Shown here one piece after another: positions 1 through 64,000 of a stretch of 64,000 nt of DNA. Position numbers and translations under genes: made by a program. Position 1 is the stretch's first letter, and each line of letters starts with the position of its first letter. Where the stretch lies: IMG/VR virus record IMGVR_UViG_3300043449_002710, positions 159,261-223,260 of that record. One strand, written 5' to 3'. Under the pieces are notes generated by a model. It was not told where the DNA came from. It did not search any database and saw only the letters and a list, made by a program, of their open reading frames with translations.

Positions 1-444
1 GCCCACGCCAAGACTCTTGCCAAGGCCCTTCTGTAATAGGTTTTTTGTAGGCGTTGTTTTGTTGAACTTTGTCTAAAGCTTTCAGATCCGTTTTGAGCTG
101 AAGGAAAAGATTGTCGGGCTGGTTTTCGTGCTTCTTTTGCTCCCAAAGGTCTAGGCTAAGCTTGGAGGCAAGCTTGTTCCAGCCACCATGCTCTAGGCAG
201 CTCCAGCACCGAAACCCACCTACTGAAACCCTCCCGGGAATGTTTTGAAGCGCAATCCCAAGAGATGGGTTGTGGTCGTCATGAAAAGGACAAAGAATCT
301 TGGCCTCAGTGGGTTTGGACAAATCCACTGCGGGTAAACGAGCAAGTTGTTGTCGAATAAAGCTGACTTTATCCATCGGATAATACAGATGTCCTTGTGA
401 GGCAGCCATCCCATGAAAGACAGGCTTGCGCAACCCCTAAGGCT

Positions 445-699
445 TCACCAGCGCCTCAAGGGGCAGGATTCGCGTTCTTTGCCCACCTTGGCTGCAACTA
501 GACATCCGCAGCGATTACAGGCCTCTTGAGATGGATTAAAATAAGGACAGGATCGGCAAAGACCAATCCTTCTTTCCGTTAACTCCAAGGCCGAAGGGGC
601 TTGTCCTGACTCTAAAGCCAACCGCCGAGCCGAAGCCGCATTTAAAGCAGGTACAGAAGATAAAGGCGCAGTCTTGCGCCCCCCACAGCAATAACCCAT
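445..699 (-). CDS. Small Cys-rich protein (DUF6171-like putative Zn-binding protein)
   Basis: CRSCPYF-x6-CNRCGC-x4-K-x6-CP-x2-W motif; paralog at 53493-53726. Start moved to the internal ATG (MGYCC) at 699. Confidence 0.6.
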   Translation of the reverse strand: MGYCCGGRKTAPLSSVPALNAASARRLALESGQAPSALELTERRIGLCRSCPYFNPSQEACNRCGCLVAAKVGKERESCPLRRW

Positions 700-769
700 T
701 TGAACCTCAAAAAAGAAAGGGTAGGTGCCCGAAAGCACCTACCCCCCATTTTACCGATTCGCCAATAAA

Positions 770-3184
770 TCAGATCCGGTAAGCACCGCTGACGTAGAGG
801 ATGTCCCCAGCTTCAAGAGCTTCTGGACCGCCTGTAGCCACGTCATTTGCGAAGGTGACCACTGTGACGCCACCCACAACCGAGAGGGTGTAATCGTCGC
901 TAGCACCTGCGTTCAACATGAGGCGACCCACGTTGACAACCAACGAATCCACTTCGTAGTTGTGAGCGAGAGTCACAGCCTGCAAGCTGATTTCAGCAGC
1001 GCCGAGAACGTGCTTTTCTTTATCGAAGAGATAATGATCTGCTTCGAGAGAGAGAACACGAGAACTCAAGCTACCTTCAGCAATCATAGCGCGGCTGTAC
1101 TCGTCGGCGACTGCTCCGTAGAGCGAGGTCTCAGCGATAACAGCGCGGCTATACTCGTCGGCAACTGCACCAGCGCTGATTGCAGCCAAAGACTGTTCAG
1201 CGATGTAAGCACGGCTGTACTCAGCAGCGACTGCTCCATAGAGCGAGGTCTCAGCGATAACAGCACGGCTATACTCTTCTGCCACAGAAGCTGTGCCCAA
1301 CATTGCCAAGGACTGCTCAGCAATATAAGCGCGGCTATACTCAGCGGCGACTGCTCCGTAGAGCGAGGTCTCAGCGATAACAGCACGGCTATACTCTTCT
1401 GCCACAGAAGCTGTGCCCAACATTGCCAAGGACTGTTCAGCGATGTAGGCACGGCTATACTCAGCAGCGAGATTAGCTTGGAGTGTAGTCTCAGCCAAGT
1501 ATGCCCGGGTATATTCAGCGGCAATCGCTGCTTGGCCAGAGCCTTCAACCACAGTCAACTGCTTCAAGTTAACAGCATCACCTAGTTGATTGCCATCTGC
1601 TACTTCAACAATTCTCCTATTGTGAATCCAGATTCTATCTAAATAACCATAAGAGATAGCTGGAGAACCACCCCCATCACTAAATGTTCTGTTAGAAACA
1701 TCCCAGTTAGCGGTCGTTCCAACTTGGACATAATTCGCATAAAGAGCATTAAATGCAGTAGCCCCACTACCAATAGCAAGACCACCAACCCCGGCCACAA
1801 TACTACCGGTCATCGTACCGCCAGCCAAAGGAAGCTTGGTTGCTTCAGCGGCAAATGCACGGCTGTACTCAGCAGCAAGATTAGCTTGGAGTGTTGTTTC
1901 AGCTAAAACAGCACGGCTATACTCTGCTACCAGATTAGCCTGGAGTGTTGTCTCAGCCAAAACAGCGCGGCTGTATTCATTGGTGATGCTGTTCAGAACA
2001 TTCGTCGAGACAGTCAACTGATCGCCAACTGTGGTGATTGTTGTACCATCAACCAGAACATTCAGAATGTTTCCAGACCAAGCCAAAGCCACACCGGCTT
2101 CAATAGCGCCTGGGCCAGCAAACTCAATCCAGCTAGAGGATGTCGAGCTGTAAACGTAGTTGTGACCGAAAGAATACGAATTATCTTCGTTCACAAATAC
2201 GGCTTGGCCGTTATTCGGAGTGATAGTGGTGTAAGTCAGCGGAGAAAGAGTAGCGACAACAACGATGTCGTTTTCTTTACCTGCCAAGCCACCAGTTGCT
2301 GTTCCACCTTCAAAAGCAACACCAAAGCGATCACCAACTGCAACCAGACCTAAGTCCACCCAAACAGAGCCCACGGCGTCCCAACGGACAGCGTGGCCTT
2401 CTAAACCAGTCCAAGCACCTGTGGCAGTGGCTGCAACGATGTAGACAAGTTTAGGATCTGGGGAACCCGGAGGTGTTGCCAGATTATCGGAGATCAGGTT
2501 TGGATCGAGGATCGGATCGAGCCAAACAAGGCCGTTGACGACAGCGTCGAGCTGAGCTTTGTTCACAGCATCGTAAGCATTCACACCGTCAGCCAGATTG
2601 ATGATCTTCTGACGGGTTTCGCTGTTCATGTCGAGAGCGCCTGTCATCGGACGTGTGCCATCGAGCAGCAAGAAGGTCGCTTCGGCGGCAAGTGCGCGGC
2701 TAACTTCCGAATCCAGACCCATCTGCAGGGTGGTTTCAGCTAAAACAGCGCGGCTATACTCGTCGGCAACTGCACCAGCACCACTGGAGGCCAGAGATTG
2801 CTCGGCAAGGAAAGCCCGGCTGTACTCAGCGGCAACCGCTGCGTAGAGTGATGTCTCAGCTACGACAGCGCGGGTGGTTTCTTCATCTAAACTGCCAGAG
2901 AGAACTGTCAGATTAGAATCCAGATTACCTGCCAAGGTGTTGAGGCTTTGTTCTGCGATATAAGCGCGGCTGTACTCAGCGGCGAGATTAGCTTGGAGTG
3001 TAGCTTCGGCCAAAACAGCGCGGCTATACTCTTCACCCAAGGCTACCTGCAAAGAACCTTCAACCAGAGAGGCGCGAGTAATCTCAGCGTCCAACTGGCT
3101 AGTTAGAGCGATGGAACTATCGACTTTAGAAGCGTCGATTGCTCCATCGAGGATAAATTTTCTTTTGATTTGAGACACTGACAT
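770..3184 (-). CDS. Fibre/adhesin-like virion protein with EYSRA coiled-coil repeats, two DAVN neck motifs and a DUF2793-like segment
   Basis: 804 aa, AAGGAG RBS. About 18 E-Y-S-R-A-x2-A-E-x2-L units; KIINLADGVNAYDAVNKAQL and RRIVEVADGNQLGDAVNLKQL resemble YadA-type neck motifs; PPGSPDPKLVYIVAATATGAWTG resembles DUF2793. Confidence 0.7.
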   Translation of the reverse strand: MSVSQIKRKFILDGAIDASKVDSSIALTSQLDAEITRASLVEGSLQVALGEEYSRAVLAEATLQANLAAEYSRAYIAEQSLNTLAGNLDSNLTVLSGSLDEETTRAVVAETSLYAAVAAEYSRAFLAEQSLASSGAGAVADEYSRAVLAETTLQMGLDSEVSRALAAEATFLLLDGTRPMTGALDMNSETRQKIINLADGVNAYDAVNKAQLDAVVNGLVWLDPILDPNLISDNLATPPGSPDPKLVYIVAATATGAWTGLEGHAVRWDAVGSVWVDLGLVAVGDRFGVAFEGGTATGGLAGKENDIVVVATLSPLTYTTITPNNGQAVFVNEDNSYSFGHNYVYSSTSSSWIEFAGPGAIEAGVALAWSGNILNVLVDGTTITTVGDQLTVSTNVLNSITNEYSRAVLAETTLQANLVAEYSRAVLAETTLQANLAAEYSRAFAAEATKLPLAGGTMTGSIVAGVGGLAIGSGATAFNALYANYVQVGTTANWDVSNRTFSDGGGSPAISYGYLDRIWIHNRRIVEVADGNQLGDAVNLKQLTVVEGSGQAAIAAEYTRAYLAETTLQANLAAEYSRAYIAEQSLAMLGTASVAEEYSRAVIAETSLYGAVAAEYSRAYIAEQSLAMLGTASVAEEYSRAVIAETSLYGAVAAEYSRAYIAEQSLAAISAGAVADEYSRAVIAETSLYGAVADEYSRAMIAEGSLSSRVLSLEADHYLFDKEKHVLGAAEISLQAVTLAHNYEVDSLVVNVGRLMLNAGASDDYTLSVVGGVTVVTFANDVATGGPEALEAGDILYVSGAYRI
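1100..1530 (-). repeat. 120-bp (40-aa) coding tandem repeat inside the 804-aa fibre gene
   Basis: The lines starting at 1261 and 1381 are nearly identical; unit AAEYSRAYIAEQSLAMLGTASVAEEYSRAVIAETSLYGAV. Confidence 0.9.
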
Positions 3185-3520
3185 GAATAATTCTCCTTAC
3201 AGACCTACCTTGTCTGCATTTAGGTTATTGGCGATGCGATACCACAATTAAAAATAAGACTGTTTTAAAAGATGGTTAAAAGAAATTGGGACTGAAATAA
3301 ATAGGCTACTAAGAAAAATCCGGAAAGAGTTAAGGCGTACTACAAAGCCAGAATATACTCTGAAAAAGAAAAGGCAGAAGCTAGAGAACGCGCTCGTTTT
3401 GTGGCGAATTAACAATCGGTAACAGAACAGAACAGTAACTATCTCCATTCAAGATTATAGGCCCTACGTTTTTCCTTAGATTCGTCTTCAGAAGACACTA
3501 TTTTTTAACCTCAAATAATA

Positions 3521-3552
3521 TTGGTCCTTTGAGGAACAACCCCAAAGGACCA
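3521..3552 (-). terminator. Intrinsic terminator after the 253-aa gene
   Basis: TTGGTCCTTTG-N10-CAAAGGACCAA perfect stem, followed on the minus strand by an A/T-rich tract (TATTATTTG). Confidence 0.6.
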
Positions 3553-3564
3553 AAAATTCAAGAT

Positions 3565-4326
3565 TCAAGATTTTTTCACTAATTGACGTGCATATTCTTT
3601 TGAGCCGTAAGCTTCTTCGAAATACTTCTGAAGCTTAGCGGATTCGTTTGGAGCTTTTTCAGCAGCTTGCGCTTGAAGATCCAAAACCGCTTCTTTGGCG
3701 ATCACGGCTTCCTTGCCTTCTTTGGTCTTGGCTTTGAAGCCGCCTTTGATGGAAGCTGTGATTTCGAGAGGCTGAACTTCGCCTTTGAAGTAAGCTTTCA
3801 CTAAATCGCCTGCGCCGATCATCTCTTTGGCAATCGCAACAGAGGCGAGAGAGACTGAAGGGGTTTCGGTAACGAACATCCGGTTACGGCGAGCAGCAAT
3901 GATCTGCTCGATGTTTTCTTTGCCGATCTTGGCTAGGACTTTCTTACCGTCCTGATCTTTGACTTCCCAGTGGTCGCCCAAGGCATTGTCGAGGTACATC
4001 ATGCCTGCAATCACAGGGGTCATCTTCGACTTGTCCTGAGCTTCGCTCATTTCACGAGTCGGGACATTGAGCTTGGCCACGATCGAAACCGAGGTCGGCT
4101 TGATCGAGCAAGAAGCCATGACTGGCATGATCTTGCCTTCGAAAGTCTTGGCGAAAAAGCGTTCAATGTCATCACCCTTGGGGCGACCGAGCTTCGGTTC
4201 ATATTCAATCAGAACGTGTGCGGAAACGGCATCCAATTTTTGGAAGTCCGCAATGTCCAAGTCCCCTCTGACGCCTGTAGCGAAAGAGGCTGCGACGACT
4301 TTTTTGTAGACCCTGTCAAAATTCAT
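3565..4326 (-). CDS. Hypothetical protein, probably virion-associated
   Basis: 253 aa, AAGGAG RBS, GGTTATTATT motif upstream, downstream of the tape-measure-like gene; N-terminal KKVVAAS. Confidence 0.7.
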   Translation of the reverse strand: MNFDRVYKKVVAASFATGVRGDLDIADFQKLDAVSAHVLIEYEPKLGRPKGDDIERFFAKTFEGKIMPVMASCSIKPTSVSIVAKLNVPTREMSEAQDKSKMTPVIAGMMYLDNALGDHWEVKDQDGKKVLAKIGKENIEQIIAARRNRMFVTETPSVSLASVAIAKEMIGAGDLVKAYFKGEVQPLEITASIKGGFKAKTKEGKEAVIAKEAVLDLQAQAAEKAPNESAKLQKYFEEAYGSKEYARQLVKKS

Positions 4327-4394
4327 TTCCGTCTCCTTGAAGAACTTTAATCAAAAACTTTTTCTAATTTAATAATAACCTATGTTTTAAAGCG

Positions 4395-6986
4395 TTAACG
4401 CGCACCAACACCTAATCGGTTATTGGTGTTAAACTGTTGAGTTGCGGCTGTACCAATATCGAGCACAAGCTTTTGTGTTTGAGATGTTCCAACAATCTGT
4501 CCGTTCACATAGATGGGTGGAGCGGCTGCATTGGTAACAGCCCCAGGTACGGCGGTCGGAGATGCGGCAGACATCGGCATTGGTGCCTGGGCAACTGGTG
4601 TCGCAGCTATTTCCCCAGAATAGGCAGTTGGGACTTTTGGAACTAAAATAGTTTTCTTGGATTCAACCGGAAAAATTTGATCTATTGTTTTAGAACTAGC
4701 CAAATTAACTGAATCGGAAATATTTTCTACTGAGTTCTCTAAAAGATTTTTTTCACTGGCGGATCTTAATTTATTAATTTGCTCTAGAAGAGGGGCAACC
4801 ATTTTTTCATGCCGAGCCTTTTCGTAAGCTCTGTCTTCTGGTGTTTTAGCTTTTTTTAACCTCTCCAAATAATTTTGATCTTCAATGTCTTTTTTAGCAG
4901 AGTATTCTTCGATTTGTTTGTTTCGGCTGTATTGGTCAAAAATAGATAATCCCATCGATGCGGCTGCGGCAACACCAACAGCGGTCGCCCCGCCTGAAAA
5001 CTTTGCTATCAATAAACCTAGAATTCCAGCTACACCAACCGAAATTTTACCTACGTTAGTATCTAACGCAGTTATAGCTTGTTGCAAACCTCCGCCAGTT
5101 AACCAAGTTCTGGCGACATTCTTTTTCTTCTCTTCTTCCGCAATTTGCTTCATTTTTTCTTCAGAGCCTTGAAGGTTATCTAATTTCTCTTGTAAATGTG
5201 CGGCCAAAGATTGGTCTCCCTTGGATTTAGCTATTTCTAAATCTTTTTTAACCGCCTCAATCGCTTCTTCTCGCTTCTTTTTAATCTGTTCTTCAGAGGT
5301 GCCTAGAGCTTTCTTTTCTTTCTCCATCAGAATGCCTTCGATTTTCTTTTTCAATTCGAACCGATGCTCTTCTTTTTTATAGTATTCAGCAGATGCCTCT
5401 TCCATCCCGTACATAAGCTTAATCTGCTCTTTGCTGAGATTTTTAAAATTGTTTGCTTGCTCCGTCGCTTGCTTGCCGAGCTTTGCTTGTTGAACCATTT
5501 GATCCGCAACTAGCGGATCTGTAATTCCATAAATTTGTTGAATCGCTTGGACTGCGTTAGCGCCACTTTTTGAAACAATGTCATTGATGGATTTTTCCAT
5601 AGCTTCAATGCCCACCCCAGTATCTTGTAGTAAGCGTTGAACCATTTGTTGTTTAGTATACTCAGAAGCTTTATTGCTTGGGCTCATGATTGCAGCAATT
5701 TGTTTAGAAAGCCCAGGCTTGGCAGCCTCTAGTTGATCCCGCAAAGCCCCTGTAATATTTGAACCCGCCATTGAAGCTCGGATCGTTTTTGAGAGATCTC
5801 TGCCAGATAAAATTCTAGTCCAATCGGGGGCTTCTGTAGTCAACTTTTTGATGTAAGTTGTAGCGCCTTTCAGAGAAGCTTCGTAACTATAACCTTGAGC
5901 TTGCAAAGCCACCATGTTTTTGGTGATCATTTTTGCTAGTAAATCTTGCTCCTGAGCGCCGGATTGCGATTCTCTAGCTAAATCAAAAATAACTTTGGTG
6001 ACATCTCTACCGATGATTACTGTTTTTTGTAATTCTGTGTTCGTGCTCTGAGTAATGTCACGGATGTTTTTTAAAACCATAGCAGATTGAGTGCCTGTTC
6101 TTCCGAATTTTAAATTCGCTTCCACAACATAATCTGTAGCATCGCCCAAGGATACTTGGAGAGCGGAAGCTAAGTAACCGGTAACCTCGGTGAGGTTTTC
6201 CATGCTCTCAGCGGAATGATCAGACCAAGCTGTGATTTGAGAGAATCTTTTGAAGGAATCAGCAGTTTCTTCGGCTGAAATACCCAAACCCGCCATAGCT
6301 ATTTGAGCTTTTCCCAGACTCCAACTGTAATCCTTTGCTCTATCTGCTAAAACCTTAAAGTCATCGTTTATATTTCCAGTCATCCCGATGAATGAACCGG
6401 AAGTGAGAGAAATATCTACTACGTCTTGTACTGCTCTACCCGCGCCTTTCAGCCCTGAAATCAATCTTTCAGTAGAAAGAATCCACCCGAGAGCCTGAGC
6501 CACACCGGAAGAAAAAAGCTTTCCTAAAAGACCAACCGATTTTTTTGTTTCTTCTAAAGCTCCTTTTTGAGCTTTTATCTGCCGCTCAGTAATGCTGAGT
6601 TGAGCTTCTTCTTTTCTGATCTTTTCACCCAAAGCTTCCAAGGATTTTTTTTCTAAGGCTAAGCGCTCCTTAAGGTCTTTAGTTTCTTCTTCCTTGGCCG
6701 ATTCAATGCTTTTTTCAAGTTCTTTGATTTTATCAAGTTGAGAAATTCTATCTACATAAAGCTTAGATAGCTTTCCCTCGATAACCAAAGCTTCTTTAGA
6801 CCCTTTGGCGATAGCATCGTAAATGGATGCCAAAGTGTTGAGCTGCTTAGATGCTGCTGTTGCCCCAGTTTTGGCTGCCTCCGCTGCTTTTCTGGCAAAG
6901 ACATCTGCAGTAGCTTCAGCCGATTTGATGGTCGCTTCTAAGCCTTTGATCGCGGCATTAGCTTGATCTATATTCTTCTCAGCCAT
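4395..6986 (-). CDS. Tape-measure-like protein
   Basis: 863 aa, Ala/Lys/Glu-rich helical; Gly/Ala-rich hydrophobic segments (ISVGVAGILGLLIAKFSGGATAVGVAAAASMGLSIF); lies downstream of a chaperone-like frameshift pair. Confidence 0.65.
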   Translation of the reverse strand: MAEKNIDQANAAIKGLEATIKSAEATADVFARKAAEAAKTGATAASKQLNTLASIYDAIAKGSKEALVIEGKLSKLYVDRISQLDKIKELEKSIESAKEEETKDLKERLALEKKSLEALGEKIRKEEAQLSITERQIKAQKGALEETKKSVGLLGKLFSSGVAQALGWILSTERLISGLKGAGRAVQDVVDISLTSGSFIGMTGNINDDFKVLADRAKDYSWSLGKAQIAMAGLGISAEETADSFKRFSQITAWSDHSAESMENLTEVTGYLASALQVSLGDATDYVVEANLKFGRTGTQSAMVLKNIRDITQSTNTELQKTVIIGRDVTKVIFDLARESQSGAQEQDLLAKMITKNMVALQAQGYSYEASLKGATTYIKKLTTEAPDWTRILSGRDLSKTIRASMAGSNITGALRDQLEAAKPGLSKQIAAIMSPSNKASEYTKQQMVQRLLQDTGVGIEAMEKSINDIVSKSGANAVQAIQQIYGITDPLVADQMVQQAKLGKQATEQANNFKNLSKEQIKLMYGMEEASAEYYKKEEHRFELKKKIEGILMEKEKKALGTSEEQIKKKREEAIEAVKKDLEIAKSKGDQSLAAHLQEKLDNLQGSEEKMKQIAEEEKKKNVARTWLTGGGLQQAITALDTNVGKISVGVAGILGLLIAKFSGGATAVGVAAAASMGLSIFDQYSRNKQIEEYSAKKDIEDQNYLERLKKAKTPEDRAYEKARHEKMVAPLLEQINKLRSASEKNLLENSVENISDSVNLASSKTIDQIFPVESKKTILVPKVPTAYSGEIAATPVAQAPMPMSAASPTAVPGAVTNAAAPPIYVNGQIVGTSQTQKLVLDIGTAATQQFNTNNRLGVGAR

Positions 6987-8071
6987 TAGCGCCTCTTGTA
7001 CTGATCAGCATTCATGGTCTGATCGATCACATTGTCAGAAAGCCCAAAAACATCTCGCAATAATAATTTGAGTGTATGAGAAGAACCCGTAAATAGAAGG
7101 TTTGCCTCCTCGGACTGTTCTTCATAATCCACGATCTTAGTTGTGTTTTCAGTTAACCCCTCTTTGGAAAGCCAATCGGATAATTTTTGACGATCCACTG
7201 GGATCGTTTCAATAGAGATCTTGCTCAGGGGTATGGCTCTTTTTAGGGTTTGAACTTTCTCGGGTTCTTCTTGAGTCTTTTTCTGCTCTTCTGTTTTCGT
7301 TTTCTGAACTAAGGGCTTCCCACTTTTGATCTTTTTGATGGCGTCTTCTTTGAATCCGATCTTTTTAAGAAGCTCTTCTGCGAGATCCTTAGGTCCACTA
7401 TAAGAAAGTTCTTTGGTGTCCTTGTCAAAGTGGATGGAGTCAGGCCCGTCAAAATAAAAATCCTTGTCCTGATAAAAGCGAGTGACCAAGGTTTCAATCT
7501 GGTCCTCGGTCTTTGGGCTCAAAAGATTTTCTGAATGAACTAAGACCGTAAACTGAATGTCAGCTAATTGGTTGGCTTGCTCTTTCTTAGCTTGTTCAAG
7601 AAGCTTATTAGCTTCATTTTCTTTCATTCCAAAAGAATTGAGCAACGACTCGGCAATATCCAAAGGACCTTGGTAGCTGAGTTTTAAGCTCTCGGGCTCG
7701 AACTTGACATCATTGGGGCTATCAAATCGTAACCTGTTCTCCGTGTAGAAAAGAGCTACTTTTTTCTCGATCTCCTGGGGAGTCTTGGGTGTGGATAGTT
7801 TCTCTGGAGTAAGCTTAACTTGAAACTCTATTTTATCCTTAGAGCGCTCCACTCGGAGCAATCGCTCCAGCTCTTCGGGCTCTAAATCCAGAAGATTTCT
7901 CTTTTGTAACAATTCTCTGACCCAAGGCGAGTCTTTAGTTTGAGTATACCGTGTCTTAATCTTGTTAACTAAATCGTCTATTTTACCAGCCAACACCCGT
8001 TGGAAAGCTCGGGTGCTTTTGGTGTCGGCGGAACCTGTCAGAAAATGCAAAAGGGTATTCCTTGAAGGCAT
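6986..8071 (-). CDS. Hypothetical protein with 2-3 internal ~80-aa repeats
   Basis: 361 aa; ...STPKTPQEIEKKVALFY...FDSPNDVKF...LSYQGPLDIAESLL and ...LSPKTEDQIETLVTRFY...FDGPDSIHF...LSYSGPKDLAEELL; TAATG overlap with the tape-measure gene. Confidence 0.75.
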   Translation of the reverse strand: MPSRNTLLHFLTGSADTKSTRAFQRVLAGKIDDLVNKIKTRYTQTKDSPWVRELLQKRNLLDLEPEELERLLRVERSKDKIEFQVKLTPEKLSTPKTPQEIEKKVALFYTENRLRFDSPNDVKFEPESLKLSYQGPLDIAESLLNSFGMKENEANKLLEQAKKEQANQLADIQFTVLVHSENLLSPKTEDQIETLVTRFYQDKDFYFDGPDSIHFDKDTKELSYSGPKDLAEELLKKIGFKEDAIKKIKSGKPLVQKTKTEEQKKTQEEPEKVQTLKRAIPLSKISIETIPVDRQKLSDWLSKEGLTENTTKIVDYEEQSEEANLLFTGSSHTLKLLLRDVFGLSDNVIDQTMNADQYKRR

Positions 8072-8080
8072 ATATTAAAA

Positions 8081-8506
8081 CTAACCTTCACCTGTCGGGA
8101 CTTTGGGAAGTTTCTTTTGCCCGAAGAAATCCAAGAACTCTTGCGGAGAAACCTTCGAAAGATCGACCACCACTTCATTGGGCGCTTTTTTATAGCCTGA
8201 GGGTAATACCATTCCAGCACTGCCAACCATCCGCATCAAACCTTCCCTGAACTCGGGTCGGATCGCAAAGGCCAAAGGCACAAGCACCTTATCGGCATTC
8301 TTGTATTCAGCGGATTCCCCATTTTTTTTACCCCAGGACCTAATCTCACCGGCTGAGAAAGTGGTGCCCAGCAAGCGACCGATCTGGCCCAAGCGTTCGT
8401 TCTCAACTTCCTTGACCCAGAAATAAAGAAAGGCTCTTTCCTCTAGGCTTAGGTCCCTTAGTTCTTCCCAGCTACGGTTGGTGGCGGCCCAAAGATACCC
8501 GAGCAC
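8081..8506 (-). CDS. Tail assembly chaperone T-like ORF (probably made as a -1 frameshift extension of the upstream gene)
   Basis: 141 aa; SWEELRDLSLEERAFLY resembles gpT-type segments. No RBS; the GTG lies in a hairpin; the frame is open back to a CCCTTTG slippery site. Confidence 0.65.
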   Translation of the reverse strand: MLGYLWAATNRSWEELRDLSLEERAFLYFWVKEVENERLGQIGRLLGTTFSAGEIRSWGKKNGESAEYKNADKVLVPLAFAIRPEFREGLMRMVGSAGMVLPSGYKKAPNEVVVDLSKVSPQEFLDFFGQKKLPKVPTGEG

Positions 8507-8535
8507 CGAAAGCTCGGGATCGTCCTTGGTCGCCT

Positions 8536-9693
8536 TTACTGCAAAGGGAGGGCTTCTACCTCAGAGGTCAAACCACGATCATCCATGGGGATGCCATGGA
8601 TCTGGCAGAAGACTGGCACTCCTTTTTCCACCGCCAAGTCATAAACTTCTTTGCAGTCATCTACAGGGCAGGTGAACTTTCTTTGCTTAGGATCAAAAGA
8701 GGATTTCAGTCCCAAGTCTTTGAAAGAAACTTCAAAGGCGGTGTAGATTTTTTCAACCAAGTTAGGATTAAAGGGGAACAAATTGTCCAGGGAGGGTTCT
8801 CCTTGGTACATCTCGATCAAGGTTTGGGCAGTCAGGATTCTAACCTCCGTGGGAGGATTCAAAGGGTCTTTGACCGAACCTTCTGGAACTAATTCAAGCA
8901 CTTCAGCAATCGGCATTTTCTCAACTCGAACAATACCTGTGGCTGCCGTACAAAGCTTCAGCATCATTTTGACTGCTTCAGTTTGACCCGCTACTTCTTG
9001 GATCTTATTGAGAACCCAAGGATAAACAGAAGACGGTGGAGGTAGAAGCTCGAAACCCACGTCTTCAACTATCACTTCCACGGGCTTTACTCTTTCAAGT
9101 GAAAGTTTCTCGCGCATCTTTTTCAAGACCGGATTCACTTCTTTTTTGAAAGTCTTTGGGGTTGCCGCTGCCTGCGGCTGCGATTGTTGTTGCTGGGCTG
9201 CTTCTTTTTCAGCCTTTCTTTGTAGTTCGAGTTTTCTTTTTTTCAATTCCAATTCTTTCAACTCGATCTCAAGCAGTTCTTCTTCAGTCAAATTACTACC
9301 TTCTTCCAAAGCTTTGGGTTCTGATGCTGGGGTTTTTTCCACGGGTTCCACTTTCTGTTCTAATTTTTTGCCCTTAGTCTTGAGTAATTCTTCTACTGTG
9401 ATCCCTCGTTCTTTGGCGATCTCTCGCAAAGCGTACTCATTCAACTCAGGATCAAATTTTCGAGTTTGATTCCCGGCAAAAGGTTCCTCGGGCTTTGCCT
9501 TTTCTTCCATGTATTTTGAAACTTGATCTTGGGGAATCACCGGGAAAGGAGCAGGAGTAGGATCGCCTAGATCTTTTCTTTTATTAGTAGGGCGCTCTGG
9601 CATCTTGGGCTTTGAAGGCTGAAAATCATCCACCACAGGACGTGCATCTTTAAATCGACTACCCATGGTCTGCTTGATCTTTTCGTCATCCAT
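8536..9693 (-). CDS. Tail assembly chaperone G-like protein with C-terminal Cys/His motif
   Basis: 385 aa, GGAG RBS; ends ...CPVDDC...CQIH...EALPLQ* over a C CCT TTG heptamer. Confidence 0.55.
   Translation of the reverse strand: MDDEKIKQTMGSRFKDARPVVDDFQPSKPKMPERPTNKRKDLGDPTPAPFPVIPQDQVSKYMEEKAKPEEPFAGNQTRKFDPELNEYALREIAKERGITVEELLKTKGKKLEQKVEPVEKTPASEPKALEEGSNLTEEELLEIELKELELKKRKLELQRKAEKEAAQQQQSQPQAAATPKTFKKEVNPVLKKMREKLSLERVKPVEVIVEDVGFELLPPPSSVYPWVLNKIQEVAGQTEAVKMMLKLCTAATGIVRVEKMPIAEVLELVPEGSVKDPLNPPTEVRILTAQTLIEMYQGEPSLDNLFPFNPNLVEKIYTAFEVSFKDLGLKSSFDPKQRKFTCPVDDCKEVYDLAVEKGVPVFCQIHGIPMDDRGLTSEVEALPLQ
8542..8548 (-). other. Candidate -1 ribosomal frameshift site C CCT TTG
   Basis: X XXY YYZ heptamer in the zero frame, two codons before the stop; the -1 frame is open into the 141-aa ORF. 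Confidence 0.7.
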
Positions 9694-9775
9694 CTACTAA
9701 CACTCCGCAATAAGTTATCTGCTCGATGTCAGATATTTTACTAATTTCGGTAAATCTTAATCAGAAGGACTTGAA

Positions 9776-10000
9776 ATGAGCAGGTTGCGACTTGAACTAG
9801 GAAAAATCTATCAAACCTTAGGGGCTGGTACTGTCACGATTATCGAAAAGAAAATCACGGGCAGAAAAATCTTCACTGGCCAGCTTCAAGACGGAACCTT
9901 GATTCAATATTTCAGAAACGGAAGATTCTCCAATGCCTCTCAAAGAAAGGGAGGCCATCGTTTTGACATTGTCATAAAGCCTGTAGAAGTTTATCAATAG
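9776..10000 (+). CDS. Hypothetical protein
   Basis: 74 aa, GAAGGA RBS, plausible composition. Confidence 0.6.
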   Translation: MSRLRLELGKIYQTLGAGTVTIIEKKITGRKIFTGQLQDGTLIQYFRNGRFSNASQRKGGHRFDIVIKPVEVYQ

Positions 10001-10844
10001 CCCCTGATTCGTGTGCTTTGGCAAGCAATTTTAAGAATTCACAATAGCCTGCCTGATCCAAATACTTCCAGATCACTTCGGCGGGCTGAAATCTCTCAAA
10101 TCTTCCCACATTCCGATCCAAGACAAACTTCTTTCGAAGCTCATCGTGCATCTTTTTTCTGCCTTGCCAAACCTCAACAAACTCTTCCACCAATCGATCC
10201 ACGGCTTGTTTGACCGACAGCTTCTGAGTTTCAATCCTCTCGTCCACGATTTCAGGATCTCTTGGGTTTTCTTTCTGGGCTTGCAGGGCTTTCTTAAGGA
10301 CCGACCATTGCCTAGAAACATTCCCCATCAAAAGATCGATTTCTTCGGCTTTCTTTTCGGCCATTTCAATGATGGGCTTAAAATAAATCTCAGGATCAAA
10401 GTCCTTTGGAAGAATCAAAGGAGGAAGCTTCCAGCGATCCCGCATCACATCGTAGGAGGCATCGGCAACCTCAACTTGCTCGGTCTGATCCGATGGCTTC
10501 ACAAAAAGATGGATGACATATCCAGCCCAGGGAATCTCGACATTCTTGAAAGCCTCTTGAAGAATCTCTTCATCGCCTTTGAATTTTTCCCAATCAATGT
10601 AGCACGAACAGTCAATGTCAGCGCCGCTGTGATACTGATAAGTCGCCGCTCCGCCATACAACATGACGCCAATCAGATCCGCCCCAAACTTTTTTAGTCG
10701 GTAGCGAGCTTCTTTGAGAATCTCTGCGCGAAGCTTGGGCTGAAGCCTAGGGAGCGGCTTATCTTCTTCATAAAGCCACACCTCTGGCGGAAGAGTCTTG
10801 CGCGGAAAATCTAAAATCCCAGCTTCAATTACGTGAGCGGCCAT
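9972..10844 (-). CDS. Pol-beta-superfamily nucleotidyltransferase
   Basis: MLYGGAATYQYHSGADIDC fits hG[GS]-x9-13-Dh[DE]h; helical C-terminal region. Confidence 0.7.
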   Translation of the reverse strand: MAAHVIEAGILDFPRKTLPPEVWLYEEDKPLPRLQPKLRAEILKEARYRLKKFGADLIGVMLYGGAATYQYHSGADIDCSCYIDWEKFKGDEEILQEAFKNVEIPWAGYVIHLFVKPSDQTEQVEVADASYDVMRDRWKLPPLILPKDFDPEIYFKPIIEMAEKKAEEIDLLMGNVSRQWSVLKKALQAQKENPRDPEIVDERIETQKLSVKQAVDRLVEEFVEVWQGRKKMHDELRKKFVLDRNVGRFERFQPAEVIWKYLDQAGYCEFLKLLAKAHESGAIDKLLQAL

Positions 10845-10931
10845 AACTTAAAATAACTCTAGGGATCAAGTTTCCTGGGGTGGGCATCCTAATTGCTTGA
10901 TATAAATACGGTTTTTAAAAAAACTTCCCTG

Positions 10932-10960
10932 TTGACTGTCTTTATAAATATATTTATATT
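10932..10960 (+). promoter_or_regulatory. Sigma70-like promoter; probable leaderless transcript
   Basis: TTGACT-17 bp-TATATT, ending 6 nt before the ATG at 10967; no SD. Confidence 0.6.
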
Positions 10961-10966
10961 GATAAT

Positions 10967-11740
10967 ATGACAATGCGTAAGATTCAAATTTTTGAGCAAG
11001 ACCAAAAGTACCGCAAAGACTTGAGCGATTTTTTGATTATGGTCCATGGGGCCAAGAGCACCGAGGATGCTTCCGTTTTGGAAGTTCCAGAGGAATTGGA
11101 CGTGGATGCTTTTCACGGCATCAAGTTGGTGGACACCAATGCGCCCAAGCTGCCGCTCATCCAACCTGCGGTTCCGTTCAAGGATCGGCATCCTGAGGTG
11201 GTCGAATGGCTCAATAACTACAAAGGCAATTTTGAATTTTACTTGAGCTTAAAGTCTCAGCTTGAAGCCAAAGGCAGTTTGTCTGAAAAGCAGGTCGATG
11301 CGGTCAAACGTGCTATCGATAAGGACGTGCAGCGAGCGAGCAAACGGACTTTATCCACAAGTTCTCAAACCGTTCGCTTGTCTTTGTCTGCAGGCGAGAT
11401 TTTGTTGATCTCCAAATTCTTCGCCCGAAAGCTTGCTGAGCAAGCAGGTGCAATCCGCCCACACTATGTCTTTGAGGTTTTATCCGTCGAAGCAGAGACT
11501 GAGAAAGCTTACAAAGTGAAGCTCCGCATGACTGCTCAACGGACCAGCCATTGCGGAGTTTGCGGTTTGACTCTGACGAATCCCGAGTCGGTGGCGGCAG
11601 GTATTGGACCGATTTGCGCTGAAAATACCGGAATCTCTTTCGGGGCTAATTCGTCCTTGGAACTAGCCGAAGCTTTAAAAGAAACCCGCGAGATCGATAC
11701 TTGGCTACCTAAGAGCGTGATCAAATCGAGGCTGTCTTAA
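10967..11740 (+). CDS. DUF6011-like Zn-finger domain protein
   Basis: C-terminal [24 protein letters not shown]; central [16 protein letters not shown] segment. Confidence 0.7.
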
Positions 11741-13155
11741 TAAAACTCCTCAATAATGATGCAACCAGAACCGCCGTTGCCACCTTTACCTGAACCCGAG
11801 CCACCGCCTGTACCACCCGCACCGACTGTGTAATTAAAAGTTACACCAGTATAGGGAATAATTGCACAGATATAGCCACCTGCGCCACCACCAGAACCCC
11901 CATAATAAGTCGTCCCACCTTCAGCCGGGGCACTACTTCCGCCGCCACCGCCACCACTACCGGTATTATTGCTGGCATCGGTTGGGGAGGTCAATCCACC
12001 ACCGCCTGGACCATTTCCACCAAAAAAACTGTTTCCACCGGGTTGTCCCGCTAAAACCGTCGCGGCAGCAGTGCCGCCGCCATTCCATGTGGCATAACCA
12101 GTGCCAGCACTACCAATGACGTTACAAATGACTGTTACACCCGTATAGGCTACGGTCCCACCAGTTCCGCCATTTCTACTAGAGGATGTGGCGGCGTTCC
12201 CAGAATATGCGGTGAGCGCTATAGTTCCGGCCCCATTTGAAAACACAGTATCGACACCATCCGTGCCGTAAGCTAGAGATATTCCACCGCCAGTACCACC
12301 ACCACCACCACCGACCATCTGAATCCGAATATACTTTGCCGTACTCGGCATGGTGTAGGTTCCAGCTCCAAGCGTTGTTATATAGTGAATAGTCGGTACA
12401 GTAGCTGATCCACCACTGCCTGTGGGTCCGGTAGGGCCAACATTGCCCGTAGCGCCCGTAGCGCCCGTGGGGCCCGTGGGGCCTGTAGCGCCCACACCTG
12501 TCGGGCCGGTAGGGCCAACTAAACTGGCTCCCGTGGGTCCGGTAGGACCAACTGCACCCTCTGCGCCTGTCGCGCCCGTAGGGCCTACATCTCCTACAGC
12601 CCCTGTCGGGCCTACCGCACCATCTAAGCCTGCCGAGCCGGTCGCGCCCACCGGTCCTTCCAATCCTGTAGGACCAACTGCGCCTGTGGGGCCAACTGCG
12701 CCTGTGGGGCCAACTGCGCCTGTGGGGCCTGTCACCCCGCGCATCCCAGTCGGGCCGGTCGCCCCTCGTGGACCTAAAGGACCACTGGGTCCCATCGGTC
12801 CTGTCGCGCCCACTGTTCCTGTCGGGCCAACCGCTCCAACCGATCCTGTAGGACCAACCGTGCCACTAGGGCCTGTCGGCCCAGTGGGTCCAAGAGGTCC
12901 CGTGGGGCCAGGAATCTGCACAGGACCCGTGGGGCCTGTCGGTCCTGTCGGTCCTGTCGGACTAGGACCAGAATTCGAAAAGACATCAAAAATTAGAGGG
13001 TCATATGTGGTGTTGATCGCGGCGTTATATTGAGTCTGCGTGATCAAAAAATCGGATAAAGCGGGTACGACCAAATTTTCAGAGGTCAGCCCATAGCTTA
13101 AAACAAAAGTTTGCTGCAGTTCTGTCTTGTTACGAATCGTCCCGTAGTAAGCCAT
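11737..13155 (-). CDS. Collagen-like fibre protein with a C-terminal glycine-rich domain
   Basis: 472 aa; long (G-P-T/G-A-T/G-A-V)n tract, then [22 protein letters not shown], typical of phage Gly-rich fibre tips. Confidence 0.85.
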
Positions 13156-13205
13156 TGTGATCCCCTATAGATAATAACCTCAGGGGGATTTGGTATTTGT
13201 TTGAA

Positions 13206-13667
13206 CTACGCGAGGTAATAAATCCGCAAGCGATCCGAAGTGTCCAAGACGGATTGAAGGCCTTTGCCATCCCAACTTAAAAAATCATCAGACACAATAA
13301 AATCTTCGTCATAAGTAGCTGGACCGCCGCCGCTAAAAATATCCACCAAAACTTTATTGGGTTCTTTGGGTGCCAATGGAAGAGAGAGACCTTTATCCAA
13401 AAGCATCTGGCCAGTGATTTGTGGGTAAATGCAAACTTGCTGAATCGAATTACTTTCGATTAAACTTTGAAGAGATTGTTCGGCTGCGATAGCGCGAGAA
13501 GTCTCTACAGCGGTGAGATCGCCATCTTCTATGGCGTCTTTCAGAGTTTTATTGACTAAGTTGGCAGAAACAAAAATTTTGTAGTCAGGAGGTAGACTTG
13601 AAGCATCTAGTCCTAGATCCAACAACTCGGCTAAACTTTTGATATCTTCATTCTGAATCTTAGACAT
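13206..13667 (-). CDS. Virion/fibre-associated protein
   Basis: 153 aa; one ETSRAIAAEQSL unit shared with the 804-aa protein, and a small C-terminal beta domain. Confidence 0.65.
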   Translation of the reverse strand: MSKIQNEDIKSLAELLDLGLDASSLPPDYKIFVSANLVNKTLKDAIEDGDLTAVETSRAIAAEQSLQSLIESNSIQQVCIYPQITGQMLLDKGLSLPLAPKEPNKVLVDIFSGGGPATYDEDFIVSDDFLSWDGKGLQSVLDTSDRLRIYYLA

Positions 13668-13699
13668 ACCGAGCCTTTTACCAAAATTGAATTTTTGTG

Positions 13700-13741
13700 A
13701 AAAACTTAATCCCGCTAGCTATGACGCGGGATTAAGTTTTT
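13700..13741. terminator. Strong hairpin terminator (potentially bidirectional)
   Basis: AAAAACTTAATCCCGC-N10-GCGGGATTAAGTTTTT perfect 16-bp inverted repeat just after the 13748 stop. Confidence 0.8.
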
Positions 13742-13747
13742 TCCTAA

Positions 13748-14587
13748 TTAGACTAAATACCAGCAAATCAATTCTTGACCTACGACAGGTGCTGTACCGA
13801 AAGTTAGAGCACTTGCTGTCACCGTATATTGGTCTAAACCAGGACCTTGAGCAACAAGAAGCCCGTTTCTGAAAACCAAAACAAACCCTGCTGCATTCGG
13901 AGTGTGAGTCAAAGTAAATTCAGTTGTTGATCCGTTTCCAGCAAAGACTTCTTGATAGGGAACATAAGATCCGGCAGGGCCCGCAGGGCCGGTGGGTCCA
14001 ACAGCTCCATCAGCACCCGCAGGGCCCGCAGGGCCAGTAGGGCCGTCTAAACCCGCAGGGCCGGTGGGTCCAACAGCTCCATCAGCACCCGCAGGGCCCG
14101 CAGGGCCAGTAGGGCCGTCTAAACCCGCAGGGCCAGTAGGGCCCACCAGACTAACTGGATCAATGAAAGCACGATTGTTAATAGATTGCAGTTTAGTCTG
14201 AAGAGGTTCGGAAATAAGTTGAAGTGAAACAGATCCGATTTCGATCAGCTTTTTATTTAAAGAAGTTCTACCAATAAAAGCTGTTCCTGCAGCAGGTCCA
14301 TTGAGATCTTCCGCGCCTTCGTCGTCCCAGATCGAATGAACCCGAATACCGTTTGTAGTAGCCCCAGGATAAGCCGAGGTTCCCACATCTTCAATCGTGA
14401 CAATTTTCCATCGATTGTAAGTCCCGAAAAACGGGCTCTCATCAACAAAAGCGTCTCCGATTTGAACGTCTGTAACAGACCAACCTTCTAATGTAGAGTC
14501 AATGACTTCCCCGATGACTTCCCAAATACCAGAGCCGAGATCGGAAGCGCCTACGATATCAAATCGAGCATTAAACTTTTTAGACAT
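13748..14587 (-). CDS. Collagen-like virion protein with a small C-terminal beta domain
   Basis: 279 aa; GPT/GPA tract with a 72-bp duplication; C-terminal [14 protein letters not shown]...VFRNGLL...YTV...LTF...GQEL. Confidence 0.8.
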
Positions 14588-14599
14588 GGTAAGCCTCTA

Positions 14600-15964
14600 T
14601 TAGAAAGCCAATTTTAATACGCAAGTCACACCTGAGGTTAAACCGTTAATAGTAAGCCTATCAAAGCCAGCAGAAATTGTGGCCGCAACAGCAACAGTTG
14701 CTCCCGAATCTTCTCTCCAAGCGTGATAATTAGGACGCCAAGCATTGGCTGCACTCGTATTGGTGCCAGCTCCACCGCTTGTTCCATATACAACCGTGAA
14801 TTGAGTTCCACCGATTGTCGCCATTGGGAGTCTGATTCTGGCGGAAATCAAATTCACCCCGGCTGGAATTGTAAAAGTTCCAATAGCACCAACGCGAGCA
14901 AAAGTTATCCCACTGCCGTCTGCGAAAACTTCCACCTCTTCATTAGCTGTAGAAGAAGCTATATAACGAGAAAGCGATGCCCCACCACCGCCACCTACGG
15001 TAGTCCAACTCGTGTCGTAATCAGAGGCAGAATTTTTGGTTAATACTTGCCCCATCGAACCACCGGTTGGAACACCTGCACCCGTAGGGCCGGTGGGTCC
15101 TGCTGATCCAGCGGTTCCATTTGCGCCCGCAGGGCCGGTGGGTCCAACAGCTCCATCAGCGCCCGCAGGGCCGGTGGGTCCAACAGCTCCATCAGCGCCC
15201 GCAGGGCCGGGGGGTCCAATAGCTCCATCAGCGCCCGCAGGGCCAACATCACCCTGAGGGCCTGTTGGGCCTCCCGCAGGTCCAGGTTCGCCTTGAGGCC
15301 CCGTAGGGCCCGTATCCCCTACCGCGCCAATCGGTCCTGCCGGGCCCGTAGGTCCAACTTCGCCTGCCGGGCCGGTGGGGCCAGCCGCGCCGTCAGCTCC
15401 AGGGGCACCCGGCGCACCAGGAGAGCCAGGAGAGCCCGCAATGCCGGAGGGGCCCATATCCCCTTGAGGGCCTGTAGGGCCAGTAGGTCCCGCATCGCCA
15501 TCAAAACCCGCAGGGCCTGTCGGTCCCACAGGGCCAGTAGCTCCATCAGCGCCCGCAGGGCCAGTAGCTCCATCAGCGCCCGCAGGGCCAGTAGCTCCAT
15601 CAGCGCCCGCAGGGCCTGTTGGGCCTCCTGCCGGACCCGGCTCGCCTTGGGGGCCCGTAGAACCATTTGCGCCTGCAGGGCCTGTCGGGCCTGCAGATCC
15701 AGCATTACCCGCAGGGCCTGTCGGTCCCGTAGGTCCGGTTGCTCCAGGTTGTGGAGTTGGGGGAGGTGGGATAGGATCGCCTTCTAAAATGATTTCAAAA
15801 ATCAAATGGTCATATTGAGTAGCGGAAGCCACTTCGAGTTGATCAAAAGTCAAAGGATAAAGACCAAAAGCAGGGACACTTAAGGACTCTTGATAAGTCG
15901 AGTAAGCCAAGGTGAAAACTTGCGGGATACCCGTTTTATTTCTAATGTTCGCTACGTATGCCAT
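14600..15964 (-). CDS. Collagen-like fibre protein
   Basis: 454 aa; long Gly-X-Y tract; N-terminal ~60 aa paralogous to the 472-aa collagen protein (MAY..xIRNKT...). Confidence 0.85.
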
Positions 15965-15992
15965 TCTTTTTCTCCCTCAAAATTAAAAATTT

Positions 15993-16358
15993 TTACGGTG
16001 CTGTATAATTCAAAACTTGTTTGGGTGTGAGCGGTGCCCCATTGTCTTGCTGAACCTGCAGCACGTTTTCATAAATCAAGTCTAAGAGTCGGGTTAAAAA
16101 ACTTACATCCCCACCATTACGAGCATTGCTCACCAAGACTTCAAAGTCGGCGTCTTCGATCAAAAAAGTTTCACCGGGTCTAAGGTTAATTTGGAAAGCA
16201 CTCCCATTCCGAATCGGATCTGCCGAGGAAGCGTTAATCGGTCTTGGGATCAAAACATTCGAGATCGGCCCTAACTGAAGAGCAAAGGCATTTGCTGGGG
16301 CCGTGCTAATAACCGGGTGTGAAGCAAGGGCAGTTGGGGTAAAAGAAATGTTAACCAC
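15993..16358 (-). CDS. Hypothetical protein, probably virion
   Basis: GTG start after GAGAGG; GAGTTATTTTCTT motif upstream; head of the collagen-gene operon. Confidence 0.65.
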   Translation of the reverse strand: MVNISFTPTALASHPVISTAPANAFALQLGPISNVLIPRPINASSADPIRNGSAFQINLRPGETFLIEDADFEVLVSNARNGGDVSFLTRLLDLIYENVLQVQQDNGAPLTPKQVLNYTAP

Positions 16359-16434
16359 AAGTTTTTCCTCTCCCAAGAAAATAACTCAATTTTTGTCTCG
16401 GTCCTCTTTTGAATAGAATCGTTATTCTTTATAT

Positions 16435-17400
16435 ATGTCCACTTTACGAGGTCCAGGACCGGTTCGAAGTTTAAGGCAAGCCATAGAAGACCGAAACGCG
16501 AAATTCTCCCGCACAGAAGTCTTAGAGGATGAACCGTACAAGCAAGCTCTAGAACAGCTCCTCCCTCAAATCGCAGCCGAAAGTGAACAAGCAGCCAAAC
16601 CCGCAAGAGTCCCGTTTCTTTATTATCGGAAAAAAAGAATGGGCAGGCGCTGCTCTTGTTTCCACATCGAAACTTCTCCAGACGCAAATTGTCAGATTTG
16701 TTTTGGCTGTGGCTATGTCGGCGGTTGGGATTTACACGGCTGTCGATCCGAATGGATTGATGTGACCCAAGAAAATTTAAGATTGGTCAATCTTCAAGCC
16801 GATACCCAAGCAGGGACTAGACCAGTCTATTTCACCATGGAGGATGGAACAAACAGATCTTTCTTGGAACTCGATTTAGAGATTGTCAGAAACATCAAAA
16901 AAACCCAATGCCTTCAGATCGCGGTTGGAAACAAACGTAGGGGGGCTTCAGTCGATGCTTTTGTAAAAGCATCGGGGGATTTGAATTTTGTTCCGCTCAC
17001 GGAAGCTAATTTGGATGCTAGGCTAAATGAGAGTAAGCTTTCTTTTCGAATCGAATTGAATAGAAACAATACTACAGTCGAATCCCCTAGACTCAGCCAT
17101 GTCTTAATTCGATATCAATTAGTCCCAGAGATTAGAATGTACGGAGATATGAATCTTGGGGATAATGCTTTTGAGTTAGGAGATCTCGGTTTCTTCGATT
17201 CGTTTTCCACCTTGAATGTCTACGTCCCACCTAGCTTTGATCAGATTAACAATGAAGACTTTTTGATTCGGCAATCCGACCAAAAACGATTCAAAGTCAC
17301 GCGGTTTCAACGCAATGCTCCACTCGAAGTATTAACAAGTCACATGGTCACAGCTCGGCTTCTGATCCCTGGAACAGATTCTTTGATTTATTTTCCTTGA
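16435..17400 (+). CDS. Putative virion structural (neck/head-closure-like) protein with an N-terminal Cys motif
   Basis: 321 aa; RRCSCF...PDANCQICFGCGYVGG; beta-rich C-terminus. The functional call is from recollection of large-phage neck proteins and is weak. Confidence 0.45.
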   Translation: MSTLRGPGPVRSLRQAIEDRNAKFSRTEVLEDEPYKQALEQLLPQIAAESEQAAKPARVPFLYYRKKRMGRRCSCFHIETSPDANCQICFGCGYVGGWDLHGCRSEWIDVTQENLRLVNLQADTQAGTRPVYFTMEDGTNRSFLELDLEIVRNIKKTQCLQIAVGNKRRGASVDAFVKASGDLNFVPLTEANLDARLNESKLSFRIELNRNNTTVESPRLSHVLIRYQLVPEIRMYGDMNLGDNAFELGDLGFFDSFSTLNVYVPPSFDQINNEDFLIRQSDQKRFKVTRFQRNAPLEVLTSHMVTARLLIPGTDSLIYFP

Positions 17401-17437
17401 TCGTTTTTAGCGGTAGATAATTTGGTTAATAGTATTC

Positions 17438-18499
17438 ATGCCGCTCAAGATCGCCGTTTACGCTATAGCGAAAAACGAAGAAAAAAATATTTCAAGTTGG
17501 TTGGAAAACACAAAAAATGCAGATTTCCGATTGGTCTGTGACACTGGAAGTACAGACAAAACCTTGGAGATATTGAAAGAAAACAATATCGAAACTTGCC
17601 AGATTACAGTCAGCCCTTGGCGGTTTGACATTGCTCGTAATACCGCGCTGAATCTTCTACCTTCCGATATTGATGTCTGCATTTGGCAAGACTTTGACGA
17701 AACTTTCAATCCGAACTGGAGAGAAGAATTGGAAAAGAATTGGGTGGGTGGGACCACGACCGTCTATCACAAGTATCGAAACAACAATTCTTCCTGGCAA
17801 TGGCACAGCAAAATCCACGCAAGACACTACTGCATTTGGGCAGGCTGCGTACACGAAACATTGAAATGGTCTTGTCCCGAAAAAGATATCTGGATTGCAG
17901 AGATCTATCTAGATGAAAAGCAAGACCTAGAAAAAGACCGATCCGGTTACTTGAAGCTTTTGGAAAAGAAAATATCGGAAGGGGATAACCATTGGAGAAC
18001 TTTTTATTTCCTATCCTCCGAGTATCAAAAAATTGAAAATTGGAATCAGGACATAGCTTATAAGATAAAAAGCTTCCAGTTTTGCCAAGACGGAGGAGTC
18101 TCCAAATCCTACATCGCAAGAAACATCGCTATTTCTTACCAGCAGTTAAAAAACTGGTCGGAAGCTGAGAAGTGGTTAAAGACGGGATTGGATGAAAGCG
18201 AAGAAAGAGAAACTCTTTTTGCCTTAGCCTATTTGTATTACGCACAGAAAAAATGGGGCGAATGCTACATCTACTCCAAAAAGTGCCTTGAAAAAAAAGA
18301 AAGAAGAGACGGATTCACTTTCGATGCGAGAGCCTGGGGAGAATCGCCTTTCGATTTAGCGGCTTTATCCGCCTACAATTTGGAAATGTATTCAGAAGCT
18401 TGTTCTTTGGGGAAGAAAGCCCTTGAATTAAAGCCCAACGACCCTAGACTTCTTTTAAATCTCAGAATGTACGAGAACAAAAATGGTCAATCGCGCTAA
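17438..18499 (+). CDS. GT2 glycosyltransferase with TPR-like C-terminus
   Basis: VYAIAKNEE, VCDTGSTDKT, WRFDIARNTAL, DFDE (DxD); helical repeats downstream. Confidence 0.85.
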   Translation: MPLKIAVYAIAKNEEKNISSWLENTKNADFRLVCDTGSTDKTLEILKENNIETCQITVSPWRFDIARNTALNLLPSDIDVCIWQDFDETFNPNWREELEKNWVGGTTTVYHKYRNNNSSWQWHSKIHARHYCIWAGCVHETLKWSCPEKDIWIAEIYLDEKQDLEKDRSGYLKLLEKKISEGDNHWRTFYFLSSEYQKIENWNQDIAYKIKSFQFCQDGGVSKSYIARNIAISYQQLKNWSEAEKWLKTGLDESEERETLFALAYLYYAQKKWGECYIYSKKCLEKKERRDGFTFDARAWGESPFDLAALSAYNLEMYSEACSLGKKALELKPNDPRLLLNLRMYENKNGQSR

Positions 18500-19586
18500 G
18501 ACTTGTGTTTATGCCATCTGTTTGAATGAGATTAAATTCGTGGACGCTTTCATGAAGCATTCGAGTGAAGCGGATTTAATTCTCGTTTGTGATACCGGAT
18601 CGACGGACGGAACTGCAGAGAGGTTAAAAGAACTCGGAGCTACAGTTCATCGCATCACTCAAAAACCTTGGCGCTTTGACGTGCCTAGGAATACGGCGCT
18701 GAGCCTTGTACCTAGTGACATCGACATCTGCCTCAGTATCGACTTAGACGAGCAGCTTCAGCCTGGGTGGAGCGCCGCTTTAGAAAAAGTGTGGCAAGAG
18801 AAACAAGGAACAATCAAGCGGGTGTCCTATGACTACACTTGGAATTGGAAAGCAGACGGAACGCCCGATGTCAGATTCTTTACCGATAAGATCCACCATC
18901 GCCATGGTTACCGCTGGAAGCACCCTTGTCACGAAACTCTGTATTGGGAAGGAGAAGGGTCTGAGGTTTATGTTCAGATCCCTGAGATCAAGCTCCATCA
19001 CTTTGCCGACCCTACAAAAAGCCGAAGCCAGTATCTGCATTTATTGAAGCTTGCCGTCGAAGAAGACCCCAATGGGGATCGGATGCGGCACTACTACGCT
19101 CGCGAGCTAATGTTCAAAGGTCAGTACGAAGAAGCCATTAAGCACTTTGAGCATCATTTGAAAATGCCCCAAGCTACTTGGAAAGAGGAGCGCTGCGCAA
19201 GCTTGAGATTCATTGCTCGTTGCCACAGGTATCTAGGCAGAAAAGATCTCAGCCAAGAATGGGCCATCAAAGCGATTTTGGAGTTATCTACGACCCGCGA
19301 GCCTTGGTTGGACTTGGCTCAATCCGCCTATTTCAATCAGGACTGGCCCACTTGCTTTTGGGCTGCCACCAAATGCTTGGGCATTCAAAACAAGACTTTG
19401 AGTTACATTGCGGATGCGAGCGCCTGGGGATTTGAACCTTATGACTTGGCTGGGATTAGCGCATGGCATCTGGGCTTAAAAGAAAAAGCCAAGGAATATA
19501 GCCTAGAAGCCTACAAACGGTTTCAAGATAACCGATTAAAAGCCAACTGTTTAGTCTTAGGATGGAAGCCTGACGAATTACCTTAA
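18483..19586 (+). CDS. GT2 glycosyltransferase with TPR-like C-terminus (paralog)
   Basis: VYAICLNE, VCDTGSTDGT, WRFDVPRNTAL, IDLDE, YYARELM; overlaps the previous gene. Confidence 0.88.
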   Translation: MVNRAKTCVYAICLNEIKFVDAFMKHSSEADLILVCDTGSTDGTAERLKELGATVHRITQKPWRFDVPRNTALSLVPSDIDICLSIDLDEQLQPGWSAALEKVWQEKQGTIKRVSYDYTWNWKADGTPDVRFFTDKIHHRHGYRWKHPCHETLYWEGEGSEVYVQIPEIKLHHFADPTKSRSQYLHLLKLAVEEDPNGDRMRHYYARELMFKGQYEEAIKHFEHHLKMPQATWKEERCASLRFIARCHRYLGRKDLSQEWAIKAILELSTTREPWLDLAQSAYFNQDWPTCFWAATKCLGIQNKTLSYIADASAWGFEPYDLAGISAWHLGLKEKAKEYSLEAYKRFQDNRLKANCLVLGWKPDELP

Positions 19587-19603
19587 GGGTTATTTTTTAG
19601 AGT

Positions 19604-21172
19604 ATGAGAGCCTACTTTAAATTCCCCACCCTTGCTGCGATTGTTCTAGGGCGTAATGTTGTCAACGTTCCTGGGATTGAGGACTTTGTCGAAAAATTCG
19701 AGCAAAACGATCCAAGAATCGACAACTGGCTGAAGCGGAATCTGAGGAATTGGCTCATCAAGGATTACGACCGTTTCAGGCAGATCACACACCAAGAAGG
19801 AAACCCCGACTGGGTAGGCAAGGCCTTGGAGCGCGGTGAGAAAGTCTATGAAGTCAGACTTGATCGAGAGATCTTTGACAAGATCTCTCATGTGATCGAT
19901 TGGTTCAAATCGGACGACTCGCCTAAAAGGCTGGATGCCGTAACGGTGCCCGAAGCCCTCAAGCAATCGGACGCCTGGACTGAGAAGCTTACCAAAAAGA
20001 AAGTCGATCAAGGGATTGCTCTTGCGGGAGAAGAGATTTTTAAAAAGTACGGTGACGGGTATTCTTGGCGCAAATTGGTTTCCGAAGAAGCTTTGGTTCT
20101 TGAAGGAAAGAAAATGGGCCATTGCGTGGGCGGTTACTGGAGTTCTGTGCAATCAGGGGAGACCGAGATCCTTTCCTTACGCGACCCTAAAAACGAACCT
20201 CACTGCACAGTTGAAATTAGCCACAACGAAGTACGTCAAATCAAAGGCAAGCAAAACAAATCGGTCATCAAAGAGTATTGGTCTTATGCACAAGACCTTT
20301 TGAAAACTTTGAAAGAAAACGGCGTTTATGTCGGTGCTAACAACTTATCCAATATTGGTCTCTATGAGATCGATGGAAAGATTGTCACTTTCAAAGAACT
20401 TGTAGCAAACCTAGACTTAGTGAAAGCTCTTTTGAAAAAACATTTCGGTATTGATGTGACGGATGAAATGCAAGTCCAAGTTACCGAAGATGGAATTGAA
20501 GTCGGATCTAAATTTGTGGATATCCTTTTGGGGTTTTTGCCTCTTCCACGTAGACAAATTGAAGCCTATAAAAATCTCATGGAGGATTCTTACGACACAG
20601 AATTTTCCATTCACGACCACGATGTCACCGATCTCTATGACTATGTAGAAAAGCATTACCCCAAGGCTTACAAAAGATTGGTGAAGCTTCTTGAAAGTGT
20701 CGCAACCGAGGAAGAAGCTAAAAACGAAGACTACTTGAGCCACCGCTCGGCAAGCACTTTCTTGAAGGTGTATTCCGATGAATTGCAGCCGATTTATGAT
20801 GCCGCGATCTCAGGAATCTCTGACGGCTGGAGTGTTGGAACACAAGACGCTGCTCACAAATACGTCAAAGATAAATTGTCGGAGTACGGTTGGCTGTGCG
20901 ATTCCTATACTTCCGAAGATGGAGACGGTACAGTTTGGCTTCATCTCAGTTCTAGCGCAATTGCGGATGGTTATTTAGGTGATCTCTACAAAGACCCCTA
21001 CGGAAGAAGAGATGGCTTTAATAGCGAATTCGATGAAGAAGTTGCCAAGGAGCGCTTTGTCGATGCGCTATTTGAGAATGGTTTCCTAAATCAAGCGGAT
21101 ATGGCGAGTAAGAAAAAATTAAAATCCGCTTTGGAGTATCCGGCTTTGGGAAAAATCCTAACTAGATTTTAA
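19604..21172 (+). CDS. PcfJ-like domain protein carrying two KYP-type motifs
   Basis: LVLEGKKMGHCVGGY...ILSLRD...HCTVEI...QIKGKQN; N-terminal KFPTLAAIVL and C-terminal EYPALGKIL. Confidence 0.7.
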   Translation: MRAYFKFPTLAAIVLGRNVVNVPGIEDFVEKFEQNDPRIDNWLKRNLRNWLIKDYDRFRQITHQEGNPDWVGKALERGEKVYEVRLDREIFDKISHVIDWFKSDDSPKRLDAVTVPEALKQSDAWTEKLTKKKVDQGIALAGEEIFKKYGDGYSWRKLVSEEALVLEGKKMGHCVGGYWSSVQSGETEILSLRDPKNEPHCTVEISHNEVRQIKGKQNKSVIKEYWSYAQDLLKTLKENGVYVGANNLSNIGLYEIDGKIVTFKELVANLDLVKALLKKHFGIDVTDEMQVQVTEDGIEVGSKFVDILLGFLPLPRRQIEAYKNLMEDSYDTEFSIHDHDVTDLYDYVEKHYPKAYKRLVKLLESVATEEEAKNEDYLSHRSASTFLKVYSDELQPIYDAAISGISDGWSVGTQDAAHKYVKDKLSEYGWLCDSYTSEDGDGTVWLHLSSSAIADGYLGDLYKDPYGRRDGFNSEFDEEVAKERFVDALFENGFLNQADMASKKKLKSALEYPALGKILTRF

Positions 21173-21173
21173 A

Positions 21174-21202
21174 TTGACTTATTAAGTCAATTAAGTTAAA
21201 AT
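21174..21202 (+). promoter_or_regulatory. Sigma70-like promoter overlapped by a palindromic operator
   Basis: TTGACT-17-TAAAAT, 6 nt before the GTG at 21209; TTGACTTATTAAGTCAA is a near-perfect palindrome. Confidence 0.65.
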
Positions 21203-21208
21203 TCTCCT

Positions 21209-21655
21209 GTGGCAAAAAAAACTCGCCTTAAAAACTATCCGAGTCTTGAAATGGTTTTATCCATGGCCTTTAGTCGGGACCGTTGGGTGGACAAAGTTAG
21301 GCACCGGTTAGAGGGGGCTTTGGGCGAATACGCCAAGCAGAAGTTTGCCGAAGCCATTGGATACACGGGTTGGGATTGGACCATTGAAGTAGAAACGATT
21401 CTGGCAGGTGTTTCGGACTTAATGAACACTAAAAAAGTTCAAACCAAAACAAAATTTGACCGCAAAAAAGCTTTCCAAGAAGCTTACCAAGATGCTCAGG
21501 GCAGTTATGATCAAATCGTCCACGCTCGAAACACCTTGTGTAGAGAGCATCCATTCAACATGGAACAATACCAAAGAATTAGGCTTGTAAAACTAGATGC
21601 CGATACTTTGCTTAGAGAAATGGTTCTTAAATTTCTCCCGGGGATTTTGAATTAA
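21209..21655 (+). CDS. Hypothetical protein with N-terminal KYP-type motif
   Basis: 148 aa; KNYPSLEMVL. Confidence 0.7.
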   Translation: MAKKTRLKNYPSLEMVLSMAFSRDRWVDKVRHRLEGALGEYAKQKFAEAIGYTGWDWTIEVETILAGVSDLMNTKKVQTKTKFDRKKAFQEAYQDAQGSYDQIVHARNTLCREHPFNMEQYQRIRLVKLDADTLLREMVLKFLPGILN

Positions 21656-21664
21656 ACACGCCAC

Positions 21665-21693
21665 TTGACCTGCTAAGTCATTTGATATAACAT
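21665..21693 (+). promoter_or_regulatory. Sigma70-like promoter with a second TGAC-N7-GTCA operator
   Basis: TTGACCTGCTAAGTCAT followed by TATAAC/TAACAT, directly upstream of the HTH gene. Confidence 0.55.
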
Positions 21694-21702
21694 TGCTATA
21701 GC

Positions 21703-22287
21703 ATGTCTTACTCTAAAAAGTTGATTCAGATTAGGTCCAAGAAAAACTGGAGCCAGGAAAAGCTGGCCTCCCACCTGAATGTCAGTTTCGCTACCGTGAA
21801 TCGATGGGAAAATGAAAAATCTGAACCGCAAAGAGAAGCCAGAGAGTCGATTGATGTTTTGTGGGGAAGCCTACAAGAAGAAAACTACCCTGCCCTCAAC
21901 CAAGTCCTCGCGCATTCGAAAAGATCCAAGCTCACCATTCTTTTGGACGAGAACCTTTTTCAGCTCAAGCCAGCCCTAAAAGACTCTGGGTTTAAAGTCA
22001 TCTTAATGAAAAAAGGAACCTCCGACGAGGAGATTAGGGAGCTTGCCGAAGGCACTGCCATCCTCACAACTAATTCCAAAGACTTTATTCCCCACGCTGT
22101 CGCGGACGATTTCGATGTCATCTCGGCGGAACTGATCAAGTTCATCGATACTGAGCCCACTCGTAAAAACCAGACGGTTCAAAAGATAGCCAAAGCCATT
22201 CGAGAAAGTGGGATGGTTTTCACCCGTGGTAATTTCAATTTAGTCGTCCGAGATGACGGATCTTACGAACTCAAACCTTTAGTCTAA
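21703..22287 (+). CDS. XRE-type HTH fused to a DUF5615-like PIN domain
   Basis: WSQEKLASHLNVSFATVNRWENEKSEP; then ILLDENL...GTSDEEI...ILTTNSKDF; NYPALNQVL in the linker. Confidence 0.75.
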   Translation: MSYSKKLIQIRSKKNWSQEKLASHLNVSFATVNRWENEKSEPQREARESIDVLWGSLQEENYPALNQVLAHSKRSKLTILLDENLFQLKPALKDSGFKVILMKKGTSDEEIRELAEGTAILTTNSKDFIPHAVADDFDVISAELIKFIDTEPTRKNQTVQKIAKAIRESGMVFTRGNFNLVVRDDGSYELKPLV

Positions 22288-22293
22288 GTTGAG

Positions 22294-22860
22294 TCACTTC
22301 TTAGGCCGCTTAGCTTTAAAGAAAGCTCTCCCTAAGCAAATGGCATCTGCAATGTCGTTGTCTTTGATTTTTAACTCCAGGCCATACATGGCGTTAGCAG
22401 CCCTGACGGACAGGTGCTTTTTAGTAACCCTGCCACGCTTTTTACCGGCTGAGACTTGGCGGTTATTTTTCAGATCCTCTTTGCTCATCCGAAGCTCTAA
22501 GAGCTTTCTCCACTCGCTCGGATCGAGGTAATGAACCTTGACCCCCACAGCCCTAAAGTTCTCCAAAACCGCTTTATGGGTAAATTCTAGGATACGCTGG
22601 GTATGCCTGTTTTTTCCACGTACTGTATTCTCAGCCACTACTTGATCGGGCTTGTACTTACCCCAAAGTTCCATCACCTTGTGAGCCATCTTGTTTGAGG
22701 CATCTAGGATGTTGTAAGGGTACTCGGGCATCTTCTCAGGGTAGCCGTTGACGTTGAAGTTGGGGACCGAGATTTCGATCACCCCAAAATCTCCTAGGTT
22801 ATCATCCTTGATAACTGCCCACCCTGTCGATGTACTTAAATCGAGCGCTAGAATTTTCAC
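22294..22860 (-). CDS. ruvC: RuvC-like Holliday junction resolvase
   Basis: MKILALDLSTSTGWAV, VVAENT, PSEWRK, DNDIADAICLG catalytic pattern. Confidence 0.8.
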   Translation of the reverse strand: MKILALDLSTSTGWAVIKDDNLGDFGVIEISVPNFNVNGYPEKMPEYPYNILDASNKMAHKVMELWGKYKPDQVVAENTVRGKNRHTQRILEFTHKAVLENFRAVGVKVHYLDPSEWRKLLELRMSKEDLKNNRQVSAGKKRGRVTKKHLSVRAANAMYGLELKIKDNDIADAICLGRAFFKAKRPKK

Positions 22861-22872
22861 ACTGATGTTTTA

Positions 22873-23283
22873 CTAATCCACTTTGGATTTCAAAGCGCCC
22901 GACTCCATGTGCTTTCTGAGAGTCTTCATCATGAGCTTGCACTTCTTGCCGCGATCCTTGATCTCTTGCCGCCAGGATTTCACGTAGTAAGCGAGATCCT
23001 CTTTGGCTTGAAGATGATCTTGAGTCATGTGGTTGAGCTTCACTTCTTCAAGCTTTCTTTTAGCCTCAATCACATCGGGTTCTTGCTCAAGCTTTTCCTT
23101 GTGCGCTTTCAGTTCTTCTTCGAGGTCGAGCTTCTTGGCGTCATTCTTGAGCATCTCTTTGGACCGCTCAAGCATCAGTTGCTCACGAGCAGCTTCAATC
23201 GCCAAATCCTCAGGCTTCATGGCGTTGATCGCGTCCACGACTTCCTGAGGAAGGTCACCCTTCTTCTTAGGTTTCTTAGCCAT
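22873..23283 (-). CDS. Hypothetical coiled-coil protein
   Basis: 136 aa, charged helical; tight junctions with neighbouring genes. Confidence 0.65.
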   Translation of the reverse strand: MAKKPKKKGDLPQEVVDAINAMKPEDLAIEAAREQLMLERSKEMLKNDAKKLDLEEELKAHKEKLEQEPDVIEAKRKLEEVKLNHMTQDHLQAKEDLAYYVKSWRQEIKDRGKKCKLMMKTLRKHMESGALKSKVD

Positions 23284-23364
23284 GCTTCCCCCTAGGCTCT
23301 CTCAAATTGATTTTGAAATCACGCTAGGGGATTTCGGATCGTCTGTCAAATCAAAGAACCCGAC

Positions 23365-23853
23365 TCACCGCTTCTTAAGCTTGGCCTTTTTCATGGTCGG
23401 GTATTCCATCTCCGCTTTAGCGCGAGCTTTTTTAGCTAAAGTTTCTTTTTCCTTTTTAGTCAACCGCTTCACTTTGGCTTTAGAAGCTTTTGCTCTTTTT
23501 CCCTTTTTGACTTTGGCTTCGATGACTTCCGAAACAGAAGCAAAGATCGAGGCAAGTCCTGGGTAGCGATTGGAATCCACTTGAACCTTGGTCACCATTT
23601 CTTTGACTGCACCACTTTTCTTCACAAGATTCTCCAGTACGGGTTCAATCGCTTCCAAGGCTTCGTCTGCCCACTTGCGGTCGAGATCCTTGGTGGTTTC
23701 TTCAAGCTGATCGTAAGGAACAAAAGATTGCTCCCAACGAGCGCTGCGCTCGGCACTAACTTCGGCTTTGACAGCCTTTGCCCAGTGAACCCACGCCTCG
23801 TGAAAAACTTCAGCCAAGGATTCTTTGATCTGATCTTTTGTTTCTTTGTCCAT
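23365..23853 (-). CDS. RyR-like domain protein with an internal YP motif and basic tail
   Basis: AEVFHEAW...FVPYDQLEETTKDLDR resembles the RyR repeat; NRYPGLASIF; ATG after GAGG. Confidence 0.6.
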   Translation of the reverse strand: MDKETKDQIKESLAEVFHEAWVHWAKAVKAEVSAERSARWEQSFVPYDQLEETTKDLDRKWADEALEAIEPVLENLVKKSGAVKEMVTKVQVDSNRYPGLASIFASVSEVIEAKVKKGKRAKASKAKVKRLTKKEKETLAKKARAKAEMEYPTMKKAKLKKR

Positions 23854-23861
23854 TTTAAACC

Positions 23862-26800
23862 TCAAACATCTTCGTAGGTGCCGTCTTCGAAAAGAATGCC
23901 CACATGATAGCCTTTGTCGATGTGCTCTTCGGCGAGATCCATGGCTTCTTCGTAGGTTTTAACTTTGACTTCTTTTTTTCCTTCACCTTTTTTATCAAGG
24001 ATGACAGTCAGTTCTTCATCTTTCGCGGAAGCTTCTGCCTGATTGTCATATTTCTCGATGATCGACCCGATGTCAGTATACAAGAATTTATTCTTTTCTC
24101 GGTCATATACAACGGTCAAGTTGTAGGTATCGCCCGAGTTAATATACTGAAATCTTGGACGGGTCGGATTGCTTTCATTCGGGTCGTAGGCTTCCACACC
24201 GTGGTATCCCACTAAATCAGAAACGTGCTCCAAGATATTTTCGACATAGCTAGCTGGGTTATAAGTATTGTGCTTTTTGTCGTAATATCTTTCGCCGTTC
24301 TCATAGGCTTTTTTAGCTTCAGCCATGGCCGCTTTCAATTCTTCCAAGGTGGTTGAGGCTTGCGTTTTATAATAAGAAGACTCCACAACAGATATCTGAA
24401 TATCCCCAATAATCTTCTTAATGGTTTCAATCGCCAAATTCGGATCGACCTTACCTGGAATCTTAAGAATGCTATCGTCGTCAAAGGAGATGCCAGAGAC
24501 GCCTAAAGCTTTCTCGATTTTTTTGATCTGATCCAAAGAGACTTTGTCAAAACCAATTTTGAGTGCAAAAGCGGTTTCTGAAGCAGAGGCTTGCGTTTTA
24601 TAAGAAGACTCCGCAGTGAATCCGTCAAACCAATCACCGAACTCTTCGGTGTGTTTGACATTCTCAGGTTTTTCACAAGTCTTAGAGCTAGTCTCGTCGT
24701 CGTTGCACCACTCTTTCGCTTCTTCCAAAGACAGCCCTTTTTTCATGACTTTTTGAGGGTGGCCTTCTTTATAAAAGCGAACGATCTTGTAGGTTTTTTC
24801 TTCTTCTTCTTCTTCCTCGTCTTCATCTGAGGAGGCTTCAATTTTCTCGCTAGAAAGGTATTCCACCAAGTCGTCAGCCACAACCGATCCATCGGCTTCG
24901 ATCACGACCGGAACACCGGCTTCTGGATCTTCACCCATGGACTCAGCCCAGAAGATATAGACTTCATCGGGTTTAGCGGCATACTCGACCCCACGCTGAA
25001 CTTCCATCAGGTCTGGGAGATCGCCCACTTTGGGTTCTTCGATGATGGTTTCATTTCCGGCCTTATCGACCAGGATGAGCTGGCAGCCTTCCATCACCTC
25101 GTCATCACCAAGCTGAAAGTAGTCTCCACGATTAGAGGAAACTTCATCTCCGTTCTCATCGATGAGAACAGCGCTCTTATACTTCACAGCGGGGTTTTCT
25201 TTAACTGGGCCTGAGAAGAAAAAATCTTTCACCCAGAGGCGATCAATCTTGTCGCTGTCTTTGAACACGTCGATGTAAGTGCCTTGATACTTATCGAATT
25301 CGCGGTGTTCGCATTCAAAGCCATGCTTCTCAAGTTCTTTACAGATCTTGTCAAAAGTCTCGTGATCGTAATCCTGATCGGCTTCGCCAGTGGCTTCAAT
25401 CCGAACAGCGGCTTGCACCGAAGATTTGCTGGTCAATTCCATAGTGTTGCCTTTGTCGTCCTCAATGTGTTTTCCGAACGGGCTAGAGTCTTTGACCCAT
25501 TTCCAGTTGCCGGTCCCAAAAAACTTGTTTGCTTTGATTTCGGCAGCTTTAGTTGGATCGCCAGAGATCAAAACCTCCCAAGGCTTTCCGATCTTAGCGG
25601 AGTCTTCGTCATAGATATGGATGCGGTCGAATTCTTTGGCAAGATTCGGGAAAGGATCGGACTCCGCCGACTTGACGGCTTTTTTGGCGGCAGATTCCAT
25701 TTTGTAAGGGCTCACATTGCCGTGATCACTCACGTACCAAACGTTAGGCCAAAAGTTATGCTTTTGCATCCAAGCCTTGGCAGCGGCTTCTGCTTCCTCT
25801 GCCGTATTGAACTCGCCAAGGAATTCCCCATTTTTAATAGAGACAGAAATCTTTGATCCTAGTGGGCCTGAGTCAGAAAAAATAATGTCCTGGTCGTCAG
25901 GTTGATCATCTTGAAATTCTTCTTCTTCGGATTCTTCTTCTTCGGATTCTTCCGTAGCCGAAAGAACACCGTGTTCATAAACGTCTTCAGCAAATTGATC
26001 GAAATCCATCCGATCTTCGATTGAATAGTCTTGATCGAGTTTGTACTGCTGGTACATGGATTCAAGCTCTGTGAGGTTTTCTTTTAACCAAGCTTCAAAA
26101 TCGGTTAGTTCTTCCACGAGTTCTCCGCCTTCCCAGTCTTCTTCAGCACCACTTTTAACTTTGTTTTCAGTCTTGGCTGTCCACATATCTTGGTTCTCGC
26201 TGTCTTCTGGCTTGGTGGTGATGATCAGAGAGTTCCCATCCACGTCACTCCACTCTGGAATAAGAGTGGGGTAGGTTTTCTTGGTTTTGAATCTCCAGAA
26301 AAAATCCGTAAGGTTATCCGCAAACTTTTCTACTCTATGCGGGTCAGCCAAGATGTCTCCGAGTTCCAAAGCCATCTTACCTTCGCCAAGCTCTTTCAAA
26401 GAGTATTCACCGTGGAGTTCTTTATCCAAAAAGATTTCCAACGTGGTTTTGAACTTCTTCAAATCCGAATCCGAATCGTCTTCGGCTCCACCCACAGCTT
26501 GATTTCCATTTTTAGGCAGCCTAACCATTCGGCTGTGTCCGGTGAAACCAAATTTCTTATAAAATGTTCTTAATTTTGAAATCGGCATTTTGTTTTTCTC
26601 TTTAGGTACGGGCTGTAAATCAAGAATCACGCCATACTTATCCGCTAAATCTACAATAAACTGCATTGCTCTTGTGCCTTGGCCTTGTCTTGGTTCTAAG
26701 GCTTGAATCCACTTCAGAGCAACTGAGCGTTCCCCTTTGGGTCCACCCAGCCAAGGTCTCAACTCGATCACCGCTTCATTGTTAAAAATTCTAATTTTAT

Positions 26801-27524
26801 TTTCAAATGGGTGTGGCTGGGTTTTTCCCCAGACATCCTTCATAAATTTATCAATATTATCCGACTTCAAATCGGCTGGGCTAGCCTCTTGATCTGTTCG
26901 CAAGCGGAGTTTAAGTTTTTGAGTTTCGGAAGAGGTCAGCATCTTTACACTCTTTCCAAACTTGTCTTTAAGATGAGATGCGACTAGCCCCAAAAGATTC
27001 TTATTAAAAGGGGCATCCCTGTCATCGGATGCGAATTTCTTAATGCCCATTTTAGCAAGCTTGGTCCAGTCCAAAAGGGCTTTAGCTTCAGGGGCCGCTT
27101 CCTTCTTGTGCTTCTCGGCCAAGGCTTTGGCCATCTCAGAGATCTCTTCGTCTCGGGCGATTTGGTTCACTAGATCCCTGACCTGATCCCGATAGCCGCC
27201 TGGAAGCTTCTCTGGCATCGAAGTGTTGAAAAACTCTTCTGGCTTCTGCTCGATCTTCCAACCCGAGGAACTGGCAATTTGTTCCAAGTATTTGGTGTGC
27301 TTCGAGGTGGTTCGAGAATACTTCTTCTCGTTGACGTAGAGAAGATCGCTTGGCGCATCGCGTTTAGCGATAATGGTGCGATAGCTGTAAAGGGTGTCGC
27401 CCTTGGCCCAGATGATATCTCCGTCTTTGCCTACGCTTTCGCCGGTAGATAACCAAGAACGAATCAAGCCTTCTTCTTTGGCCCCAGCCATAGCCTTCTC
27501 AGCCACAATCTTTTGTCTTGCCAT
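23862..27524 (-). CDS. Large mosaic, polyprotein-like protein including a GNAT-like acetyltransferase module
   Basis: 1220 aa; LYSYRTIIA...YSRTTSKH; PRQGQGTRAMQFIVDLADKYGV...LRTFYKKFGF (GNAT); GYHGVEA...YINSGDTYN; acidic spacers; repeated xxAS linkers. Confidence 0.75.
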   Translation of the reverse strand: MARQKIVAEKAMAGAKEEGLIRSWLSTGESVGKDGDIIWAKGDTLYSYRTIIAKRDAPSDLLYVNEKKYSRTTSKHTKYLEQIASSSGWKIEQKPEEFFNTSMPEKLPGGYRDQVRDLVNQIARDEEISEMAKALAEKHKKEAAPEAKALLDWTKLAKMGIKKFASDDRDAPFNKNLLGLVASHLKDKFGKSVKMLTSSETQKLKLRLRTDQEASPADLKSDNIDKFMKDVWGKTQPHPFENKIRIFNNEAVIELRPWLGGPKGERSVALKWIQALEPRQGQGTRAMQFIVDLADKYGVILDLQPVPKEKNKMPISKLRTFYKKFGFTGHSRMVRLPKNGNQAVGGAEDDSDSDLKKFKTTLEIFLDKELHGEYSLKELGEGKMALELGDILADPHRVEKFADNLTDFFWRFKTKKTYPTLIPEWSDVDGNSLIITTKPEDSENQDMWTAKTENKVKSGAEEDWEGGELVEELTDFEAWLKENLTELESMYQQYKLDQDYSIEDRMDFDQFAEDVYEHGVLSATEESEEEESEEEEFQDDQPDDQDIIFSDSGPLGSKISVSIKNGEFLGEFNTAEEAEAAAKAWMQKHNFWPNVWYVSDHGNVSPYKMESAAKKAVKSAESDPFPNLAKEFDRIHIYDEDSAKIGKPWEVLISGDPTKAAEIKANKFFGTGNWKWVKDSSPFGKHIEDDKGNTMELTSKSSVQAAVRIEATGEADQDYDHETFDKICKELEKHGFECEHREFDKYQGTYIDVFKDSDKIDRLWVKDFFFSGPVKENPAVKYKSAVLIDENGDEVSSNRGDYFQLGDDEVMEGCQLILVDKAGNETIIEEPKVGDLPDLMEVQRGVEYAAKPDEVYIFWAESMGEDPEAGVPVVIEADGSVVADDLVEYLSSEKIEASSDEDEEEEEEEKTYKIVRFYKEGHPQKVMKKGLSLEEAKEWCNDDETSSKTCEKPENVKHTEEFGDWFDGFTAESSYKTQASASETAFALKIGFDKVSLDQIKKIEKALGVSGISFDDDSILKIPGKVDPNLAIETIKKIIGDIQISVVESSYYKTQASTTLEELKAAMAEAKKAYENGERYYDKKHNTYNPASYVENILEHVSDLVGYHGVEAYDPNESNPTRPRFQYINSGDTYNLTVVYDREKNKFLYTDIGSIIEKYDNQAEASAKDEELTVILDKKGEGKKEVKVKTYEEAMDLAEEHIDKGYHVGILFEDGTYEDV

Positions 27525-27661
27525 TCGAGTATTCCCTAAGTCGTTTGAATTGCTACTAAGAAAATAACTCGGCTTTACTCGTCTTTGACCTGAACCCCCC
27601 AGGCAACCCCACCCCTAAAAACGAACTCAGAATTAGTAAAATCAACCCCAAGGGGAAGCGC

Positions 27662-28507
27662 ATGAGATCGGGGTTAGAAAATAAAAAGCATATCGTTTGC
27701 TATTCTGGTGGGCACTCTTCGGCTCTAGTCGCGGTGGAAGTCGTTCGCAAGTACGGCAAAGAAAACGTGATCCTGCTCAATCACGATATCCACGCATCCG
27801 TCGAGAGCGAAGACATCAAGAGATTCAAGAAAGAAGTAGCCGATTACCTCGAACTTGAAATCACCTACGCCAATCACCCCGATTGGGACAGTAAAGATCA
27901 GTTTGACGTTGTTCGCGAGGCCAATGCTTTCAAGGTCGGAAACGGCACCGCCCTTTGTACCAACCGCCTCAAGACCGCCCCTTTTGACAAGTACCTGAAA
28001 GAGAACTTCCCAGTCGAAACGGATGGCGAAAGCCCTTGTGTGATCTATTACGGGTTTGACGCCAATGAGCCAGCGCGTATTTTGAGGCGAAGCTCGATCC
28101 TAGGAACCAAGGGCTATTTGACAGCCTTCCCCTTGGCCCATTGGCCAAGGACGATTCAGTCCACAAAAGAGATCGGAATTGAGCCACCCAACACTTACAA
28201 TCAATTCAAACACGCCAATTGTATTGGTTGCCTGAAAGCTGGCCGCCAGCACTGGTACATCGTCTACTGCACAAGGCCCGATCTCTGGGAGAAAGCCAAA
28301 AGCACCGAGGACGCGATCGGATACTCGATCATCAAAGACATTTACTTAGACGAACTCGAACCCAAGTTTGAGCTGATGAAAAAAGTAGGGGTGGTTCCGA
28401 CCGAGCATCTTCACCACAAGACTTTCTGGAAACAGGTCGCCGACCAACTCAAGCAAAGTATGAGCGAAGAAGAGAAGTCCGAGAAACCTTGCGAGTGCGT
28501 GTTCTAA
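27662..28507 (+). CDS. PAPS-reductase-like PP-loop (adenine nucleotide alpha-hydrolase) protein
   Basis: IVCYSGGHSSA, CTNRLK, HANCIGCLK, C-terminal KPCEC. Confidence 0.75.
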   Translation: MRSGLENKKHIVCYSGGHSSALVAVEVVRKYGKENVILLNHDIHASVESEDIKRFKKEVADYLELEITYANHPDWDSKDQFDVVREANAFKVGNGTALCTNRLKTAPFDKYLKENFPVETDGESPCVIYYGFDANEPARILRRSSILGTKGYLTAFPLAHWPRTIQSTKEIGIEPPNTYNQFKHANCIGCLKAGRQHWYIVYCTRPDLWEKAKSTEDAIGYSIIKDIYLDELEPKFELMKKVGVVPTEHLHHKTFWKQVADQLKQSMSEEEKSEKPCECVF

Positions 28508-29352
28508 TGAAAAAAATATTCGTGAGCTTCTCAGGCGGCAGGTCTTCTGCCTTGATGTGCAAAATCGTTTTGGAAAAATACCCGGACTCCGAAAAAGTCT
28601 TCGTGTTTGCCAATACCGGAGAGGAGCACCCCAAGACCTTGGACTTTGTTCACCAAGTCGATCAGCACTTGGGTTTGAACTTGGTTTGGGTCGAGGCTCA
28701 AGTCGAAAGAGCGGGTAAGGGATGCACCCACAGGATCGTCAATTATGAAACCGCATCTCGAAAAGGCGAGCCCTTCGAAGCGGTCATCTCCAAATACGGC
28801 ATTCCCAACAAGTCTTATTCACACTGCACTCGCGAGATGAAATTAAACCCCATGTACTCTTATCTCGACAGCATTGGATGGAAAAGAGGGGATTACTTCA
28901 TCGCTATTGGCATCCGAGCGGATGAGCCCAAGCGAATCCAAAAGACTGCAGAGAAGAAGAAAATCTTCTACCCATTGGTAGATGCAGGGATCGACAAACA
29001 AGACGTTTTGGATTTCTGGGAGAGTATGCCTTTTAATCTAGAGATCCCAGAGCACTATGGGAACTGCAAAACGTGCTGGAAGAAATCGGACAAAAAGCAC
29101 GTGATGCTGATCAAAGAACACCCCGAGTGGTATGACTTCTTTTCGCGCATGGAAAAAGAATATGGCCTAGTCAAAGGCTTGCGCCAAAACGATACGGGGT
29201 CTAGAACCTTCTTTCGGATGAAACGATCCGTTTCAGACATGATCGCTTTGGCCCAGGCAGTTGAAAAACCCAACCTTTTGGAACTCAACAGACCAGATGA
29301 AAACAGCGGATGTTCGGAAAGCTGCGAGGTGACTTTCGATGATCAAGAGTAA
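28507..29352 (+). CDS. PAPS-reductase-like PP-loop protein (second)
   Basis: FVSFSGGRSSA, FANTGEEH, CTREMK, IGIRADE, GNCKTCWKK, GCSESCE; ATG overlaps the upstream TAA. Confidence 0.8.
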   Translation: MKKIFVSFSGGRSSALMCKIVLEKYPDSEKVFVFANTGEEHPKTLDFVHQVDQHLGLNLVWVEAQVERAGKGCTHRIVNYETASRKGEPFEAVISKYGIPNKSYSHCTREMKLNPMYSYLDSIGWKRGDYFIAIGIRADEPKRIQKTAEKKKIFYPLVDAGIDKQDVLDFWESMPFNLEIPEHYGNCKTCWKKSDKKHVMLIKEHPEWYDFFSRMEKEYGLVKGLRQNDTGSRTFFRMKRSVSDMIALAQAVEKPNLLELNRPDENSGCSESCEVTFDDQE

Positions 29353-29677
29353 GATGCACACCTTTTGGTGCAAGATCTATATCGCAGGGCCAATCGATAT
29401 CGCCAAACAGCTTTTGCGAGAGGAATGCTCCAAGGGCCTTTGTGTGACGATCGAACCTACTTGGTATATTTACACAGGCGGGGAAGAAGCTGGCTATGTG
29501 GTTGGTCTTATCCAATATCCGAGATTTCCAAACTCTCAGGAAAACATCTTAACTAGGACTATTGAGATTGCCGAAATGTTGATGGAAAAAACCTACCAAT
29601 CTTCGGCATCCGTCATGACCCCAGAAGAGACTTTCTACTTAGAATCCAATAGCATCCGAAAATCCTCCCATTCTTGA
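29339..29677 (+). CDS. Hypothetical phage protein
   Basis: 112 aa; LCVTIEPTWYIYTGGEEAG...QYPRFP; coupled to the previous gene. Confidence 0.65.
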   Translation: MIKSKMHTFWCKIYIAGPIDIAKQLLREECSKGLCVTIEPTWYIYTGGEEAGYVVGLIQYPRFPNSQENILTRTIEIAEMLMEKTYQSSASVMTPEETFYLESNSIRKSSHS

Positions 29678-29702
29678 CTTTTTTGGTTTCATCCGGTACT
29701 CT
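29674..29702 (+). promoter_or_regulatory. Sigma70-like promoter; probable leaderless transcript
   Basis: TTGACT-17-TACTCT, ending 6 nt before the ATG at 29709. Confidence 0.55.
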
Positions 29703-29708
29703 TTAAAA

Positions 29709-30263
29709 ATGAAGAAGTATCCCACAGTTACAAAGGTTTTGACGCCTTTACGAGTAGAAGAACCTACTTGGACTCGTGAGAGCTTGCTTCAGAATTTCCG
29801 CCAACGCTCACGCGCCTTAGGCCGTTTGTCTCAAGGGCAAACTAGGATCGAAAGCCTTTATCCCAACGAGCACTTCTCCGATGATGACGTGGCGTTTGGG
29901 TATCTCACGAATTCTCAGGTCGTTGTCGCCTCCGATTTTGAAACCGAAGAGAAGGTCGCAGTCGGCTACATCGCTCATGTAGTGATGCTCGTGGCTTTGG
30001 GTTATGCCAAAGACGAAAACGATACGCACCCTAAGATTGACTATAAGGTTCGTGGGATCGTCAAAGCGGCTTTGCATCGCGATGTCATCTTTTGGGAAAC
30101 TCCAGAGGAACTTCTTTCGGACCCCGATCGGTTCTTTGCCCTTCAGAGCTGCTTGAATGAACTTCTAGATCGTGGGCTCATCTCTTCTGCCAACAAAGTC
30201 TATGGCGCTGGCACTGGCGCTACTCCCTCGCTCGGAACAGTAGGCCAACTTTTGAAAGCCTAA
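29709..30263 (+). CDS. Hypothetical protein with N-terminal KYP motif
   Basis: 184 aa; MKKYPTVTKVL. Confidence 0.7.
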   Translation: MKKYPTVTKVLTPLRVEEPTWTRESLLQNFRQRSRALGRLSQGQTRIESLYPNEHFSDDDVAFGYLTNSQVVVASDFETEEKVAVGYIAHVVMLVALGYAKDENDTHPKIDYKVRGIVKAALHRDVIFWETPEELLSDPDRFFALQSCLNELLDRGLISSANKVYGAGTGATPSLGTVGQLLKA

Positions 30264-30295
30264 GTGGTGCTTATTGTTTATAACAAGGCACTACC

Positions 30296-31156
30296 ATGAC
30301 TAAACTTAGTGAAAAGAAATACCCTGCTCTCAATAGGATTTTAAGCAGCAACAGCCTGATGATCAACATCGACGGCAAACTTTACACCCCCGAGCAACTC
30401 GACCAGATGGAAGGCGAGGAGATCAAGATCGAGGGCGATCTGATTTTACCCGATCATCTCGGGCTCACTCGATTTCCTGCCTGGGTATCTCGATGCGTGG
30501 TCTTAGGTAGTTTTTTATGCCCTCGGAACCGGCTCACTTCACTCGAAGGTGCTCCGCAAAGCGTAGGTGGGGATTTTATCTGCTACGATAATCAACTCAC
30601 GACTTTGAAAGGTGGCCCACAAAAGGTGGGCGGGAATTTTTTGTGCGACTCCAATCAACTCACGACTTTGGAAGGGGCTCCTAAAAAAGTGGGTAAAGAT
30701 TTTTCCTGCGCTAGAAACAATCTCACGAACCTCAAAGGCGCACCTCAAAAAATAAACGGCGTTTTTCATTGCGATCAAAACCAACTCACTTCACTCGAAG
30801 GTGCCCCGCAATCAGCGGGAAGTTTTTATTGTACCTCCAACCAGCTCACTACCCTTCGAGGCGCTCCCCAAGTAATCGAAAGTTTTGATTGCACCGACAA
30901 TCAACTGGTGAGTTTAGAAGGCGCACCTGAAAAAACCAGTAAGAGTTTTCGTTGTGGCGTAAACAAGCTCACTAGCCTCAAGGGCGCACCTAAAGAAGTG
31001 GGCTGGGAGTTTGCTTGCTTTGAGAACCAACTCACTTCACTCGAAGGTGCTCCAGCAAAAGTGGGGTGGGGTTTTGACTGCTCCAAGAACGCTAAAAAGT
31101 TCACCAAAAAAGACGTTCAAAACGTCTGTCAGGTGGGTTTGAAAATAAAGGTATGA
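30296..31156 (+). CDS. Leucine-rich-repeat-like protein (LTSLEGAP repeats) with N-terminal KYP motif
   Basis: Nine 20-21-aa repeats LTxLxGAPxxVGxxFxCxxNQ; KKYPALNRIL. Confidence 0.85.
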   Translation: MTKLSEKKYPALNRILSSNSLMINIDGKLYTPEQLDQMEGEEIKIEGDLILPDHLGLTRFPAWVSRCVVLGSFLCPRNRLTSLEGAPQSVGGDFICYDNQLTTLKGGPQKVGGNFLCDSNQLTTLEGAPKKVGKDFSCARNNLTNLKGAPQKINGVFHCDQNQLTSLEGAPQSAGSFYCTSNQLTTLRGAPQVIESFDCTDNQLVSLEGAPEKTSKSFRCGVNKLTSLKGAPKEVGWEFACFENQLTSLEGAPAKVGWGFDCSKNAKKFTKKDVQNVCQVGLKIKV

Positions 31157-31608
31157 GTATGAAAAGTTTGAATAAAAGAAAGTTCCCAAAGCTGTCAAAA
31201 GTATTAAGCTACATCGACAAAGCCGTCCCCAAAGAAATGTGTGACTGTGGTGCGACCTCCACGGGAAGCAACATGCACTCGACTTGGTGCAAAGGCGTGA
31301 AACCGGCTGAAGCTTCTAGCCAAGAGATCGAGAAGCTGGCCAAAAAATTCAGCGAGCTTTTGCGCTCGGATCATACCGCCGAAGAGATGGAAGAAGTGAT
31401 TGAAAAAAATCGCGAGCACAAGGCCAACGGAGATAATGGGATCTGCGCTACCCACGATATCTGTGACGCCAACATGGTCATGCTCGATGCTTTTAAAAGC
31501 GTCACCGGCAGAGAACCTAGCTTTTTAACAGACTCCGAAAACGAAGCCGATATGCCGCTTTGGAACAAAGCTTGGGAATTAGCCAAAGCTAATGAGTTCT
31601 GGGTCTAA
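31153..31608 (+). CDS. Hypothetical protein with N-terminal KFP motif
   Basis: 151 aa; RKFPKLSKVL; CDCG...HSTWC; ICATHDICDANMVM. Confidence 0.7.
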   Translation: MSMKSLNKRKFPKLSKVLSYIDKAVPKEMCDCGATSTGSNMHSTWCKGVKPAEASSQEIEKLAKKFSELLRSDHTAEEMEEVIEKNREHKANGDNGICATHDICDANMVMLDAFKSVTGREPSFLTDSENEADMPLWNKAWELAKANEFWV

Positions 31609-33419
31609 TCATCTAGGCATTTAACGTATTTGGCTTGACCCGCGTCATAGATCTTGTACCAGCCAAGTTCCTGTGCGTGCTGTGCTTGGGTTAATTTTCT
31701 CTCATCCATGTTTGCTCGACAGCGCAAGCGGTTAAAAGTGTTAACCCCATCTGTCCATTGCCATCCTAGTGTTGTCTTCTCAAGGTGAAAGCCGTGCTCC
31801 AAAAGATGTTTTCCTGTCCCATACCGAAGATCCACGTAGTTGATAATTTCCCCCTTTTTAAATTGAGAGATTTCTAAAGCTTTTTTAAGAAGTCTAGAAA
31901 AGCCTCCAACTACAGAAATAAAAGGCTTGGTGCAAAACCGACTGACGTGGAACTCTTGGCCCACAACACGATAACTCATGGCAGCTATAATTTCCCCCCG
32001 GTAACTTAGCGCTAAAGACTTTGCCGGAGTATAACCCATGAGATGGTTGGTATGGAAAAAAGCTTTTGCGTCGAATTCAGAAGTGATCTCGCATTTTCTA
32101 GCGAAAATCTTTTCCGAGTTTTTACCCAGAGCATTCCAAACAATCGATTTTACGATATCTGGTTTTTGGCGGATCTCATCCTCACGGAATTGAAAAAGTC
32201 TTTTTCCGTACTTTTTAAAAAGTTCTCTCCTCTTCAGGTGAGAATACTTATCCTCTACCCGAATTTCGGAGTGCCAAAAAATACCATCGGCTTCTAAATA
32301 GATATCCTCTGTTAATTTAAAGTCTGGTTTTATTTTAGATTTTTCTGGTAATAACCATTCGGGGGTAGCACCGTATCTAGTTATTTCTAATAGATCAGCT
32401 ACTTTTTCTTCTAATTTTCTAAGGGTAACCGCTCGCGCAGGGTGACCGTGCCCCATTAACACCGAGTTTGGTTTTGCCCACCATTCCCCATATTTCTCAT
32501 CTATAAAACGAGCGGGTTCCAGAGATTTTTTATAGGTAGAAAAGTCTAAAGTCACATGAGGGAATAATTTTTTAATGCGTTCTTGCACTTGTTCTGGAGG
32601 TATAATCGCTTTTTGACGTTGTCTTGCTTGATGTCTTCTATTTTTGTGTAGCATTAGCCTTTGTGGTTGGACCCACCATTCACCGTACTCGACATCTATA
32701 AAACGAGCCTTTGTTGTTACATTTACAAAAGTAGATTCATCGAGTGTTATTTCAGGCCGGTTTGAAAGAGCTTTTTTTACGTCCTCGATCGTATAAACGG
32801 GATTGCCAGTTCTTTTTGGGTGGCACTGCCCCTTCATGATGTTGTTTGGAAACGCCCACCATTCACCGTATTCGTCATCAACAAACAAAGCTTTCTTATC
32901 CACGGACTCATAAGTCTCTTCTACCAATCGCATAAAAGGCCTACTCGGGTACTTCTGATAGCCTTCTTGGATGCGTCTCTGAACCTCGGCTGCGGGTAGT
33001 GCTCGAATAAAAGCGTCCCGCTTAGGGTGCTTGGTTTGATGGTGCTTGATTACAAATTGAGGCTCTGCCCAATACTCTCCAAACTTTTCATCAATGAACC
33101 GCGCCTGGATAGAAAGGCCTTTGTAGGTGGACTCGTCCAGCCGCATATAGGGATGAATCCGAATCACTTCTGCCTGGATTTCGTCAACGGTCAAGCCGCG
33201 TTGATTTTTGAGCCTCTTCGGATGCTGCTTTTTACCCCTAAGAATCTCAGCAGGAACAGCCTCAAATTCCCCATGCTCGGAGTCCCTAAATCGAATTCGA
33301 GTCGCGGTATTGACATACTCCCCAAAATCAAAACTTAGGTGAGGTTGCGGGGGGACTGTTTCAGATCCCTTGTGGATTCTTTCTAAGATCTCTTGAGGGC
33401 TTTTTGGTTTTACTGCCAT
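31605..33419 (-). CDS. Homing-endonuclease-like protein: five DUF723-like repeats, VSR/PD-(D/E)xK nuclease, Mom-like GNAT C-terminus
   Basis: Repeats (A)RFIDExYGEWWAxP; KPDF...LEADGIFWH...LFQFREDE; FARKCEI...NHLMG...SRFC...GGFSRLL...YVDLRY...IYDAG. Confidence 0.7.
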   Translation of the reverse strand: MAVKPKSPQEILERIHKGSETVPPQPHLSFDFGEYVNTATRIRFRDSEHGEFEAVPAEILRGKKQHPKRLKNQRGLTVDEIQAEVIRIHPYMRLDESTYKGLSIQARFIDEKFGEYWAEPQFVIKHHQTKHPKRDAFIRALPAAEVQRRIQEGYQKYPSRPFMRLVEETYESVDKKALFVDDEYGEWWAFPNNIMKGQCHPKRTGNPVYTIEDVKKALSNRPEITLDESTFVNVTTKARFIDVEYGEWWVQPQRLMLHKNRRHQARQRQKAIIPPEQVQERIKKLFPHVTLDFSTYKKSLEPARFIDEKYGEWWAKPNSVLMGHGHPARAVTLRKLEEKVADLLEITRYGATPEWLLPEKSKIKPDFKLTEDIYLEADGIFWHSEIRVEDKYSHLKRRELFKKYGKRLFQFREDEIRQKPDIVKSIVWNALGKNSEKIFARKCEITSEFDAKAFFHTNHLMGYTPAKSLALSYRGEIIAAMSYRVVGQEFHVSRFCTKPFISVVGGFSRLLKKALEISQFKKGEIINYVDLRYGTGKHLLEHGFHLEKTTLGWQWTDGVNTFNRLRCRANMDERKLTQAQHAQELGWYKIYDAGQAKYVKCLDD

Positions 33420-33441
33420 AAATACTCTTATTATTAGTTAT

Positions 33442-34209
33442 ATGGATAATAGGACTATAGTTTTAGGAAGCACAGTGTCAACCGAAGAAACGCGCATCTG
33501 TAAGCTAGATGACGTTCGAAATCAGAATTTTGTTTTAGCTGCGGAAACGAGTGCTGGGCCTTTAAGCAAGACCTTTTTAGAAATCGATTATTCATGGCTT
33601 CCTCTCTGTGCTGACACCTATAAGATTTCTCCGAACATCCAAGACTATGTTTTTGTTCAGGTTCCAATTATAACAAGCGATACTCCAAATCGCAATCTTC
33701 AAAGTTTTCCATTTTTAGAAATTAGTTCCTGGGACGTGAATCAGGGCTCTCCAGTTTATAAAACTTTCGTAGGTAAACCCACCTACACCAACCACAAAAA
33801 CAACACGATCCCGCATCTTGCCAAAGGCGTTCATTTCGACTCAGCCCTCCAGTACGTTCCTAAGTACGACATCTACAAGATCAACGTGCTTTTGGGATTT
33901 GATAAGTCAAAAGATCCGGGCCTGTGTGAAGCGATCCTGAAGAACAAAGGCGTCACCGGCTACTCGATGGGCAGCATGGTGAGTACCTTCCTTGATTCTG
34001 TTACTGGGAAATATATCGGTCTCAACGATCCCGAGTACAAAAAACATCGAGGCGCAATCGACAAAGCAACAGGAAGACTTCGCTACTTGTCTTGTATCGG
34101 AGCCACCTTCTTTGAAACTTCGTGCTTAGGAGATTTCGGTCGAGGCGACCCAGGGGAGCCACCGGCTGATTCAGAAGCTAACAATTTGAATTCATTCGTC
34201 TTTTTGTAA
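33442..34209 (+). CDS. Putative prohead (capsid maturation) serine protease, HK97/herpes fold
   Basis: PNRNLQSF, TFVGKPTYTNH, GYSMG (candidate catalytic Ser), FFETS...PPAD, matching the His...GxSxG...ExS..PA pattern of S78/S21-type proteases. Confidence 0.65.
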   Translation: MDNRTIVLGSTVSTEETRICKLDDVRNQNFVLAAETSAGPLSKTFLEIDYSWLPLCADTYKISPNIQDYVFVQVPIITSDTPNRNLQSFPFLEISSWDVNQGSPVYKTFVGKPTYTNHKNNTIPHLAKGVHFDSALQYVPKYDIYKINVLLGFDKSKDPGLCEAILKNKGVTGYSMGSMVSTFLDSVTGKYIGLNDPEYKKHRGAIDKATGRLRYLSCIGATFFETSCLGDFGRGDPGEPPADSEANNLNSFVFL

Positions 34210-34240
34210 TTACGGTCTGGATCTCTTGAAAGCAAACAAC

Positions 34241-34269
34241 TTGACATTCCGCGTTATGTTTGGTACTTT
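34241..34269 (+). promoter_or_regulatory. Sigma70 consensus promoter
   Basis: TTGACA-17-TACTTT upstream of GAGG and the ATG at 34293. Confidence 0.65.
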
Positions 34270-34292
34270 AACCAAAAGGATTGAGGTTTGAG

Positions 34293-34433
34293 ATGATCCA
34301 CGCAAATAAATATCCCGTAGTTGCAAAGGCCCTAAAGTCCAAGAAAAAGTCCGAGAAAAAGTCCGATAAAAATTACACTTTAAGCGTTTTGCCTTTCAGC
34401 GCATCACGGGCTATACCTTGGTTAATAAAATGA
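34293..34433 (+). CDS. 46-aa ORF with KYP motif (below the ORF-track cutoff; possibly truncated)
   Basis: MIHANKYPVVAKALKSKKKSEKK...; has promoter and RBS; the 3' end overlaps a convergent gene. Confidence 0.45.
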   Translation: MIHANKYPVVAKALKSKKKSEKKSDKNYTLSVLPFSASRAIPWLIK

Positions 34434-34639
34434 TGCTTTGCTAAGATTTCGTTGTTTTCATCGTCACTGTTGCACAGCTCAGTTCCGTAGGTTGTTGTAG
34501 CGATTTGCTCCAACGCCTCCCGAAGCTTCTCTACCTCCATCGCTTGCTTGACGACTCTTCTAAAAACACCGGGATCAATCCTAGTGTGGTCGCGGTCGTT
34601 GTAAAGTTCGTTCAGTTCTTCCATAGAAAGATCGGTCAT
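34373..34639 (-). CDS. Hypothetical 88-aa phage protein
   Basis: GGAGG RBS before the ATG at 34639 (MTDLSMEELNELY...). Confidence 0.6.
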   Translation of the reverse strand: MTDLSMEELNELYNDRDHTRIDPGVFRRVVKQAMEVEKLREALEQIATTTYGTELCNSDDENNEILAKHHFINQGIARDALKGKTLKV

Positions 34640-34666
34640 TTGTCCTCCAGTGCTGCCTTGGCTTTT

Positions 34667-34927
34667 GTGCCTATTTCTGTCATCCGGTTTAGCAACCCCA
34701 ATAATAGTAGATTCCACCCTACCGAAAAACCCGTCCCACTTCTGGAATACCTAATCCGAACTTACACAAACGAGGATGAAACCGTTCTGGATAACTGCAT
34801 GGGTTCAGGCTCAACCGGCGTAGCGGCGGTGAACACAAACCGCCGTTTCATCGGGATTGAAAAAGAGTTGAAGTATTTTGAGATCGCCAAAAAACGGATC
34901 AACGATGCCAAACCTATGTTCCCGTAA
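34667..34927 (+). pseudogene. C-terminal fragment of a beta-class N6A/N4C DNA methyltransferase
   Basis: PISVIRF...HPTEKPVPLLEYLIRTYT...VLDNCMGSGSTGVAA...FIGIE; no DPPY catalytic half, no RBS. Confidence 0.8.
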
Positions 34928-34952
34928 TCATTGACCTATTTATTGAGGGCAG

Positions 34953-35147
34953 GTGAAATCTAGTATCCCGCCCTTTTTTTATTATTACACCAAAAAAACC
35001 CACTCGAAATACATTGATACTCCGGTGCGGTTTCAAGCGGCCAGGCTTTACACGACTCAGATGAATGCCGAGCGAGTCTGCTGGACCGTAGCTCACCTCA
35101 TTTGCTTGAAGGAAGGCTACGAGCCGCAAGGTCCGATCGAGATTTAA
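34953..35147 (+). CDS. Hypothetical protein
   Basis: 64-aa ORF filling the gap between genes; no recognisable motif. Confidence 0.35.
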   Translation: MKSSIPPFFYYYTKKTHSKYIDTPVRFQAARLYTTQMNAERVCWTVAHLICLKEGYEPQGPIEI

Positions 35148-35719
35148 AAACGAATGTTATAAGTGATGTGTGGGGAGAAATGAAACTTCCCACCTTTTTG
35201 TTCGATCGCTAAAAGGAGCATGAAGTCTTCTGCGCCGCTATTAAAGAATCTCAAGGAATGCTTATCTAAGAAGCTTTTCCTAACCGCAAAAGAGATCCCA
35301 GTTTGCATAATCATGGGCTTTTGAATTCCTAACCTAGGAATAACGTTCGTGTCCGAAGGATCGTAGCTCATTCTAAACATCACCACGTCATAGTCTTGGT
35401 TGGCCAATTCTTGAAGCTTCTCGATATAATCTGGTCTGAAAGTATCGTCGTCATCCAAAAAACAGACCCACTCAGTGGCTGCAAAGTCTAATAAAACATT
35501 ACGAACCGAACCACCATGATTTAACCCGCCTCCGACTTTGGGCAGAAAGAAGTAAGAAATCCTAGGATCTTGCACAGTGAGATCTGAAACCGCTTCTTTT
35601 TTCAGGCCATCAAACCCCACGGCAGCCAACCAGTTGGGGTTGGTCTGTGAGATCAAGGAATTCAGAGTTCTGGTGATTGTTTTTCTTCCGATGCTTGGGA
35701 TGATGACAGTGACGCTCAT
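35144..35719 (-). CDS. GT2-family glycosyltransferase (short)
   Basis: VTVIIPSIGR...SVRNVLL...WVCFLDDDD...AEDF. Confidence 0.8.
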   Translation of the reverse strand: MSVTVIIPSIGRKTITRTLNSLISQTNPNWLAAVGFDGLKKEAVSDLTVQDPRISYFFLPKVGGGLNHGGSVRNVLLDFAATEWVCFLDDDDTFRPDYIEKLQELANQDYDVVMFRMSYDPSDTNVIPRLGIQKPMIMQTGISFAVRKSFLDKHSLRFFNSGAEDFMLLLAIEQKGGKFHFSPHITYNIRF

Positions 35720-35940
35720 GCAGGGGTTTTACTAAAAACGAACCATTGCGGTTTTCTGTCATCTTGAATTTGAATGGTATCGTCATCAATAGCAAAGGGA
35801 TTTTGACCACCCACGTTATACCACACGCCAAAAAGCGTCAACGGAGCAGAAGACTTGATTTCCCAGATCTTAAAAGCAACATCGAGCATGGATCGGTGGC
35901 GGATTAAATTGCCTGGAATAAAAATAGTAGTTTCAGCCAT
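35716..35940 (-). CDS. Hypothetical 74-aa protein
   Basis: Internal ATG (MAETTIF) of the tracked ORF; ATGA-type overlap with the GT2 gene. Confidence 0.5.
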   Translation of the reverse strand: MAETTIFIPGNLIRHRSMLDVAFKIWEIKSSAPLTLFGVWYNVGGQNPFAIDDDTIQIQDDRKPQWFVFSKTPA

Positions 35941-36010
35941 AAAAAGAGGCAGGCTAGGGGAAATGGCAACCCTAACCTGCCATTGAGCACGAAGGTTTTT
36001 GCCCTTGATG

Positions 36011-36328
36011 CTACCAAGCCCCCGACTGTTGCAGATAATTTTCGGAACCCATTCCCGTTGAGGAGATCTCAACTACTTCTGTCTCTGCGAGGGCTTTTAA
36101 ATGCTGTATCAGTTCTGGCTGCGCGTGGAAAGAATCTCCTGGGCCCAAGATTTGTTTTTCACTCGTTTGTTCTAATTCCACTTCCCCAGAGATAATCAGA
36201 AGGGATTTTTCTTCGCCGTAAGAAAAGCAAAGAGTTTGGTTTTTATATAAATGCAAAACTTTAGCTGTGTACTTCTCCGCCTGAGCCCAAATCACTTCAA
36301 AACCCCAAGGTTTTGTGACCTTCTCCAT
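36011..36328 (-). CDS. Cupin-fold protein (mannose-6-phosphate-isomerase-like, degenerate)
   Basis: VTKPWGFE...KVLHL...IISGEVEL...GPGDSFH...QHLKA...VVEISS. Confidence 0.7.
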   Translation of the reverse strand: MEKVTKPWGFEVIWAQAEKYTAKVLHLYKNQTLCFSYGEEKSLLIISGEVELEQTSEKQILGPGDSFHAQPELIQHLKALAETEVVEISSTGMGSENYLQQSGAW

Positions 36329-36435
36329 AGCTAGCTTCCCCCATTATATATTTTTCTTTAATTCCTACAGCATTGGAATAGGTTTAGCAACTTAGAGATT
36401 GACTTAACGAAGTTATAGGATAAAAATTACCCTTT

Positions 36436-36524
36436 CGAAGAATCAATTAGTTAACTCGATTGACTGAGATTCTTCGGCACTCAAACAAAGAATCAATAGT
36501 TAACCTAGTGGTTGACTGAGATTC
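36436..36524. repeat. Two direct copies of an imperfect palindrome upstream of the Zn-finger/HTH gene
   Basis: GAATCAATTAGTTAAC..TTGACTGAGATTC (36440-36472) and GAATCAATAGTTAAC..TTGACTGAGATTC (36490-36524); the first is closed by CGAAGAATC/GATTCTTCG. Confidence 0.75.
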
Positions 36525-36548
36525 CACCCTTCTACAAGGAGCTAAGGG

Positions 36549-37040
36549 ATGTCAGAAGAAATGAAAGTCCAGCAACAGGACACTTGGGCGGTCATGCAAA
36601 CAAAGGCCGCAAACACCAACGCAAAAGAATCCATTATCAAAGGCGATCCAGTTCTTTGTTACCCATGTATGCGGGTCAATAAAGAATATAAGCTTTGCTC
36701 TTCCTACTGCAATAAATGTAACCGAGGCTTTTGTCATCACCATGGCAATTTCCAGCGTGGTGCGGGGATTTGCATCTACTGTGGTATGACAAAAAACGAA
36801 GTTGTGTCATTGGTCAAGAGTTTCAAATCCGTCAGGATCTTAGATAAAGAGGACGCAGCGGATCTGATCGAGAAGGCTTATTCTTTGCTTAAAAGTACGC
36901 CGGTTGAGTTAAGGACCCAAGCTTTTGAATTATTGGATCAAGGGTTAGACGCGCCCGAGATCGCTCAAAAGCTGGGGTTAAGAACTCAGCAAGTGGCGGC
37001 CTGGAGAGCGCATCGCACCAGGAAAACCTATTCGTCCTGA
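36549..37040 (+). CDS. Cys/His Zn-finger plus C-terminal HTH protein
   Basis: CYPC...CNKCNRGFCHHH...CIYC; LLDQGLDAPEIAQKLGLRTQQVAAW; AAGGAG RBS. Confidence 0.7.
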   Translation: MSEEMKVQQQDTWAVMQTKAANTNAKESIIKGDPVLCYPCMRVNKEYKLCSSYCNKCNRGFCHHHGNFQRGAGICIYCGMTKNEVVSLVKSFKSVRILDKEDAADLIEKAYSLLKSTPVELRTQAFELLDQGLDAPEIAQKLGLRTQQVAAWRAHRTRKTYSS

Positions 37041-37051
37041 TTGACCCTCTT

Positions 37052-37082
37052 ACCCTCAGGGGATTATCCCCTGGGGGTTTTC
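37052..37082. terminator. Terminator between convergent genes
   Basis: ACCCTCAGGGGA-TTA-TCCCCTGGGGGT followed by TTTT. Confidence 0.65.
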
Positions 37083-38056
37083 ATTGCCCAAGCTTTCAGA
37101 TGCGCGGTGGGCTTTTCTGACAGCGACAAAAACTCTGCGTAAAGGGTACTGAAAAATCCCATCCTCTTAGCGGATAGGTCCACTGCCCCTTGCCAAACCA
37201 GTCTTTCCACTTGGGTTTGAATTAAAAGAAGTTCCTTGGAAGACAAAGCGGGATTCAATCCGGCGCTCACCATCCAAGAGGCTTCCAAATAGCGAAGCAT
37301 CTTGTCGAAAAAGAGTTTCCGATTTTCGTCTTTAACAGCCTGAGAATACAAAAAAAGCTTTTTAGTGTTGTTTTCAACTAAAGCTTGAAAGAAATTCTCG
37401 ACAACCAAGATCTCTTGAAGCAACGGGCTTTCTTGACCTTCGGTTGCATAGGCATTGCTCTCGGCCAATGCGATGGCTCTACCCGGGTTACCAGAAGCCA
37501 CTTCAACGATTGTCGCAATGGTGACTGGCTTCAACTCGGCGGGCAACCCCGAGAGGATCTCAATCATCGCATCTTCGTCATAATCCGAGAGCTTGATCTC
37601 GTAGAAGCGGCGTTTGAATGTGGGCAAAAGCTGCTCGGGGTTTGAAGTGCAAGCCACCACAATCGTTGAAGCAGGAAGTTGCTCTAGAGGGGTTAAAAAA
37701 GCTTGCTGAGCATTAGAAACCATTTGATGGCATTCGTCTAAGATCAATACCCGGTACTTGCCGCGCACTGGCGAGAAATTCAGAGTGTCCACGAGATTTC
37801 GAGCGTCTTCTAGCGTTCTCATACTCGCGCAGTTGATCTCTTGGATATCGTTAGGATGCGCCCCTAAGCTTTGGCAGACGGCAATCCCTAAAGTCGTTTT
37901 GCCTAATCCCGATCCGCCTGTGATCATGAGGTTTCGAGACACTTGCCCTTCTGGGACTCCGCGCACCCAAGAGAGCACGCGCTCTTTCACATCGGCTGAA
38001 CAAAACACGTATTGATCAAGTTTCGGACGATACGTTCTAAGACCGTTAGCTAACAC
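37064..38056 (-). CDS. dnaX: DNA polymerase III gamma/tau-like clamp-loader subunit
   Basis: LRTYRP, Walker A GGSGLGKTT, EINCAS, KYRVLILDECHQM, AQQAFL..LE; GTG start after AAGGAG. Confidence 0.85.
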   Translation of the reverse strand: MLANGLRTYRPKLDQYVFCSADVKERVLSWVRGVPEGQVSRNLMITGGSGLGKTTLGIAVCQSLGAHPNDIQEINCASMRTLEDARNLVDTLNFSPVRGKYRVLILDECHQMVSNAQQAFLTPLEQLPASTIVVACTSNPEQLLPTFKRRFYEIKLSDYDEDAMIEILSGLPAELKPVTIATIVEVASGNPGRAIALAESNAYATEGQESPLLQEILVVENFFQALVENNTKKLFLYSQAVKDENRKLFFDKMLRYLEASWMVSAGLNPALSSKELLLIQTQVERLVWQGAVDLSAKRMGFFSTLYAEFLSLSEKPTAHLKAWAMKTPRG

Positions 38057-38066
38057 TGATACTCCT

Positions 38067-38315
38067 TTAATAAACAAATCCGCATTTTTTGACTTGGAAA
38101 GCTTTGGACCTGCGTCCCATGCGAACATAGGTTTTCATACATTTGCTATGAATACCGTTCAGCGCCTGAGTCGGTTTTTTACAAACATCACAAGATCTTG
38201 TGTTTTTTATGGCTTCTAAAGTTTTCCTACACCGAATGTGAGTGCCGGATAAGGCTTGAGTCGGTTTATTACAAACCTCGCAATACTGAAATTTCTGTCT
38301 ATAATCGTCCATCAA
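38067..38315 (-). CDS. Small protein with a duplicated C2HC finger
   Basis: CEVCNKPTQALSGTHIRC and CDVCKKPTQALNGIHSKC. Confidence 0.65.
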   Translation of the reverse strand: MMDDYRQKFQYCEVCNKPTQALSGTHIRCRKTLEAIKNTRSCDVCKKPTQALNGIHSKCMKTYVRMGRRSKAFQVKKCGFVY

Positions 38316-38394
38316 TAAACCTCAAACCGGTTTTGTCTGGAATTTGAAATTCTCACCAACAGGGTTATTTTAAAGGGCAAGGAATCCTCTATCT

Positions 38395-38643
38395 ATGCCC
38401 AATGATTTTGCCAAGCTGAAAGAAATTCTTAACACTGCATCCGCTCCTAGGGCCACACTGAAGATTTTTAAAGACGGCCACGTGGTTTCCGAAGCAGAAG
38501 CTTTGGAATTAGAGCAAGAAGTTCAAGCCAGGGAAGAAGCTTTAGCAGCCAGCTTATCTTTTGACGAAATCATTTCCGCTTTAGTTGACGAAGATTGTTT
38601 AGACATTGCTAAAAAATTGCACGAGATTTTGCTGGAGAATTAA
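38395..38643 (+). CDS. Hypothetical protein
   Basis: 82 aa after a GGGTTATTTT motif; N-terminal DFAKLKEILNTAS resembles the KYP motif. Confidence 0.65.
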   Translation: MPNDFAKLKEILNTASAPRATLKIFKDGHVVSEAEALELEQEVQAREEALAASLSFDEIISALVDEDCLDIAKKLHEILLEN

Positions 38644-39378
38644 ATGTCTGATTTTAAAAAACTTTTAGATAGATTTGAAGACCACGAAAACAACCTGAAG
38701 GAACTCGGAAACGCGCTGGTCTTGAAATACCCTCAATCAAAAAACTTGATTGAACTGGCTCAAGAACTTGGGGTGGCTATCGAAGGGTTAAATGCGCTGA
38801 AAACTCAGCTCGGCCAAGCCATTCACGAAGCCGAAAGTCAGTCAGCCATGCTTTCGGACTTAAACGATCAGATGATGAAATCCGAGATCTACCAGCTTCT
38901 TTCTGAGCGCGATAAGAAAAAGCTCTCCGAGTATTTAATCCAGCAAAAAAAGGGATTGGCCACCGAGGAAGAACTCGAAGCTTTTGTGAAACAATCCTTA
39001 GAACAGAAATCGGAAACAGAACTCTTATCGGAGTTTTCCAAAGCCCATATTTTAGAACTCGGTCGATCCATCGTAGACGGTGAAGGAAACGAGTTTGAGG
39101 CTTATAAAGCGGGGACGGATATCTTAATCGAGCAATTCAGAGATCCGGCCAAAAAAACCGAGATCGTGAACGATTTAGCCAAGATTTTGCTGAAAGAATC
39201 TCCCGCGACAATCGTGAAGCTTTTTTTCTCCCCGGCTTTCAAACAAATTGAACAACCCAGAATGGAGATCGACCCGATTCCCATGATCTCCCCACAAGAG
39301 GAACCCGTGGAAGGTCCGGCTCAGATCCCAAATCCTAAAACCGTGCCTGCTCCAGAACCCGAGGCCGCCCCGGTATAG
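38644..39378 (+). CDS. Hypothetical helical protein with Pro-rich C-terminus
   Basis: 244 aa, abuts the previous stop, GGAG RBS. Confidence 0.7.
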   Translation: MSDFKKLLDRFEDHENNLKELGNALVLKYPQSKNLIELAQELGVAIEGLNALKTQLGQAIHEAESQSAMLSDLNDQMMKSEIYQLLSERDKKKLSEYLIQQKKGLATEEELEAFVKQSLEQKSETELLSEFSKAHILELGRSIVDGEGNEFEAYKAGTDILIEQFRDPAKKTEIVNDLAKILLKESPATIVKLFFSPAFKQIEQPRMEIDPIPMISPQEEPVEGPAQIPNPKTVPAPEPEAAPV

Positions 39379-39384
39379 TAGAGT

Positions 39385-40965
39385 ATGAAACTTTTTCACG
39401 GCACGTCTTCAAAAAAGCTTTCGATAATAAAAAAAGATGGGCTTTTAAATCCTTTTTTAACCAACGATATTAAATTAGCCGAATACTATGCGGATCTGAC
39501 TAGCGAGATGGATGAATCCTCCCCTGTTATCCTTGAAGTTGAAGTTAATAAAAATTTCCTCGTTTACGACAAAGCTGCAATGGATGAGCCTGTTTTAGTG
39601 CCAGAAAAACAAAGAGATCAAGCTTGGGAAAAAGCAGCAAGAGAACACCCAGAGTGGGTGAAAAATGGTTTTATTTGTATCCCAAAAAACGCTTGGGAGT
39701 ATTCTTTAGTTGGTGTGCATTCGGTGCAGTACCGTGGAATTATCCCCGCCAATAAAATTAAAAATAAAGACCCCTCTATCCTGTCCAAAAAATATACAGG
39801 TGCCCCTTCTGTAGACAGCTATCCTGTCACCACTTCTATATTGCGTAGCGGCATAGAAATTGATACATCAGGGATGTGGACGAAAAAGAAATCAGCCAGA
39901 AATTTTACAATGCACTCCTTAGACACAAAGACGAGTACATCAAAATCTTGGGCAAAGAGAAGTACGAGCAATCAATTGCCGAACTTCGCAATCGTCTTGA
40001 CTCGATCGAGTCCCACAAAAAAATTTTGGAAGAGATTAGGAACCTGCCCGAATCCGAGCGATCGAAAATCAATAACTACAGCAGCCTTATCGCCTACCTT
40101 GAAAAACTTTGAAGTAAGGGCAGATTCCTTAGGTGGCCCGGGCTACGGGCTCTCCCAACCCAGCCCCCATCAAAACGGATCGGACACTCCGGTCAGGGAG
40201 GATTCTCTCCCAGCAGGGGCCCCGATGGCCATCCACGAGATGAATCGACGCGGGGTGGAAGTCAAAGAAGCGCTCATGATTCGGCCTTATTATTTAGATA
40301 TGAAGACTCAAACCCCGAAAAAACAATATCCCACACTTTCTGCCATCTTAGCAGCCGAAGCCAAGGAAGAAAGAACCTTGGAAGAAGCTGAGAAGGCTCA
40401 GGGCATGGAAAAGCTTGGGATTGCTTCCCCGGAAGAGTTTGCGGTTAAGTTCAAGGGGAAGCTTCAAGAGTTGGCCGAGGAACATGGGATTGGGGATGCC
40501 ATCGCTTACAGCTTCCGCTCTCGTAAGATCGAACTGATCGGAAGCGATGCCATCCTGCTTCTCGATTACGACATGAACGCTCTTTACACTCGTCCCATGT
40601 ACCCGGTCGATGTGGACGGCATGATTGAACTCGATGAAGAAGACCTCGAATCCGAAGAGACAGAAGAGACAGAAGAGACAGAAACAGAAGAGACAGAAGA
40701 ACCTGAAGCCGAAGAAACAGAAGAAGCTGAATCCGCCGTTCACGCTGGCATGAATCTTTCTCCAGATGAGCCTTTCGACGACGAAACTTCTGCAGAAGAG
40801 TTCAATGAATGGCTTCACAAGTTGCGTCAGGTTTGGGAGTCCTACGAAGGAAAACCAGTTCCCCATTTCGGCAAAGCAGATGAAGATGGCGGTGCCAATT
40901 ATCGTAAGGACTGGGCAAATTTAGTTCAGGCAATGGAAAAGTTTTTAATCGCTTATTACGGATGA
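39385..40965 (+). CDS. Composite ORF: N-terminal ADP-ribosyltransferase-like domain, a frameshifted middle and a KYP-motif acidic C-terminal part (may be a separate gene from ATG 40300)
   Basis: LFHGTS...FLTNDIKLAEYYA...ILEVEV (H-G-T ART pattern); SYPVTTSIL; MKTQTPKKQYPTLSAIL; EETEETE tract. Confidence 0.55.
   Translation: MKLFHGTSSKKLSIIKKDGLLNPFLTNDIKLAEYYADLTSEMDESSPVILEVEVNKNFLVYDKAAMDEPVLVPEKQRDQAWEKAAREHPEWVKNGFICIPKNAWEYSLVGVHSVQYRGIIPANKIKNKDPSILSKKYTGAPSVDSYPVTTSILRSGIEIDTSGMWTKKKSARNFTMHSLDTKTSTSKSWAKRSTSNQLPNFAIVLTRSSPTKKFWKRLGTCPNPSDRKSITTAALSPTLKNFEVRADSLGGPGYGLSQPSPHQNGSDTPVREDSLPAGAPMAIHEMNRRGVEVKEALMIRPYYLDMKTQTPKKQYPTLSAILAAEAKEERTLEEAEKAQGMEKLGIASPEEFAVKFKGKLQELAEEHGIGDAIAYSFRSRKIELIGSDAILLLDYDMNALYTRPMYPVDVDGMIELDEEDLESEETEETEETETEETEEPEAEETEEAESAVHAGMNLSPDEPFDDETSAEEFNEWLHKLRQVWESYEGKPVPHFGKADEDGGANYRKDWANLVQAMEKFLIAYYG
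39876..40112 (+). CDS. Nested -1-frame segment that looks like the true coding frame here
   Basis: DEKEISQKFYNALLRHKDEYIKIL... is amphipathic and helical, whereas the 526-aa frame over the same bases is W/T/S-rich and atypical. Confidence 0.55.
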   Translation: MDEKEISQKFYNALLRHKDEYIKILGKEKYEQSIAELRNRLDSIESHKKILEEIRNLPESERSKINNYSSLIAYLEKL

Positions 40966-40969
40966 TCCA

Positions 40970-41251
40970 ATGAAAAATCTTAAAAAATACCCTACCCTTT
41001 CCAAAGTCTTGGCCGCCAAATCCACCGTTCAAGCGGGCAATTGGGATATCACAGCCGAAGACTTGGTGGACTTCACCAATAATGTCGAGCCTCTTTACTT
41101 AGAAGCTCAGTCGATGCGGACCATGCGCCAAGCCGAAGCTTTGGCAGAAGAAGTCATCGACGCTTATAAAAAACAATCCCCAGGACATAAGATTGTGACC
41201 GATGTTTCGGAACTTGCCGAGGCGCTCTGGGCTGAATTCAAATCTCAATAA
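40970..41251 (+). CDS. Hypothetical protein with N-terminal KYP motif
   Basis: MKNLKKYPTLSKVLAAK. Confidence 0.75.
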   Translation: MKNLKKYPTLSKVLAAKSTVQAGNWDITAEDLVDFTNNVEPLYLEAQSMRTMRQAEALAEEVIDAYKKQSPGHKIVTDVSELAEALWAEFKSQ

Positions 41252-41268
41252 GGGAAGAGGAAATAGTT

Positions 41269-41499
41269 ATGATGCAAAAATTGATGAAGGGTTTGATGAA
41301 CAAAAACCTCAAAGTGAAAAAAGCGCCAAACGTTACTGGCACTGTTTGTATTCACTTTCCTAATCCAGAGATTCAGGATTTTCAGATCACCGGTTTTGAA
41401 GTCGTGGATATTTTCGGTCGCATCGGCATGTCCGTTGAAGATGTGAAAAAATCCAATATCCAAGCTTTGATCCATCGTGGCGATTTGATCGTGGTCTAA
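41269..41499 (+). CDS. Hypothetical protein
   Basis: 76 aa, GAGG RBS. Confidence 0.65.
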   Translation: MMQKLMKGLMNKNLKVKKAPNVTGTVCIHFPNPEIQDFQITGFEVVDIFGRIGMSVEDVKKSNIQALIHRGDLIVV

Positions 41500-41502
41500 G
41501 AC

Positions 41503-41796
41503 ATGAAAAAATACGAAACCGTAGAAAAAGTTATCGCCGTTTCAACAAAAGCTGACGTGTTTAAAGGCGATTTAGGTTATCTCGCTTTGTCACAAAAAGA
41601 AGCAAAGCCTTCTGAATTTTACAGAAGCTTAGAAAAATTTGTGACCATGCTCGCACCTGATCAGGAAGCCGCGAGTGAATGGCTGCAGAAATCCAACCTC
41701 GATATCGAAAACGGGGATAGCTATTACGTCTACGAGGTCAGCATTAAGCTGGTCGGAGAAAAGACGTACTCTAAAGACGAGGAAATGGAAGAGTAA
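41503..41796 (+). CDS. Hypothetical protein with a variant KYP motif
   Basis: MKKYETVEKVIAVS. Confidence 0.7.
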   Translation: MKKYETVEKVIAVSTKADVFKGDLGYLALSQKEAKPSEFYRSLEKFVTMLAPDQEAASEWLQKSNLDIENGDSYYVYEVSIKLVGEKTYSKDEEMEE

Positions 41797-41817
41797 GACT
41801 TTTGGTAAAACACGGGC

Positions 41818-42597
41818 ATGAAACCTTCGCCTGTGTCTCGCCACGCTCTGGCTATCGTGATTGTCACCATCTGCCGAGAGAGTCTTCTTAGAGCTGTTCG
41901 ATCCATTTTTGCGCAAACGCTTTCTCTTCCGATCCAAGTTTTAATTGGTGTGGATCATGACCCAGACCACAGAGCTTCGGATCTGAAAGCTTTACTAGAA
42001 CAAGAACGTCCAGAGCACATCAAACTGACCTGGGTGGACTTGGGTTACTCCACCTCTCGTCGCCACGGTGGGCCCCACCCCTGCTATTTCGGGGGATCTT
42101 TGCGCTCCGCATTAACCTTCTTGGCGGATTCTGAGATCGTCATGTATCTAGACGATGACGACTGGCTCGCTGAGAGCCATAGCGAAGACATCTTAAAAGC
42201 CATCGAGGGTAAAAGCTGGGCCTTCTCCTACTGCACGTATGCCGATAGCAATCTGAGCCAAGGCCTTTGCGTGGATGAGATTGAAAGCGTGGGGGTCGGC
42301 AAAGGCGTCTTTCAAAAACACTACAACGGATTTGTCAGGCCAAGTGGCTTAGCTTTGAATAAGTTAAAGCTTTCCCCGATCCTCCATCTTTGGGCGGATT
42401 CACCTTTCCCTACCGGAGATGGCGAGGACCGCTTGATCTTCAACCAGTTAAAGACCCAGCCACACGGCTGTACTGAAAAAGCGACAGTCTATTACGCTCT
42501 CGATCCAAAAGACGGAATGCACTCGCTGAGAGTTCAATTCATGCGGCAAAAAGGGATCGAATTTAAGTCCGAACAAAAAGACGGCTCCGTTAGATAA
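41818..42597 (+). CDS. GT2-like glycosyltransferase
   Basis: IVIVTICRESLLRAVRSI...VLIGVD...MYLDDDDW. Confidence 0.75.
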   Translation: MKPSPVSRHALAIVIVTICRESLLRAVRSIFAQTLSLPIQVLIGVDHDPDHRASDLKALLEQERPEHIKLTWVDLGYSTSRRHGGPHPCYFGGSLRSALTFLADSEIVMYLDDDDWLAESHSEDILKAIEGKSWAFSYCTYADSNLSQGLCVDEIESVGVGKGVFQKHYNGFVRPSGLALNKLKLSPILHLWADSPFPTGDGEDRLIFNQLKTQPHGCTEKATVYYALDPKDGMHSLRVQFMRQKGIEFKSEQKDGSVR

Positions 42598-42606
42598 GGG
42601 ATCAAC

Positions 42607-43986
42607 ATGACAAAACCCAAGCTTACCGATGTCACGCTCATTATTGTGGATTGTGTCAATTATGAAAGAGCGCGAAAGGTATTTGAGCACTCCCTATCTC
42701 AATTTGATTTTGGGGCTGCTTTCTTTCTCACCGATGAACCCAAGAATCCTGGGGATGTCGGAATCGAGAAGATCAAAAGCTTAAAAGAGTATTCCAAGTT
42801 CATGGTGAAGAACCTGACAGATTACTTTCAGACCAGCCACTGTCTGGTGATTCAGTGGGATGGATTCATCATCAACCCGCAATCTTGGGACGCTGAATTT
42901 TTAAAGTACGATTACATCGGCGCTCCGTGGCCAAGCTATCTTTTGGACAAAGGCAAGGACTACAATGTCGGAAACGGCGGGTTCTCCTTGAGAAGCAAAA
43001 AATTGCAGGATCTTTTGAAGGCTCTGCCTTACGAGGTCACCGAACCTGAGGACGCTTATATCTGTAAGTTCTACAGAAAAGAACTCGAAGAGAACGGAAT
43101 GGTCTTTGCGCCAACTGAAGTCGCCTCGAAGTTCAGCGTGGAGAGCGGAAAAATCCAAGACCAGTTCGGGCAGCATGGAAGACCATTTGGGTCTAAGATC
43201 TCCTCACCTAAGATCAGCACCCTGATCAACTACTGTACCAACGATTACAAATTCATCGGTGCTTGCATTCGAAGCGTTCAAGAGATCTCTGAAGAGGTGG
43301 TGGTTTCCTACTGCAGTCACTTCTTGAACGGCGATCCAGAAGATCGAGAACTAATCGAAAAGACGATTGCTGAAAATCCGCAAGCCAAGTTCGTGGAGTT
43401 TCCATATAGCCCACATCGTTATTCGAAGACTACCTTCTGGCATAACCGAGGCAGAGCCGAGGCCTATCAGGCTTTGGAAAACAAGAACGTGGATTGGTTA
43501 TTGGTATTGGATGCAGATGAAGTGGCTGATCCCATCTTCAACGAGACTGTTTCTAGCCTGCTTGAAAATAGCAAATACGATGCGATGCGGATCTTGAGCT
43601 ATTGGTACTATCGGGATCTTTGCTGGCAAGCGCAACAACATGAAGACAGCGCTTTGCTCTTAAGAAACGGGCCCCATGTGGATTTTGGTTTTTTCTTAAA
43701 CTGTCCCTCCGAGCGTTTGAGCCTGATGAAAAACAAAGCTGCGCACGGGTTTCACATCAACTGGCTTGGAACAAAGTACCCCCTTTTCCATCACTACTCT
43801 TGGGCACGAACCAAAGAAGAGATGCACAGGAAAATCAAAGGCTGGGCTCACTTAGGGGACAAGGGACGAGACTGGCCTGGGATGATTGAAAAAGAGTTTT
43901 CTCGGGAGTTTGATGAAAATTGCCGCGACTATGTGCATGGGTACACCTACAAAAAGGTGGAACCAGTTCCCTACTTCAAGTCATAA
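42607..43986 (+). CDS. Two-domain glycosyltransferase-like protein (DUF5672-like plus GT-A fold)
   Basis: LVIQWDGFIINP...YDYIGAPW...VGNGGFSLRS...EDAYIC; second domain LLVLDADE...HHYSWAR. Confidence 0.75.
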   Translation: MTKPKLTDVTLIIVDCVNYERARKVFEHSLSQFDFGAAFFLTDEPKNPGDVGIEKIKSLKEYSKFMVKNLTDYFQTSHCLVIQWDGFIINPQSWDAEFLKYDYIGAPWPSYLLDKGKDYNVGNGGFSLRSKKLQDLLKALPYEVTEPEDAYICKFYRKELEENGMVFAPTEVASKFSVESGKIQDQFGQHGRPFGSKISSPKISTLINYCTNDYKFIGACIRSVQEISEEVVVSYCSHFLNGDPEDRELIEKTIAENPQAKFVEFPYSPHRYSKTTFWHNRGRAEAYQALENKNVDWLLVLDADEVADPIFNETVSSLLENSKYDAMRILSYWYYRDLCWQAQQHEDSALLLRNGPHVDFGFFLNCPSERLSLMKNKAAHGFHINWLGTKYPLFHHYSWARTKEEMHRKIKGWAHLGDKGRDWPGMIEKEFSREFDENCRDYVHGYTYKKVEPVPYFKS

Positions 43987-44514
43987 TTTCTTCCATTGAT
44001 CCACGATCCCTTTGCGGCGGCATCGTTTTCTTCTGCGCTGTTCTCGGGTCTTGGATCGATGGCAGACCAAACACAAGGTTTGGAGATTATTTAATCCACA
44101 CGACCCCCCGCCTTCGGCCACCGGGAGAATGTGATCCATTTCATACCAGTGCTTATCGAGGTGAAAACCGAATTTGTATTTACGTCGATACTGCCTGACT
44201 AAATCCAAATAAATCTCCTCACTCTCAAGTCTGACCGCTGTCAAAACCTCCCTAAGCTTCTCTGTGTCCAATCCACAAGAAGCGCAAACCCCTTTGTCTC
44301 GTTTGAACACCTGCTCGCGAGCATAGGAGGAGTTGGACCGGATTTTATATTCGTGCATACAGATGGGATCACCGCAGAAGGTCTTCATGGGCGGGTCCAA
44401 TTCCTTGGAACACCAATGGCAGAGATTCTTGCCGTTGGGTCCAACCCTCTCCTGTACCGTCCAAGCCGATGCCAAGGTACGTTGAAATTTATTTTTGTAA
44501 TCTGCGCTTCTCAT
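43981..44514 (-). CDS. HNH endonuclease
   Basis: CASCG...EMDHILPVAEGGG...NNLQTLCLVCHRSKT. Confidence 0.9.
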   Translation of the reverse strand: MRSADYKNKFQRTLASAWTVQERVGPNGKNLCHWCSKELDPPMKTFCGDPICMHEYKIRSNSSYAREQVFKRDKGVCASCGLDTEKLREVLTAVRLESEEIYLDLVRQYRRKYKFGFHLDKHWYEMDHILPVAEGGGSCGLNNLQTLCLVCHRSKTREQRRRKRCRRKGIVDQWKKL

Positions 44515-44687
44515 CCAAAAGTTTTAACCAAAACGATTAGTTTATTTTTAGGGGGTATTGATGCAAACTCCAAAAGTAAAAAAACCTCGTTTTTCAAAAC
44601 TAGACCCAGAAAGGGTCGGAAAACAGTTTTTCTGGCAGCCCTAAATTTATCAATGAGTTTTGCATTAAAGATAAGATCACCCCGGCG

Positions 44688-45038
44688 ATGATCTATAGGC
44701 TTCAAAACCCTCGTTACAAGCAGGCTAGATTCTTGGCCGTTTGGAAAGATCCCCAGACCGACCTTTTAAAGAAGTTGGAACTGACCACGGCGGAGATGAA
44801 ACACGAGCGATATCAGAGGGCCGTTCATTGTCGCGTGTGCGCTAGCGTTGTCTTCAGCCAAGGTAAAAATATTTCTAATTGGTGCTCTTGCGGGAACGTT
44901 TGCGTTGAAGGGGGTAAAACCTTTTTTAAATGGTGGGGAGATGATAGTCACGCTAAAGTCGTTCTTCTCGATCTCATCGATGAGATCATCCTCGGTGAAG
45001 ATCTTGCAATACCCCCGGTCGATCAAATTGAGTTTTAA
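44688..45038 (+). CDS. Small Cys-motif protein
   Basis: CRVC...WCSCGNVCVEGG. Confidence 0.6.
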   Translation: MIYRLQNPRYKQARFLAVWKDPQTDLLKKLELTTAEMKHERYQRAVHCRVCASVVFSQGKNISNWCSCGNVCVEGGKTFFKWWGDDSHAKVVLLDLIDEIILGEDLAIPPVDQIEF

Positions 45039-45086
45039 AATCATCTATTATCTTTATTAAGGTAAGGGCGGAGAAATTTTTGAGAG

Positions 45087-45176
45087 ATGAAAGAAAACAC
45101 CGACATCACCTATTTTGTCATCGTCTTGATGACGTTGCTGAGCTTATTCTTAGCCAATGCTCTCTTTCGCATGTAA
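45087..45176 (+). CDS. 29-aa single-transmembrane peptide (below the track cutoff)
   Basis: MKENTDITYFVIVLMTLLSLFLANALFRM; weak RBS; overlaps the HNH start. Confidence 0.3.
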   Translation: MKENTDITYFVIVLMTLLSLFLANALFRM

Positions 45177-45663
45177 TATTTGTCGAAATGTTTTCCCTTC
45201 GTCTTTGGCCAATGAACACCATCGAGTACCTAAATCTCTAGGTGGCAGCGACGATCCTTCCAATCTAGTGCTGCTCTGCTCAGGTTGTCACCAGCATTTA
45301 CACTCTGTGTCCTATATGATCGTCAACCCCAAGCGCCGACACGAGGTGGACCCTGCCACCGCCGCTCTTTTCCCAAATGATTTGCAGGCGAAAAAAAAGT
45401 TCCTGGAGTTTTCATCGTTGGTCGCCAAAGAGATGGCGCTCAAAAAGGAGATCAAAAAGAATCCCACCGAAGAGGTCCGAACGGTCCTAGAGCTTCCGGT
45501 CCTCTACATGGAGCTGCTTCGGCTCTCTGGTTATGACATGCCAAGTAAAACCGGGAAAGCAGCCGGGGTTGGTCGGATCATCCGCTTTTGGATCGCAGAC
45601 CAGCTCAGCAAAAAGTTCCCATTGCGTCGAGCCGAGATCGAAGCCTTAAGAAAACCAAAGTAA
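45157..45663 (+). CDS. HNH endonuclease with C-terminal extension
   Basis: CNIC...EHHRVPKSLGGSDDPSNLVLLCSGCHQHLH. Confidence 0.88.
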   Translation: MLSFACNICRNVFPSSLANEHHRVPKSLGGSDDPSNLVLLCSGCHQHLHSVSYMIVNPKRRHEVDPATAALFPNDLQAKKKFLEFSSLVAKEMALKKEIKKNPTEEVRTVLELPVLYMELLRLSGYDMPSKTGKAAGVGRIIRFWIADQLSKKFPLRRAEIEALRKPK

Positions 45664-45759
45664 AGTAACGCTTAGCGGCATGTTAAAACGCAATTAATTT
45701 AATGCAGAAGTGAAATTTAATTCGCAGTTTGCAATTTTTTCCCTCAACATTTTTCCATC

Positions 45760-46689
45760 ATGTTCATGGAAAGAATTCGGCGGCTGGCAATGGACTGGGG
45801 TAAATCTCCGCAGGCACTAGATGGAGTGGCGCGTGAATCCCTCTTTTACGGGATGCGTCTTGAAACCAAACCAGGAAGATTAAAACAAGAACTCAAGCGT
45901 GTGGGGATCGATTCGAAACTGGCCACGCCCTTGTGGAGTGGGAACTACTACTTGTTATTAACCTTGCCTGAGATTCTCATTAAGAAGAATTCCAAGATCC
46001 CGTGTCTAGAGGATTACCTTTTCGCCAAGAAAACCCTCAAGCGCCCTCACCTATCGGTTTTAAGAAAACGATTTAAAAACATCCCAAACGCCTCTCGCGA
46101 AGACATGATTCAAAAGCTATTGAGAACCATTAAGCGAGAATCCTACCGGGGCAGGTATTTGACGCAATTTGATCGGATGTATGAAAAGAAAGCGGACATC
46201 CATCACGATCTGATTTGCGAAGCTTTGGCGGTGATGAACAAAGAGTGGACCAACTTCAAAAATCACAATCAAGTGGAGATGCTCAATTACCTCTCTTACT
46301 GCGTGGGGACAAAAGCAGACACCTATCTATCTGCTACCACACCAAAGATGAAACGCGCTCATCTAGAGGACCCCTCTGAATTAGAAGCCTTAATCAATGC
46401 GCAAAAAGAAGATGACTTGAACTGGGATAACACGCCCGCTTCCCACATGCTGCAACAAGATCTTCAGCAAATGTTGTCTAAAGAAGCTTACTTAGGTGTT
46501 GCTCTTTTAATGGATTTTGCTGAACCTGAGCAAAAAAATAAATTTGAAAAAAGCCTAAAGGAACGTGGTTTTAACAGGCAGCAGCTCTCTCATAGCAAAT
46601 TAAAACTTTTAATTGAGCGGTATTTGGGTGTAAAGGTTTTTCAAAATCTAAGAAATTCAGAAGAATTAAGCCAGTATCTTCGCAGTTAA
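45760..46689 (+). CDS. Hypothetical protein, possibly sigma-factor-like
   Basis: 309 aa; ADIHHDLICEAL...F...MLNYL..CV...ADTYL loosely resembles sigma region 2. The ORF is solid; the function is speculative. Confidence 0.35.
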   Translation: MFMERIRRLAMDWGKSPQALDGVARESLFYGMRLETKPGRLKQELKRVGIDSKLATPLWSGNYYLLLTLPEILIKKNSKIPCLEDYLFAKKTLKRPHLSVLRKRFKNIPNASREDMIQKLLRTIKRESYRGRYLTQFDRMYEKKADIHHDLICEALAVMNKEWTNFKNHNQVEMLNYLSYCVGTKADTYLSATTPKMKRAHLEDPSELEALINAQKEDDLNWDNTPASHMLQQDLQQMLSKEAYLGVALLMDFAEPEQKNKFEKSLKERGFNRQQLSHSKLKLLIERYLGVKVFQNLRNSEELSQYLRS

Positions 46690-46693
46690 ACCT

Positions 46694-47074
46694 ATGACCG
46701 AAATCTCAGAATCTAGGCTAGAAGAAGTAGTCGATATCTTTTTAAAAGAAGCTAAACTGCCGCGCCCTCAAGGCTGGTCTAAGAGCGATGATATCGCGTT
46801 AAAACGCCGATGCTTGTCCGCTTTTTTGATAGCTATCAATCGACTGACTCCAGTTCAAACCGTGCAGGATTTCAACTTACCTCGGTTGATGGGGGAAGCT
46901 AAAATCCCAGAGATTATTCCAGTAGATAATAAAAGCGTTGTAACAGTTGAAGCCGTCACAACAGTTGTTGAAGCGGTGGTTCAACCCAAGGTTACCAAAG
47001 CTAGAAAATCTCACGCCGGAAGAACACGAATCTCTTTGAAAGAAACCACATCAAATAAAGCACCTGACTGCTGA
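46694..47074 (+). CDS. Hypothetical protein
   Basis: 126 aa following the previous gene. Confidence 0.6.
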   Translation: MTEISESRLEEVVDIFLKEAKLPRPQGWSKSDDIALKRRCLSAFLIAINRLTPVQTVQDFNLPRLMGEAKIPEIIPVDNKSVVTVEAVTTVVEAVVQPKVTKARKSHAGRTRISLKETTSNKAPDC

Positions 47075-48042
47075 TTAAAATTCCCAGCATTCAATGGGGC
47101 TGTCGTGTGCCGAATCACTTGAAGCTGAAAAGTCCCAAGCTTTCTCGGGGTCAGGATTTGAGACTGCGGTTCATAGGTTGCGATATTCGGATCTGAAATA
47201 ATCACTCGATGAAATTCGGGCTGAAAGGTTTCAAAATAAACCTTCACGCTGTCATTGATCGCAATGGTCTCTGGGGCAATAATCGTGGGCGGAGTATCCG
47301 CAATGTAATCCCGAGGGGAAACTGAGCCCACTCCTTGGCCGCCTATTTTATCCACGGCTTGTTTTACTTTGACGGTGTCCTCAAAAATAATATCTGGAAT
47401 TTCGATAGAAAAAGTCCAGATCTTGTCTTTCGGATCGTCTGAGACGTTGTCTTGGGAAACCGTGCCTAGCTTGGGAGATCCCAAAGTCATCACCCAGGTT
47501 TCACCCAAGTCTCGGTTGCCTGTGATCAAGTTGCCCCCGGCTAGAAACCGCAGCTCCCCAAAAAGAACGGAAAGAAGACCGTGCAAAAAATCGGTCGAGG
47601 ATTGATCCCGGGTTCCTGCCACCACCAAAATCGAGAGCTGTCGCACGATTTGAAGCGTCCCGTACCAGCTCCCTTGGAGGATATGTGCTCGCTCAATCCC
47701 TGTAAAGTTGGTGGGAACGTACTCAAAAGCGGAGTCCACAATGAGGATTGCGGGCAACTCCCGATGGATTTGCTCAAACAACCGAGCTAGTTGAGTCTTT
47801 CTTAAAGTGGGATCTGTTGTGGGGTCGAAAGACTTGTCCACAATATATTGTAGGCCCATTTTAGTCACAGTCTCATAAAGGCTTCGATTGCCTCCTACTG
47901 GACTCATGAAGCTTTCTATGTAACGCTGAATCCCCGATTTCACGATAGTTTTGATGTGATCGACCGTGTAGCTCTGAACTGCCTCTTGGACAGATTGAGC
48001 TACTTTTCGATTCAGGTAACCGTCTGGGGGAGAGTTTGCCAT
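47011..48042 (-). CDS. Putative virion structural protein (tail-completion/neck-like)
   Basis: 343 aa, beta-rich; ELPAILIVD; preceded by the AGGTTATTTT motif. Confidence 0.45.
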   Translation of the reverse strand: MANSPPDGYLNRKVAQSVQEAVQSYTVDHIKTIVKSGIQRYIESFMSPVGGNRSLYETVTKMGLQYIVDKSFDPTTDPTLRKTQLARLFEQIHRELPAILIVDSAFEYVPTNFTGIERAHILQGSWYGTLQIVRQLSILVVAGTRDQSSTDFLHGLLSVLFGELRFLAGGNLITGNRDLGETWVMTLGSPKLGTVSQDNVSDDPKDKIWTFSIEIPDIIFEDTVKVKQAVDKIGGQGVGSVSPRDYIADTPPTIIAPETIAINDSVKVYFETFQPEFHRVIISDPNIATYEPQSQILTPRKLGTFQLQVIRHTTAPLNAGNFNQQSGALFDVVSFKEIRVLPA

Positions 48043-48139
48043 ACCTTATAAAAATAACCTGTCCGAACCCTCGCTTGCCGAGCCCGGGTATTTTTGTTAC
48101 TCCCAACAACTCTGCAACAACGTAAACGTGTGGGACTAG

Positions 48140-49489
48140 ATGAACACTTTTGACCCGGTATTGGAAACCCGGATTATCAAAACGATTCTCGAACAAAAGG
48201 ATTCTTTGTTCTTGATCAACCTCTCTTCGGATTGGTTTGGCCTCCCCACAACTCGCGAGATCTGGGAGCGCATCTCTTCGCTCAAAGCCAACGGAAAACA
48301 GATCCCAAAAACCATCACATTTGCAAGTGACCCGGTTTTGTCCGAGGACGCACGAACCTTGCTCCAAGGCGATGTCGAGCCTTTTGATGCGAGCGATTCC
48401 GAGCAGGCCATGGAGCAGCTCAACCACTACAGACAAGGCCGAGTCATCTCAGCGATGGCTAAAAAAGTGGTGGATCTGATGAGCGACCCTCAAGGCGACA
48501 TCGCCCAGGCTAAACAGGTCATGGAAAGATCCTTGGCCGCCTTGCAGAATGCGGATTTCTCTCAAGACTTTTTAACCTATGGCTATGAAAGTTTTAAGGC
48601 TCTCGATTTTTACGACACCGTCATGAACAAGAACTTGGCAGACAGGTTCATGAAGACAGGATTTTCTTTTATTGATTCTCAGCAAGGGGGATTGGGTAGA
48701 GGAAGACTTTACACTTTGGGTGCGCCCTCAGGTGGAGGCAAATCCACTTTAGGTAATCAGCTAGGCGTCAATATGTATCTCGGCGGGATTTCTCCTTTCG
48801 AAGTCTTTCATAAAAAGAAGTCTCCGCTCGGATGCTATTCCGTGAGTTATAACTCTTTCGAGTTAGGTCGTGAGGAATGCCTTCTCAGAACCCAAGCCAA
48901 TGCCACGCGCATCCCGCATGACAGATTCCAGCTTCAGAATCTTTCCCCGGCTGAGCGAACCAAGTCCGATCGGATCTATGCCCAGCTTTTGGCTCATGGG
49001 GAAGCCTACAACAAGCGGCTAGAGTATAACTGCCCCTCCAAGGATATCAATACACCGCAATTGATCTCCATGATTGAGCCTCTTTCTTTTGATGTGGTGA
49101 TCGTGGACTATATCAATCTGATGGCCCCCATTAACCCAAAAGAAGGTTTGTGGTGGAATATCGGCGAAGCTTTCCGCTTGTGGAAACGTTTTGCCGAGCG
49201 CACCCGATGCGCCGTGATCATGCTCGTGCAGGTGGATGAAGAAACCAAAGACATCAAGTATGCCAAATCCATTAGGCATCACTCAGACGGAGTCTGGGTC
49301 TGGGATTATGGTGACGTGGAAAAAGAGACCGGGATCATCGAAATCAAACAAACAAAATTAAGAAATTTTAAGCCTGGGAATTTTAACCTTGCCGCAGAAT
49401 TTGAATTTTGCGCATTTAATGAATCTCACGGGATGGGAGCAGATTCTTCGAATCCAACCTCGGCGAGCATTCCGCCCATGAATTTATGA
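48140..49489 (+). CDS. dnaB: DnaB-like replicative helicase
   Basis: Walker A GAPSGGGKST, SFELGREE, DVVIVDYINLM, VIMLVQ, KLRN. Confidence 0.85.
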   Translation: MNTFDPVLETRIIKTILEQKDSLFLINLSSDWFGLPTTREIWERISSLKANGKQIPKTITFASDPVLSEDARTLLQGDVEPFDASDSEQAMEQLNHYRQGRVISAMAKKVVDLMSDPQGDIAQAKQVMERSLAALQNADFSQDFLTYGYESFKALDFYDTVMNKNLADRFMKTGFSFIDSQQGGLGRGRLYTLGAPSGGGKSTLGNQLGVNMYLGGISPFEVFHKKKSPLGCYSVSYNSFELGREECLLRTQANATRIPHDRFQLQNLSPAERTKSDRIYAQLLAHGEAYNKRLEYNCPSKDINTPQLISMIEPLSFDVVIVDYINLMAPINPKEGLWWNIGEAFRLWKRFAERTRCAVIMLVQVDEETKDIKYAKSIRHHSDGVWVWDYGDVEKETGIIEIKQTKLRNFKPGNFNLAAEFEFCAFNESHGMGADSSNPTSASIPPMNL

Positions 49490-49496
49490 GGAAGCC

Positions 49497-50690
49497 ATGA
49501 GCACCACCGCTATTCCACAAATCGAGATCCCAGTAAAACCTTTTTCCATCTTTATCAAGTCGGCTTACCAGTGGTTGTCTAAAACCAACGACACTAAAAA
49601 GAATCGGTTGGAACTCAGGCTCTTCAAAGAAGATGACTGCCTTCATGTCTCCGTGGGTTTGGATTCAAGTTACATGGAAGCGGTTTTAGAGGCACAAGCT
49701 TCCGCACTGAACGAGCCTATCTTTTTAGACTTATCCCACTTATCTAGCTACCAGTTTGATTCGGAACCTTTGTATCTGGTGATCCCTAAAAAAACAGAGA
49801 CTACAAACAACATCGAAAAAAGGGCTCAGTTCAAAGCACAAGGACATAACTTTCGAATTCCGATCCTGCCTGGAAAGACCTGGGAAAAGAACGAGCAAGA
49901 TTTAAGTGAGTTTGAGAAGACAGCCGGATTTAATATTTCCAAACAAGCGTTTGATTCGATTCATCCCTTTTTGAAACTTCCAGATTCCTTTGACCAGAAA
50001 AAGCCCGCCCGGGTTGCCTTTGAGAAAATCTCAGACAATAAGTTTCAGTGCTATTCGGATGATCAATTCGGATCTTTTTGGCATTGTTTCGAAACACAAG
50101 ACTTCTCGCCATTAAACGAATTTCAAAGGCTCGTTCTTTTGAATGACTTTCTTTTGCCTTATAAAAAGATCGACGAGTTCACCTCGCTCACGGTCAAGCA
50201 ATCGGATCGGGTCTCGTTCGCTGAGATTCATGGGTTGAGTAACGGGTTTAAAAAGCTTCGATGGTTGCAGCCCAACTACGTGGGCTACATGGAGAATATC
50301 CCAGCGGCAGTAAAAGAAGTTCGAGCTAAGATCGATTCCAGCTTGACGTTTGATACGGCTGAGTTTTTGAACAACGTGGAAAAGGCCACCATCTTTTTCA
50401 AGGGCGAGGATTATCAACAGATCCCCCTGGAGTTCAGTGTGATTGAATCGAGTTATGCGCTAGCGGCAAGAACGACAGATAGTGAAATGCTGAGAGAGGG
50501 GAAAATTCTGAATACAGCCACAAGCTCTTTGCGTTTGAATTTCCAAGCCTCTTGCTTGACCGATTACTTGCGCTGTCTGGATCGCTCCCAAGAATTGAAT
50601 ATGGAAATTCTTACAGGCGGGGTCATCATCTACCAAAAATTACAAAATGAAAAAGACATCTTGTACTGGTTGCCGACTCGTACCGGGTAA
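49497..50690 (+). CDS. Probable sliding clamp (Pol III beta-like)
   Basis: 397 aa, alternating alpha/beta; C-terminal LNFQASCLTDYLRCLD resembles the beta-clamp xFNxxYLxDxL; next to the helicase, with a clamp loader in the window. Confidence 0.5.
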   Translation: MSTTAIPQIEIPVKPFSIFIKSAYQWLSKTNDTKKNRLELRLFKEDDCLHVSVGLDSSYMEAVLEAQASALNEPIFLDLSHLSSYQFDSEPLYLVIPKKTETTNNIEKRAQFKAQGHNFRIPILPGKTWEKNEQDLSEFEKTAGFNISKQAFDSIHPFLKLPDSFDQKKPARVAFEKISDNKFQCYSDDQFGSFWHCFETQDFSPLNEFQRLVLLNDFLLPYKKIDEFTSLTVKQSDRVSFAEIHGLSNGFKKLRWLQPNYVGYMENIPAAVKEVRAKIDSSLTFDTAEFLNNVEKATIFFKGEDYQQIPLEFSVIESSYALAARTTDSEMLREGKILNTATSSLRLNFQASCLTDYLRCLDRSQELNMEILTGGVIIYQKLQNEKDILYWLPTRTG

Positions 50691-50698
50691 AAAAGAAC

Positions 50699-51226
50699 AT
50701 GCGCGTAAAAAAGAAAAAAGCAAAGAAGCGGGCTCTTCGAATAAAGAAACCAGTCCATAAAAAACGACCGGCTAAACCAGCTAAGAAAGCGATCTCAAAA
50801 ACGAGCACCTCATTTAGCCGTTCGACTTTGAGAGAGATCGAGCAGGTGGCTCAGTCCGCGCCTTTTAAGAAGATTGTGCAGGGTAAAAATTACCTCTACT
50901 TTTCTTTACAGCCCACGCAAGAAGAGATCACAATCAAAGCGGTCTACAAAAAGCCGCACCTGAAATGTTATGCGGTCAAAAACTTTAAAAAATCCATCAT
51001 TGCGTACATCGTGCAGCTTAGTAAGAAGCCTCAAGATATTTGTATTCACGAGTTTGGGGTGGCTATTTTTTACTCGAAAGTTTCCAAGGCAAAGAATAAG
51101 AAAGTGAACTTCGATTATAAAAATTTAAAAGTTCCCTTTTCGGATGCGAAGTTTCGTATTATTGCGCTCGATTCAAAAGATTATTTTGTTTCGGTAAAAT
51201 GGCGAAGCAATAACCCCACTGAATAG
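50699..51226 (+). CDS. Hypothetical protein with a highly basic N-terminus
   Basis: MRVKKKKAKKRALRIKKPVHKKRPAKPAKK. Confidence 0.6.
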   Translation: MRVKKKKAKKRALRIKKPVHKKRPAKPAKKAISKTSTSFSRSTLREIEQVAQSAPFKKIVQGKNYLYFSLQPTQEEITIKAVYKKPHLKCYAVKNFKKSIIAYIVQLSKKPQDICIHEFGVAIFYSKVSKAKNKKVNFDYKNLKVPFSDAKFRIIALDSKDYFVSVKWRSNNPTE

Positions 51227-51243
51227 CACCTTGGAGTAGCCGT

Positions 51244-51495
51244 ATGAACGTACAAGTCATGAATACCCAGCTCAAAGATTTGATTCGGCAAAAAGTTTTG
51301 TCCATGGCCGAACGCGAAGAACTTGAACCCGACATGGATTGGAACTTGGTCAATGAACTCTCAGAATTCATCATTGCACTGACCTTAGGCCATGTCGAAA
51401 AAGCTTTCAGGCAAGTCGATGCCAACTTGGCTAACAAAGTCGTAAGCCTTGCCCGCACCCGAGTAGAGACTCCTAAAGAACAGGCTACCCCATGA
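51244..51495 (+). CDS. Hypothetical protein
   Basis: 83 aa, GGAG RBS, ATGA overlap with the sbcD-like gene. Confidence 0.65.
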   Translation: MNVQVMNTQLKDLIRQKVLSMAEREELEPDMDWNLVNELSEFIIALTLGHVEKAFRQVDANLANKVVSLARTRVETPKEQATP

Positions 51496-52523
51496 AATTT
51501 TTGCACACTTCGGATTTCCACGCCGGTAGCGGTCGAAGGTTGGTGAAGATCAACAAGACCGACCCACTGGCTTATCTGAAGCGAACACAATGGCACTGGA
51601 GAAAAGTGGTGGAGATCGCTCGTGAGCGACAGGTGGATTTTGCCATCATTGCGGGAGATCTTTTTGAGGATGCCTCCACCACGATCGAAGAGCTTTTGGC
51701 TCTTTACTCGGTGCTGACTGAATTCGGGGAAGTTTGCCCTGTGATTGTCACCCCAGGAAACCACGACGAAACTCGGGTCGGGGAATTTCAACAAAGCTAT
51801 CTCAAGCTTCTTGGGATCAAAAACATCCATGTGACCATGGGGAAGCCCGAAAGTTTAACCATGCCCGGGAATATCCGAGTCTTGGCCTGCCCATGGACAG
51901 GGATTAAAAAACAAGATGAGTTTGATGCCTACCTTCAAGAGCATTATAGCGGAGAAGAGATCGTCATCTTACACGAATGCTTTGCCAAGATCACAACGGA
52001 TACCGGGTGGGTGGCGAAGCTTGGGGTACAGATTCCTGACATTAGTGGAGTAAAATATTTCGCCTGTGGGGATATCCACAAAAAACAGAGACTCTCTTTG
52101 CCGCACGCTTGGTATTCTGGTGCTCCGGGGCAATGGAACTTTGGAGATAAACCGAATAAGGGGGTCCTGATCGTTGATACAGATCAGTATGAGTGGACAC
52201 CTGAATTTGTACCGATCCGATCAGAAATAGAGCTGCATCAGATTACGGACCTTTCTCAAATCCCAGAGCACAGCTCGCACTGGTATCAGTTCCACGTGGA
52301 ACCAAGTGCTATTCCCTCTTTCTTACCTGAGTGCGTAAAAGATATGGATATCAAAGCCGCCAAAATCGAAGCACCTGTGGTAATGTCCACGGCCCTAGAA
52401 AAAGACGAAATCACTCTTTCCATCGATTATTCCGATGGGGTGGATGAGATCTTAGGGGCGGCTGGATTTGATGGTGCTTTAATCCAAGAGATAAAAACAG
52501 AAATCCAAAGGGTGACACAATGA
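51492..52523 (+). CDS. sbcD: SbcD/Mre11-like metallophosphoesterase nuclease
   Basis: FLHTSDFH, IAGDLF, PGNHD, ILHE, CGDIHK, YSGAP. Confidence 0.88.
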   Translation: MKFLHTSDFHAGSGRRLVKINKTDPLAYLKRTQWHWRKVVEIARERQVDFAIIAGDLFEDASTTIEELLALYSVLTEFGEVCPVIVTPGNHDETRVGEFQQSYLKLLGIKNIHVTMGKPESLTMPGNIRVLACPWTGIKKQDEFDAYLQEHYSGEEIVILHECFAKITTDTGWVAKLGVQIPDISGVKYFACGDIHKKQRLSLPHAWYSGAPGQWNFGDKPNKGVLIVDTDQYEWTPEFVPIRSEIELHQITDLSQIPEHSSHWYQFHVEPSAIPSFLPECVKDMDIKAAKIEAPVVMSTALEKDEITLSIDYSDGVDEILGAAGFDGALIQEIKTEIQRVTQ

Positions 52524-52840
52524 CTAAGAAAACCGTGACTTTAGTAGATCTTTTACAATTAGTTGAACTCTTGCGCGGAAGCGAAGTTCGTTTAGGCGAA
52601 GAGGGCAATGAACTGATTCTAGCTTTAGCTAAAAACAATCTTCCTAGCGATCTCGATGAAGCATTGGAGATGATCGAAGAGGATTGGCTCTACCTCGAAG
52701 ACCAAGAAGGAGAAGTGGACTCCGAAGAGGAAGAGGAGAGCGAAGATGAGGATGTGGATGCGGAGGACGAAGAAGACTTCGAATCCTTGGAAGATATAGA
52801 AGAAGAAGAAGAAGAAGAAAACGACGACGAAGAATATTGA
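52520..52840 (+). CDS. Small, extremely acidic protein
   Basis: 106 aa; the C-terminal half is almost all Asp/Glu. Confidence 0.7.
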   Translation: MTKKTVTLVDLLQLVELLRGSEVRLGEEGNELILALAKNNLPSDLDEALEMIEEDWLYLEDQEGEVDSEEEEESEDEDVDAEDEEDFESLEDIEEEEEEENDDEEY

Positions 52841-52844
52841 TCAA

Positions 52845-53060
52845 TCAAGAAACTGGCATCAATCTCTTGGCGTGATGAGATCTCAAAATGACTTCATGTC
52901 TACGGCGATGAAAAAGATCCGAAGCTTTCTTGGCGGATTCGTAAATCAAATCCAATTGAGTTTGATCCAAACCCCCATGTCTTTTCCCAAGACTCGCGGC
53001 GAAATACAATACCTGAAGGGATTGTCCCAGTTGTTCTAAAAAAAGCTCTTCGTCGTTCAT
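52845..53060 (-). CDS. Hypothetical protein
   Basis: 71 aa, protein-like composition, convergent with the acidic gene. Confidence 0.5.
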   Translation of the reverse strand: MNDEELFLEQLGQSLQVLYFAASLGKRHGGLDQTQLDLIYESAKKASDLFHRRRHEVILRSHHAKRLMPVS

Positions 53061-53136
53061 ATTTTGGGTGTCTATAGCAAAAGTAGAGAAACCTTAAAAA
53101 CAAATTTAAAAAAAATTTACGGTTAATGATTCTTAA

Positions 53137-53337
53137 ATGCTTCAAATAATTCTTCACAACCTTCGACTTACGCTCACAGATTTTCTTTTGGCTTTGGCGT
53201 TGAGAGTAATTCCCAAAGACACCCAAGAAGCATTTTTGCTTGCAAAATGCCTTCAATTTTATCTATCTAAAGTCAAATCCCTTGAGCTTGAAAAAGCAGC
53301 AGACAAGTCTCAAGGTGCAGCGAATTTCCCAGAGTGA
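53137..53337 (+). CDS. Hypothetical protein
   Basis: 66-aa ORF in an otherwise empty gap. Confidence 0.35.
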   Translation: MLQIILHNLRLTLTDFLLALALRVIPKDTQEAFLLAKCLQFYLSKVKSLELEKAADKSQGAANFPE

Positions 53338-53492
53338 CTTATGGCAATGGGATACATGGAGAAATTTGCGGCTACTCATGTGGTTGTCTAGGACCCCACG
53401 CCTAGCGACACTCTTGGCAACTAATCCAAGCGACAGATGGAAGCCAAGCGTGGTTGGGAGACGCGACAGAGGGAAACCTCACTCCCAAAACT

Positions 53493-53726
53493 TTACCACC
53501 ACTTGTCTGGGCACTGAGCCTCAATTAATTTTGTTTTTACTTTCATATAACAAAGACATTCCAGGCAGAGATCCCGCTTTTTATCGTACTTCGGGCAAAC
53601 GCTACAGATTTGAAGTCGTTCTTGGGTCACCTTGTTGGTGATTGTGGTTCTTCGAGTAAACAGAAATCGCCAAATCACACGCGCCCAAGTTTGCACGGCA
53701 AGACGGACTGCTTTTATCAACCTCAT
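53493..53726 (-). CDS. Small Cys-rich protein (DUF6171-like), paralog of 445-699
   Basis: RLQICSVCPKY-x6-CLECLC-x4-K-x6-CP-x2-W. Confidence 0.65.
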   Translation of the reverse strand: MRLIKAVRLAVQTWARVIWRFLFTRRTTITNKVTQERLQICSVCPKYDKKRDLCLECLCYMKVKTKLIEAQCPDKWW

Positions 53727-53793
53727 AGGTTTCCTCTACTATTTAAAATAAACGCCATTATTTTAGTAAAAAGATTGAAGAGGAGACTTCCCA

Positions 53794-54915
53794 ATGACCG
53801 AAGAAATCATGGATTTGCCAGATATCGAAACCCCAGATCCAGAAGTCTATACGAAGTCTGAGCCTGAGGTGGAAGAAGATCTCAAGAAAACAGCCATCTC
53901 GTTTGGTTTCATTGGAGTCGGTCAAGCGGGTGGCAAAATCGCAGCCGAGTTCTACAACTTAGGTTATCGGAAAGTTGTGGCCGTCAACACCACGAAAAAT
54001 GATTTCATGGGTCTTTCCATCCCTACCAATCGGCATCTAGTCGTTGGAGATGGCTCAGGCGCTGGGAAGAAGCCTGAAGTCGGGGCCAAGGCCGTTCAAA
54101 ACGCCAAGGAAGATATCTTGTCGTTGCTTCGGAAAAGCTTTGGCTCGAACGTGGACAAGATCATTGTCATCGCCTCAGGCGGAGGCGGAACCGGAAACGG
54201 TGGCTGCCTAGAGATGATTCAAATCGCTCAAGACTACATGAAAGAGATCCAAAAAAATCCGGCTCGAAATGTCGGGGCTTTGGTGGCTCTTCCTAAAGAC
54301 TCTGAAAAAGGCGCGGCTCAAATTCATTCGGCCATCCTGATGGAAGCTCTGTTTGAAAAAGCCAAAACGGATCTAGCCCCTTTGATCTTGGTCGATAATG
54401 AGCAGATCGCCAAGCAGTGGCCCAACGCTTCGATTGCCCAGGTATTCTCCATGGCCAACAAGAACGTCTGCGGGCTTCTCGACATTTTCAACACGTTGGC
54501 TTGCCGCCCGAGCCAGTACAGCTCGTTTGACAAAGCTGACCTTTGCTCAGTCTTAGACCACGGTGCGGTGATCTTTGGTTCGACCACCCTAAACGATATT
54601 AGTTCAGGGTCAGCCATTTCTGATGCAATCCGCCAAAACCTCCAGAAGGGGATTTTAGTGGAAGGGATCGACTTATCCACCTCCAAAGCCGGGGCTGGTA
54701 TTTTAGTGGGTTCTTCAGAAATCTTAAACACCCTTCCCTCGTCTTATGTGGACGAAGCCTTTAAGACGTTGGCTCGGGTGATGGGTTCGGACAAAAAAAC
54801 CATCACGGTGCATCAAGGGGTGTTTGAAACAACTAAGCCTAAGCTTTTGCTCTACACAATCTGTGGCGGCGTAGAGTTGCCTACCGTGCGTCTTGAAAAA
54901 CTCAAACGGGGTTAA
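53794..54915 (+). CDS. Tubulin/FtsZ-superfamily GTPase (PhuZ/TubZ-like)
   Basis: FIGVGQAGGKIA, AVNT, GSGAGKKPEVG, SGGGGTGNG signature, FDKAD T7-loop-like; GAGGAG RBS. Confidence 0.9.
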   Translation: MTEEIMDLPDIETPDPEVYTKSEPEVEEDLKKTAISFGFIGVGQAGGKIAAEFYNLGYRKVVAVNTTKNDFMGLSIPTNRHLVVGDGSGAGKKPEVGAKAVQNAKEDILSLLRKSFGSNVDKIIVIASGGGGTGNGGCLEMIQIAQDYMKEIQKNPARNVGALVALPKDSEKGAAQIHSAILMEALFEKAKTDLAPLILVDNEQIAKQWPNASIAQVFSMANKNVCGLLDIFNTLACRPSQYSSFDKADLCSVLDHGAVIFGSTTLNDISSGSAISDAIRQNLQKGILVEGIDLSTSKAGAGILVGSSEILNTLPSSYVDEAFKTLARVMGSDKKTITVHQGVFETTKPKLLLYTICGGVELPTVRLEKLKRG

Positions 54916-54921
54916 AAAACG

Positions 54922-55731
54922 GTGGAGGAGTATTACAAATGCCTGGGGGCTTCTCCGAAGGATACCCCTCAGGAGCTTCGCAGCAAGTGGCTTAAGAAAT
55001 GCCGTGAGCACCACCCCGACAAGGGGGGAGATCCTGCTCAGTTTCGAGCTGCGACTCACGCCTATAAGATGCTCACTGATGCTTCATATCAACAAGAGCA
55101 TAAAAAAGTAGACCTTAGCGACATCCTGACTTTCAATGTCCGAATGCCCGTCTCTTTCGAAGAAGCCTTCTTTGGGAAGAGTTTGGTCTTCACTTGGAAC
55201 CGGATGGAACTTGATCAAACGCTCACGCCGATCCAGCCAGCCGATGGGAAGCTTGAGCCGCTTTCGATCACCCTAGTCATCCCGCCTGGATCGATGCAAG
55301 GGTTGCGTTTTTCAGAAGCGGGCAAGGGCTTGAGGCTAGGCGAGCATGTCGGGGATGTCCAAGTTCAGATCATCGTGCGAGGGCATCCCAAATTCAAAGC
55401 ACAAGACCTCAACATCCTCTCGGAAGAGAAGGTTCCACTAGAGATGCTCTTGCGCGGCGGAAAGATCGACGTGCAGACGATGTTTGGAATCAAGGAGCTG
55501 AAGATTCCCCCAGGCACCCAGCCCGGCGAGCAGCTCAAGATCAAGCATTGCGGGGTGAATAAAAAAGGAGCGCATCTGGTCACAGTCTTACCTATCTTCC
55601 CCACCGGGCAAGACTTAAAAGACAAAAGAACACTCTCGGATCTCGACATCGACTGGACGGTCGAGGAAGAAAAAGAAGATGCCACGCCGAATGAAGACCT
55701 AGAGATGTTCAACGTCTTTCGGAAGATTTAA
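54922..55731 (+). CDS. dnaJ: DnaJ/CbpA-like co-chaperone (J domain plus C-terminal peptide-binding domain, no Zn finger)
   Basis: YYKCLG...HHPDKGGD; VSFEEAFFGK; LLRGGKIDVQT...LKIPPGTQPG. Confidence 0.85.
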   Translation: MEEYYKCLGASPKDTPQELRSKWLKKCREHHPDKGGDPAQFRAATHAYKMLTDASYQQEHKKVDLSDILTFNVRMPVSFEEAFFGKSLVFTWNRMELDQTLTPIQPADGKLEPLSITLVIPPGSMQGLRFSEAGKGLRLGEHVGDVQVQIIVRGHPKFKAQDLNILSEEKVPLEMLLRGGKIDVQTMFGIKELKIPPGTQPGEQLKIKHCGVNKKGAHLVTVLPIFPTGQDLKDKRTLSDLDIDWTVEEEKEDATPNEDLEMFNVFRKI

Positions 55732-55755
55732 TCTTATCTAGTGCTCGAAATAGAT

Positions 55756-56148
55756 CTAGTGCGCGATATAGATCTCGTGAGCCATCCTAGTCATGAAGCC
55801 CACCAGTTCCTGGATATTCTGATCAGTCGGGTCAACGCCGAACTGCTCTAAGAGATCGTGCGCCTGAGCCAAAGATTGCAGCGTTTCATTTTGAATGAAT
55901 TGCATCAAAGCTTGTGGGTTTTTGGCTTTGACAAAAGCCCCTGGATGGCTCTCGGTATAGGGATCTAAGCCTTGTTTTTTCAGTTCCGAACGGATGCGCT
56001 CATTGGATTTCTGAACCAAAAGATAGGCCTGATCGATCAAAGCATCCGTCTCATTCCCATCGAGGCCAAAATCCGCCAAGACACGCGCTTTCTGCGCAGA
56101 AGTGACAATTTTCTGCAGAGTAGGATACTTCCGAGAGATCGATTTCAT
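55756..56148 (-). CDS. Hypothetical protein with N-terminal KYP motif
   Basis: MKSISRKYPTLQKIVTSA. Confidence 0.7.
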   Translation of the reverse strand: MKSISRKYPTLQKIVTSAQKARVLADFGLDGNETDALIDQAYLLVQKSNERIRSELKKQGLDPYTESHPGAFVKAKNPQALMQFIQNETLQSLAQAHDLLEQFGVDPTDQNIQELVGFMTRMAHEIYIAH

Positions 56149-56240
56149 AGGAACCCCTTTTCCTAGAAATACTCTACTTTTTTTGCATCCCGGCTAGCCT
56201 GAAAAATGAAAATAGTGTACTTGAGCTGCGTGGGTGGGAA

Positions 56241-56384
56241 ATGGGTAAAAAACCAATGAAACCACGACAAAAGCACAAAAAGACACCGACCGTCGAAGAG
56301 CGGCGCAAAAGACTCTACCGCCTTTTTAAAAAGGAACGCGCCTTGGCTATAGCAGCCGCCTTAAAGAAAGCTTCCAGTCAATAA
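56241..56384 (+). CDS. 47-aa basic peptide (below the track cutoff)
   Basis: MGKKPMKPRQKHKKTPTVEERRKRLYRLFKKERALAIAAALKKASSQ. Confidence 0.35.
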   Translation: MGKKPMKPRQKHKKTPTVEERRKRLYRLFKKERALAIAAALKKASSQ

Positions 56385-56400
56385 ATAGTAAATAGAAGGC

Positions 56401-56613
56401 ATGGATAAAATCTATGTCATCTATAAAGATGATTTTGGTTATTTTTTAAAAGCCATCCAGATCGGCGATGGCTTCAAGCTGATCCCCTTAGATGAAATCT
56501 TAGATCGAAGCCAAACCTTGGCTGAGATCCGCACAAAAATTCCGGCCAAAAAAATTGTTCGAATGGAGAGGTTTTCCGTGCCTGATCCTGCCTTCGTGGA
56601 GGCTTGGTTTTAA
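56401..56613 (+). CDS. Hypothetical protein
   Basis: 70 aa; TAGTAAAT motif 7 nt upstream. Confidence 0.55.
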   Translation: MDKIYVIYKDDFGYFLKAIQIGDGFKLIPLDEILDRSQTLAEIRTKIPAKKIVRMERFSVPDPAFVEAWF

Positions 56614-56671
56614 ATGGACCTTTATCTGCAAATCGCTTGGACTAACGGGTATGGGATTTGTTAGAGTTTTG

Positions 56672-57043
56672 TTAGGTCTTATCAAAAATAATTTGAAGTT
56701 CTTTAAGTAGAGCGGCTTTATTTTCATCAGAAAAACGGTTTTTGAGCTTTTCACGAATAACAATTCTGTCGTAATCAAATATCTCACGCATTTCATCAAC
56801 TTTTGCTGATGAGCTGGATAACTCTAGCTCCGCAATCTCCCTAACTAGCTCCCGTAAACTTGTTCCTTGGACTGTAGAGAAATGTTGAAAAACTTGAGAA
56901 AGAGTCTCAAATCCCTCTTTACTCATACTGTTCTTAACTTCAAGAGAATGACCCAAGCTGTATAAATCAAAATTCTTTTGGTAAACTTTCGCTAAAAAAA
57001 TCACCATATCTTTTAAAATCTGAACCTTTTTTTCTGTTTCCAT
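56672..57043 (-). CDS. Hypothetical protein
   Basis: 123 aa, helical, GAGG RBS. Confidence 0.65.
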   Translation of the reverse strand: METEKKVQILKDMVIFLAKVYQKNFDLYSLGHSLEVKNSMSKEGFETLSQVFQHFSTVQGTSLRELVREIAELELSSSSAKVDEMREIFDYDRIVIREKLKNRFSDENKAALLKELQIIFDKT

Positions 57044-57147
57044 TACATACGCCTCTTTTAAAGACTACCATTCCAATCGCTTATCATATTTATCGGGTCG
57101 GTTTTGGTCGAACCCAATTAAGTCCGCATGGCTCGGAATGGAAGTCC

Positions 57148-57333
57148 GTGATGCGAAATCTAAAGCTTCCGCCCGATCGGTGCCACGATGTCTCTCGGAG
57201 TGAACTGAAGAAGCTGAAACAAAAATGGCAAATGGAGAAGGCGCAGCAATCCAGAGAAATTAACTCCAGCGATCCTCAGTTTACGCTAAGCGCAAACTCG
57301 AAGCCTAAAATTTTCCGTTTGACGGCACTTTGA
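57148..57333 (+). CDS. Hypothetical protein
   Basis: 61-aa ORF with a weak RBS. Confidence 0.3.
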   Translation: MMRNLKLPPDRCHDVSRSELKKLKQKWQMEKAQQSREINSSDPQFTLSANSKPKIFRLTAL

Positions 57334-58703
57334 AAATTTCCTAAGCCCAAAAGTCTCTGAACGAAAATTCAGACGGATTTCGTGGCCGCCATGGCCACCA
57401 CTTCGCTGTCGGGGATTCCTCTGCTGGAATCGCCAAGGATGCAAAACCTGGGCAGGAAATTCGTGATCGGGGCCTACAGAACAGTTCGCAGGCCAAACGC
57501 CAGAAGCTCTCGGGTGCGCTCGGGATTGGGGAGGGCGTGAACTCGGTGCGAGATCAGCTCGCGCAAATGCAACCCCAGAAATGCCGATGCTGAATTCATC
57601 GGGCATTACCTCGACGGCTCGGCAAACCCCGGATTGGGATTTTCTTGAAGCGACCAGAGGGCACTTCTAGCGGCGATTTTCGCCGTTTAGAATTCGTCCC
57701 TCTCCGGTCGGCGACCCTGGATTGGTCAACTATTCTTTCTTTTCTGAAATATTCTGGGGAAGATCTGGGGGTTTTCTTCGCGTGCGTGCGTGCGCGTGAG
57801 ACTAGGGCTAAGACTTGAGACTAGGCTTGGGCTCTAGGCGCGAGCGTAGCGAGCGTCTAGGGCACCCGTTCCCGTTCCCCGGGCGAAGCCTACCGATCTC
57901 GCTGAGCGCGAAGCGCGAAGCGAAAGAACCCCCCGCCTTCGGGACGCGAAGCGTCCCTGGGGGAACACAAGACAGATTCGTAGGCTTAGGGTATATCCCA
58001 AGACTAAGCTTAAGCTTAAGACCCAAGACTCGCGTACACGCGAAGGGTAGGGGAATGGCGTAGAATACGCGCCCGCGCACGCGAAGCGTAGACAAGGCGT
58101 AAGGGGTAGGCTAAGACTTAGGCTCAGGTCTTCAGCCTAGGGTGTCCAGGCTTTGGACACCGGGGTCTCGGGTGACGCTCTAAAATGCCCTAGAATCGAT
58201 TTCTGGGTGTTGCTTGCGGGATAGGTATTGCCTTGGGGTCAAAATTCAAACCTGAGCCAGATCTGTGCGTCTGATGCGAAATGGCGGGATGGGTCTGAGG
58301 CGGAAAACAGGCAGGAGTGAGATTTGAGTTTCAGGAAAGCTCAGGCTGTTTGATTTCCTGAAAATAAAACCAAATCGGTTGAAAAGCAAGAAAAAAATAA
58401 TCGATCTGTTCTCTCAAACGATTGGTTGGGAGCAGAGAGTCAATTTATTCTTTTTAAAATAATATAAGACGAAGCCTTCTCCGAGAGTTAGCCGTCTTCA
58501 TTCAGCACCTCATCACCACCGAAATCTCTCAGAGTTATTAAAATAAATATAAATATATTTGATACTTAAAGAACATTTGTTTGGTCTTTAAAACCTGAAG
58601 CCACCTTAAACAAACTCCAAACTCCTAAGTTATTTGGTTATTTTAGCTGAGAAAGATTTCTGGTTATTTTTGGTAAAAAGGGATCTGAAAGGTAGGCGGC
58701 AAA
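57334..58703. other. Long non-coding region, origin- or terminus-like
   Basis: No credible ORF for ~1.4 kb; CGTG microsatellite, five GCGAAGC units, TAAGCTTAAGCTTA palindrome, CTAGG/CTAAG repeats, then an AT-rich block at ~58540-58680. Confidence 0.55.
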
Positions 58704-60104
58704 GTGTTCATCAACAAATACGCACGTAAGCTTGGGGTGATGGAGTATCTGGGGACGTGGAATGCCTCCACGAATCTGACTTCTTTGGGCACTTCATTGA
58801 CCAGTGGCGTGGGTCAAAAAAATGGATATTTTGTCGTTTTGGTCGGGGGTTCCACGGAATTGGACGGGATCTCGGATTGGAAGCCACAGGACTGGGCCGT
58901 TTTCAACGGAACGCACTGGTTGAAGGACGACAATTCGGAGCCTGTGACCTCGGTGGCTGGCAAGACCGGGGATGTGGTTCTCACAGTGGGGGACATCGGA
59001 GGGTATGAGGCCTCGACCCAGAGCCTGATTGCGGTGGCAGAGACCTCGCTCTATGCGGCGGTAGCTGTCGAGTATAGCCGAGCTGTCTTGGCTGAGACGA
59101 CTCTTCAGACCCACATTGACGCGAAAGTGACGGCCAACGCTGCCATCAGCGGGGCGACTAAAACGAAAATCACTTATGACGCTAAGGGATTGGTGACCGC
59201 AGGGGCGGATGCCAGCTTGGATGACTTAGGGGATGTGGCGATCTCAAACCCCTTGACCGATCAGTTTTTGGCTTTCAACGGCTCCAACTGGATCAATTCG
59301 AGTGGCGCTGTGGTGAACGCAGGCCCTGGGGTGACCTACTTTCTCTCCACAGTCTCAGGTGGGGTATCGGGCTACGAGACGATCTCCAAAACCCCAGACA
59401 CCGCCAGTGAATCCGACGAGACGGTGACCGTCAACAACAACACCGTCTTGTTTCACGCCTATATCTCCGATGCCGCGATCAATAAAACCACGATCGATGC
59501 CGGGATCTGGGAGTTCAATTTCTTCTCTTATGTGAGCACGCTGCACGCCCACTTCGTGGTCGATGTTTATAAAAGGACTTCAGGCGGGACCGAGACTCTG
59601 CTTTTCTCGGTCGAAAGCGGGCTGGTGAACTGGACTTTCATCGATCTGCTCAATGTCACGACCGTTCAACCTCAGTTTACCTGTAATGCGACTGATAAAC
59701 TCGTGGTGAAGATCTCGGGCACGACGACTAAGACCAGCGATGTCGTGCTTCACTTGCTGCATTCGGGAAATACCCATTATTCGCATTTTCATACGCCCTT
59801 GGTGGTTTCGCATAATGATATTGCGGGATTACAAGGCGGGGTTTCCAATGAATATTATCACCTGAGTTCGAGCGAGTACACTGGGGTTGGAAGCGGGGCT
59901 TTTGTCCGGTCGAGTGCCTTAGGTGATTATGTCCCTAAGACCACCACCGTCAACGGACATGCACTGTCTTCAAATGTCACTGTGACTAAATCGGATGTAG
60001 GCCTAGGGAATGTGGATAACACCTCGGACCTAGATAAACCTGTTTCAACTGCCCAGCAGCAAGCCATCGATAAAGCTGCTTATTATTTCGCTATCGTGTT
60101 GTGA
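58704..60104 (+). CDS. Fibre-like virion protein
   Basis: 466 aa; YLGTWNASTN...DWAVFNG..W...VTSVAGKTGDVVL; one EYSRAVLAETTL unit; KITYDAKGLVT; VTKSDVGLGNVDNTSDLDKPVSTA. Confidence 0.75.
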   Translation: MFINKYARKLGVMEYLGTWNASTNLTSLGTSLTSGVGQKNGYFVVLVGGSTELDGISDWKPQDWAVFNGTHWLKDDNSEPVTSVAGKTGDVVLTVGDIGGYEASTQSLIAVAETSLYAAVAVEYSRAVLAETTLQTHIDAKVTANAAISGATKTKITYDAKGLVTAGADASLDDLGDVAISNPLTDQFLAFNGSNWINSSGAVVNAGPGVTYFLSTVSGGVSGYETISKTPDTASESDETVTVNNNTVLFHAYISDAAINKTTIDAGIWEFNFFSYVSTLHAHFVVDVYKRTSGGTETLLFSVESGLVNWTFIDLLNVTTVQPQFTCNATDKLVVKISGTTTKTSDVVLHLLHSGNTHYSHFHTPLVVSHNDIAGLQGGVSNEYYHLSSSEYTGVGSGAFVRSSALGDYVPKTTTVNGHALSSNVTVTKSDVGLGNVDNTSDLDKPVSTAQQQAIDKAAYYFAIVL

Positions 60105-60113
60105 GGAGCTACA

Positions 60114-63100
60114 ATGAGAACTTTAATTCAGAATTATACTTTTAATAAGTCTGCTAAACAGATTACCTTTACTGATTACGCCTCAATTGTTTTAGAAAAG
60201 GTTCTTTTAGTAACCGATGTTACAAACAACACAACAATCTATCAAGCAAATGACCCATCTAAAGGCGGGACAATTGCAGGAAATGTTTTAACTTTAACAT
60301 ACGATACAACTGGCTCAAGTTTTGCTAACGGGGATAAACTTCAAGTATTTTATGAAGCCGATGCTGAAAATGTTTCTGTAACTTCTTCTGCACTTCCTAC
60401 TGGAGCGGCAACGGCGGCAAAACAGCCTTCACTTGGTACGGCAGGTACGCCATCAGCAGATGTAATTACAGTGCAGGGGACCACTTCAATGACCCCTGTA
60501 AAAGTCGATGGTTCGGCGGTAACTCAGCCTGTCAGCGGTTCTGTGACCGTTTCAGGTACGGTTACGGCAAATCTAGGAACGATTGACGGTGTTGCAACAG
60601 ATACGACACTTGCTGAGACTCATGGTTCTGTTTCGGGTGGTACTGCCGCTACGAAGTCTGATTTAGCTGGCGGTGTTCATAATTCTTCGGCTCCTTCTTT
60701 AACAAATGGGCAGCAGGCAAGTCTTCAGCTTGATGCTTCTGGCAGTTTGAAAACCACGCTTGAAGGTGGATTTGTAAGCACGCTAAACAGCACCACAACC
60801 CCTCTTTCGGTCAGCGGTGTGTTCACGGGATCGTGGGAAGACGTCACTAACTACGCCTCGATCACTACAATCACAAAGTCGGATGTAGCGAGTACTCTTT
60901 ACGCTGAGTTCTCGCCGGATGGGACAAATGTAGACCGTACCCTCCAGCTCAATGATGGCACTTCTGGAGACATTGGGATTCACACTCTGATTCCTGTCGC
61001 TAAATATTTCCGAATGCGGCTCGTGAATGATGGCTCGTCGCAGACCTACTTACGCCTTCAAGTCCTGTTGAACAAAACAGGCCGCGTCGCGTTGCCAGTT
61101 TCGCGTTTTAACACCGCAATCGGTGAGTACACCGATGTTCTGAACGTGAGAGCCGGGGTGGTGGGCAAGTACAATACGACACCGCCTACTCTGACAGACG
61201 GACAACGCACCGATATTCAGCTCGATAAAAACGGGAGATTGGTGACGAGTTTTGTCGCTTCAGTGAAAGAATCCAGCACTTCAGCGTTGTCTGCTAATGC
61301 GACGTACACAAGTCAGACCTTTGACACTGTTAACGGTCAAAATTTCATGTCGGCTTCTGTGTTCAGTACGACAGACATGCTCATCTACTACGATGAGAGT
61401 TCAGACGGCACGAATTGGGCGACTGTTGACGAATCGTTTGTAAAATCTGGAGAGCACAACGACGCCTCTCACAAAATCTCTTCGCGCTACTGTCGCGTTC
61501 GTGTACAGAATGGAATCGTGGCTAATGCTGGTGGTATTGCAAATCTGTATATTGCAATCTCACAAGATGCGTTCGGTGTGCAGCAAGACGTTGCGTTGGT
61601 CGATCAATTTGGTGGGCGCATTACGTCAGATACGAGTTGGGGTCTGAGAGTTAGAACGCCGCAGGACACTGAAACTTTCGGTGCTGGCATCAATCATGCC
61701 CGAATCTCTCAAGTCTCTGCTAATTTTTCGCAGTCACTAACGTTCAATGATGTAACCCAGACAGTAACTTCGACGGGAACGATCGCAGCAGCGAACGGTT
61801 CGGCGACGTTAGCAACGGGGACAAGTACGTCTTCAACTGCTAAACTAAATTCAAACACCACATTATCATACACTCCTGGTCGCGAAGCTTACGCAGTTTT
61901 CACCGCCGCATTCACAACTCCGACCAACGCCAACTCGTATCAGCGCATCGGTCTTTACGACACGTCGAACGGGTTTTTTGTTGGCTACAGCGGGACGAGC
62001 TTCGGTGTGACGTGGCGGCAAAATGGTGTTGATACGTTCACCGCTCTGACGAGCGCGAACGAAGACACCCTATCAGGGCAAGTGAACTCATTCTTTACTC
62101 GCGGCGGTGTACCCGAAGCTATCGACCCAACTAAAAAGAACATCTACCGCATCCGATTTGGCTGGCTTGGAGCCGCACCAATTCGATTCGAAGTCATGTC
62201 CCCTGATGGGCGCTGGGCCAGATTCCACGTCATTCGCTATCCGAATACTGCTATAAATCCATCGCTGTATTCCATTTCTATTCCGGTCACTGCTGAAGTG
62301 AGCAAGACCACATCAAACGCAACTAATCTTCAGCTCAGTACGTCGTCGTGGGATGCTGGTGTTGTGGATGCACCAGACGTTGATTTGGACTATAACGGCA
62401 CGATCTCTGCTGTGAATGGTGCGGTTACATCACAAACAAAAAGTAAGGGAACTATTTCCTTTTCACTAACAGGAACGTGGTCAGGTACGCTTGTGATTGA
62501 AGCGCACAACGGCGATTCGAGCTGGACACAGGTCACGGGCTACACATCCGCAGGTTCTCCAGTTACCTCGATCACAACCAACCAGTTCTTTTTCGTGAAC
62601 TGCGCCGCTTTCACACAAGTTCGTTTAAGAGCGAGCGCACTCGCATCCGGCTCCGTTACAGTACAGACTACAGCGACACACTCGTTAGTTTCGATCTTCA
62701 CACAAACGGAAGGTAACTCTGCAGCAGGGGTGACTGACACAGGCAATCCGTTAAAGGTGGGGGGTCTTGGTAAGACAACACAGCCCACAGCGGTTACTGA
62801 TGGTCAGAGAACCAATATTTTGACTGATAAGTTGGGTCGAGTAATTGTAGCTCCGGGTCATGTTAGAGATTTGGTAACTCGACAGTACACGCAGCTTACT
62901 AATACGATAACTACAGCCATTGTAACTGCTGTCGCAGCGACCTTTAACGATATAACCACGTTAGTTATCACAAACGCCTCTAACCAATCGGTCAACTTGA
63001 CTTTGGCAGATGGCGCTACTACTGTTGCCGTTTTCAACCTTGCCGCTAACGGTGGTTTAGTATTTAACCCAACTGTTCCTTTAAAACAATCGGCGGTTAA

Positions 63101-63173
63101 TACGGCTTGGAACGCAACGTTGTCAGCTACGGCCACAGTGAACGTGACTGCAATTGCAGTTCAGAATATTTAA
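60114..63173 (+). CDS. Large Thr/Ser-rich, beta-structured fibre or receptor-binding protein
   Basis: 1019 aa, GAGGAG RBS; three copies of a PxLTDGQ...QLDxxG motif; RIGLYD..NGFF...RFGWLG lectin-like segment. Confidence 0.7.
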   Translation: MRTLIQNYTFNKSAKQITFTDYASIVLEKVLLVTDVTNNTTIYQANDPSKGGTIAGNVLTLTYDTTGSSFANGDKLQVFYEADAENVSVTSSALPTGAATAAKQPSLGTAGTPSADVITVQGTTSMTPVKVDGSAVTQPVSGSVTVSGTVTANLGTIDGVATDTTLAETHGSVSGGTAATKSDLAGGVHNSSAPSLTNGQQASLQLDASGSLKTTLEGGFVSTLNSTTTPLSVSGVFTGSWEDVTNYASITTITKSDVASTLYAEFSPDGTNVDRTLQLNDGTSGDIGIHTLIPVAKYFRMRLVNDGSSQTYLRLQVLLNKTGRVALPVSRFNTAIGEYTDVLNVRAGVVGKYNTTPPTLTDGQRTDIQLDKNGRLVTSFVASVKESSTSALSANATYTSQTFDTVNGQNFMSASVFSTTDMLIYYDESSDGTNWATVDESFVKSGEHNDASHKISSRYCRVRVQNGIVANAGGIANLYIAISQDAFGVQQDVALVDQFGGRITSDTSWGLRVRTPQDTETFGAGINHARISQVSANFSQSLTFNDVTQTVTSTGTIAAANGSATLATGTSTSSTAKLNSNTTLSYTPGREAYAVFTAAFTTPTNANSYQRIGLYDTSNGFFVGYSGTSFGVTWRQNGVDTFTALTSANEDTLSGQVNSFFTRGGVPEAIDPTKKNIYRIRFGWLGAAPIRFEVMSPDGRWARFHVIRYPNTAINPSLYSISIPVTAEVSKTTSNATNLQLSTSSWDAGVVDAPDVDLDYNGTISAVNGAVTSQTKSKGTISFSLTGTWSGTLVIEAHNGDSSWTQVTGYTSAGSPVTSITTNQFFFVNCAAFTQVRLRASALASGSVTVQTTATHSLVSIFTQTEGNSAAGVTDTGNPLKVGGLGKTTQPTAVTDGQRTNILTDKLGRVIVAPGHVRDLVTRQYTQLTNTITTAIVTAVAATFNDITTLVITNASNQSVNLTLADGATTVAVFNLAANGGLVFNPTVPLKQSAVNTAWNATLSATATVNVTAIAVQNI

Positions 63174-63175
63174 TT

Positions 63176-63826
63176 ATGGCGTACACTTTCGATACATCAG
63201 CTTTTCTAGCAGGATCGACTAGCACGTCAATCACAGTTTCGTTAACCCCGACAGCAGGGGCAACGGCGATCGTGTTGGGTATTGCTGTTGGCTCCCCGAA
63301 TCCTCGACAAGGCGGTTCCCCTACTTTTGCCGGAATCCCCATGATCCTATCGACCACTCAAGCCAGTACCGGGTCTAACGGTAACAACGTGGAGATTTGG
63401 TATCTGCCACGACCACCCATCGGTGCAGCGAGCGTGGTGGTTCCGAACACCAGTGCATTAGCTGTGACCGCAGTGGCTGCCTCTTTCAAAGCTGCGGCTG
63501 GGTTAGACTCAGCAGTTGACGCGTTAGGAGGTAGCGGCGGTAACGCGGCCACCCCTACTGCCACCCTCACCACAACTGGCTCAGGGGACGCATTATTTTG
63601 TATTGGTATGTCAGACGGAAGTGCCCTATCCGCACCAACACACACAAATATCACGGCGGGAACTACATCGGTGACGCAGAACCACGCTGTTCAGTACGCG
63701 CTCCAAGCAACGGCTGGCGCGATCACAATGAGCTGGTCTGCGACAACCGGGAAATACTCCATAGCAGCCATCTCTTTAGTAGAGGCTTCGGGAAACCGGG
63801 GGATGATGACTGGAGTTGGGGCTTAG
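63176..63826 (+). CDS. Beta-rich fibre-associated virion protein
   Basis: ATG (MAYTFD) 2 nt after the upstream stop; VEIWYL...GAASVVV; ends NRGMMTGVGA. Confidence 0.65.
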   Translation: MAYTFDTSAFLAGSTSTSITVSLTPTAGATAIVLGIAVGSPNPRQGGSPTFAGIPMILSTTQASTGSNGNNVEIWYLPRPPIGAASVVVPNTSALAVTAVAASFKAAAGLDSAVDALGGSGGNAATPTATLTTTGSGDALFCIGMSDGSALSAPTHTNITAGTTSVTQNHAVQYALQATAGAITMSWSATTGKYSIAAISLVEASGNRGMMTGVGA

Positions 63827-63946
63827 TGAATCCAGCTCCTACGCTGTTCGCTCTTTCTCAGTGGCAAGAACAGCCCCAACAGGAACTTCTTTGGCCCCCA
63901 CTTTTGCAGGCATTGCCTTAACTCAGGTCGGCACTGTCCAAATCTC

Positions 63947-63962
63947 GGGGGGGGGGGGGGGG
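63947..63962 (+). repeat. G16 homopolymer
   Basis: 16 consecutive G residues. Confidence 0.9.
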
Positions 63963-64000
63963 AATGGGGCGCAAACGGAGCTTTGGTACTTATTGAATCC

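What the first reader, a model, noticed from the sequence alone, without database searches (positions are those of the whole stretch)
8081..9693. Programmed -1 frameshift (G/GT type) at C CCT TTG giving a ~537-aa fusion
The 385-aa ORF ends CTC CCT TTG CAG TAA. The heptamer C CCT TTG (8548-8542) fits X XXY YYZ. The -1 frame is open for 13 codons (FAVKATKDDPELS) into the 141-aa ORF. That ORF has no RBS, and its GTG lies in a 7-bp hairpin (CCCGAGC-N7-GCTCGGG, 8498-8518). Established: tail assembly chaperones upstream of tape-measure genes commonly use this frameshift (lambda G/GT). Unusual here: G is very large, has a Cys/His finger, and a 361-aa gene lies between GT and the tape measure.
Basis: partly seen in the sequence, partly recalled or inferred. 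Interest (0 to 1): 0.6.

Follow-up and report, generated by a model that had tools for sequence, protein, structure and literature searches.

The report
Frameshifted tail chaperone of jumbo phage
An uncultivated 223-kb freshwater phage very probably makes two versions of a tail-assembly helper protein by letting a small share of ribosomes slip back one base at a conserved C-CCU-UUG site; this is the well-known lambda G/GT trick, here in a previously undescribed and unusually large protein family.

Summary
In 11 distinct homologous loci (G proteins about 38-55% identical) the heptamer C CCU UUR is invariant in the X XXY YYZ register while neighbouring synonymous sites are saturated. The 0-frame stop always lies one codon further on. 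The -1 frame is always open for 150-158 codons into a homologous ORF that has no conserved start codon or Shine-Dalgarno. A stable stem-loop with compensatory changes always begins 6-7 nt after the heptamer. Of 144 family members, 114 end in P-L-x-stop, and none has K/E/Q/M/W, which lack C-ending codons, before the Pro.

G residues ~185-328 model as a tail-assembly-chaperone fold. HK97 gp13 and YqbN are the top two of 48,161 PDB chains. The 863-aa gene downstream is weakly tape-measure-like, and tail-fibre genes flank the module.

So this is a lambda-type G/GT system: G is 43.6 kDa and GT is 537 aa, 60.5 kDa. The family is absent from Pfam and PHROGs. It carries a 180-aa N-terminal extension, a C-terminal zinc ribbon, and a conserved extra gene between GT and the presumed tape measure. 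Frameshifting itself and chaperone function remain untested experimentally.

The parts
8536..9693 (-). Gene G (385 aa, 43.6 kDa), the 0-frame product. Residues 1-184 are an extension, mostly poorly modelled, with a conserved helix-turn-helix-like motif (82-105) and a long helix (137-167). Residues ~185-328 are a tail-assembly-chaperone-like domain. Residues ~336-380 are a CX4C...CX2H zinc ribbon (C342, C347, C363, H366 invariant).
   Evidence: ORF list and sequence. There are 20 homologs of 373-434 aa. AF2 model m48577125a2e4. Fold matches to HK97 gp13 2OB9 (Z 6.4-6.9) and YqbN 3KLU (Z 5.8), plus BFVD and ESM-Atlas TAC clusters. The start ATG has GGAG 9 nt upstream.
8559..8562 (-). GAGG, a Shine-Dalgarno-like tetramer 10 nt 5' of the heptamer. 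It is a possible upstream stimulator as in dnaX. It is present in 6 of 11 loci, so it is optional.
   Evidence: Read from the sequence. Codon table of the 11 loci: GAG at codon -4 in 8/11, followed by G in 6. The stimulatory role is inferred only.
8542..8548 (-). Slippery heptamer C CCU UUG (X XXY YYZ in the G frame), the proposed site of the -1 tandem slip (CCU->CCC in the P site, UUG->UUU in the A site).
   Evidence: Invariant as C CCT TTR in 11/11 distinct loci. The codon before always ends in C across 5 different amino acids. Pro is always CCT, while another invariant Pro uses all 4 codons. Leu is always TTR and never CTN. The shift window allowed by stops in the two frames is only 8560-8539 here, and as little as ~18 nt in L013. 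C_CC.U_UU.G and C_CC.U_UU.A frameshift at >0.1% without stimulators in E. coli (PMC4066793).
8536..8538 (-). TAA stop of the 0 frame, exactly one codon after the heptamer.
   Evidence: Same position in 11/11 loci (TAA 6, TAG 5). 114 of 144 family members end P-L-x-stop.
8483..8534 (-). 52-nt stem-loop of 18 bp starting 7 nt 3' of the heptamer, the presumed frameshift stimulator.
   Evidence: MFE -30.6 kcal/mol, z -4.2. Equivalent stem-loops of -21 to -32 kcal/mol begin 6-7 nt after the heptamer in all 11 loci. The consensus base stem has pair types GC/AU/CG/UA at one pair and CG/GC/UA at another. 93% of cells are paired, against 37-51% when partners are slid. Covariation score 0.340 against 0.189 +/- 0.028 in shuffles.
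8081..8542 (-). T segment: 153 codons in the -1 frame plus the stop. It is translated only as the C-terminal part of GT (537 aa, 60.5 kDa; junction ...EVEALPL|AVKATK...).
   Evidence: Open in all 11 loci for 150-158 codons and homologous throughout. There is no conserved start codon or SD, and gene callers give 107-145 aa. Residues A4, D8 and G15, upstream of any start, are invariant. Model helix 9-20 (pLDDT ~88-90) spans the GTG codon 13. Length and mass.
6986..8071 (-). 361-aa gene between GT and the presumed tape measure. It is a conserved member of the module (227-365 aa in relatives), has an internal domain duplication in this phage, and its function is unknown.
   Evidence: Synteny in homolog contigs. 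Alignment A5. No family hit.
4395..6986 (-). 863-aa presumed tail tape-measure protein.
   Evidence: Protein-language-model neighbours are tape-measure clusters (score 0.95, PF10145/PF20155). The only PF20155 (TMP_3) hit in the whole 223-kb record lies at its residues ~185-284, below threshold (E 0.0023, 14.6 bits). The same core aligns weakly to lambda gpH 144-294 (E 0.11). There is a Gly/Ala-rich hydrophobic segment at 643-685. Length is conserved at 864-923 aa in the relatives whose full gene is held. No significant Pfam, PDB or cultured-phage match.
3565..4326 (-). 253-aa gene that follows the presumed tape measure. Its length is nearly invariant (252-254 aa in most relatives, 274 in one) and its function is unknown.
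   Evidence: Synteny. No hit in any library.
770..3184 (-). 804-aa tail-fibre-like protein (YadA-stalk and DUF2793 motifs), which ends the module.
   Evidence: Pfam PF10983 and PF05662; PHROG tail-fibre families.

Best explanation
Genes G (9693..8536) and T (8542..8081) of this jumbo phage are expressed as two proteins from one message. Most ribosomes translate G to its stop and release a 385-aa protein. A minority pause with CCU in the P site and UUG in the A site because the 52-nt stem-loop starting 7 nt downstream resists unwinding. Both tRNAs then re-pair one base back (CCC, UUU), and translation continues in the -1 frame through GCA GUA AAG... to give a 537-aa GT fusion.

G carries a tail-assembly-chaperone domain. 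By analogy with lambda gpG/gpGT, many G copies and a few GT copies would coat the 863-aa tape-measure protein, and the T part would recruit the tail-tube subunit. Neither protein would end up in the virion.

Shown here: the signal, its conservation, the lack of an independent start for T, and the chaperone-like fold of G. Inferred: that slipping happens and at what rate, the tape-measure identity of the 863-aa protein, and all binding partners.
For: (1) Heptamer.
- C CCT TTR is in register in 11/11 distinct loci with G about 38-55% identical.
- The codon before it is NNC across five different amino acids.
- Pro is always CCT and Leu always TTR, while other invariant Pro, Gly, Cys and His codons vary freely.

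(2) Stop and -1 frame.
- The 0-frame stop is exactly one codon later in 11/11.
- The -1 frame is open for 150-158 codons in 11/11.

(3) Superfamily level.
- 114 of 144 members end P-L-x-stop.
- The residue before Pro is never K/E/Q/M/W, the amino acids without C-ending codons. That is 0/114 against a 24% background.
- None of the 132 representatives has G and T fused in one frame.

(4) Stem-loop.
- It begins 6-7 nt after the heptamer in all loci.
- MFE is -21 to -32 kcal/mol and z is -1.7 to -5.6.
- It shows compensatory changes.

(5) T has no independent start.
- There is no conserved start codon or SD, and gene callers disagree on the start.
- The only candidate here, GTG, sits inside the hairpin.
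- Invariant residues and a confident helix lie upstream of and across it.

(6) Chaperone fold.
- An unbiased alignment against 48,161 PDB chains gave HK97 tail assembly chaperone 2OB9 (Z 6.4, 100 of 104 residues) and YqbN 3KLU (Z 5.8, 103 of 119) as the top two. The next hits (Z <= 4.6) align only to the long helix at residues ~126-175.
- The re-alignment gave 2OB9 Z 6.9.
- BFVD and ESM-Atlas hits are enriched in annotated tail assembly chaperones.
- Both PDB proteins are described as tail assembly chaperones in PMC9603447.

(7) Context.
- The 863-aa gene is tape-measure-like.
- Tail-fibre genes lie on both sides.
- Terminase and portal genes lie 6-9 kb before the window start, about 11-18 kb from the G/T genes.
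- The module order is conserved in relatives.

(8) C_CC.U_UU.G/A is measurably shifty in E. coli (PMC4066793). The lambda G/GT mechanism is described in PMC5009743.
Against: - There is no experimental or proteomic evidence for the fusion. No RNA or independent DNA run holds the locus.
- The fold match is moderate (Z 6-7, 6-12% identity), and the tool's own note says Z under 8 can be a common arrangement.
- There is no sequence similarity to lambda G, T or H or to any Pfam, PHROG or NCBIfam chaperone or tape-measure family at threshold.
- The T fold matched nothing informative.
- No tail tube or sheath gene was recognised. The gene upstream of G is a 290-aa nucleotidyltransferase-like protein, not a major tail protein.
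- A 361-aa gene separates T from the presumed tape measure.
- In one relative (L010) no tape-measure-sized gene follows within 8 kb.
- Part of the conservation of the first 18 T-frame residues could reflect the RNA stem rather than the protein.
Confidence: 0.78

Rival explanations
1. The -1 frameshift is real, but the products are not tail-assembly chaperones. G/GT would serve another morphogenetic or regulatory role, such as a scaffold for a baseplate or fibre complex, or a DNA- or RNA-binding factor that uses the zinc ribbon and the N-terminal helix-turn-helix-like motif. The resemblance to HK97 gp13 would then be a common small alpha/beta arrangement.
For: - The fold Z is only 6-7.
- There is no sequence-level link to any chaperone family.
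- G is three times the usual chaperone size, with extra domains.
- An extra gene lies before the presumed tape measure.
- No tube gene lies upstream.
- In L010 no tape-measure-sized gene follows.
- The tape-measure assignment is sub-threshold.
Against: - Both top hits of an unbiased search of 48,161 chains are chaperones, and each covers nearly the whole target. Three libraries agree.
- The G-then-T-in-frame--1 arrangement ahead of a ~860-920-aa helical protein with a hydrophobic Gly-rich segment is the classic tail-module signature.
- Tail-fibre genes flank the module.
Confidence: 0.14
2. There is no programmed frameshift. T would be made on its own by initiation at GTG 8506 or by termination-reinitiation after the G stop. 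The conserved nucleotides would then serve another purpose, such as an RNA processing or stability element or a coupling signal.
For: - A GTG exists 27 nt after the G stop.
- Gene callers annotate separate T genes everywhere.
- Nothing here measures translation.
Against: - The GTG is not conserved. Candidate start codons in the 11 loci lie at different positions (from codon 6 to codon 34), and the few SD-like motifs found are not at a shared position.
- Here the GTG is buried in a stable stem.
- Invariant T-frame residues and a confident helix lie upstream of every candidate start.
- An RNA element does not explain why the codon before Pro must end in C across 114 proteins, why Leu is never CTN, or why the stop is always one codon after the heptamer.
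Confidence: 0.06
3. Artefact: an assembly or sequencing indel split one 537-aa gene, or the gene is a decaying pseudogene.
For: Only the source sample holds this exact DNA.
Against: Eleven distinct sequences (16 loci) from independently assembled metagenomes show the identical frame arrangement. None of the 132 representatives in 1.84 billion proteins is a fused form.
Confidence: 0.01

Closest known systems
Bacteriophage lambda gpG / gpGT tail assembly chaperones (-1 frameshift at G GGA AAG; Levin et al. 1993, Xu et al. 2004, 2013, 2014, as summarised in PMC5009743)
   Same: - Two ORFs, the second in the -1 frame and without its own start.
- An X XXY YYZ heptamer a few codons before the G stop.
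- A short product plus a C-terminally extended fusion.
- A T part of similar size (144 against 153 aa).
- A following long helical protein of nearly the same length (gpH 853 aa against 863 aa).
   Different: - No sequence similarity to G, T or H.
- G is 385 aa rather than 140 aa, with an N-terminal extension and a zinc ribbon.
- The heptamer is C CCU UUR.
- A conserved stem-loop follows the site. To my knowledge lambda needs none.
- A conserved 227-365-aa gene sits between T and the presumed tape measure.
- No major tail protein gene lies directly upstream.
HK97 gp13 tail assembly chaperone (PDB 2OB9) and Bacillus subtilis skin-prophage YqbN (PDB 3KLU)
   Same: These are the best structural matches to G residues ~185-328. 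2OB9: Z 6.4-6.9, 99-100 of 104-107 residues aligned. 3KLU: Z 5.8, 103 of 119. Both are treated as tail assembly chaperones with a shared core in PMC9603447.
   Different: - Sequence identity is 6-12% and the Z-scores are moderate.
- These proteins are single-domain, ~110-140 aa, without a zinc ribbon or N-terminal extension.
E. coli dnaX tau/gamma frameshift signal (upstream SD-like element, heptamer, downstream stem-loop)
   Same: The signal here has the same three-part layout: GAGG 10 nt upstream, the slippery heptamer, and a stable stem-loop 7 nt downstream. The dnaX layout is stated from my own knowledge.
   Different: - The upstream GAGG is present in only 6 of 11 relatives.
- Here the shifted product is the longer one, whereas in dnaX it is the shorter one.
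- The heptamer differs (A AAA AAG in dnaX).

Membership tests
Lambda-type G/GT frameshifted tail assembly chaperone pair | A second ORF in the -1 frame overlaps the 3' end of the first and lacks its own translation start. | tested here: met
   The -1 frame is open from 8560. There is no conserved start or SD in 11 loci, and conserved residues lie upstream of all candidate starts.
Lambda-type G/GT frameshifted tail assembly chaperone pair | A conserved slippery sequence (X XXY YYZ) lies in the overlap, near the end of G. | tested here: met
   C CCT TTR is invariant and in register in 11/11 loci against saturated synonymous sites. There is a protein-level footprint in 114/144 family members.
Lambda-type G/GT frameshifted tail assembly chaperone pair | G has the tail-assembly-chaperone fold. 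| tested here: met
   2OB9 (Z 6.4-6.9) and 3KLU (Z 5.8) are the top two of 48,161 chains. BFVD and Atlas chaperone clusters also match. The strength is moderate and rests on a predicted model (pLDDT 80-92 in this domain).
Lambda-type G/GT frameshifted tail assembly chaperone pair | The pair lies immediately upstream of the tape-measure gene. | tested here: inconclusive
   A conserved 361-aa gene intervenes. The 863-aa gene is tape-measure-like only by language-model neighbours (0.95), a sub-threshold TMP_3 hit, a weak gpH alignment and its composition. It has no significant family or PDB hit.
Lambda-type G/GT frameshifted tail assembly chaperone pair | The pair lies downstream of the major tail (tube) protein gene. 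| tested here: not met
   The gene upstream of G is a 290-aa nucleotidyltransferase-like protein. No sheath (PF04984) is found in the record. The ~127-aa gene upstream of G in relatives is absent here. A tube gene may simply be unrecognisable or lie in the missing ~19% of the genome.
Lambda-type G/GT frameshifted tail assembly chaperone pair | G and GT are made at a fixed high:low ratio, both are needed for tail assembly, and both are absent from virions. | not testable with these tools
   This needs expression, genetics and virion proteomics.
Curated tail-assembly-chaperone sequence families (Pfam Phage_TAC families, PHROG chaperone families) | A significant profile match. | tested here: not met
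   G and T have no Pfam or PHROG hit; their only NCBIfam rows are chance-level (E 0.14-0.15, far below the cut-offs). The 30 distant relatives have no Pfam or PHROG chaperone hit. So this is a family of its own, not a member of a described sequence family.

The most novel reading that the evidence does not exclude
The family is more than a large chaperone. It would be a distinct, widespread class of multi-domain tail-assembly factors in uncultivated large freshwater phages. In this class the zinc ribbon placed directly before the slip site, the N-terminal helix-turn-helix-like and coiled-coil extension, and the conserved extra gene between GT and the tape measure would form a three-protein assembly system. 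The zinc ribbon or its nascent chain might even tune the frameshift rate. The invariant cassette (NNC CCU UUR NNN stop plus stem-loop) would be a fixed ratio-setting device kept across the whole superfamily.
Probability: 0.2. Interest if true: 0.55.

Novelty: new variant of a known kind. Interest (0 to 1): 0.42.

Why it matters
- Annotation. The result gives a confident annotation for two genes, and a tentative one for the tape measure, in a lineage of large uncultivated phages that has no hits in Pfam, PHROGs or cultured-phage genomes.
- Reach of the G/GT strategy. It extends the G/GT frameshift to a new chaperone superfamily of 132 representative clusters.
- A test case for gene callers. The signal is unusually clean and easy to recognise: the protein ends in P-L-x, never has K/E/Q/M/W before the Pro, and is followed by a covarying stem-loop. 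Gene callers and frameshift predictors could use it. Every gene call examined for the family (17 T-side proteins; the loci) splits the gene and places the T start at a different position.
- Open questions. The extra domains on G and the extra conserved gene raise questions about how very long or complex tails are assembled.
- Limits. It is not a new mechanism.

Tried and rejected
Family and sequence searches that found nothing:
- Pfam and PHROGs gave no hit for G and T. For the 361-aa, 863-aa and 253-aa proteins they gave only chance-level rows, and NCBIfam gave only chance-level rows for all of them.
- tblastn of G, T, the 863-aa protein and two distant relatives against 50,697 cultured-phage records gave no match.
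- IMG/VR scans with G, alignment A1 and the distant alignment A9 gave no confirmed locus. A scan of GTDB genomes gave none. A8 was too diverse to scan with.
- PDB sequence searches with G, the 863-aa protein and its profile, and the 253-aa protein gave nothing significant.
- hhalign of the G, T and 863-aa profiles against lambda G, T and H gave no similarity for G and T, and E 0.11 for H.
- Rfam at a permissive threshold found no known RNA family over the junction.
- Sheath (PF04984), PhageMin_Tail (PF10145) and TMP_2 (PF06791) gave no hit in the 223-kb record.

Structure and context:
- The T model was searched against BFVD and 48,161 PDB chains. Only generic helical matches came back.
- Atlas feature search for the 253-aa protein scored 0.76, which is uninformative.
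- The ~127-aa gene that overlaps the start of G in most relatives was tested as a tube candidate. It is absent from this genome.

Steps that could not be run or were left out:
- Sequencing runs: only the probable source sample holds the DNA, and no RNA run does.
- The joined 537-aa GT sequence has no reference. It was computed only inside a script, for length, mass and junction, and was not sent to any search or fold tool.

Considered and rejected:
- Transcriptional slippage: there is no long homopolymer.
- Intrinsic terminator: no U-tract follows the stem.
- The weak resemblance of the zinc ribbon to human Shiftless and to the aRF1 C-domain (Z 2.9-3.9): generic zinc ribbons such as desulforedoxin, Elf1 and MCM score alike.
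Full report
**Setting.** The window is the last 64 kb of a 223,260-bp IMG/VR virus record, linear and estimated 81% complete. The finding lies on the minus strand. A large terminase and a portal gene lie 6-9 kb before the window start, about 11-18 kb from the G/T genes. Collagen-like tail-fibre genes lie at 11.7-16 kb, and a YadA-stalk/DUF2793 fibre gene at 0.8-3.2 kb. So the finding sits in a virion and tail region of a large, very novel phage from a freshwater metagenome.

**Checking the observation.**
- The 385-aa ORF (9693..8536) ends CTC CCT TTG CAG TAA.
- CCCTTTG is 8548-8542, in the X XXY YYZ register.
- The -1 frame is closed by TGA at 8563-8561 and then runs open through the heptamer for 153 further codons, to a stop at 8083-8081.
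- The only start-type codon in the first 50 codons of that frame is GTG 8506-8504. It has no Shine-Dalgarno, unlike the G start and most of its neighbours.
- That GTG straddles the loop and 3' arm of the hairpin CCCGAGC/GCTCGGG (8518-8498).
- The fusion is 384 + 153 = 537 aa, 60.5 kDa, against 43.6 kDa for G.

The heptamer alone is not above chance. There are 14 copies of CCCTTTR in the window against 23 expected. A second in-register copy lies inside G at 8866-8860.

**Comparative test of the frameshift.** A word search found 20 homologs of G, 373-434 aa and about 36-61% identical to the window's G by BLASTP. None was long enough to be a fusion, although the search range reached 674 aa. All of them end ...P-L-x, except one that ends ...LAF.

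I obtained DNA for 16 homologous loci, which give 11 distinct junction sequences. In all 11:
- the heptamer is C CCT TTG (8 loci) or C CCT TTA (3 loci), in register;
- the 0-frame stop is exactly one codon later;
- the -1 frame is open for 150-158 codons into a homologous ORF.

The codon table shows how strong this is.
- The codon before Pro encodes L, G, I, V or F but always ends in C.
- Pro is CCT 11 times out of 11, while another invariant Pro 14 codons upstream uses all four codons.
- Leu is always TTR and never CTN.
- Invariant Gly, Cys and His codons nearby vary freely.
- The window in which a shift must occur, between the -1-frame stop upstream and the 0-frame stop, is only 22 nt here and about 18 nt in L013. 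It always contains the heptamer.

**T has no start of its own.** Candidate start codons in the 11 loci lie at different positions (from codon 6 to codon 34), and the few SD-like motifs found are not at a shared position. Gene callers give the T homologs anything from 107 to 145 aa. Yet the first 18 residues of the -1 frame are conserved, with A4, D8 and G15 invariant. In the AlphaFold model of T a confident helix (residues 9-20, pLDDT about 88-90) runs straight across the GTG codon.

**RNA structure.** It starts 7 nt after the heptamer (-30.6 kcal/mol, z -4.2).
- Every homolog folds into a comparable stem-loop starting 6-7 nt after its heptamer, at -21 to -32 kcal/mol and z -1.7 to -5.6.
- The apical hairpin changes register between lineages, but the base stem is alignable.
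- One pair occurs as G-C, A-U, C-G and U-A, at two synonymous third positions. Another occurs as C-G, G-C and U-A.
- 93% of cells pair, against 37-51% when the partners are slid. The covariation score is 0.340 against 0.189 +/- 0.028 in shuffles, reached by 0 of 500.
- A GAGG lies 10 nt upstream of the heptamer, as in dnaX, but only in 6 of 11 loci.
- No Rfam family matches.

**Superfamily view.** Family scans left G unexplained, so I ran the exhaustive profile search with the C-terminal 200 residues. It found 132 representative clusters of 117-539 aa.
- In nearly all of them the match runs to the last or next-to-last residue. None carries a T-sized extension.
- Of 144 family members, 114 end in P-L-x-stop.
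- The residue before the Pro is never K, E, Q, M or W, the five amino acids with no C-ending codon. That is 0 of 114 against a 24% background. The three preceding positions have 11, 26 and 43 such residues.

The slippery cassette therefore leaves a footprint at protein level across the whole superfamily. I could not fetch DNA for the distant members, so that part is inferred.

**What the proteins are.** G and T have no Pfam or PHROG hit and only chance-level NCBIfam rows. They have no relative in cultured phages.

The G model has four parts:
- a poorly ordered N-terminal 180 residues with a conserved helix-turn-helix-like motif (82-105) and a long helix (137-167);
- a confident alpha/beta domain at about 185-328;
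- a zinc ribbon with invariant C342, C347, C363 and H366.

An alignment of the model against 48,161 PDB chains, made without any prefilter, put two tail assembly chaperones first. HK97 gp13 (2OB9) scored Z 6.4 with 100 of 104 residues aligned. YqbN (3KLU) scored Z 5.8 with 103 of 119. Everything else scored 4.6 or below and matched only the long helix. The re-alignment gave 2OB9 Z 6.9. Foldseek against BFVD is enriched in annotated tail assembly or tape-measure chaperones. The first ESM-Atlas row is a 'Tail assembly chaperone' cluster, with TM 0.55 by the target. PMC9603447 treats both PDB proteins as chaperones with a shared core, and accepted a match at Z 4.5. The Z values are moderate, so I take the fold as supported but not proven.

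The T model matched nothing informative. This is expected, since T domains have no known common fold.

**The presumed tape measure.** The 863-aa protein has no significant family, PDB or phage match. Four weak lines agree.
- Its language-model neighbours are tape-measure clusters, at 0.95.
- The only TMP_3 (PF20155) hit in the whole record falls in its conserved core, residues about 185-284, at E 0.0023 and below threshold.
- The same core aligns to lambda gpH 144-294 at E 0.11.
- It has a Gly/Ala-rich hydrophobic segment at 643-685.

Its length (863 aa) is close to that of gpH (853 aa). The order G, T, a 227-365-aa gene, an 864-923-aa gene (where the full gene is held) and a 252-254-aa gene (274 in one relative) is kept in the relatives. 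The exception is L010, where no gene of that size follows within 8 kb.

**Mechanism proposed.** This is a tandem -1 slip on C CCU UUG, stimulated by the downstream stem-loop and perhaps by the upstream GAGG. It would give a majority of G and a minority of GT. C_CC.U_UU.G and C_CC.U_UU.A are among the heptamers that shift at more than 0.1% without a stimulator in E. coli, and they are avoided in its genes (PMC4066793). The use of R rather than the more slippery Y at the last position, together with a strong stem-loop, would fit a low, fixed rate. That point is inference. By analogy with lambda (PMC5009743), G and the G part of GT would coat the tape measure and T would recruit the tube subunit.

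**Comparison and novelty.** The system works like lambda G/GT and passes the tests of frame arrangement, slippery site and fold. It does not belong to any described chaperone sequence family. It is not flanked by a recognisable tube gene, and it is separated from the presumed tape measure by a conserved extra gene. G is about three times the usual size and carries a zinc ribbon right before the slip site. I rate it a new variant of a known kind. The mechanism is textbook, but the family, its architecture and the remarkably rigid signal are new.

**Limits.**
- Nothing here shows translation.
- The fusion sequence was not sent to any tool because it has no reference.
- Only the probable source sample holds this DNA.

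Noticed in passing
window 8860-8866 (-): A second C CCT TTG lies in the X XXY YYZ register inside G (residues ~276-278, KDPLNP). A -1 slip there would stop after 6 codons. The motif is not conserved across the family, so it is probably incidental.
   Followed up: partly
window 8536-8688 (-), G residues 336-385: The zinc ribbon just before the slip site gives weak structural matches to human Shiftless (a -1 frameshift inhibitor; Z 3.9) and to the C-domain of archaeal release factor aRF1 (Z 2.9-3.3; also an Atlas row). Generic zinc ribbons score alike, so this is probably coincidence.
   Followed up: partly
window 6986-8071 (-): The 361-aa gene between T and the presumed tape measure contains an internal duplication of a ~90-aa domain in this phage and in L019. 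Other relatives have one copy. The N-terminal ~30 residues and a PLDL-PEE motif are conserved. Function is unknown.
   Followed up: partly
L009 7639-8028, L011/L013 7651-8034, L019 2191-2589: In most relatives a ~110-132-aa gene overlaps the start of G by about 30 nt. It has no counterpart in this genome. Here a 278-nt gap and a 290-aa nucleotidyltransferase-like gene (9972-10844) precede G.
   Followed up: partly
L010 9609-17161: In this relative the G/T pair is followed by a 482-aa glycosyltransferase-like gene and several small genes. No ~880-aa gene lies within 8 kb, so the module is rearranged or interrupted there.
   Followed up: no
window 11737-13155, 13748-14587, 14600-15964 (-): Three genes have long collagen-like G-x-y repeats (GPTGP...) and match many PHROG tail-fibre families. 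The opposite strand shows long spurious ORFs because of the repeats.
   Followed up: partly
window 770-3184 (-): An 804-aa fibre protein carries many copies of an AEYSRA(V/Y)(L/I)AE(T/Q)(T/S)L motif, plus YadA-stalk and DUF2793 hits.
   Followed up: no
L020 10671-13775 and 16028-18283 (record 149.9-157.5 kb): There is an unusually long large terminase (1034 aa, with an N-terminal primase/helicase-loader-like region) and a 751-aa portal. An RNA polymerase sigma-factor-like gene lies at L020 8427-9758.
   Followed up: no
window 17438-19586 (+) and 31605-33419 (-): Two tandem paralogous beta-1,4-glycosyltransferase-like genes (phrog_13126) and a 604-aa HNH/homing-endonuclease-like gene.
   Followed up: no
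window 445-738 (-): A 97-aa Cys-rich ORF matches phrog_13558 (unknown function; E 3.5e-14). It lies just downstream of the fibre gene.
   Followed up: no

Follow-up and report, generated by a model that had tools for sequence, protein, structure and literature searches.

Introduction

To our knowledge, no short sequence outside the T4-like phages marks phage proteins that travel together or share a hub. In phage T4, the capsid targeting sequence (CTS) always stands at the N-terminus, and the prohead protease cuts it off at the cleavage consensus Leu/Ile-x-Glu. The capsids of tailed phages share the HK97 fold of the encapsulin shell. Short conserved peptides serve other purposes elsewhere: the YPXnL late domains of enveloped eukaryotic viruses bind a hydrophobic groove of the host adaptor ALIX (Bro1/V-domain, ESCRT), and in polymorphic toxins a short conserved peptide (VENN of CdiA) stands at the boundary where variable modules are exchanged. 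The T4 CTS directs internal proteins into the scaffolding core for injection (PMC3012670). The encapsulation peptides of bacterial microcompartments are short amphipathic helices at either terminus of unrelated cargo proteins, attached by a poorly conserved linker; they bind the shell and are missing from non-encapsulated homologues (PMC4594438). Encapsulin targeting peptides are short, conserved and usually C-terminal, sometimes N-terminal, and dock the cargo in a pocket at the inner face of an HK97-fold shell (PMC8346489). For polyvalent proteins, which deliver many counter-defence domains along with the DNA, packaging and injection have been predicted (PMC5512222).

Here, we describe a short peptide that recurs in accessory proteins of an uncultivated phage. 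The window analysed, 64 kb long, forms the end of a 223-kb phage contig from a metagenome and has the gene content of a tailed phage; sampling of the same genome was extended beyond it to contig positions 3.9–66.5 kb and 143–223 kb, about 143 kb in all. We judge the chances to be even or a little better that the peptide is a lineage-specific short linear motif, a putative portable docking tag for one common partner.

A Recurrent Peptide in the Coding Sequence

A six-frame scan of the window with the loose pattern x[YF]Px[LVIT]xx[VIA][LVIF] gave exactly 13 matches, all in the frames of long ORFs and none in non-coding frames, and these are the same 13 peptides, at the same places, that the original prediction had listed; unrelated loci give about one loose match for every 15 kb, and most of those are in junk frames. 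With the tighter core [YF]Px[LV]xx[VI][LVF], the 80 called proteins (19,999 aa) contain 11 matches, while residue shuffles averaged 0.23 and never exceeded 3 in 2000 trials; the recurrence noted at the outset is confirmed. The consensus is [KR]-[YF]-P-[TA]-L-[SA]-[KR]-[VI]-L-[AS] with a near-invariant Tyr-Pro, and the flanks were described correctly at the outset: Lys or Arg occupies the usual preceding position and the residue that follows is usually Ala, Ser or Gly. The post-motif positions hold Ala, Ser, Gly or Lys, and no acidic or other cleavage residue is conserved there. Four hydrophobic positions fall inside a 120-degree helix arc between basic flanks, with a modestly raised hydrophobic moment (0.39 versus 0.25 for shuffled peptides) and a peptide net charge of about +2.4. 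Every one of the four Pro codons is used among the copies, as are several Leu codons, and because synonymous sites vary in this way, the conservation is at the level of protein, not of DNA; no family of DNA repeats covers the motif sites. Searched against 2.9 million IMG/VR contigs, a narrow pattern gave 28 matches, which is at or below a rough chance estimate, and several of the 28 must derive from this one contig; the match that was confirmed is the contig's own.

The 522-aa PcfJ-like protein (gene 19604–21172) carries two copies, KFPTLAAIV at residues 6–14 (19619..19645, +) and a C-terminal EYPALGKIL three residues before the stop (21134..21160, +), and a paralogue (L004:9902–11302) bears GFPTLAEVI. 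NYPSLEMVL (21233..21259, +) forms residues 9–17 of a 148-aa protein of unknown family (gene 21209–21655), and NYPALNQVL (21883..21909, +) lies in the linker of a 194-aa HTH-PIN protein (gene 21703–22287), in which HTH_3 spans residues 9–43 and a DUF5615/PIN-like domain begins at residue 79. On the opposite strand, RYPGLASIF (23542..23568, −) forms residues 100–108 of a 166-aa protein (gene 23365–23865), between a RyR-like region (9–73) and a Lys-rich tail and with a Met 11 residues upstream.

Four further copies follow on the plus strand, namely KYPTVTKVL at residues 3–11 of a 184-aa protein (29715..29741; gene 29709–30263), KYPALNRIL at residues 8–16 of a 286-aa leucine-rich-repeat protein (30317..30343; gene 30296–31156, built of 63-nt repeats), KFPKLSKVL at residues 10–18 of a 151-aa protein (31180..31206; gene 31153–31608), whose paralogue L035:10968–11378 bears KFPKLSQVL, and KYPVVAKAL at residues 6–14 of a 46-aa Lys-rich small ORF that may be a gene (34308..34334; 34293–34433). 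QYPTLSAIL (40324..40350, +) lies inside a 526-codon ORF (39385–40965), nine residues past Met 40297; the middle part of this ORF codes better in another frame, and the peptide probably opens a C-terminal module that is either separate or fused. KYPTLSKVL (40985..41011, +), at residues 6–14 of a 93-aa protein (gene 40970–41251), is the nearest of the copies to the consensus, and KYPTLQKIV (56104..56130, −) forms residues 7–15 of a 130-aa protein whose gene (55756–56148) adjoins phage DnaJ and tubulin genes.

Three peptides of the original prediction are weaker. KYETVEKVI (41509..41535, +), at residues 3–11 of a 97-aa protein (gene 41503–41796), has Glu in place of Pro and is a plausible degenerate copy, as had been suggested, with a PSSM score of 17.3 against a shuffle maximum of 20. 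SYPVTTSIL (39817..39843, +) is weak, falls below the PSSM threshold and is probably a chance match, and DFAKLKEIL (38404..38430, +), at the N-terminus of an 82-aa protein (gene 38395–38643), is weak and likewise indistinguishable from chance.

Placement and Carriers

In the approximately 143 kb of sampled genome, 22 strong copies occur in at least 14 unrelated protein families: 12 are N-terminal, 4 are C-terminal (2–7 residues before the stop) and 6 are internal, some of the last in inter-domain linkers. Terminal copies make up 15 of the 22, where 3.1 would be expected (P < 5e-6), and the majority of copies lie within 11 residues of the start codon. The N-terminal bias put forward at first thus stands for 12 of the 22 copies and has to be widened for the C-terminal and internal remainder. 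Extreme C-terminal copies are found at 21134 in the window and at L004:12626, L004:14499, L037:6975 and L028:2688. At least four belong to this genome and one or two to relatives; two of them precede a gene that itself starts with the motif (window 21134/21233; L004:14499/14545).

That the carriers are otherwise unrelated, also part of the original prediction, was confirmed by all-against-all BLAST with the motif masked, which left at least 14 carriers without detectable similarity. The recognised types are PcfJ-like, HTH-PIN, Tpt1/ART-like, RyR-like and leucine-rich-repeat proteins, and several carriers are of unknown family. The motif lies outside the Pfam matches to PcfJ, DUF5615/PIN, RyR and Tpt1-like domains and, in the 151-aa protein, ahead of the PHROG match, which begins at residue 35. 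In an AF2 model of the 184-aa protein (pLDDT 87), which is confident and has no match in the PDB, residues 1–22 are unstructured and of lower pLDDT, the fold begins at residue 23 and the tag is modelled as coil, not helix; the sole prediction of a helix for the tag comes from a low-confidence single-sequence AF2 model of the HTH-PIN protein (pLDDT 40). These observations support the view that the peptide is a portable add-on common to unrelated proteins and not part of their folds.

Other proteins of the phage go untagged. As predicted, the window's helicase, clamp loader, RuvC, glycosyltransferases and fibres are free of the motif, and so are DNA polymerase A, primase, sigma factor and MoxR/VWA in the sampled rest of the genome. 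The tagged genes are scattered across the sampled genome in accessory clusters and not in structural operons. Two functions that were considered, sliding-clamp binding and import into a phage nucleus, were rejected, the former as polymerase, helicase and primase lack the motif, the latter as replication and transcription proteins are untagged.

Relatives and Module Exchange

Homologues of the 184-aa protein have variable N-termini, most without the tag; the L032 ortholog (58% identical) retains it, and P0002 has a degenerate N-terminus. The L027 ortholog of the PIN protein consists of the PIN part alone and has no tag, and with P0002 it shows that at least some families can do without the tag. 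In L027 and L028, copies of the form Y-P-x-L-x-R-V-L occur at N-termini, in linkers and at one C-terminus, with Arg for Lys and with Y, P, L, V/I and L unchanged; these five residues are constant across phages of differing GC content, while the surrounding linker varies freely. The motif is conserved at the protein level in a small clade of large phages.

One domain junction contains the motif in this clade and lacks it in the distant homologue P0027, and the HTH module is joined via the motif to PIN in the present phage and to the 184-aa domain in P0003. A domain X stops directly after the motif in L004:11312–12673, runs on into another domain in L004:12660–14540 and runs on into leucine-rich repeats in L027:7370–9913. 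The genes of L027 and L028 are permutations of modules with breakpoints that adjoin motif copies. Gene fusion and fission thus occur exactly at tag positions, and the tag has been gained, lost and carried along as modules fuse, split and swap.

This coincidence with domain X fusion and fission points and with the L027/L028 breakpoints, together with the motif-starting genes that follow C-terminal copies, would also be accounted for if the peptide were left over from junctions or linkers in a mosaic pool of genes, a short helix copied along with modules and serving no common partner. We regard this as unlikely. Simple co-inheritance is improbable because the 14 or more masked carriers share no detectable similarity, and copies diverged at synonymous sites are a poor substrate for recombination; moreover, five positions stay fixed between phages that differ in GC content where the linker is free to vary, and the strong terminal bias is expected of a tag, not of a structural spacer. 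The reading as a docking tag for a common partner remains the preferred one, and in this framework the internal copies may be former terminal tags that were trapped by the fusion of neighbouring tagged genes.

Comparison With Known Targeting Peptides

The likeness to the T4 CTS is that a short peptide is the sole element common to diverse, fast-evolving counter-defence proteins; here too, masked all-against-all BLAST and the Pfam and PHROG boundaries leave the peptide as the only shared element. The carriers (ART-like, nuclease-like and small proteins of unknown family) resemble the repertoire of CTS carriers. The two differ in sequence and in placement, as the CTS is strictly N-terminal and at least 4 C-terminal and 6 internal copies occur here. 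The original prediction offered a T4-like signal and, as an option, the binding of one common partner. With at least four C-terminal copies, copies in linkers and no cleavage residue or consensus, the specific analogy to an N-terminal signal removed by a protease does not fit, while the common-partner option is kept as the best reading.

Proteolysis might still act on the peptide as a protease site or degron, of the prohead protease, ClpXP or Lon type, by which carriers would be trimmed, released or limited in time. The small residues after the motif would suit such a function, placement in linkers would permit the release of fused modules, and T4 capsid targeting sequences are indeed cut off by the prohead protease. 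Cleavage at copies 2–7 residues before the stop would free nothing useful, however, no residue is invariant at the would-be scissile position, and the 143 kb sampled revealed no protease gene, so that we give this explanation only a low probability.

Microcompartment encapsulation peptides match the motif in placement and in add-on character: the extension is likewise missing in homologues, namely in most of those of the 184-aa protein, in the L027 PIN ortholog and at the P0027 junction. The microcompartment peptides differ in that they are 15–20 residues long with a hydrophobic pattern and no fixed sequence, whereas the motif has 9–12 residues and a near-invariant Tyr-Pro. No microcompartment shell family is among the Pfam matches in the approximately 143 kb, and a phage capsid would take the place of the microcompartment shell. 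Compared with encapsulins, the motif has a different consensus from that of family 1 (PMC8346489), and encapsulin cargo genes adjoin the shell gene whereas the carriers here are scattered in accessory clusters.

With polyvalent proteins, the carriers would share the logic of joint delivery of counter-defence domains, which are linked in a single chain in polyvalent proteins and are here mostly separate small proteins with a common tag. PcfJ-like domains related to the tagged 522-aa carrier also occur within phage proteins of 950–2000 aa, one of which has an ART-PolyVal domain as well; as polyvalent proteins are predicted to be injected, PcfJ-like domains inside phage proteins of such size point to cargo-type carriers. 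RyR and PcfJ domains are not mentioned in the polyvalent-protein paper (PMC5512222).

The YPXnL late domains provide a useful model of binding, since Tyr-Pro is followed by spaced Leu or aliphatic residues in a disordered region, and both the position counts and the flexible tail of the present carriers agree with Tyr-Pro-x(n)-Leu in such a region. The YPXnL partner is eukaryotic and the present genome is that of a tailed phage, and the resemblance is most likely convergent. The junction motif of polymorphic toxins follows a large constant delivery region and is conserved at the DNA level, whereas most copies here have no upstream region, their DNA has diverged and no immunity-gene pattern is evident.

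A further explanation dispenses with a protein partner. The terminal helices of MinD, FtsA and MreB anchor to the inner membrane, and terminal placement, one hydrophobic face and a positive net charge would be compatible with an amphipathic helix that anchors the carriers to the inner membrane of the host. Lipid binding has no need of a near-invariant Tyr-Pro in a fixed register, which argues for a protein pocket, and the peptide is short, with just four hydrophobic residues and an only modest hydrophobic moment; membrane targeting therefore has a slim probability. A nucleic-acid signal whose translation is incidental (a promoter, a recombination site or an operator, RegA-like or for translation initiation) would suit the many copies that directly follow start codons in A-rich sequence. 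Yet synonymous positions vary freely, C-terminal and linker copies exist as well, no family of repeated DNA spans the sites and chance is excluded by the shuffles, so DNA-level explanations were rejected and this whole class has a negligible probability.

A Putative Docking Tag and Its Possible Partner

If the peptide is a docking tag, it might form a Tyr-Pro-capped amphipathic turn or helix when bound, with Tyr/Phe, Leu, Val/Ile and Leu on one face that would enter a groove of a single common receptor. The likeliest receptor would belong to the inside of the procapsid, as scaffold or shell, and tagged proteins of counter-defence type could then be packaged and injected along with the DNA, by a logic akin to that of microcompartment and encapsulin loading peptides and of the T4 CTS. 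A capsid partner is a tentative proposal, which we consider possible though not probable, and the fuller version, in which a tailed-phage capsid is loaded through a peptide that is defined by its sequence and acts from either end of the protein, is rather doubtful. No head, scaffold or protease gene was found in contig positions 3.9–66.5 kb and 143–223 kb. This weighs against the proposal, as do the accessory clusters in which the tagged genes lie, the families that can lose the tag, the coil in the AF2 model, the modest hydrophobic moment and the lack of any sign of removal by proteolysis.

Whatever the partner, some twenty accessory proteins of the 223-kb phage bear one and the same peptide, which provides an immediate list of candidates for acting together. 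With a procapsid partner, injected counter-defence effectors of metagenomic phages would be predictable from sequence alone, any acquired gene could become an injected effector by the addition of about ten residues, and the recruitment of effectors would be explained, because a short motif arises or fuses easily. The tag would, besides, give a compact means of packaging foreign proteins and would be to a clade of large phages what loading peptides are to encapsulins and microcompartments. If the partner were a chaperone, a host hub or the membrane, the tagged proteins would still be among the clearest short-linear-motif networks in a bacterial virus.

Distribution of the Tagged Families

Homologue searches found no known-phage relative of the 184-aa protein and no homologue of the 130-aa tagged protein (55756–56148) outside the contig; the 184-aa family is present in 0 of 185,579 GTDB genomes, and within IMG/VR it occurs in this contig alone. 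A blastn comparison of 8 kb with INPHARED gave no match, and there were zero Rfam matches in the window and L004. The known-phage matches of the window helicase are jumbo phages of Proteobacteria, which are distant (27–29%, tblastn). L004 additionally carries a gene for a protein of 2451 aa that extends past the end of the locus.

Enrichment and Position of the Peptide

A nine-residue peptide with the core [YF]-P-x-[LV]-x-x-[VI]-[LVF] recurs on unrelated accessory proteins of this phage, and is strongly selected, clade-specific, portable and biased to protein termini and linkers. A six-frame regular-expression scan of the window returned 13 matches, all in the frames of long open reading frames (ORFs) and identical in peptide and coordinates to those of the original prediction. 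The tight core occurs 11 times in the 19,999 residues of the window proteins, whereas 2000 residue shuffles average 0.23 occurrences and never exceed 3, so that the expected enrichment is borne out. In unrelated loci, a loose pattern turns up at roughly one match per 15 kb, for the most part in frames that do not code. SYPVTTSIL (39817) and DFAKLKEIL (38395), both proposed as copies, are no better than chance, and KYETVEKVI (41509) is plausible as a degenerate copy. The resulting consensus is [KR]-[YF]-P-[TA]-L-[SA]-[KR]-[VI]-L-[AS], in which Pro is sometimes replaced by Ser.

Together with the window, further stretches of the same genome (L004, L025 and L035-L042) cover about 143 of the 223 kb, a part in which no head gene was found. 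They hold new N-terminal copies (L004:14545, L035:11354 and L035:13214), a copy near the N-terminus of a PcfJ paralogue (L004:10007), C-terminal copies 2-7 residues before the stop codon (L004:12626, L004:14499 and L037:6975) and an internal copy directly preceded by Met (L004:13995). The strong copies in the ~143 kb thus number 22 (12 N-terminal, 4 C-terminal and 6 internal), and 15 lie no more than about 12 residues from a terminus, where 3.1 would be expected at random placement (P < 5e-6). The anticipated N-terminal bias is hence better described as a terminal excess, since the C-terminal and internal copies show that it is not restricted to N-termini. In the genome parts covered, no copy was found in the DNA polymerase, helicase, primase, clamp loader, RuvC, sigma factor or MoxR/VWA proteins, nor in glycosyltransferases, fibres or the giant 1220-2451-aa proteins, in agreement with the originally noted absence from replication enzymes, glycosyltransferases and fibres.

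An Add-On Outside the Carrier Folds

The motif is an add-on and no part of any carrier fold. In the 522-aa PcfJ-like protein (19604-21172) it lies outside the PcfJ match (residues 112-225), in the HTH-PIN protein (21703-22287) ten residues ahead of the DUF5615/PIN-like domain, in the RyR-like tagged protein (23365-23865) after the RyR-like region, and elsewhere far away from a Tpt1/KptA-like region (all Pfam); in a 151-aa protein the PHROG match starts beyond it. With the motif masked, the carriers form at least 14 families whose mutual similarity is not detectable. The 184-aa tagged protein (29709-30263) has 23 homologue clusters, all metagenomic, and its family has no member in 185,579 reference genomes of bacteria and archaea. 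Its homologues share a conserved domain from about residue 40, preceded by variable N-termini in which the motif is mostly missing. An AF2 model built on the homologue alignment (pLDDT 87, pTM 0.80) predicts residues 1-22, including the tag, as an unstructured tail of lower confidence; the modeled domain has no PDB match at E below 0.1 and may represent an undescribed fold.

The clade that carries the tag is narrow. Genes shared with the window by L028 (tail side) and L032 (replication genes) are 35-66% identical; both loci come from true relatives. In L032, the 184-aa protein has an ortholog that retains an N-terminal KYPVLSKIL. L027 and L028, two near-identical relatives with a higher GC content, carry RYPLLTRVL, RYPLLSRLV, QYPALAHVL, AYPVLADIL, AYPALARVL and a C-terminal RYPTLARIL, with the Tyr, Pro, Leu, Val/Ile and Leu positions constant and the remaining positions drifting. 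L038, from a more distant context, has zero copies, and a distant homologue (P0027) has unrelated sequence at the exact junction where the clade of the window phage carries the motif. Among 2.9 million IMG/VR contigs, a narrow pattern gave 28 matches, several of them necessarily from the source contig, which does not exceed a rough chance estimate.

Fusion and Permutation of Tagged Modules

Motif copies lie at module boundaries. An HTH_3-type module is followed by the motif and a PIN-like domain in the window (21703-22287), but by the motif and the 184-aa domain in the homologue P0003, and the PIN ortholog in L027 stands alone without a tag. A domain X ends just past the motif in L004:11312-12673; in L004:12660-14540 it runs on through Met and the motif into a second domain, with the motif again at the end, and in L027:7370-9913 it runs on through two motif copies into leucine-rich repeats. 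Downstream of the 184-aa homologue P0002 in L027 and L028, the genes contain the same modules in permuted order, and motif copies adjoin the breakpoints. Within one gene (L027:10573-11433 versus L028:1389-2723), a Cys-rich N-terminus, leucine-rich repeats and the tag with a 27-residue segment differ in order, which looks like a recent permutation.

In three of the six internal copies, the motif is preceded at a distance of 1-11 residues by a Met that looks like a former start codon. A 526-codon ORF with a Tpt1/ART-like N-terminus (39385-40965) is open throughout, yet at 39876-40112 codon usage favors another frame, which holds a 78-aa ORF, and therefore the copy at 40324 looks like the N-terminus of a module starting from Met 40297; the ORF is no simple gene, and could have arisen by a frameshift, by overlap of genes or by recent fusion. 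Most simply, the home of the tag would be the protein terminus, and terminal tags would become linker tags when adjacent tagged genes fuse.

Candidate Partners and Alternative Explanations

Selection, portability, terminal and linker bias and unrelated carriers match the conduct of short linear docking motifs. The tag would bind one common receptor, probably as a Tyr-Pro-capped amphipathic turn or helix; an arc of 120 degrees takes in all four of its conserved hydrophobic positions, and its flanks are basic. The same logic is found in encapsulin targeting peptides, located at the C- or N-terminus (PMC8346489), in microcompartment encapsulation peptides, attached at either terminus via a variable linker (PMC4594438), and in the T4 capsid targeting sequence (PMC3012670). 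The eukaryotic YPXnL late-domain consensus resembles the tag and serves as a model of binding, not as a homolog.

The carriers (PcfJ-like, ART/Tpt1-like, nuclease and leucine-rich-repeat proteins, and small proteins of unassigned family) are a repertoire of the counter-defence or host-takeover type. PcfJ-like domains akin to the tagged protein also sit inside 950-2000-aa phage proteins, in one case with an ART-PolyVal domain, and packaging and injection were predicted for proteins of this polyvalent class (PMC5512222). Because of the loading-peptide precedents, the carrier repertoire and these polyvalent proteins, the procapsid interior ranks as the most likely candidate partner, albeit a doubtful one: none of the tagged genes belongs to a structural operon, some orthologs have no tag, there is no sign of cleavage, and no head gene was found in the ~143 kb. 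Of the capsid-targeting signal originally proposed, a shared docking tag holds up as the best reading, while the T4-like, N-terminal and cleaved signal is contradicted by the C-terminal and internal copies. The finding is clean, lends itself to tests with peptides and with reporter fusions, and would be of use should the capsid prove to be the partner.

It is possible that the tag is a relic of module junctions without any partner, which is hard to square with 14 or more unrelated carriers and with residue-specific conservation on diverged DNA. A protease site or degron would agree with the small residues after the motif, but not with copies a few residues before a stop codon, and a membrane-targeting helix would agree in charge and position, but not with the near-invariant Tyr-Pro. 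Since synonymous positions in the codons of conserved residues differ freely and no DNA repeat family covers the motif sites, selection acts on the peptide; a nucleic-acid signal is excluded, as is chance.

Upstream DNA Elements

The element GTTATTTT occurs in the window at 19589, 38364 and 58637/58663 and, on the minus strand, at 48058, 27568, 16385 and 10857, and elsewhere at L036:4607 (minus), L036:11873 and L004:4604 (minus). It is located 5-45 nt ahead of start codons, often about 7 nt from the ATG, and 8 of 11 window copies are just upstream of genes. A role as a promoter or leader element is conceivable, perhaps with very short leaders. It precedes two fibre operons (15993 and 58704), the tagged operons from 19604 and 38395, and the operon from 23862 that holds the tagged gene 23365-23865; this sharing is a weak extra hint as to the mechanism, the numbers being too small to claim co-regulation. 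A second element, T(T)AGTAAA(A), is found at 27634, 53764 and 56386 and, on the minus strand, at 35734, 22875 and 9743, 15-50 nt ahead of PAPS-reductase-like, tubulin, glycosyltransferase, RuvC and other genes. TTAGTAAAA, distinct from GTTATTTT, lies upstream of RuvC, tubulin and DNA-modification genes (5/5 window copies upstream of genes), and T(T)AGTAAA(A)/TTAGTAAAA may mark a second promoter class.

The Phage and Its Genome

The window forms the final 64 kb of a 223,260-bp contig (JGI 3300043449 Ga0451725_0000003). It encodes collagen-like tail fibres and virion proteins of a tailed phage, besides a DnaB-like helicase, a clamp loader, a tubulin homologue, DnaJ, HNH endonucleases and glycosyltransferase-like proteins. 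No nucleotide relative was found among 50,697 GenBank phages, and identity between the helicase and its counterparts in jumbo phages of Proteobacteria is no higher than 27-29%. A second data set (Logan SRR35180140) contains a near-identical contig of 73.7 kb. The starts of two independent assemblies of the phage are no more than 37 nt apart (JGI position 1, Logan position 38), a hint that the genome has a physical end or a repeat at this point.

Also encoded in this genome are a DNA polymerase A with an intein (L035:5313-9377), a 1033-aa protein with a faint LAGLIDADG match (L036:6880-9981) and a TnpB/Cas12f-like nuclease (L035:11537-12586). A sigma-70-like factor, a MoxR AAA+ protein with its VWA partner, an S-adenosylmethionine lyase and response-regulator receiver proteins (L036:486-5964) make up a regulatory and anti-restriction kit that is unusual for a phage. 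Two minus-strand window proteins have no family match, namely a 604-aa protein (31605-33419) with four internal repeats of ~65 residues (DNA repeat spacing 183-213 nt) and a highly acidic 1220-aa protein with Glu/Asp/Ser runs (23862-27524), encoded directly upstream of the RyR-like tagged gene. In other phages (L006-L017), several of the 950-2000-aa proteins with PcfJ-like domains (e.g., L007:2604-8630, L014:1977-6092 and L017:7418-11062) end in similar tails containing Gly-Gly-[Ala/Ser/Leu]-Val; these tails may represent a further terminal signal, shared within another group of phages.
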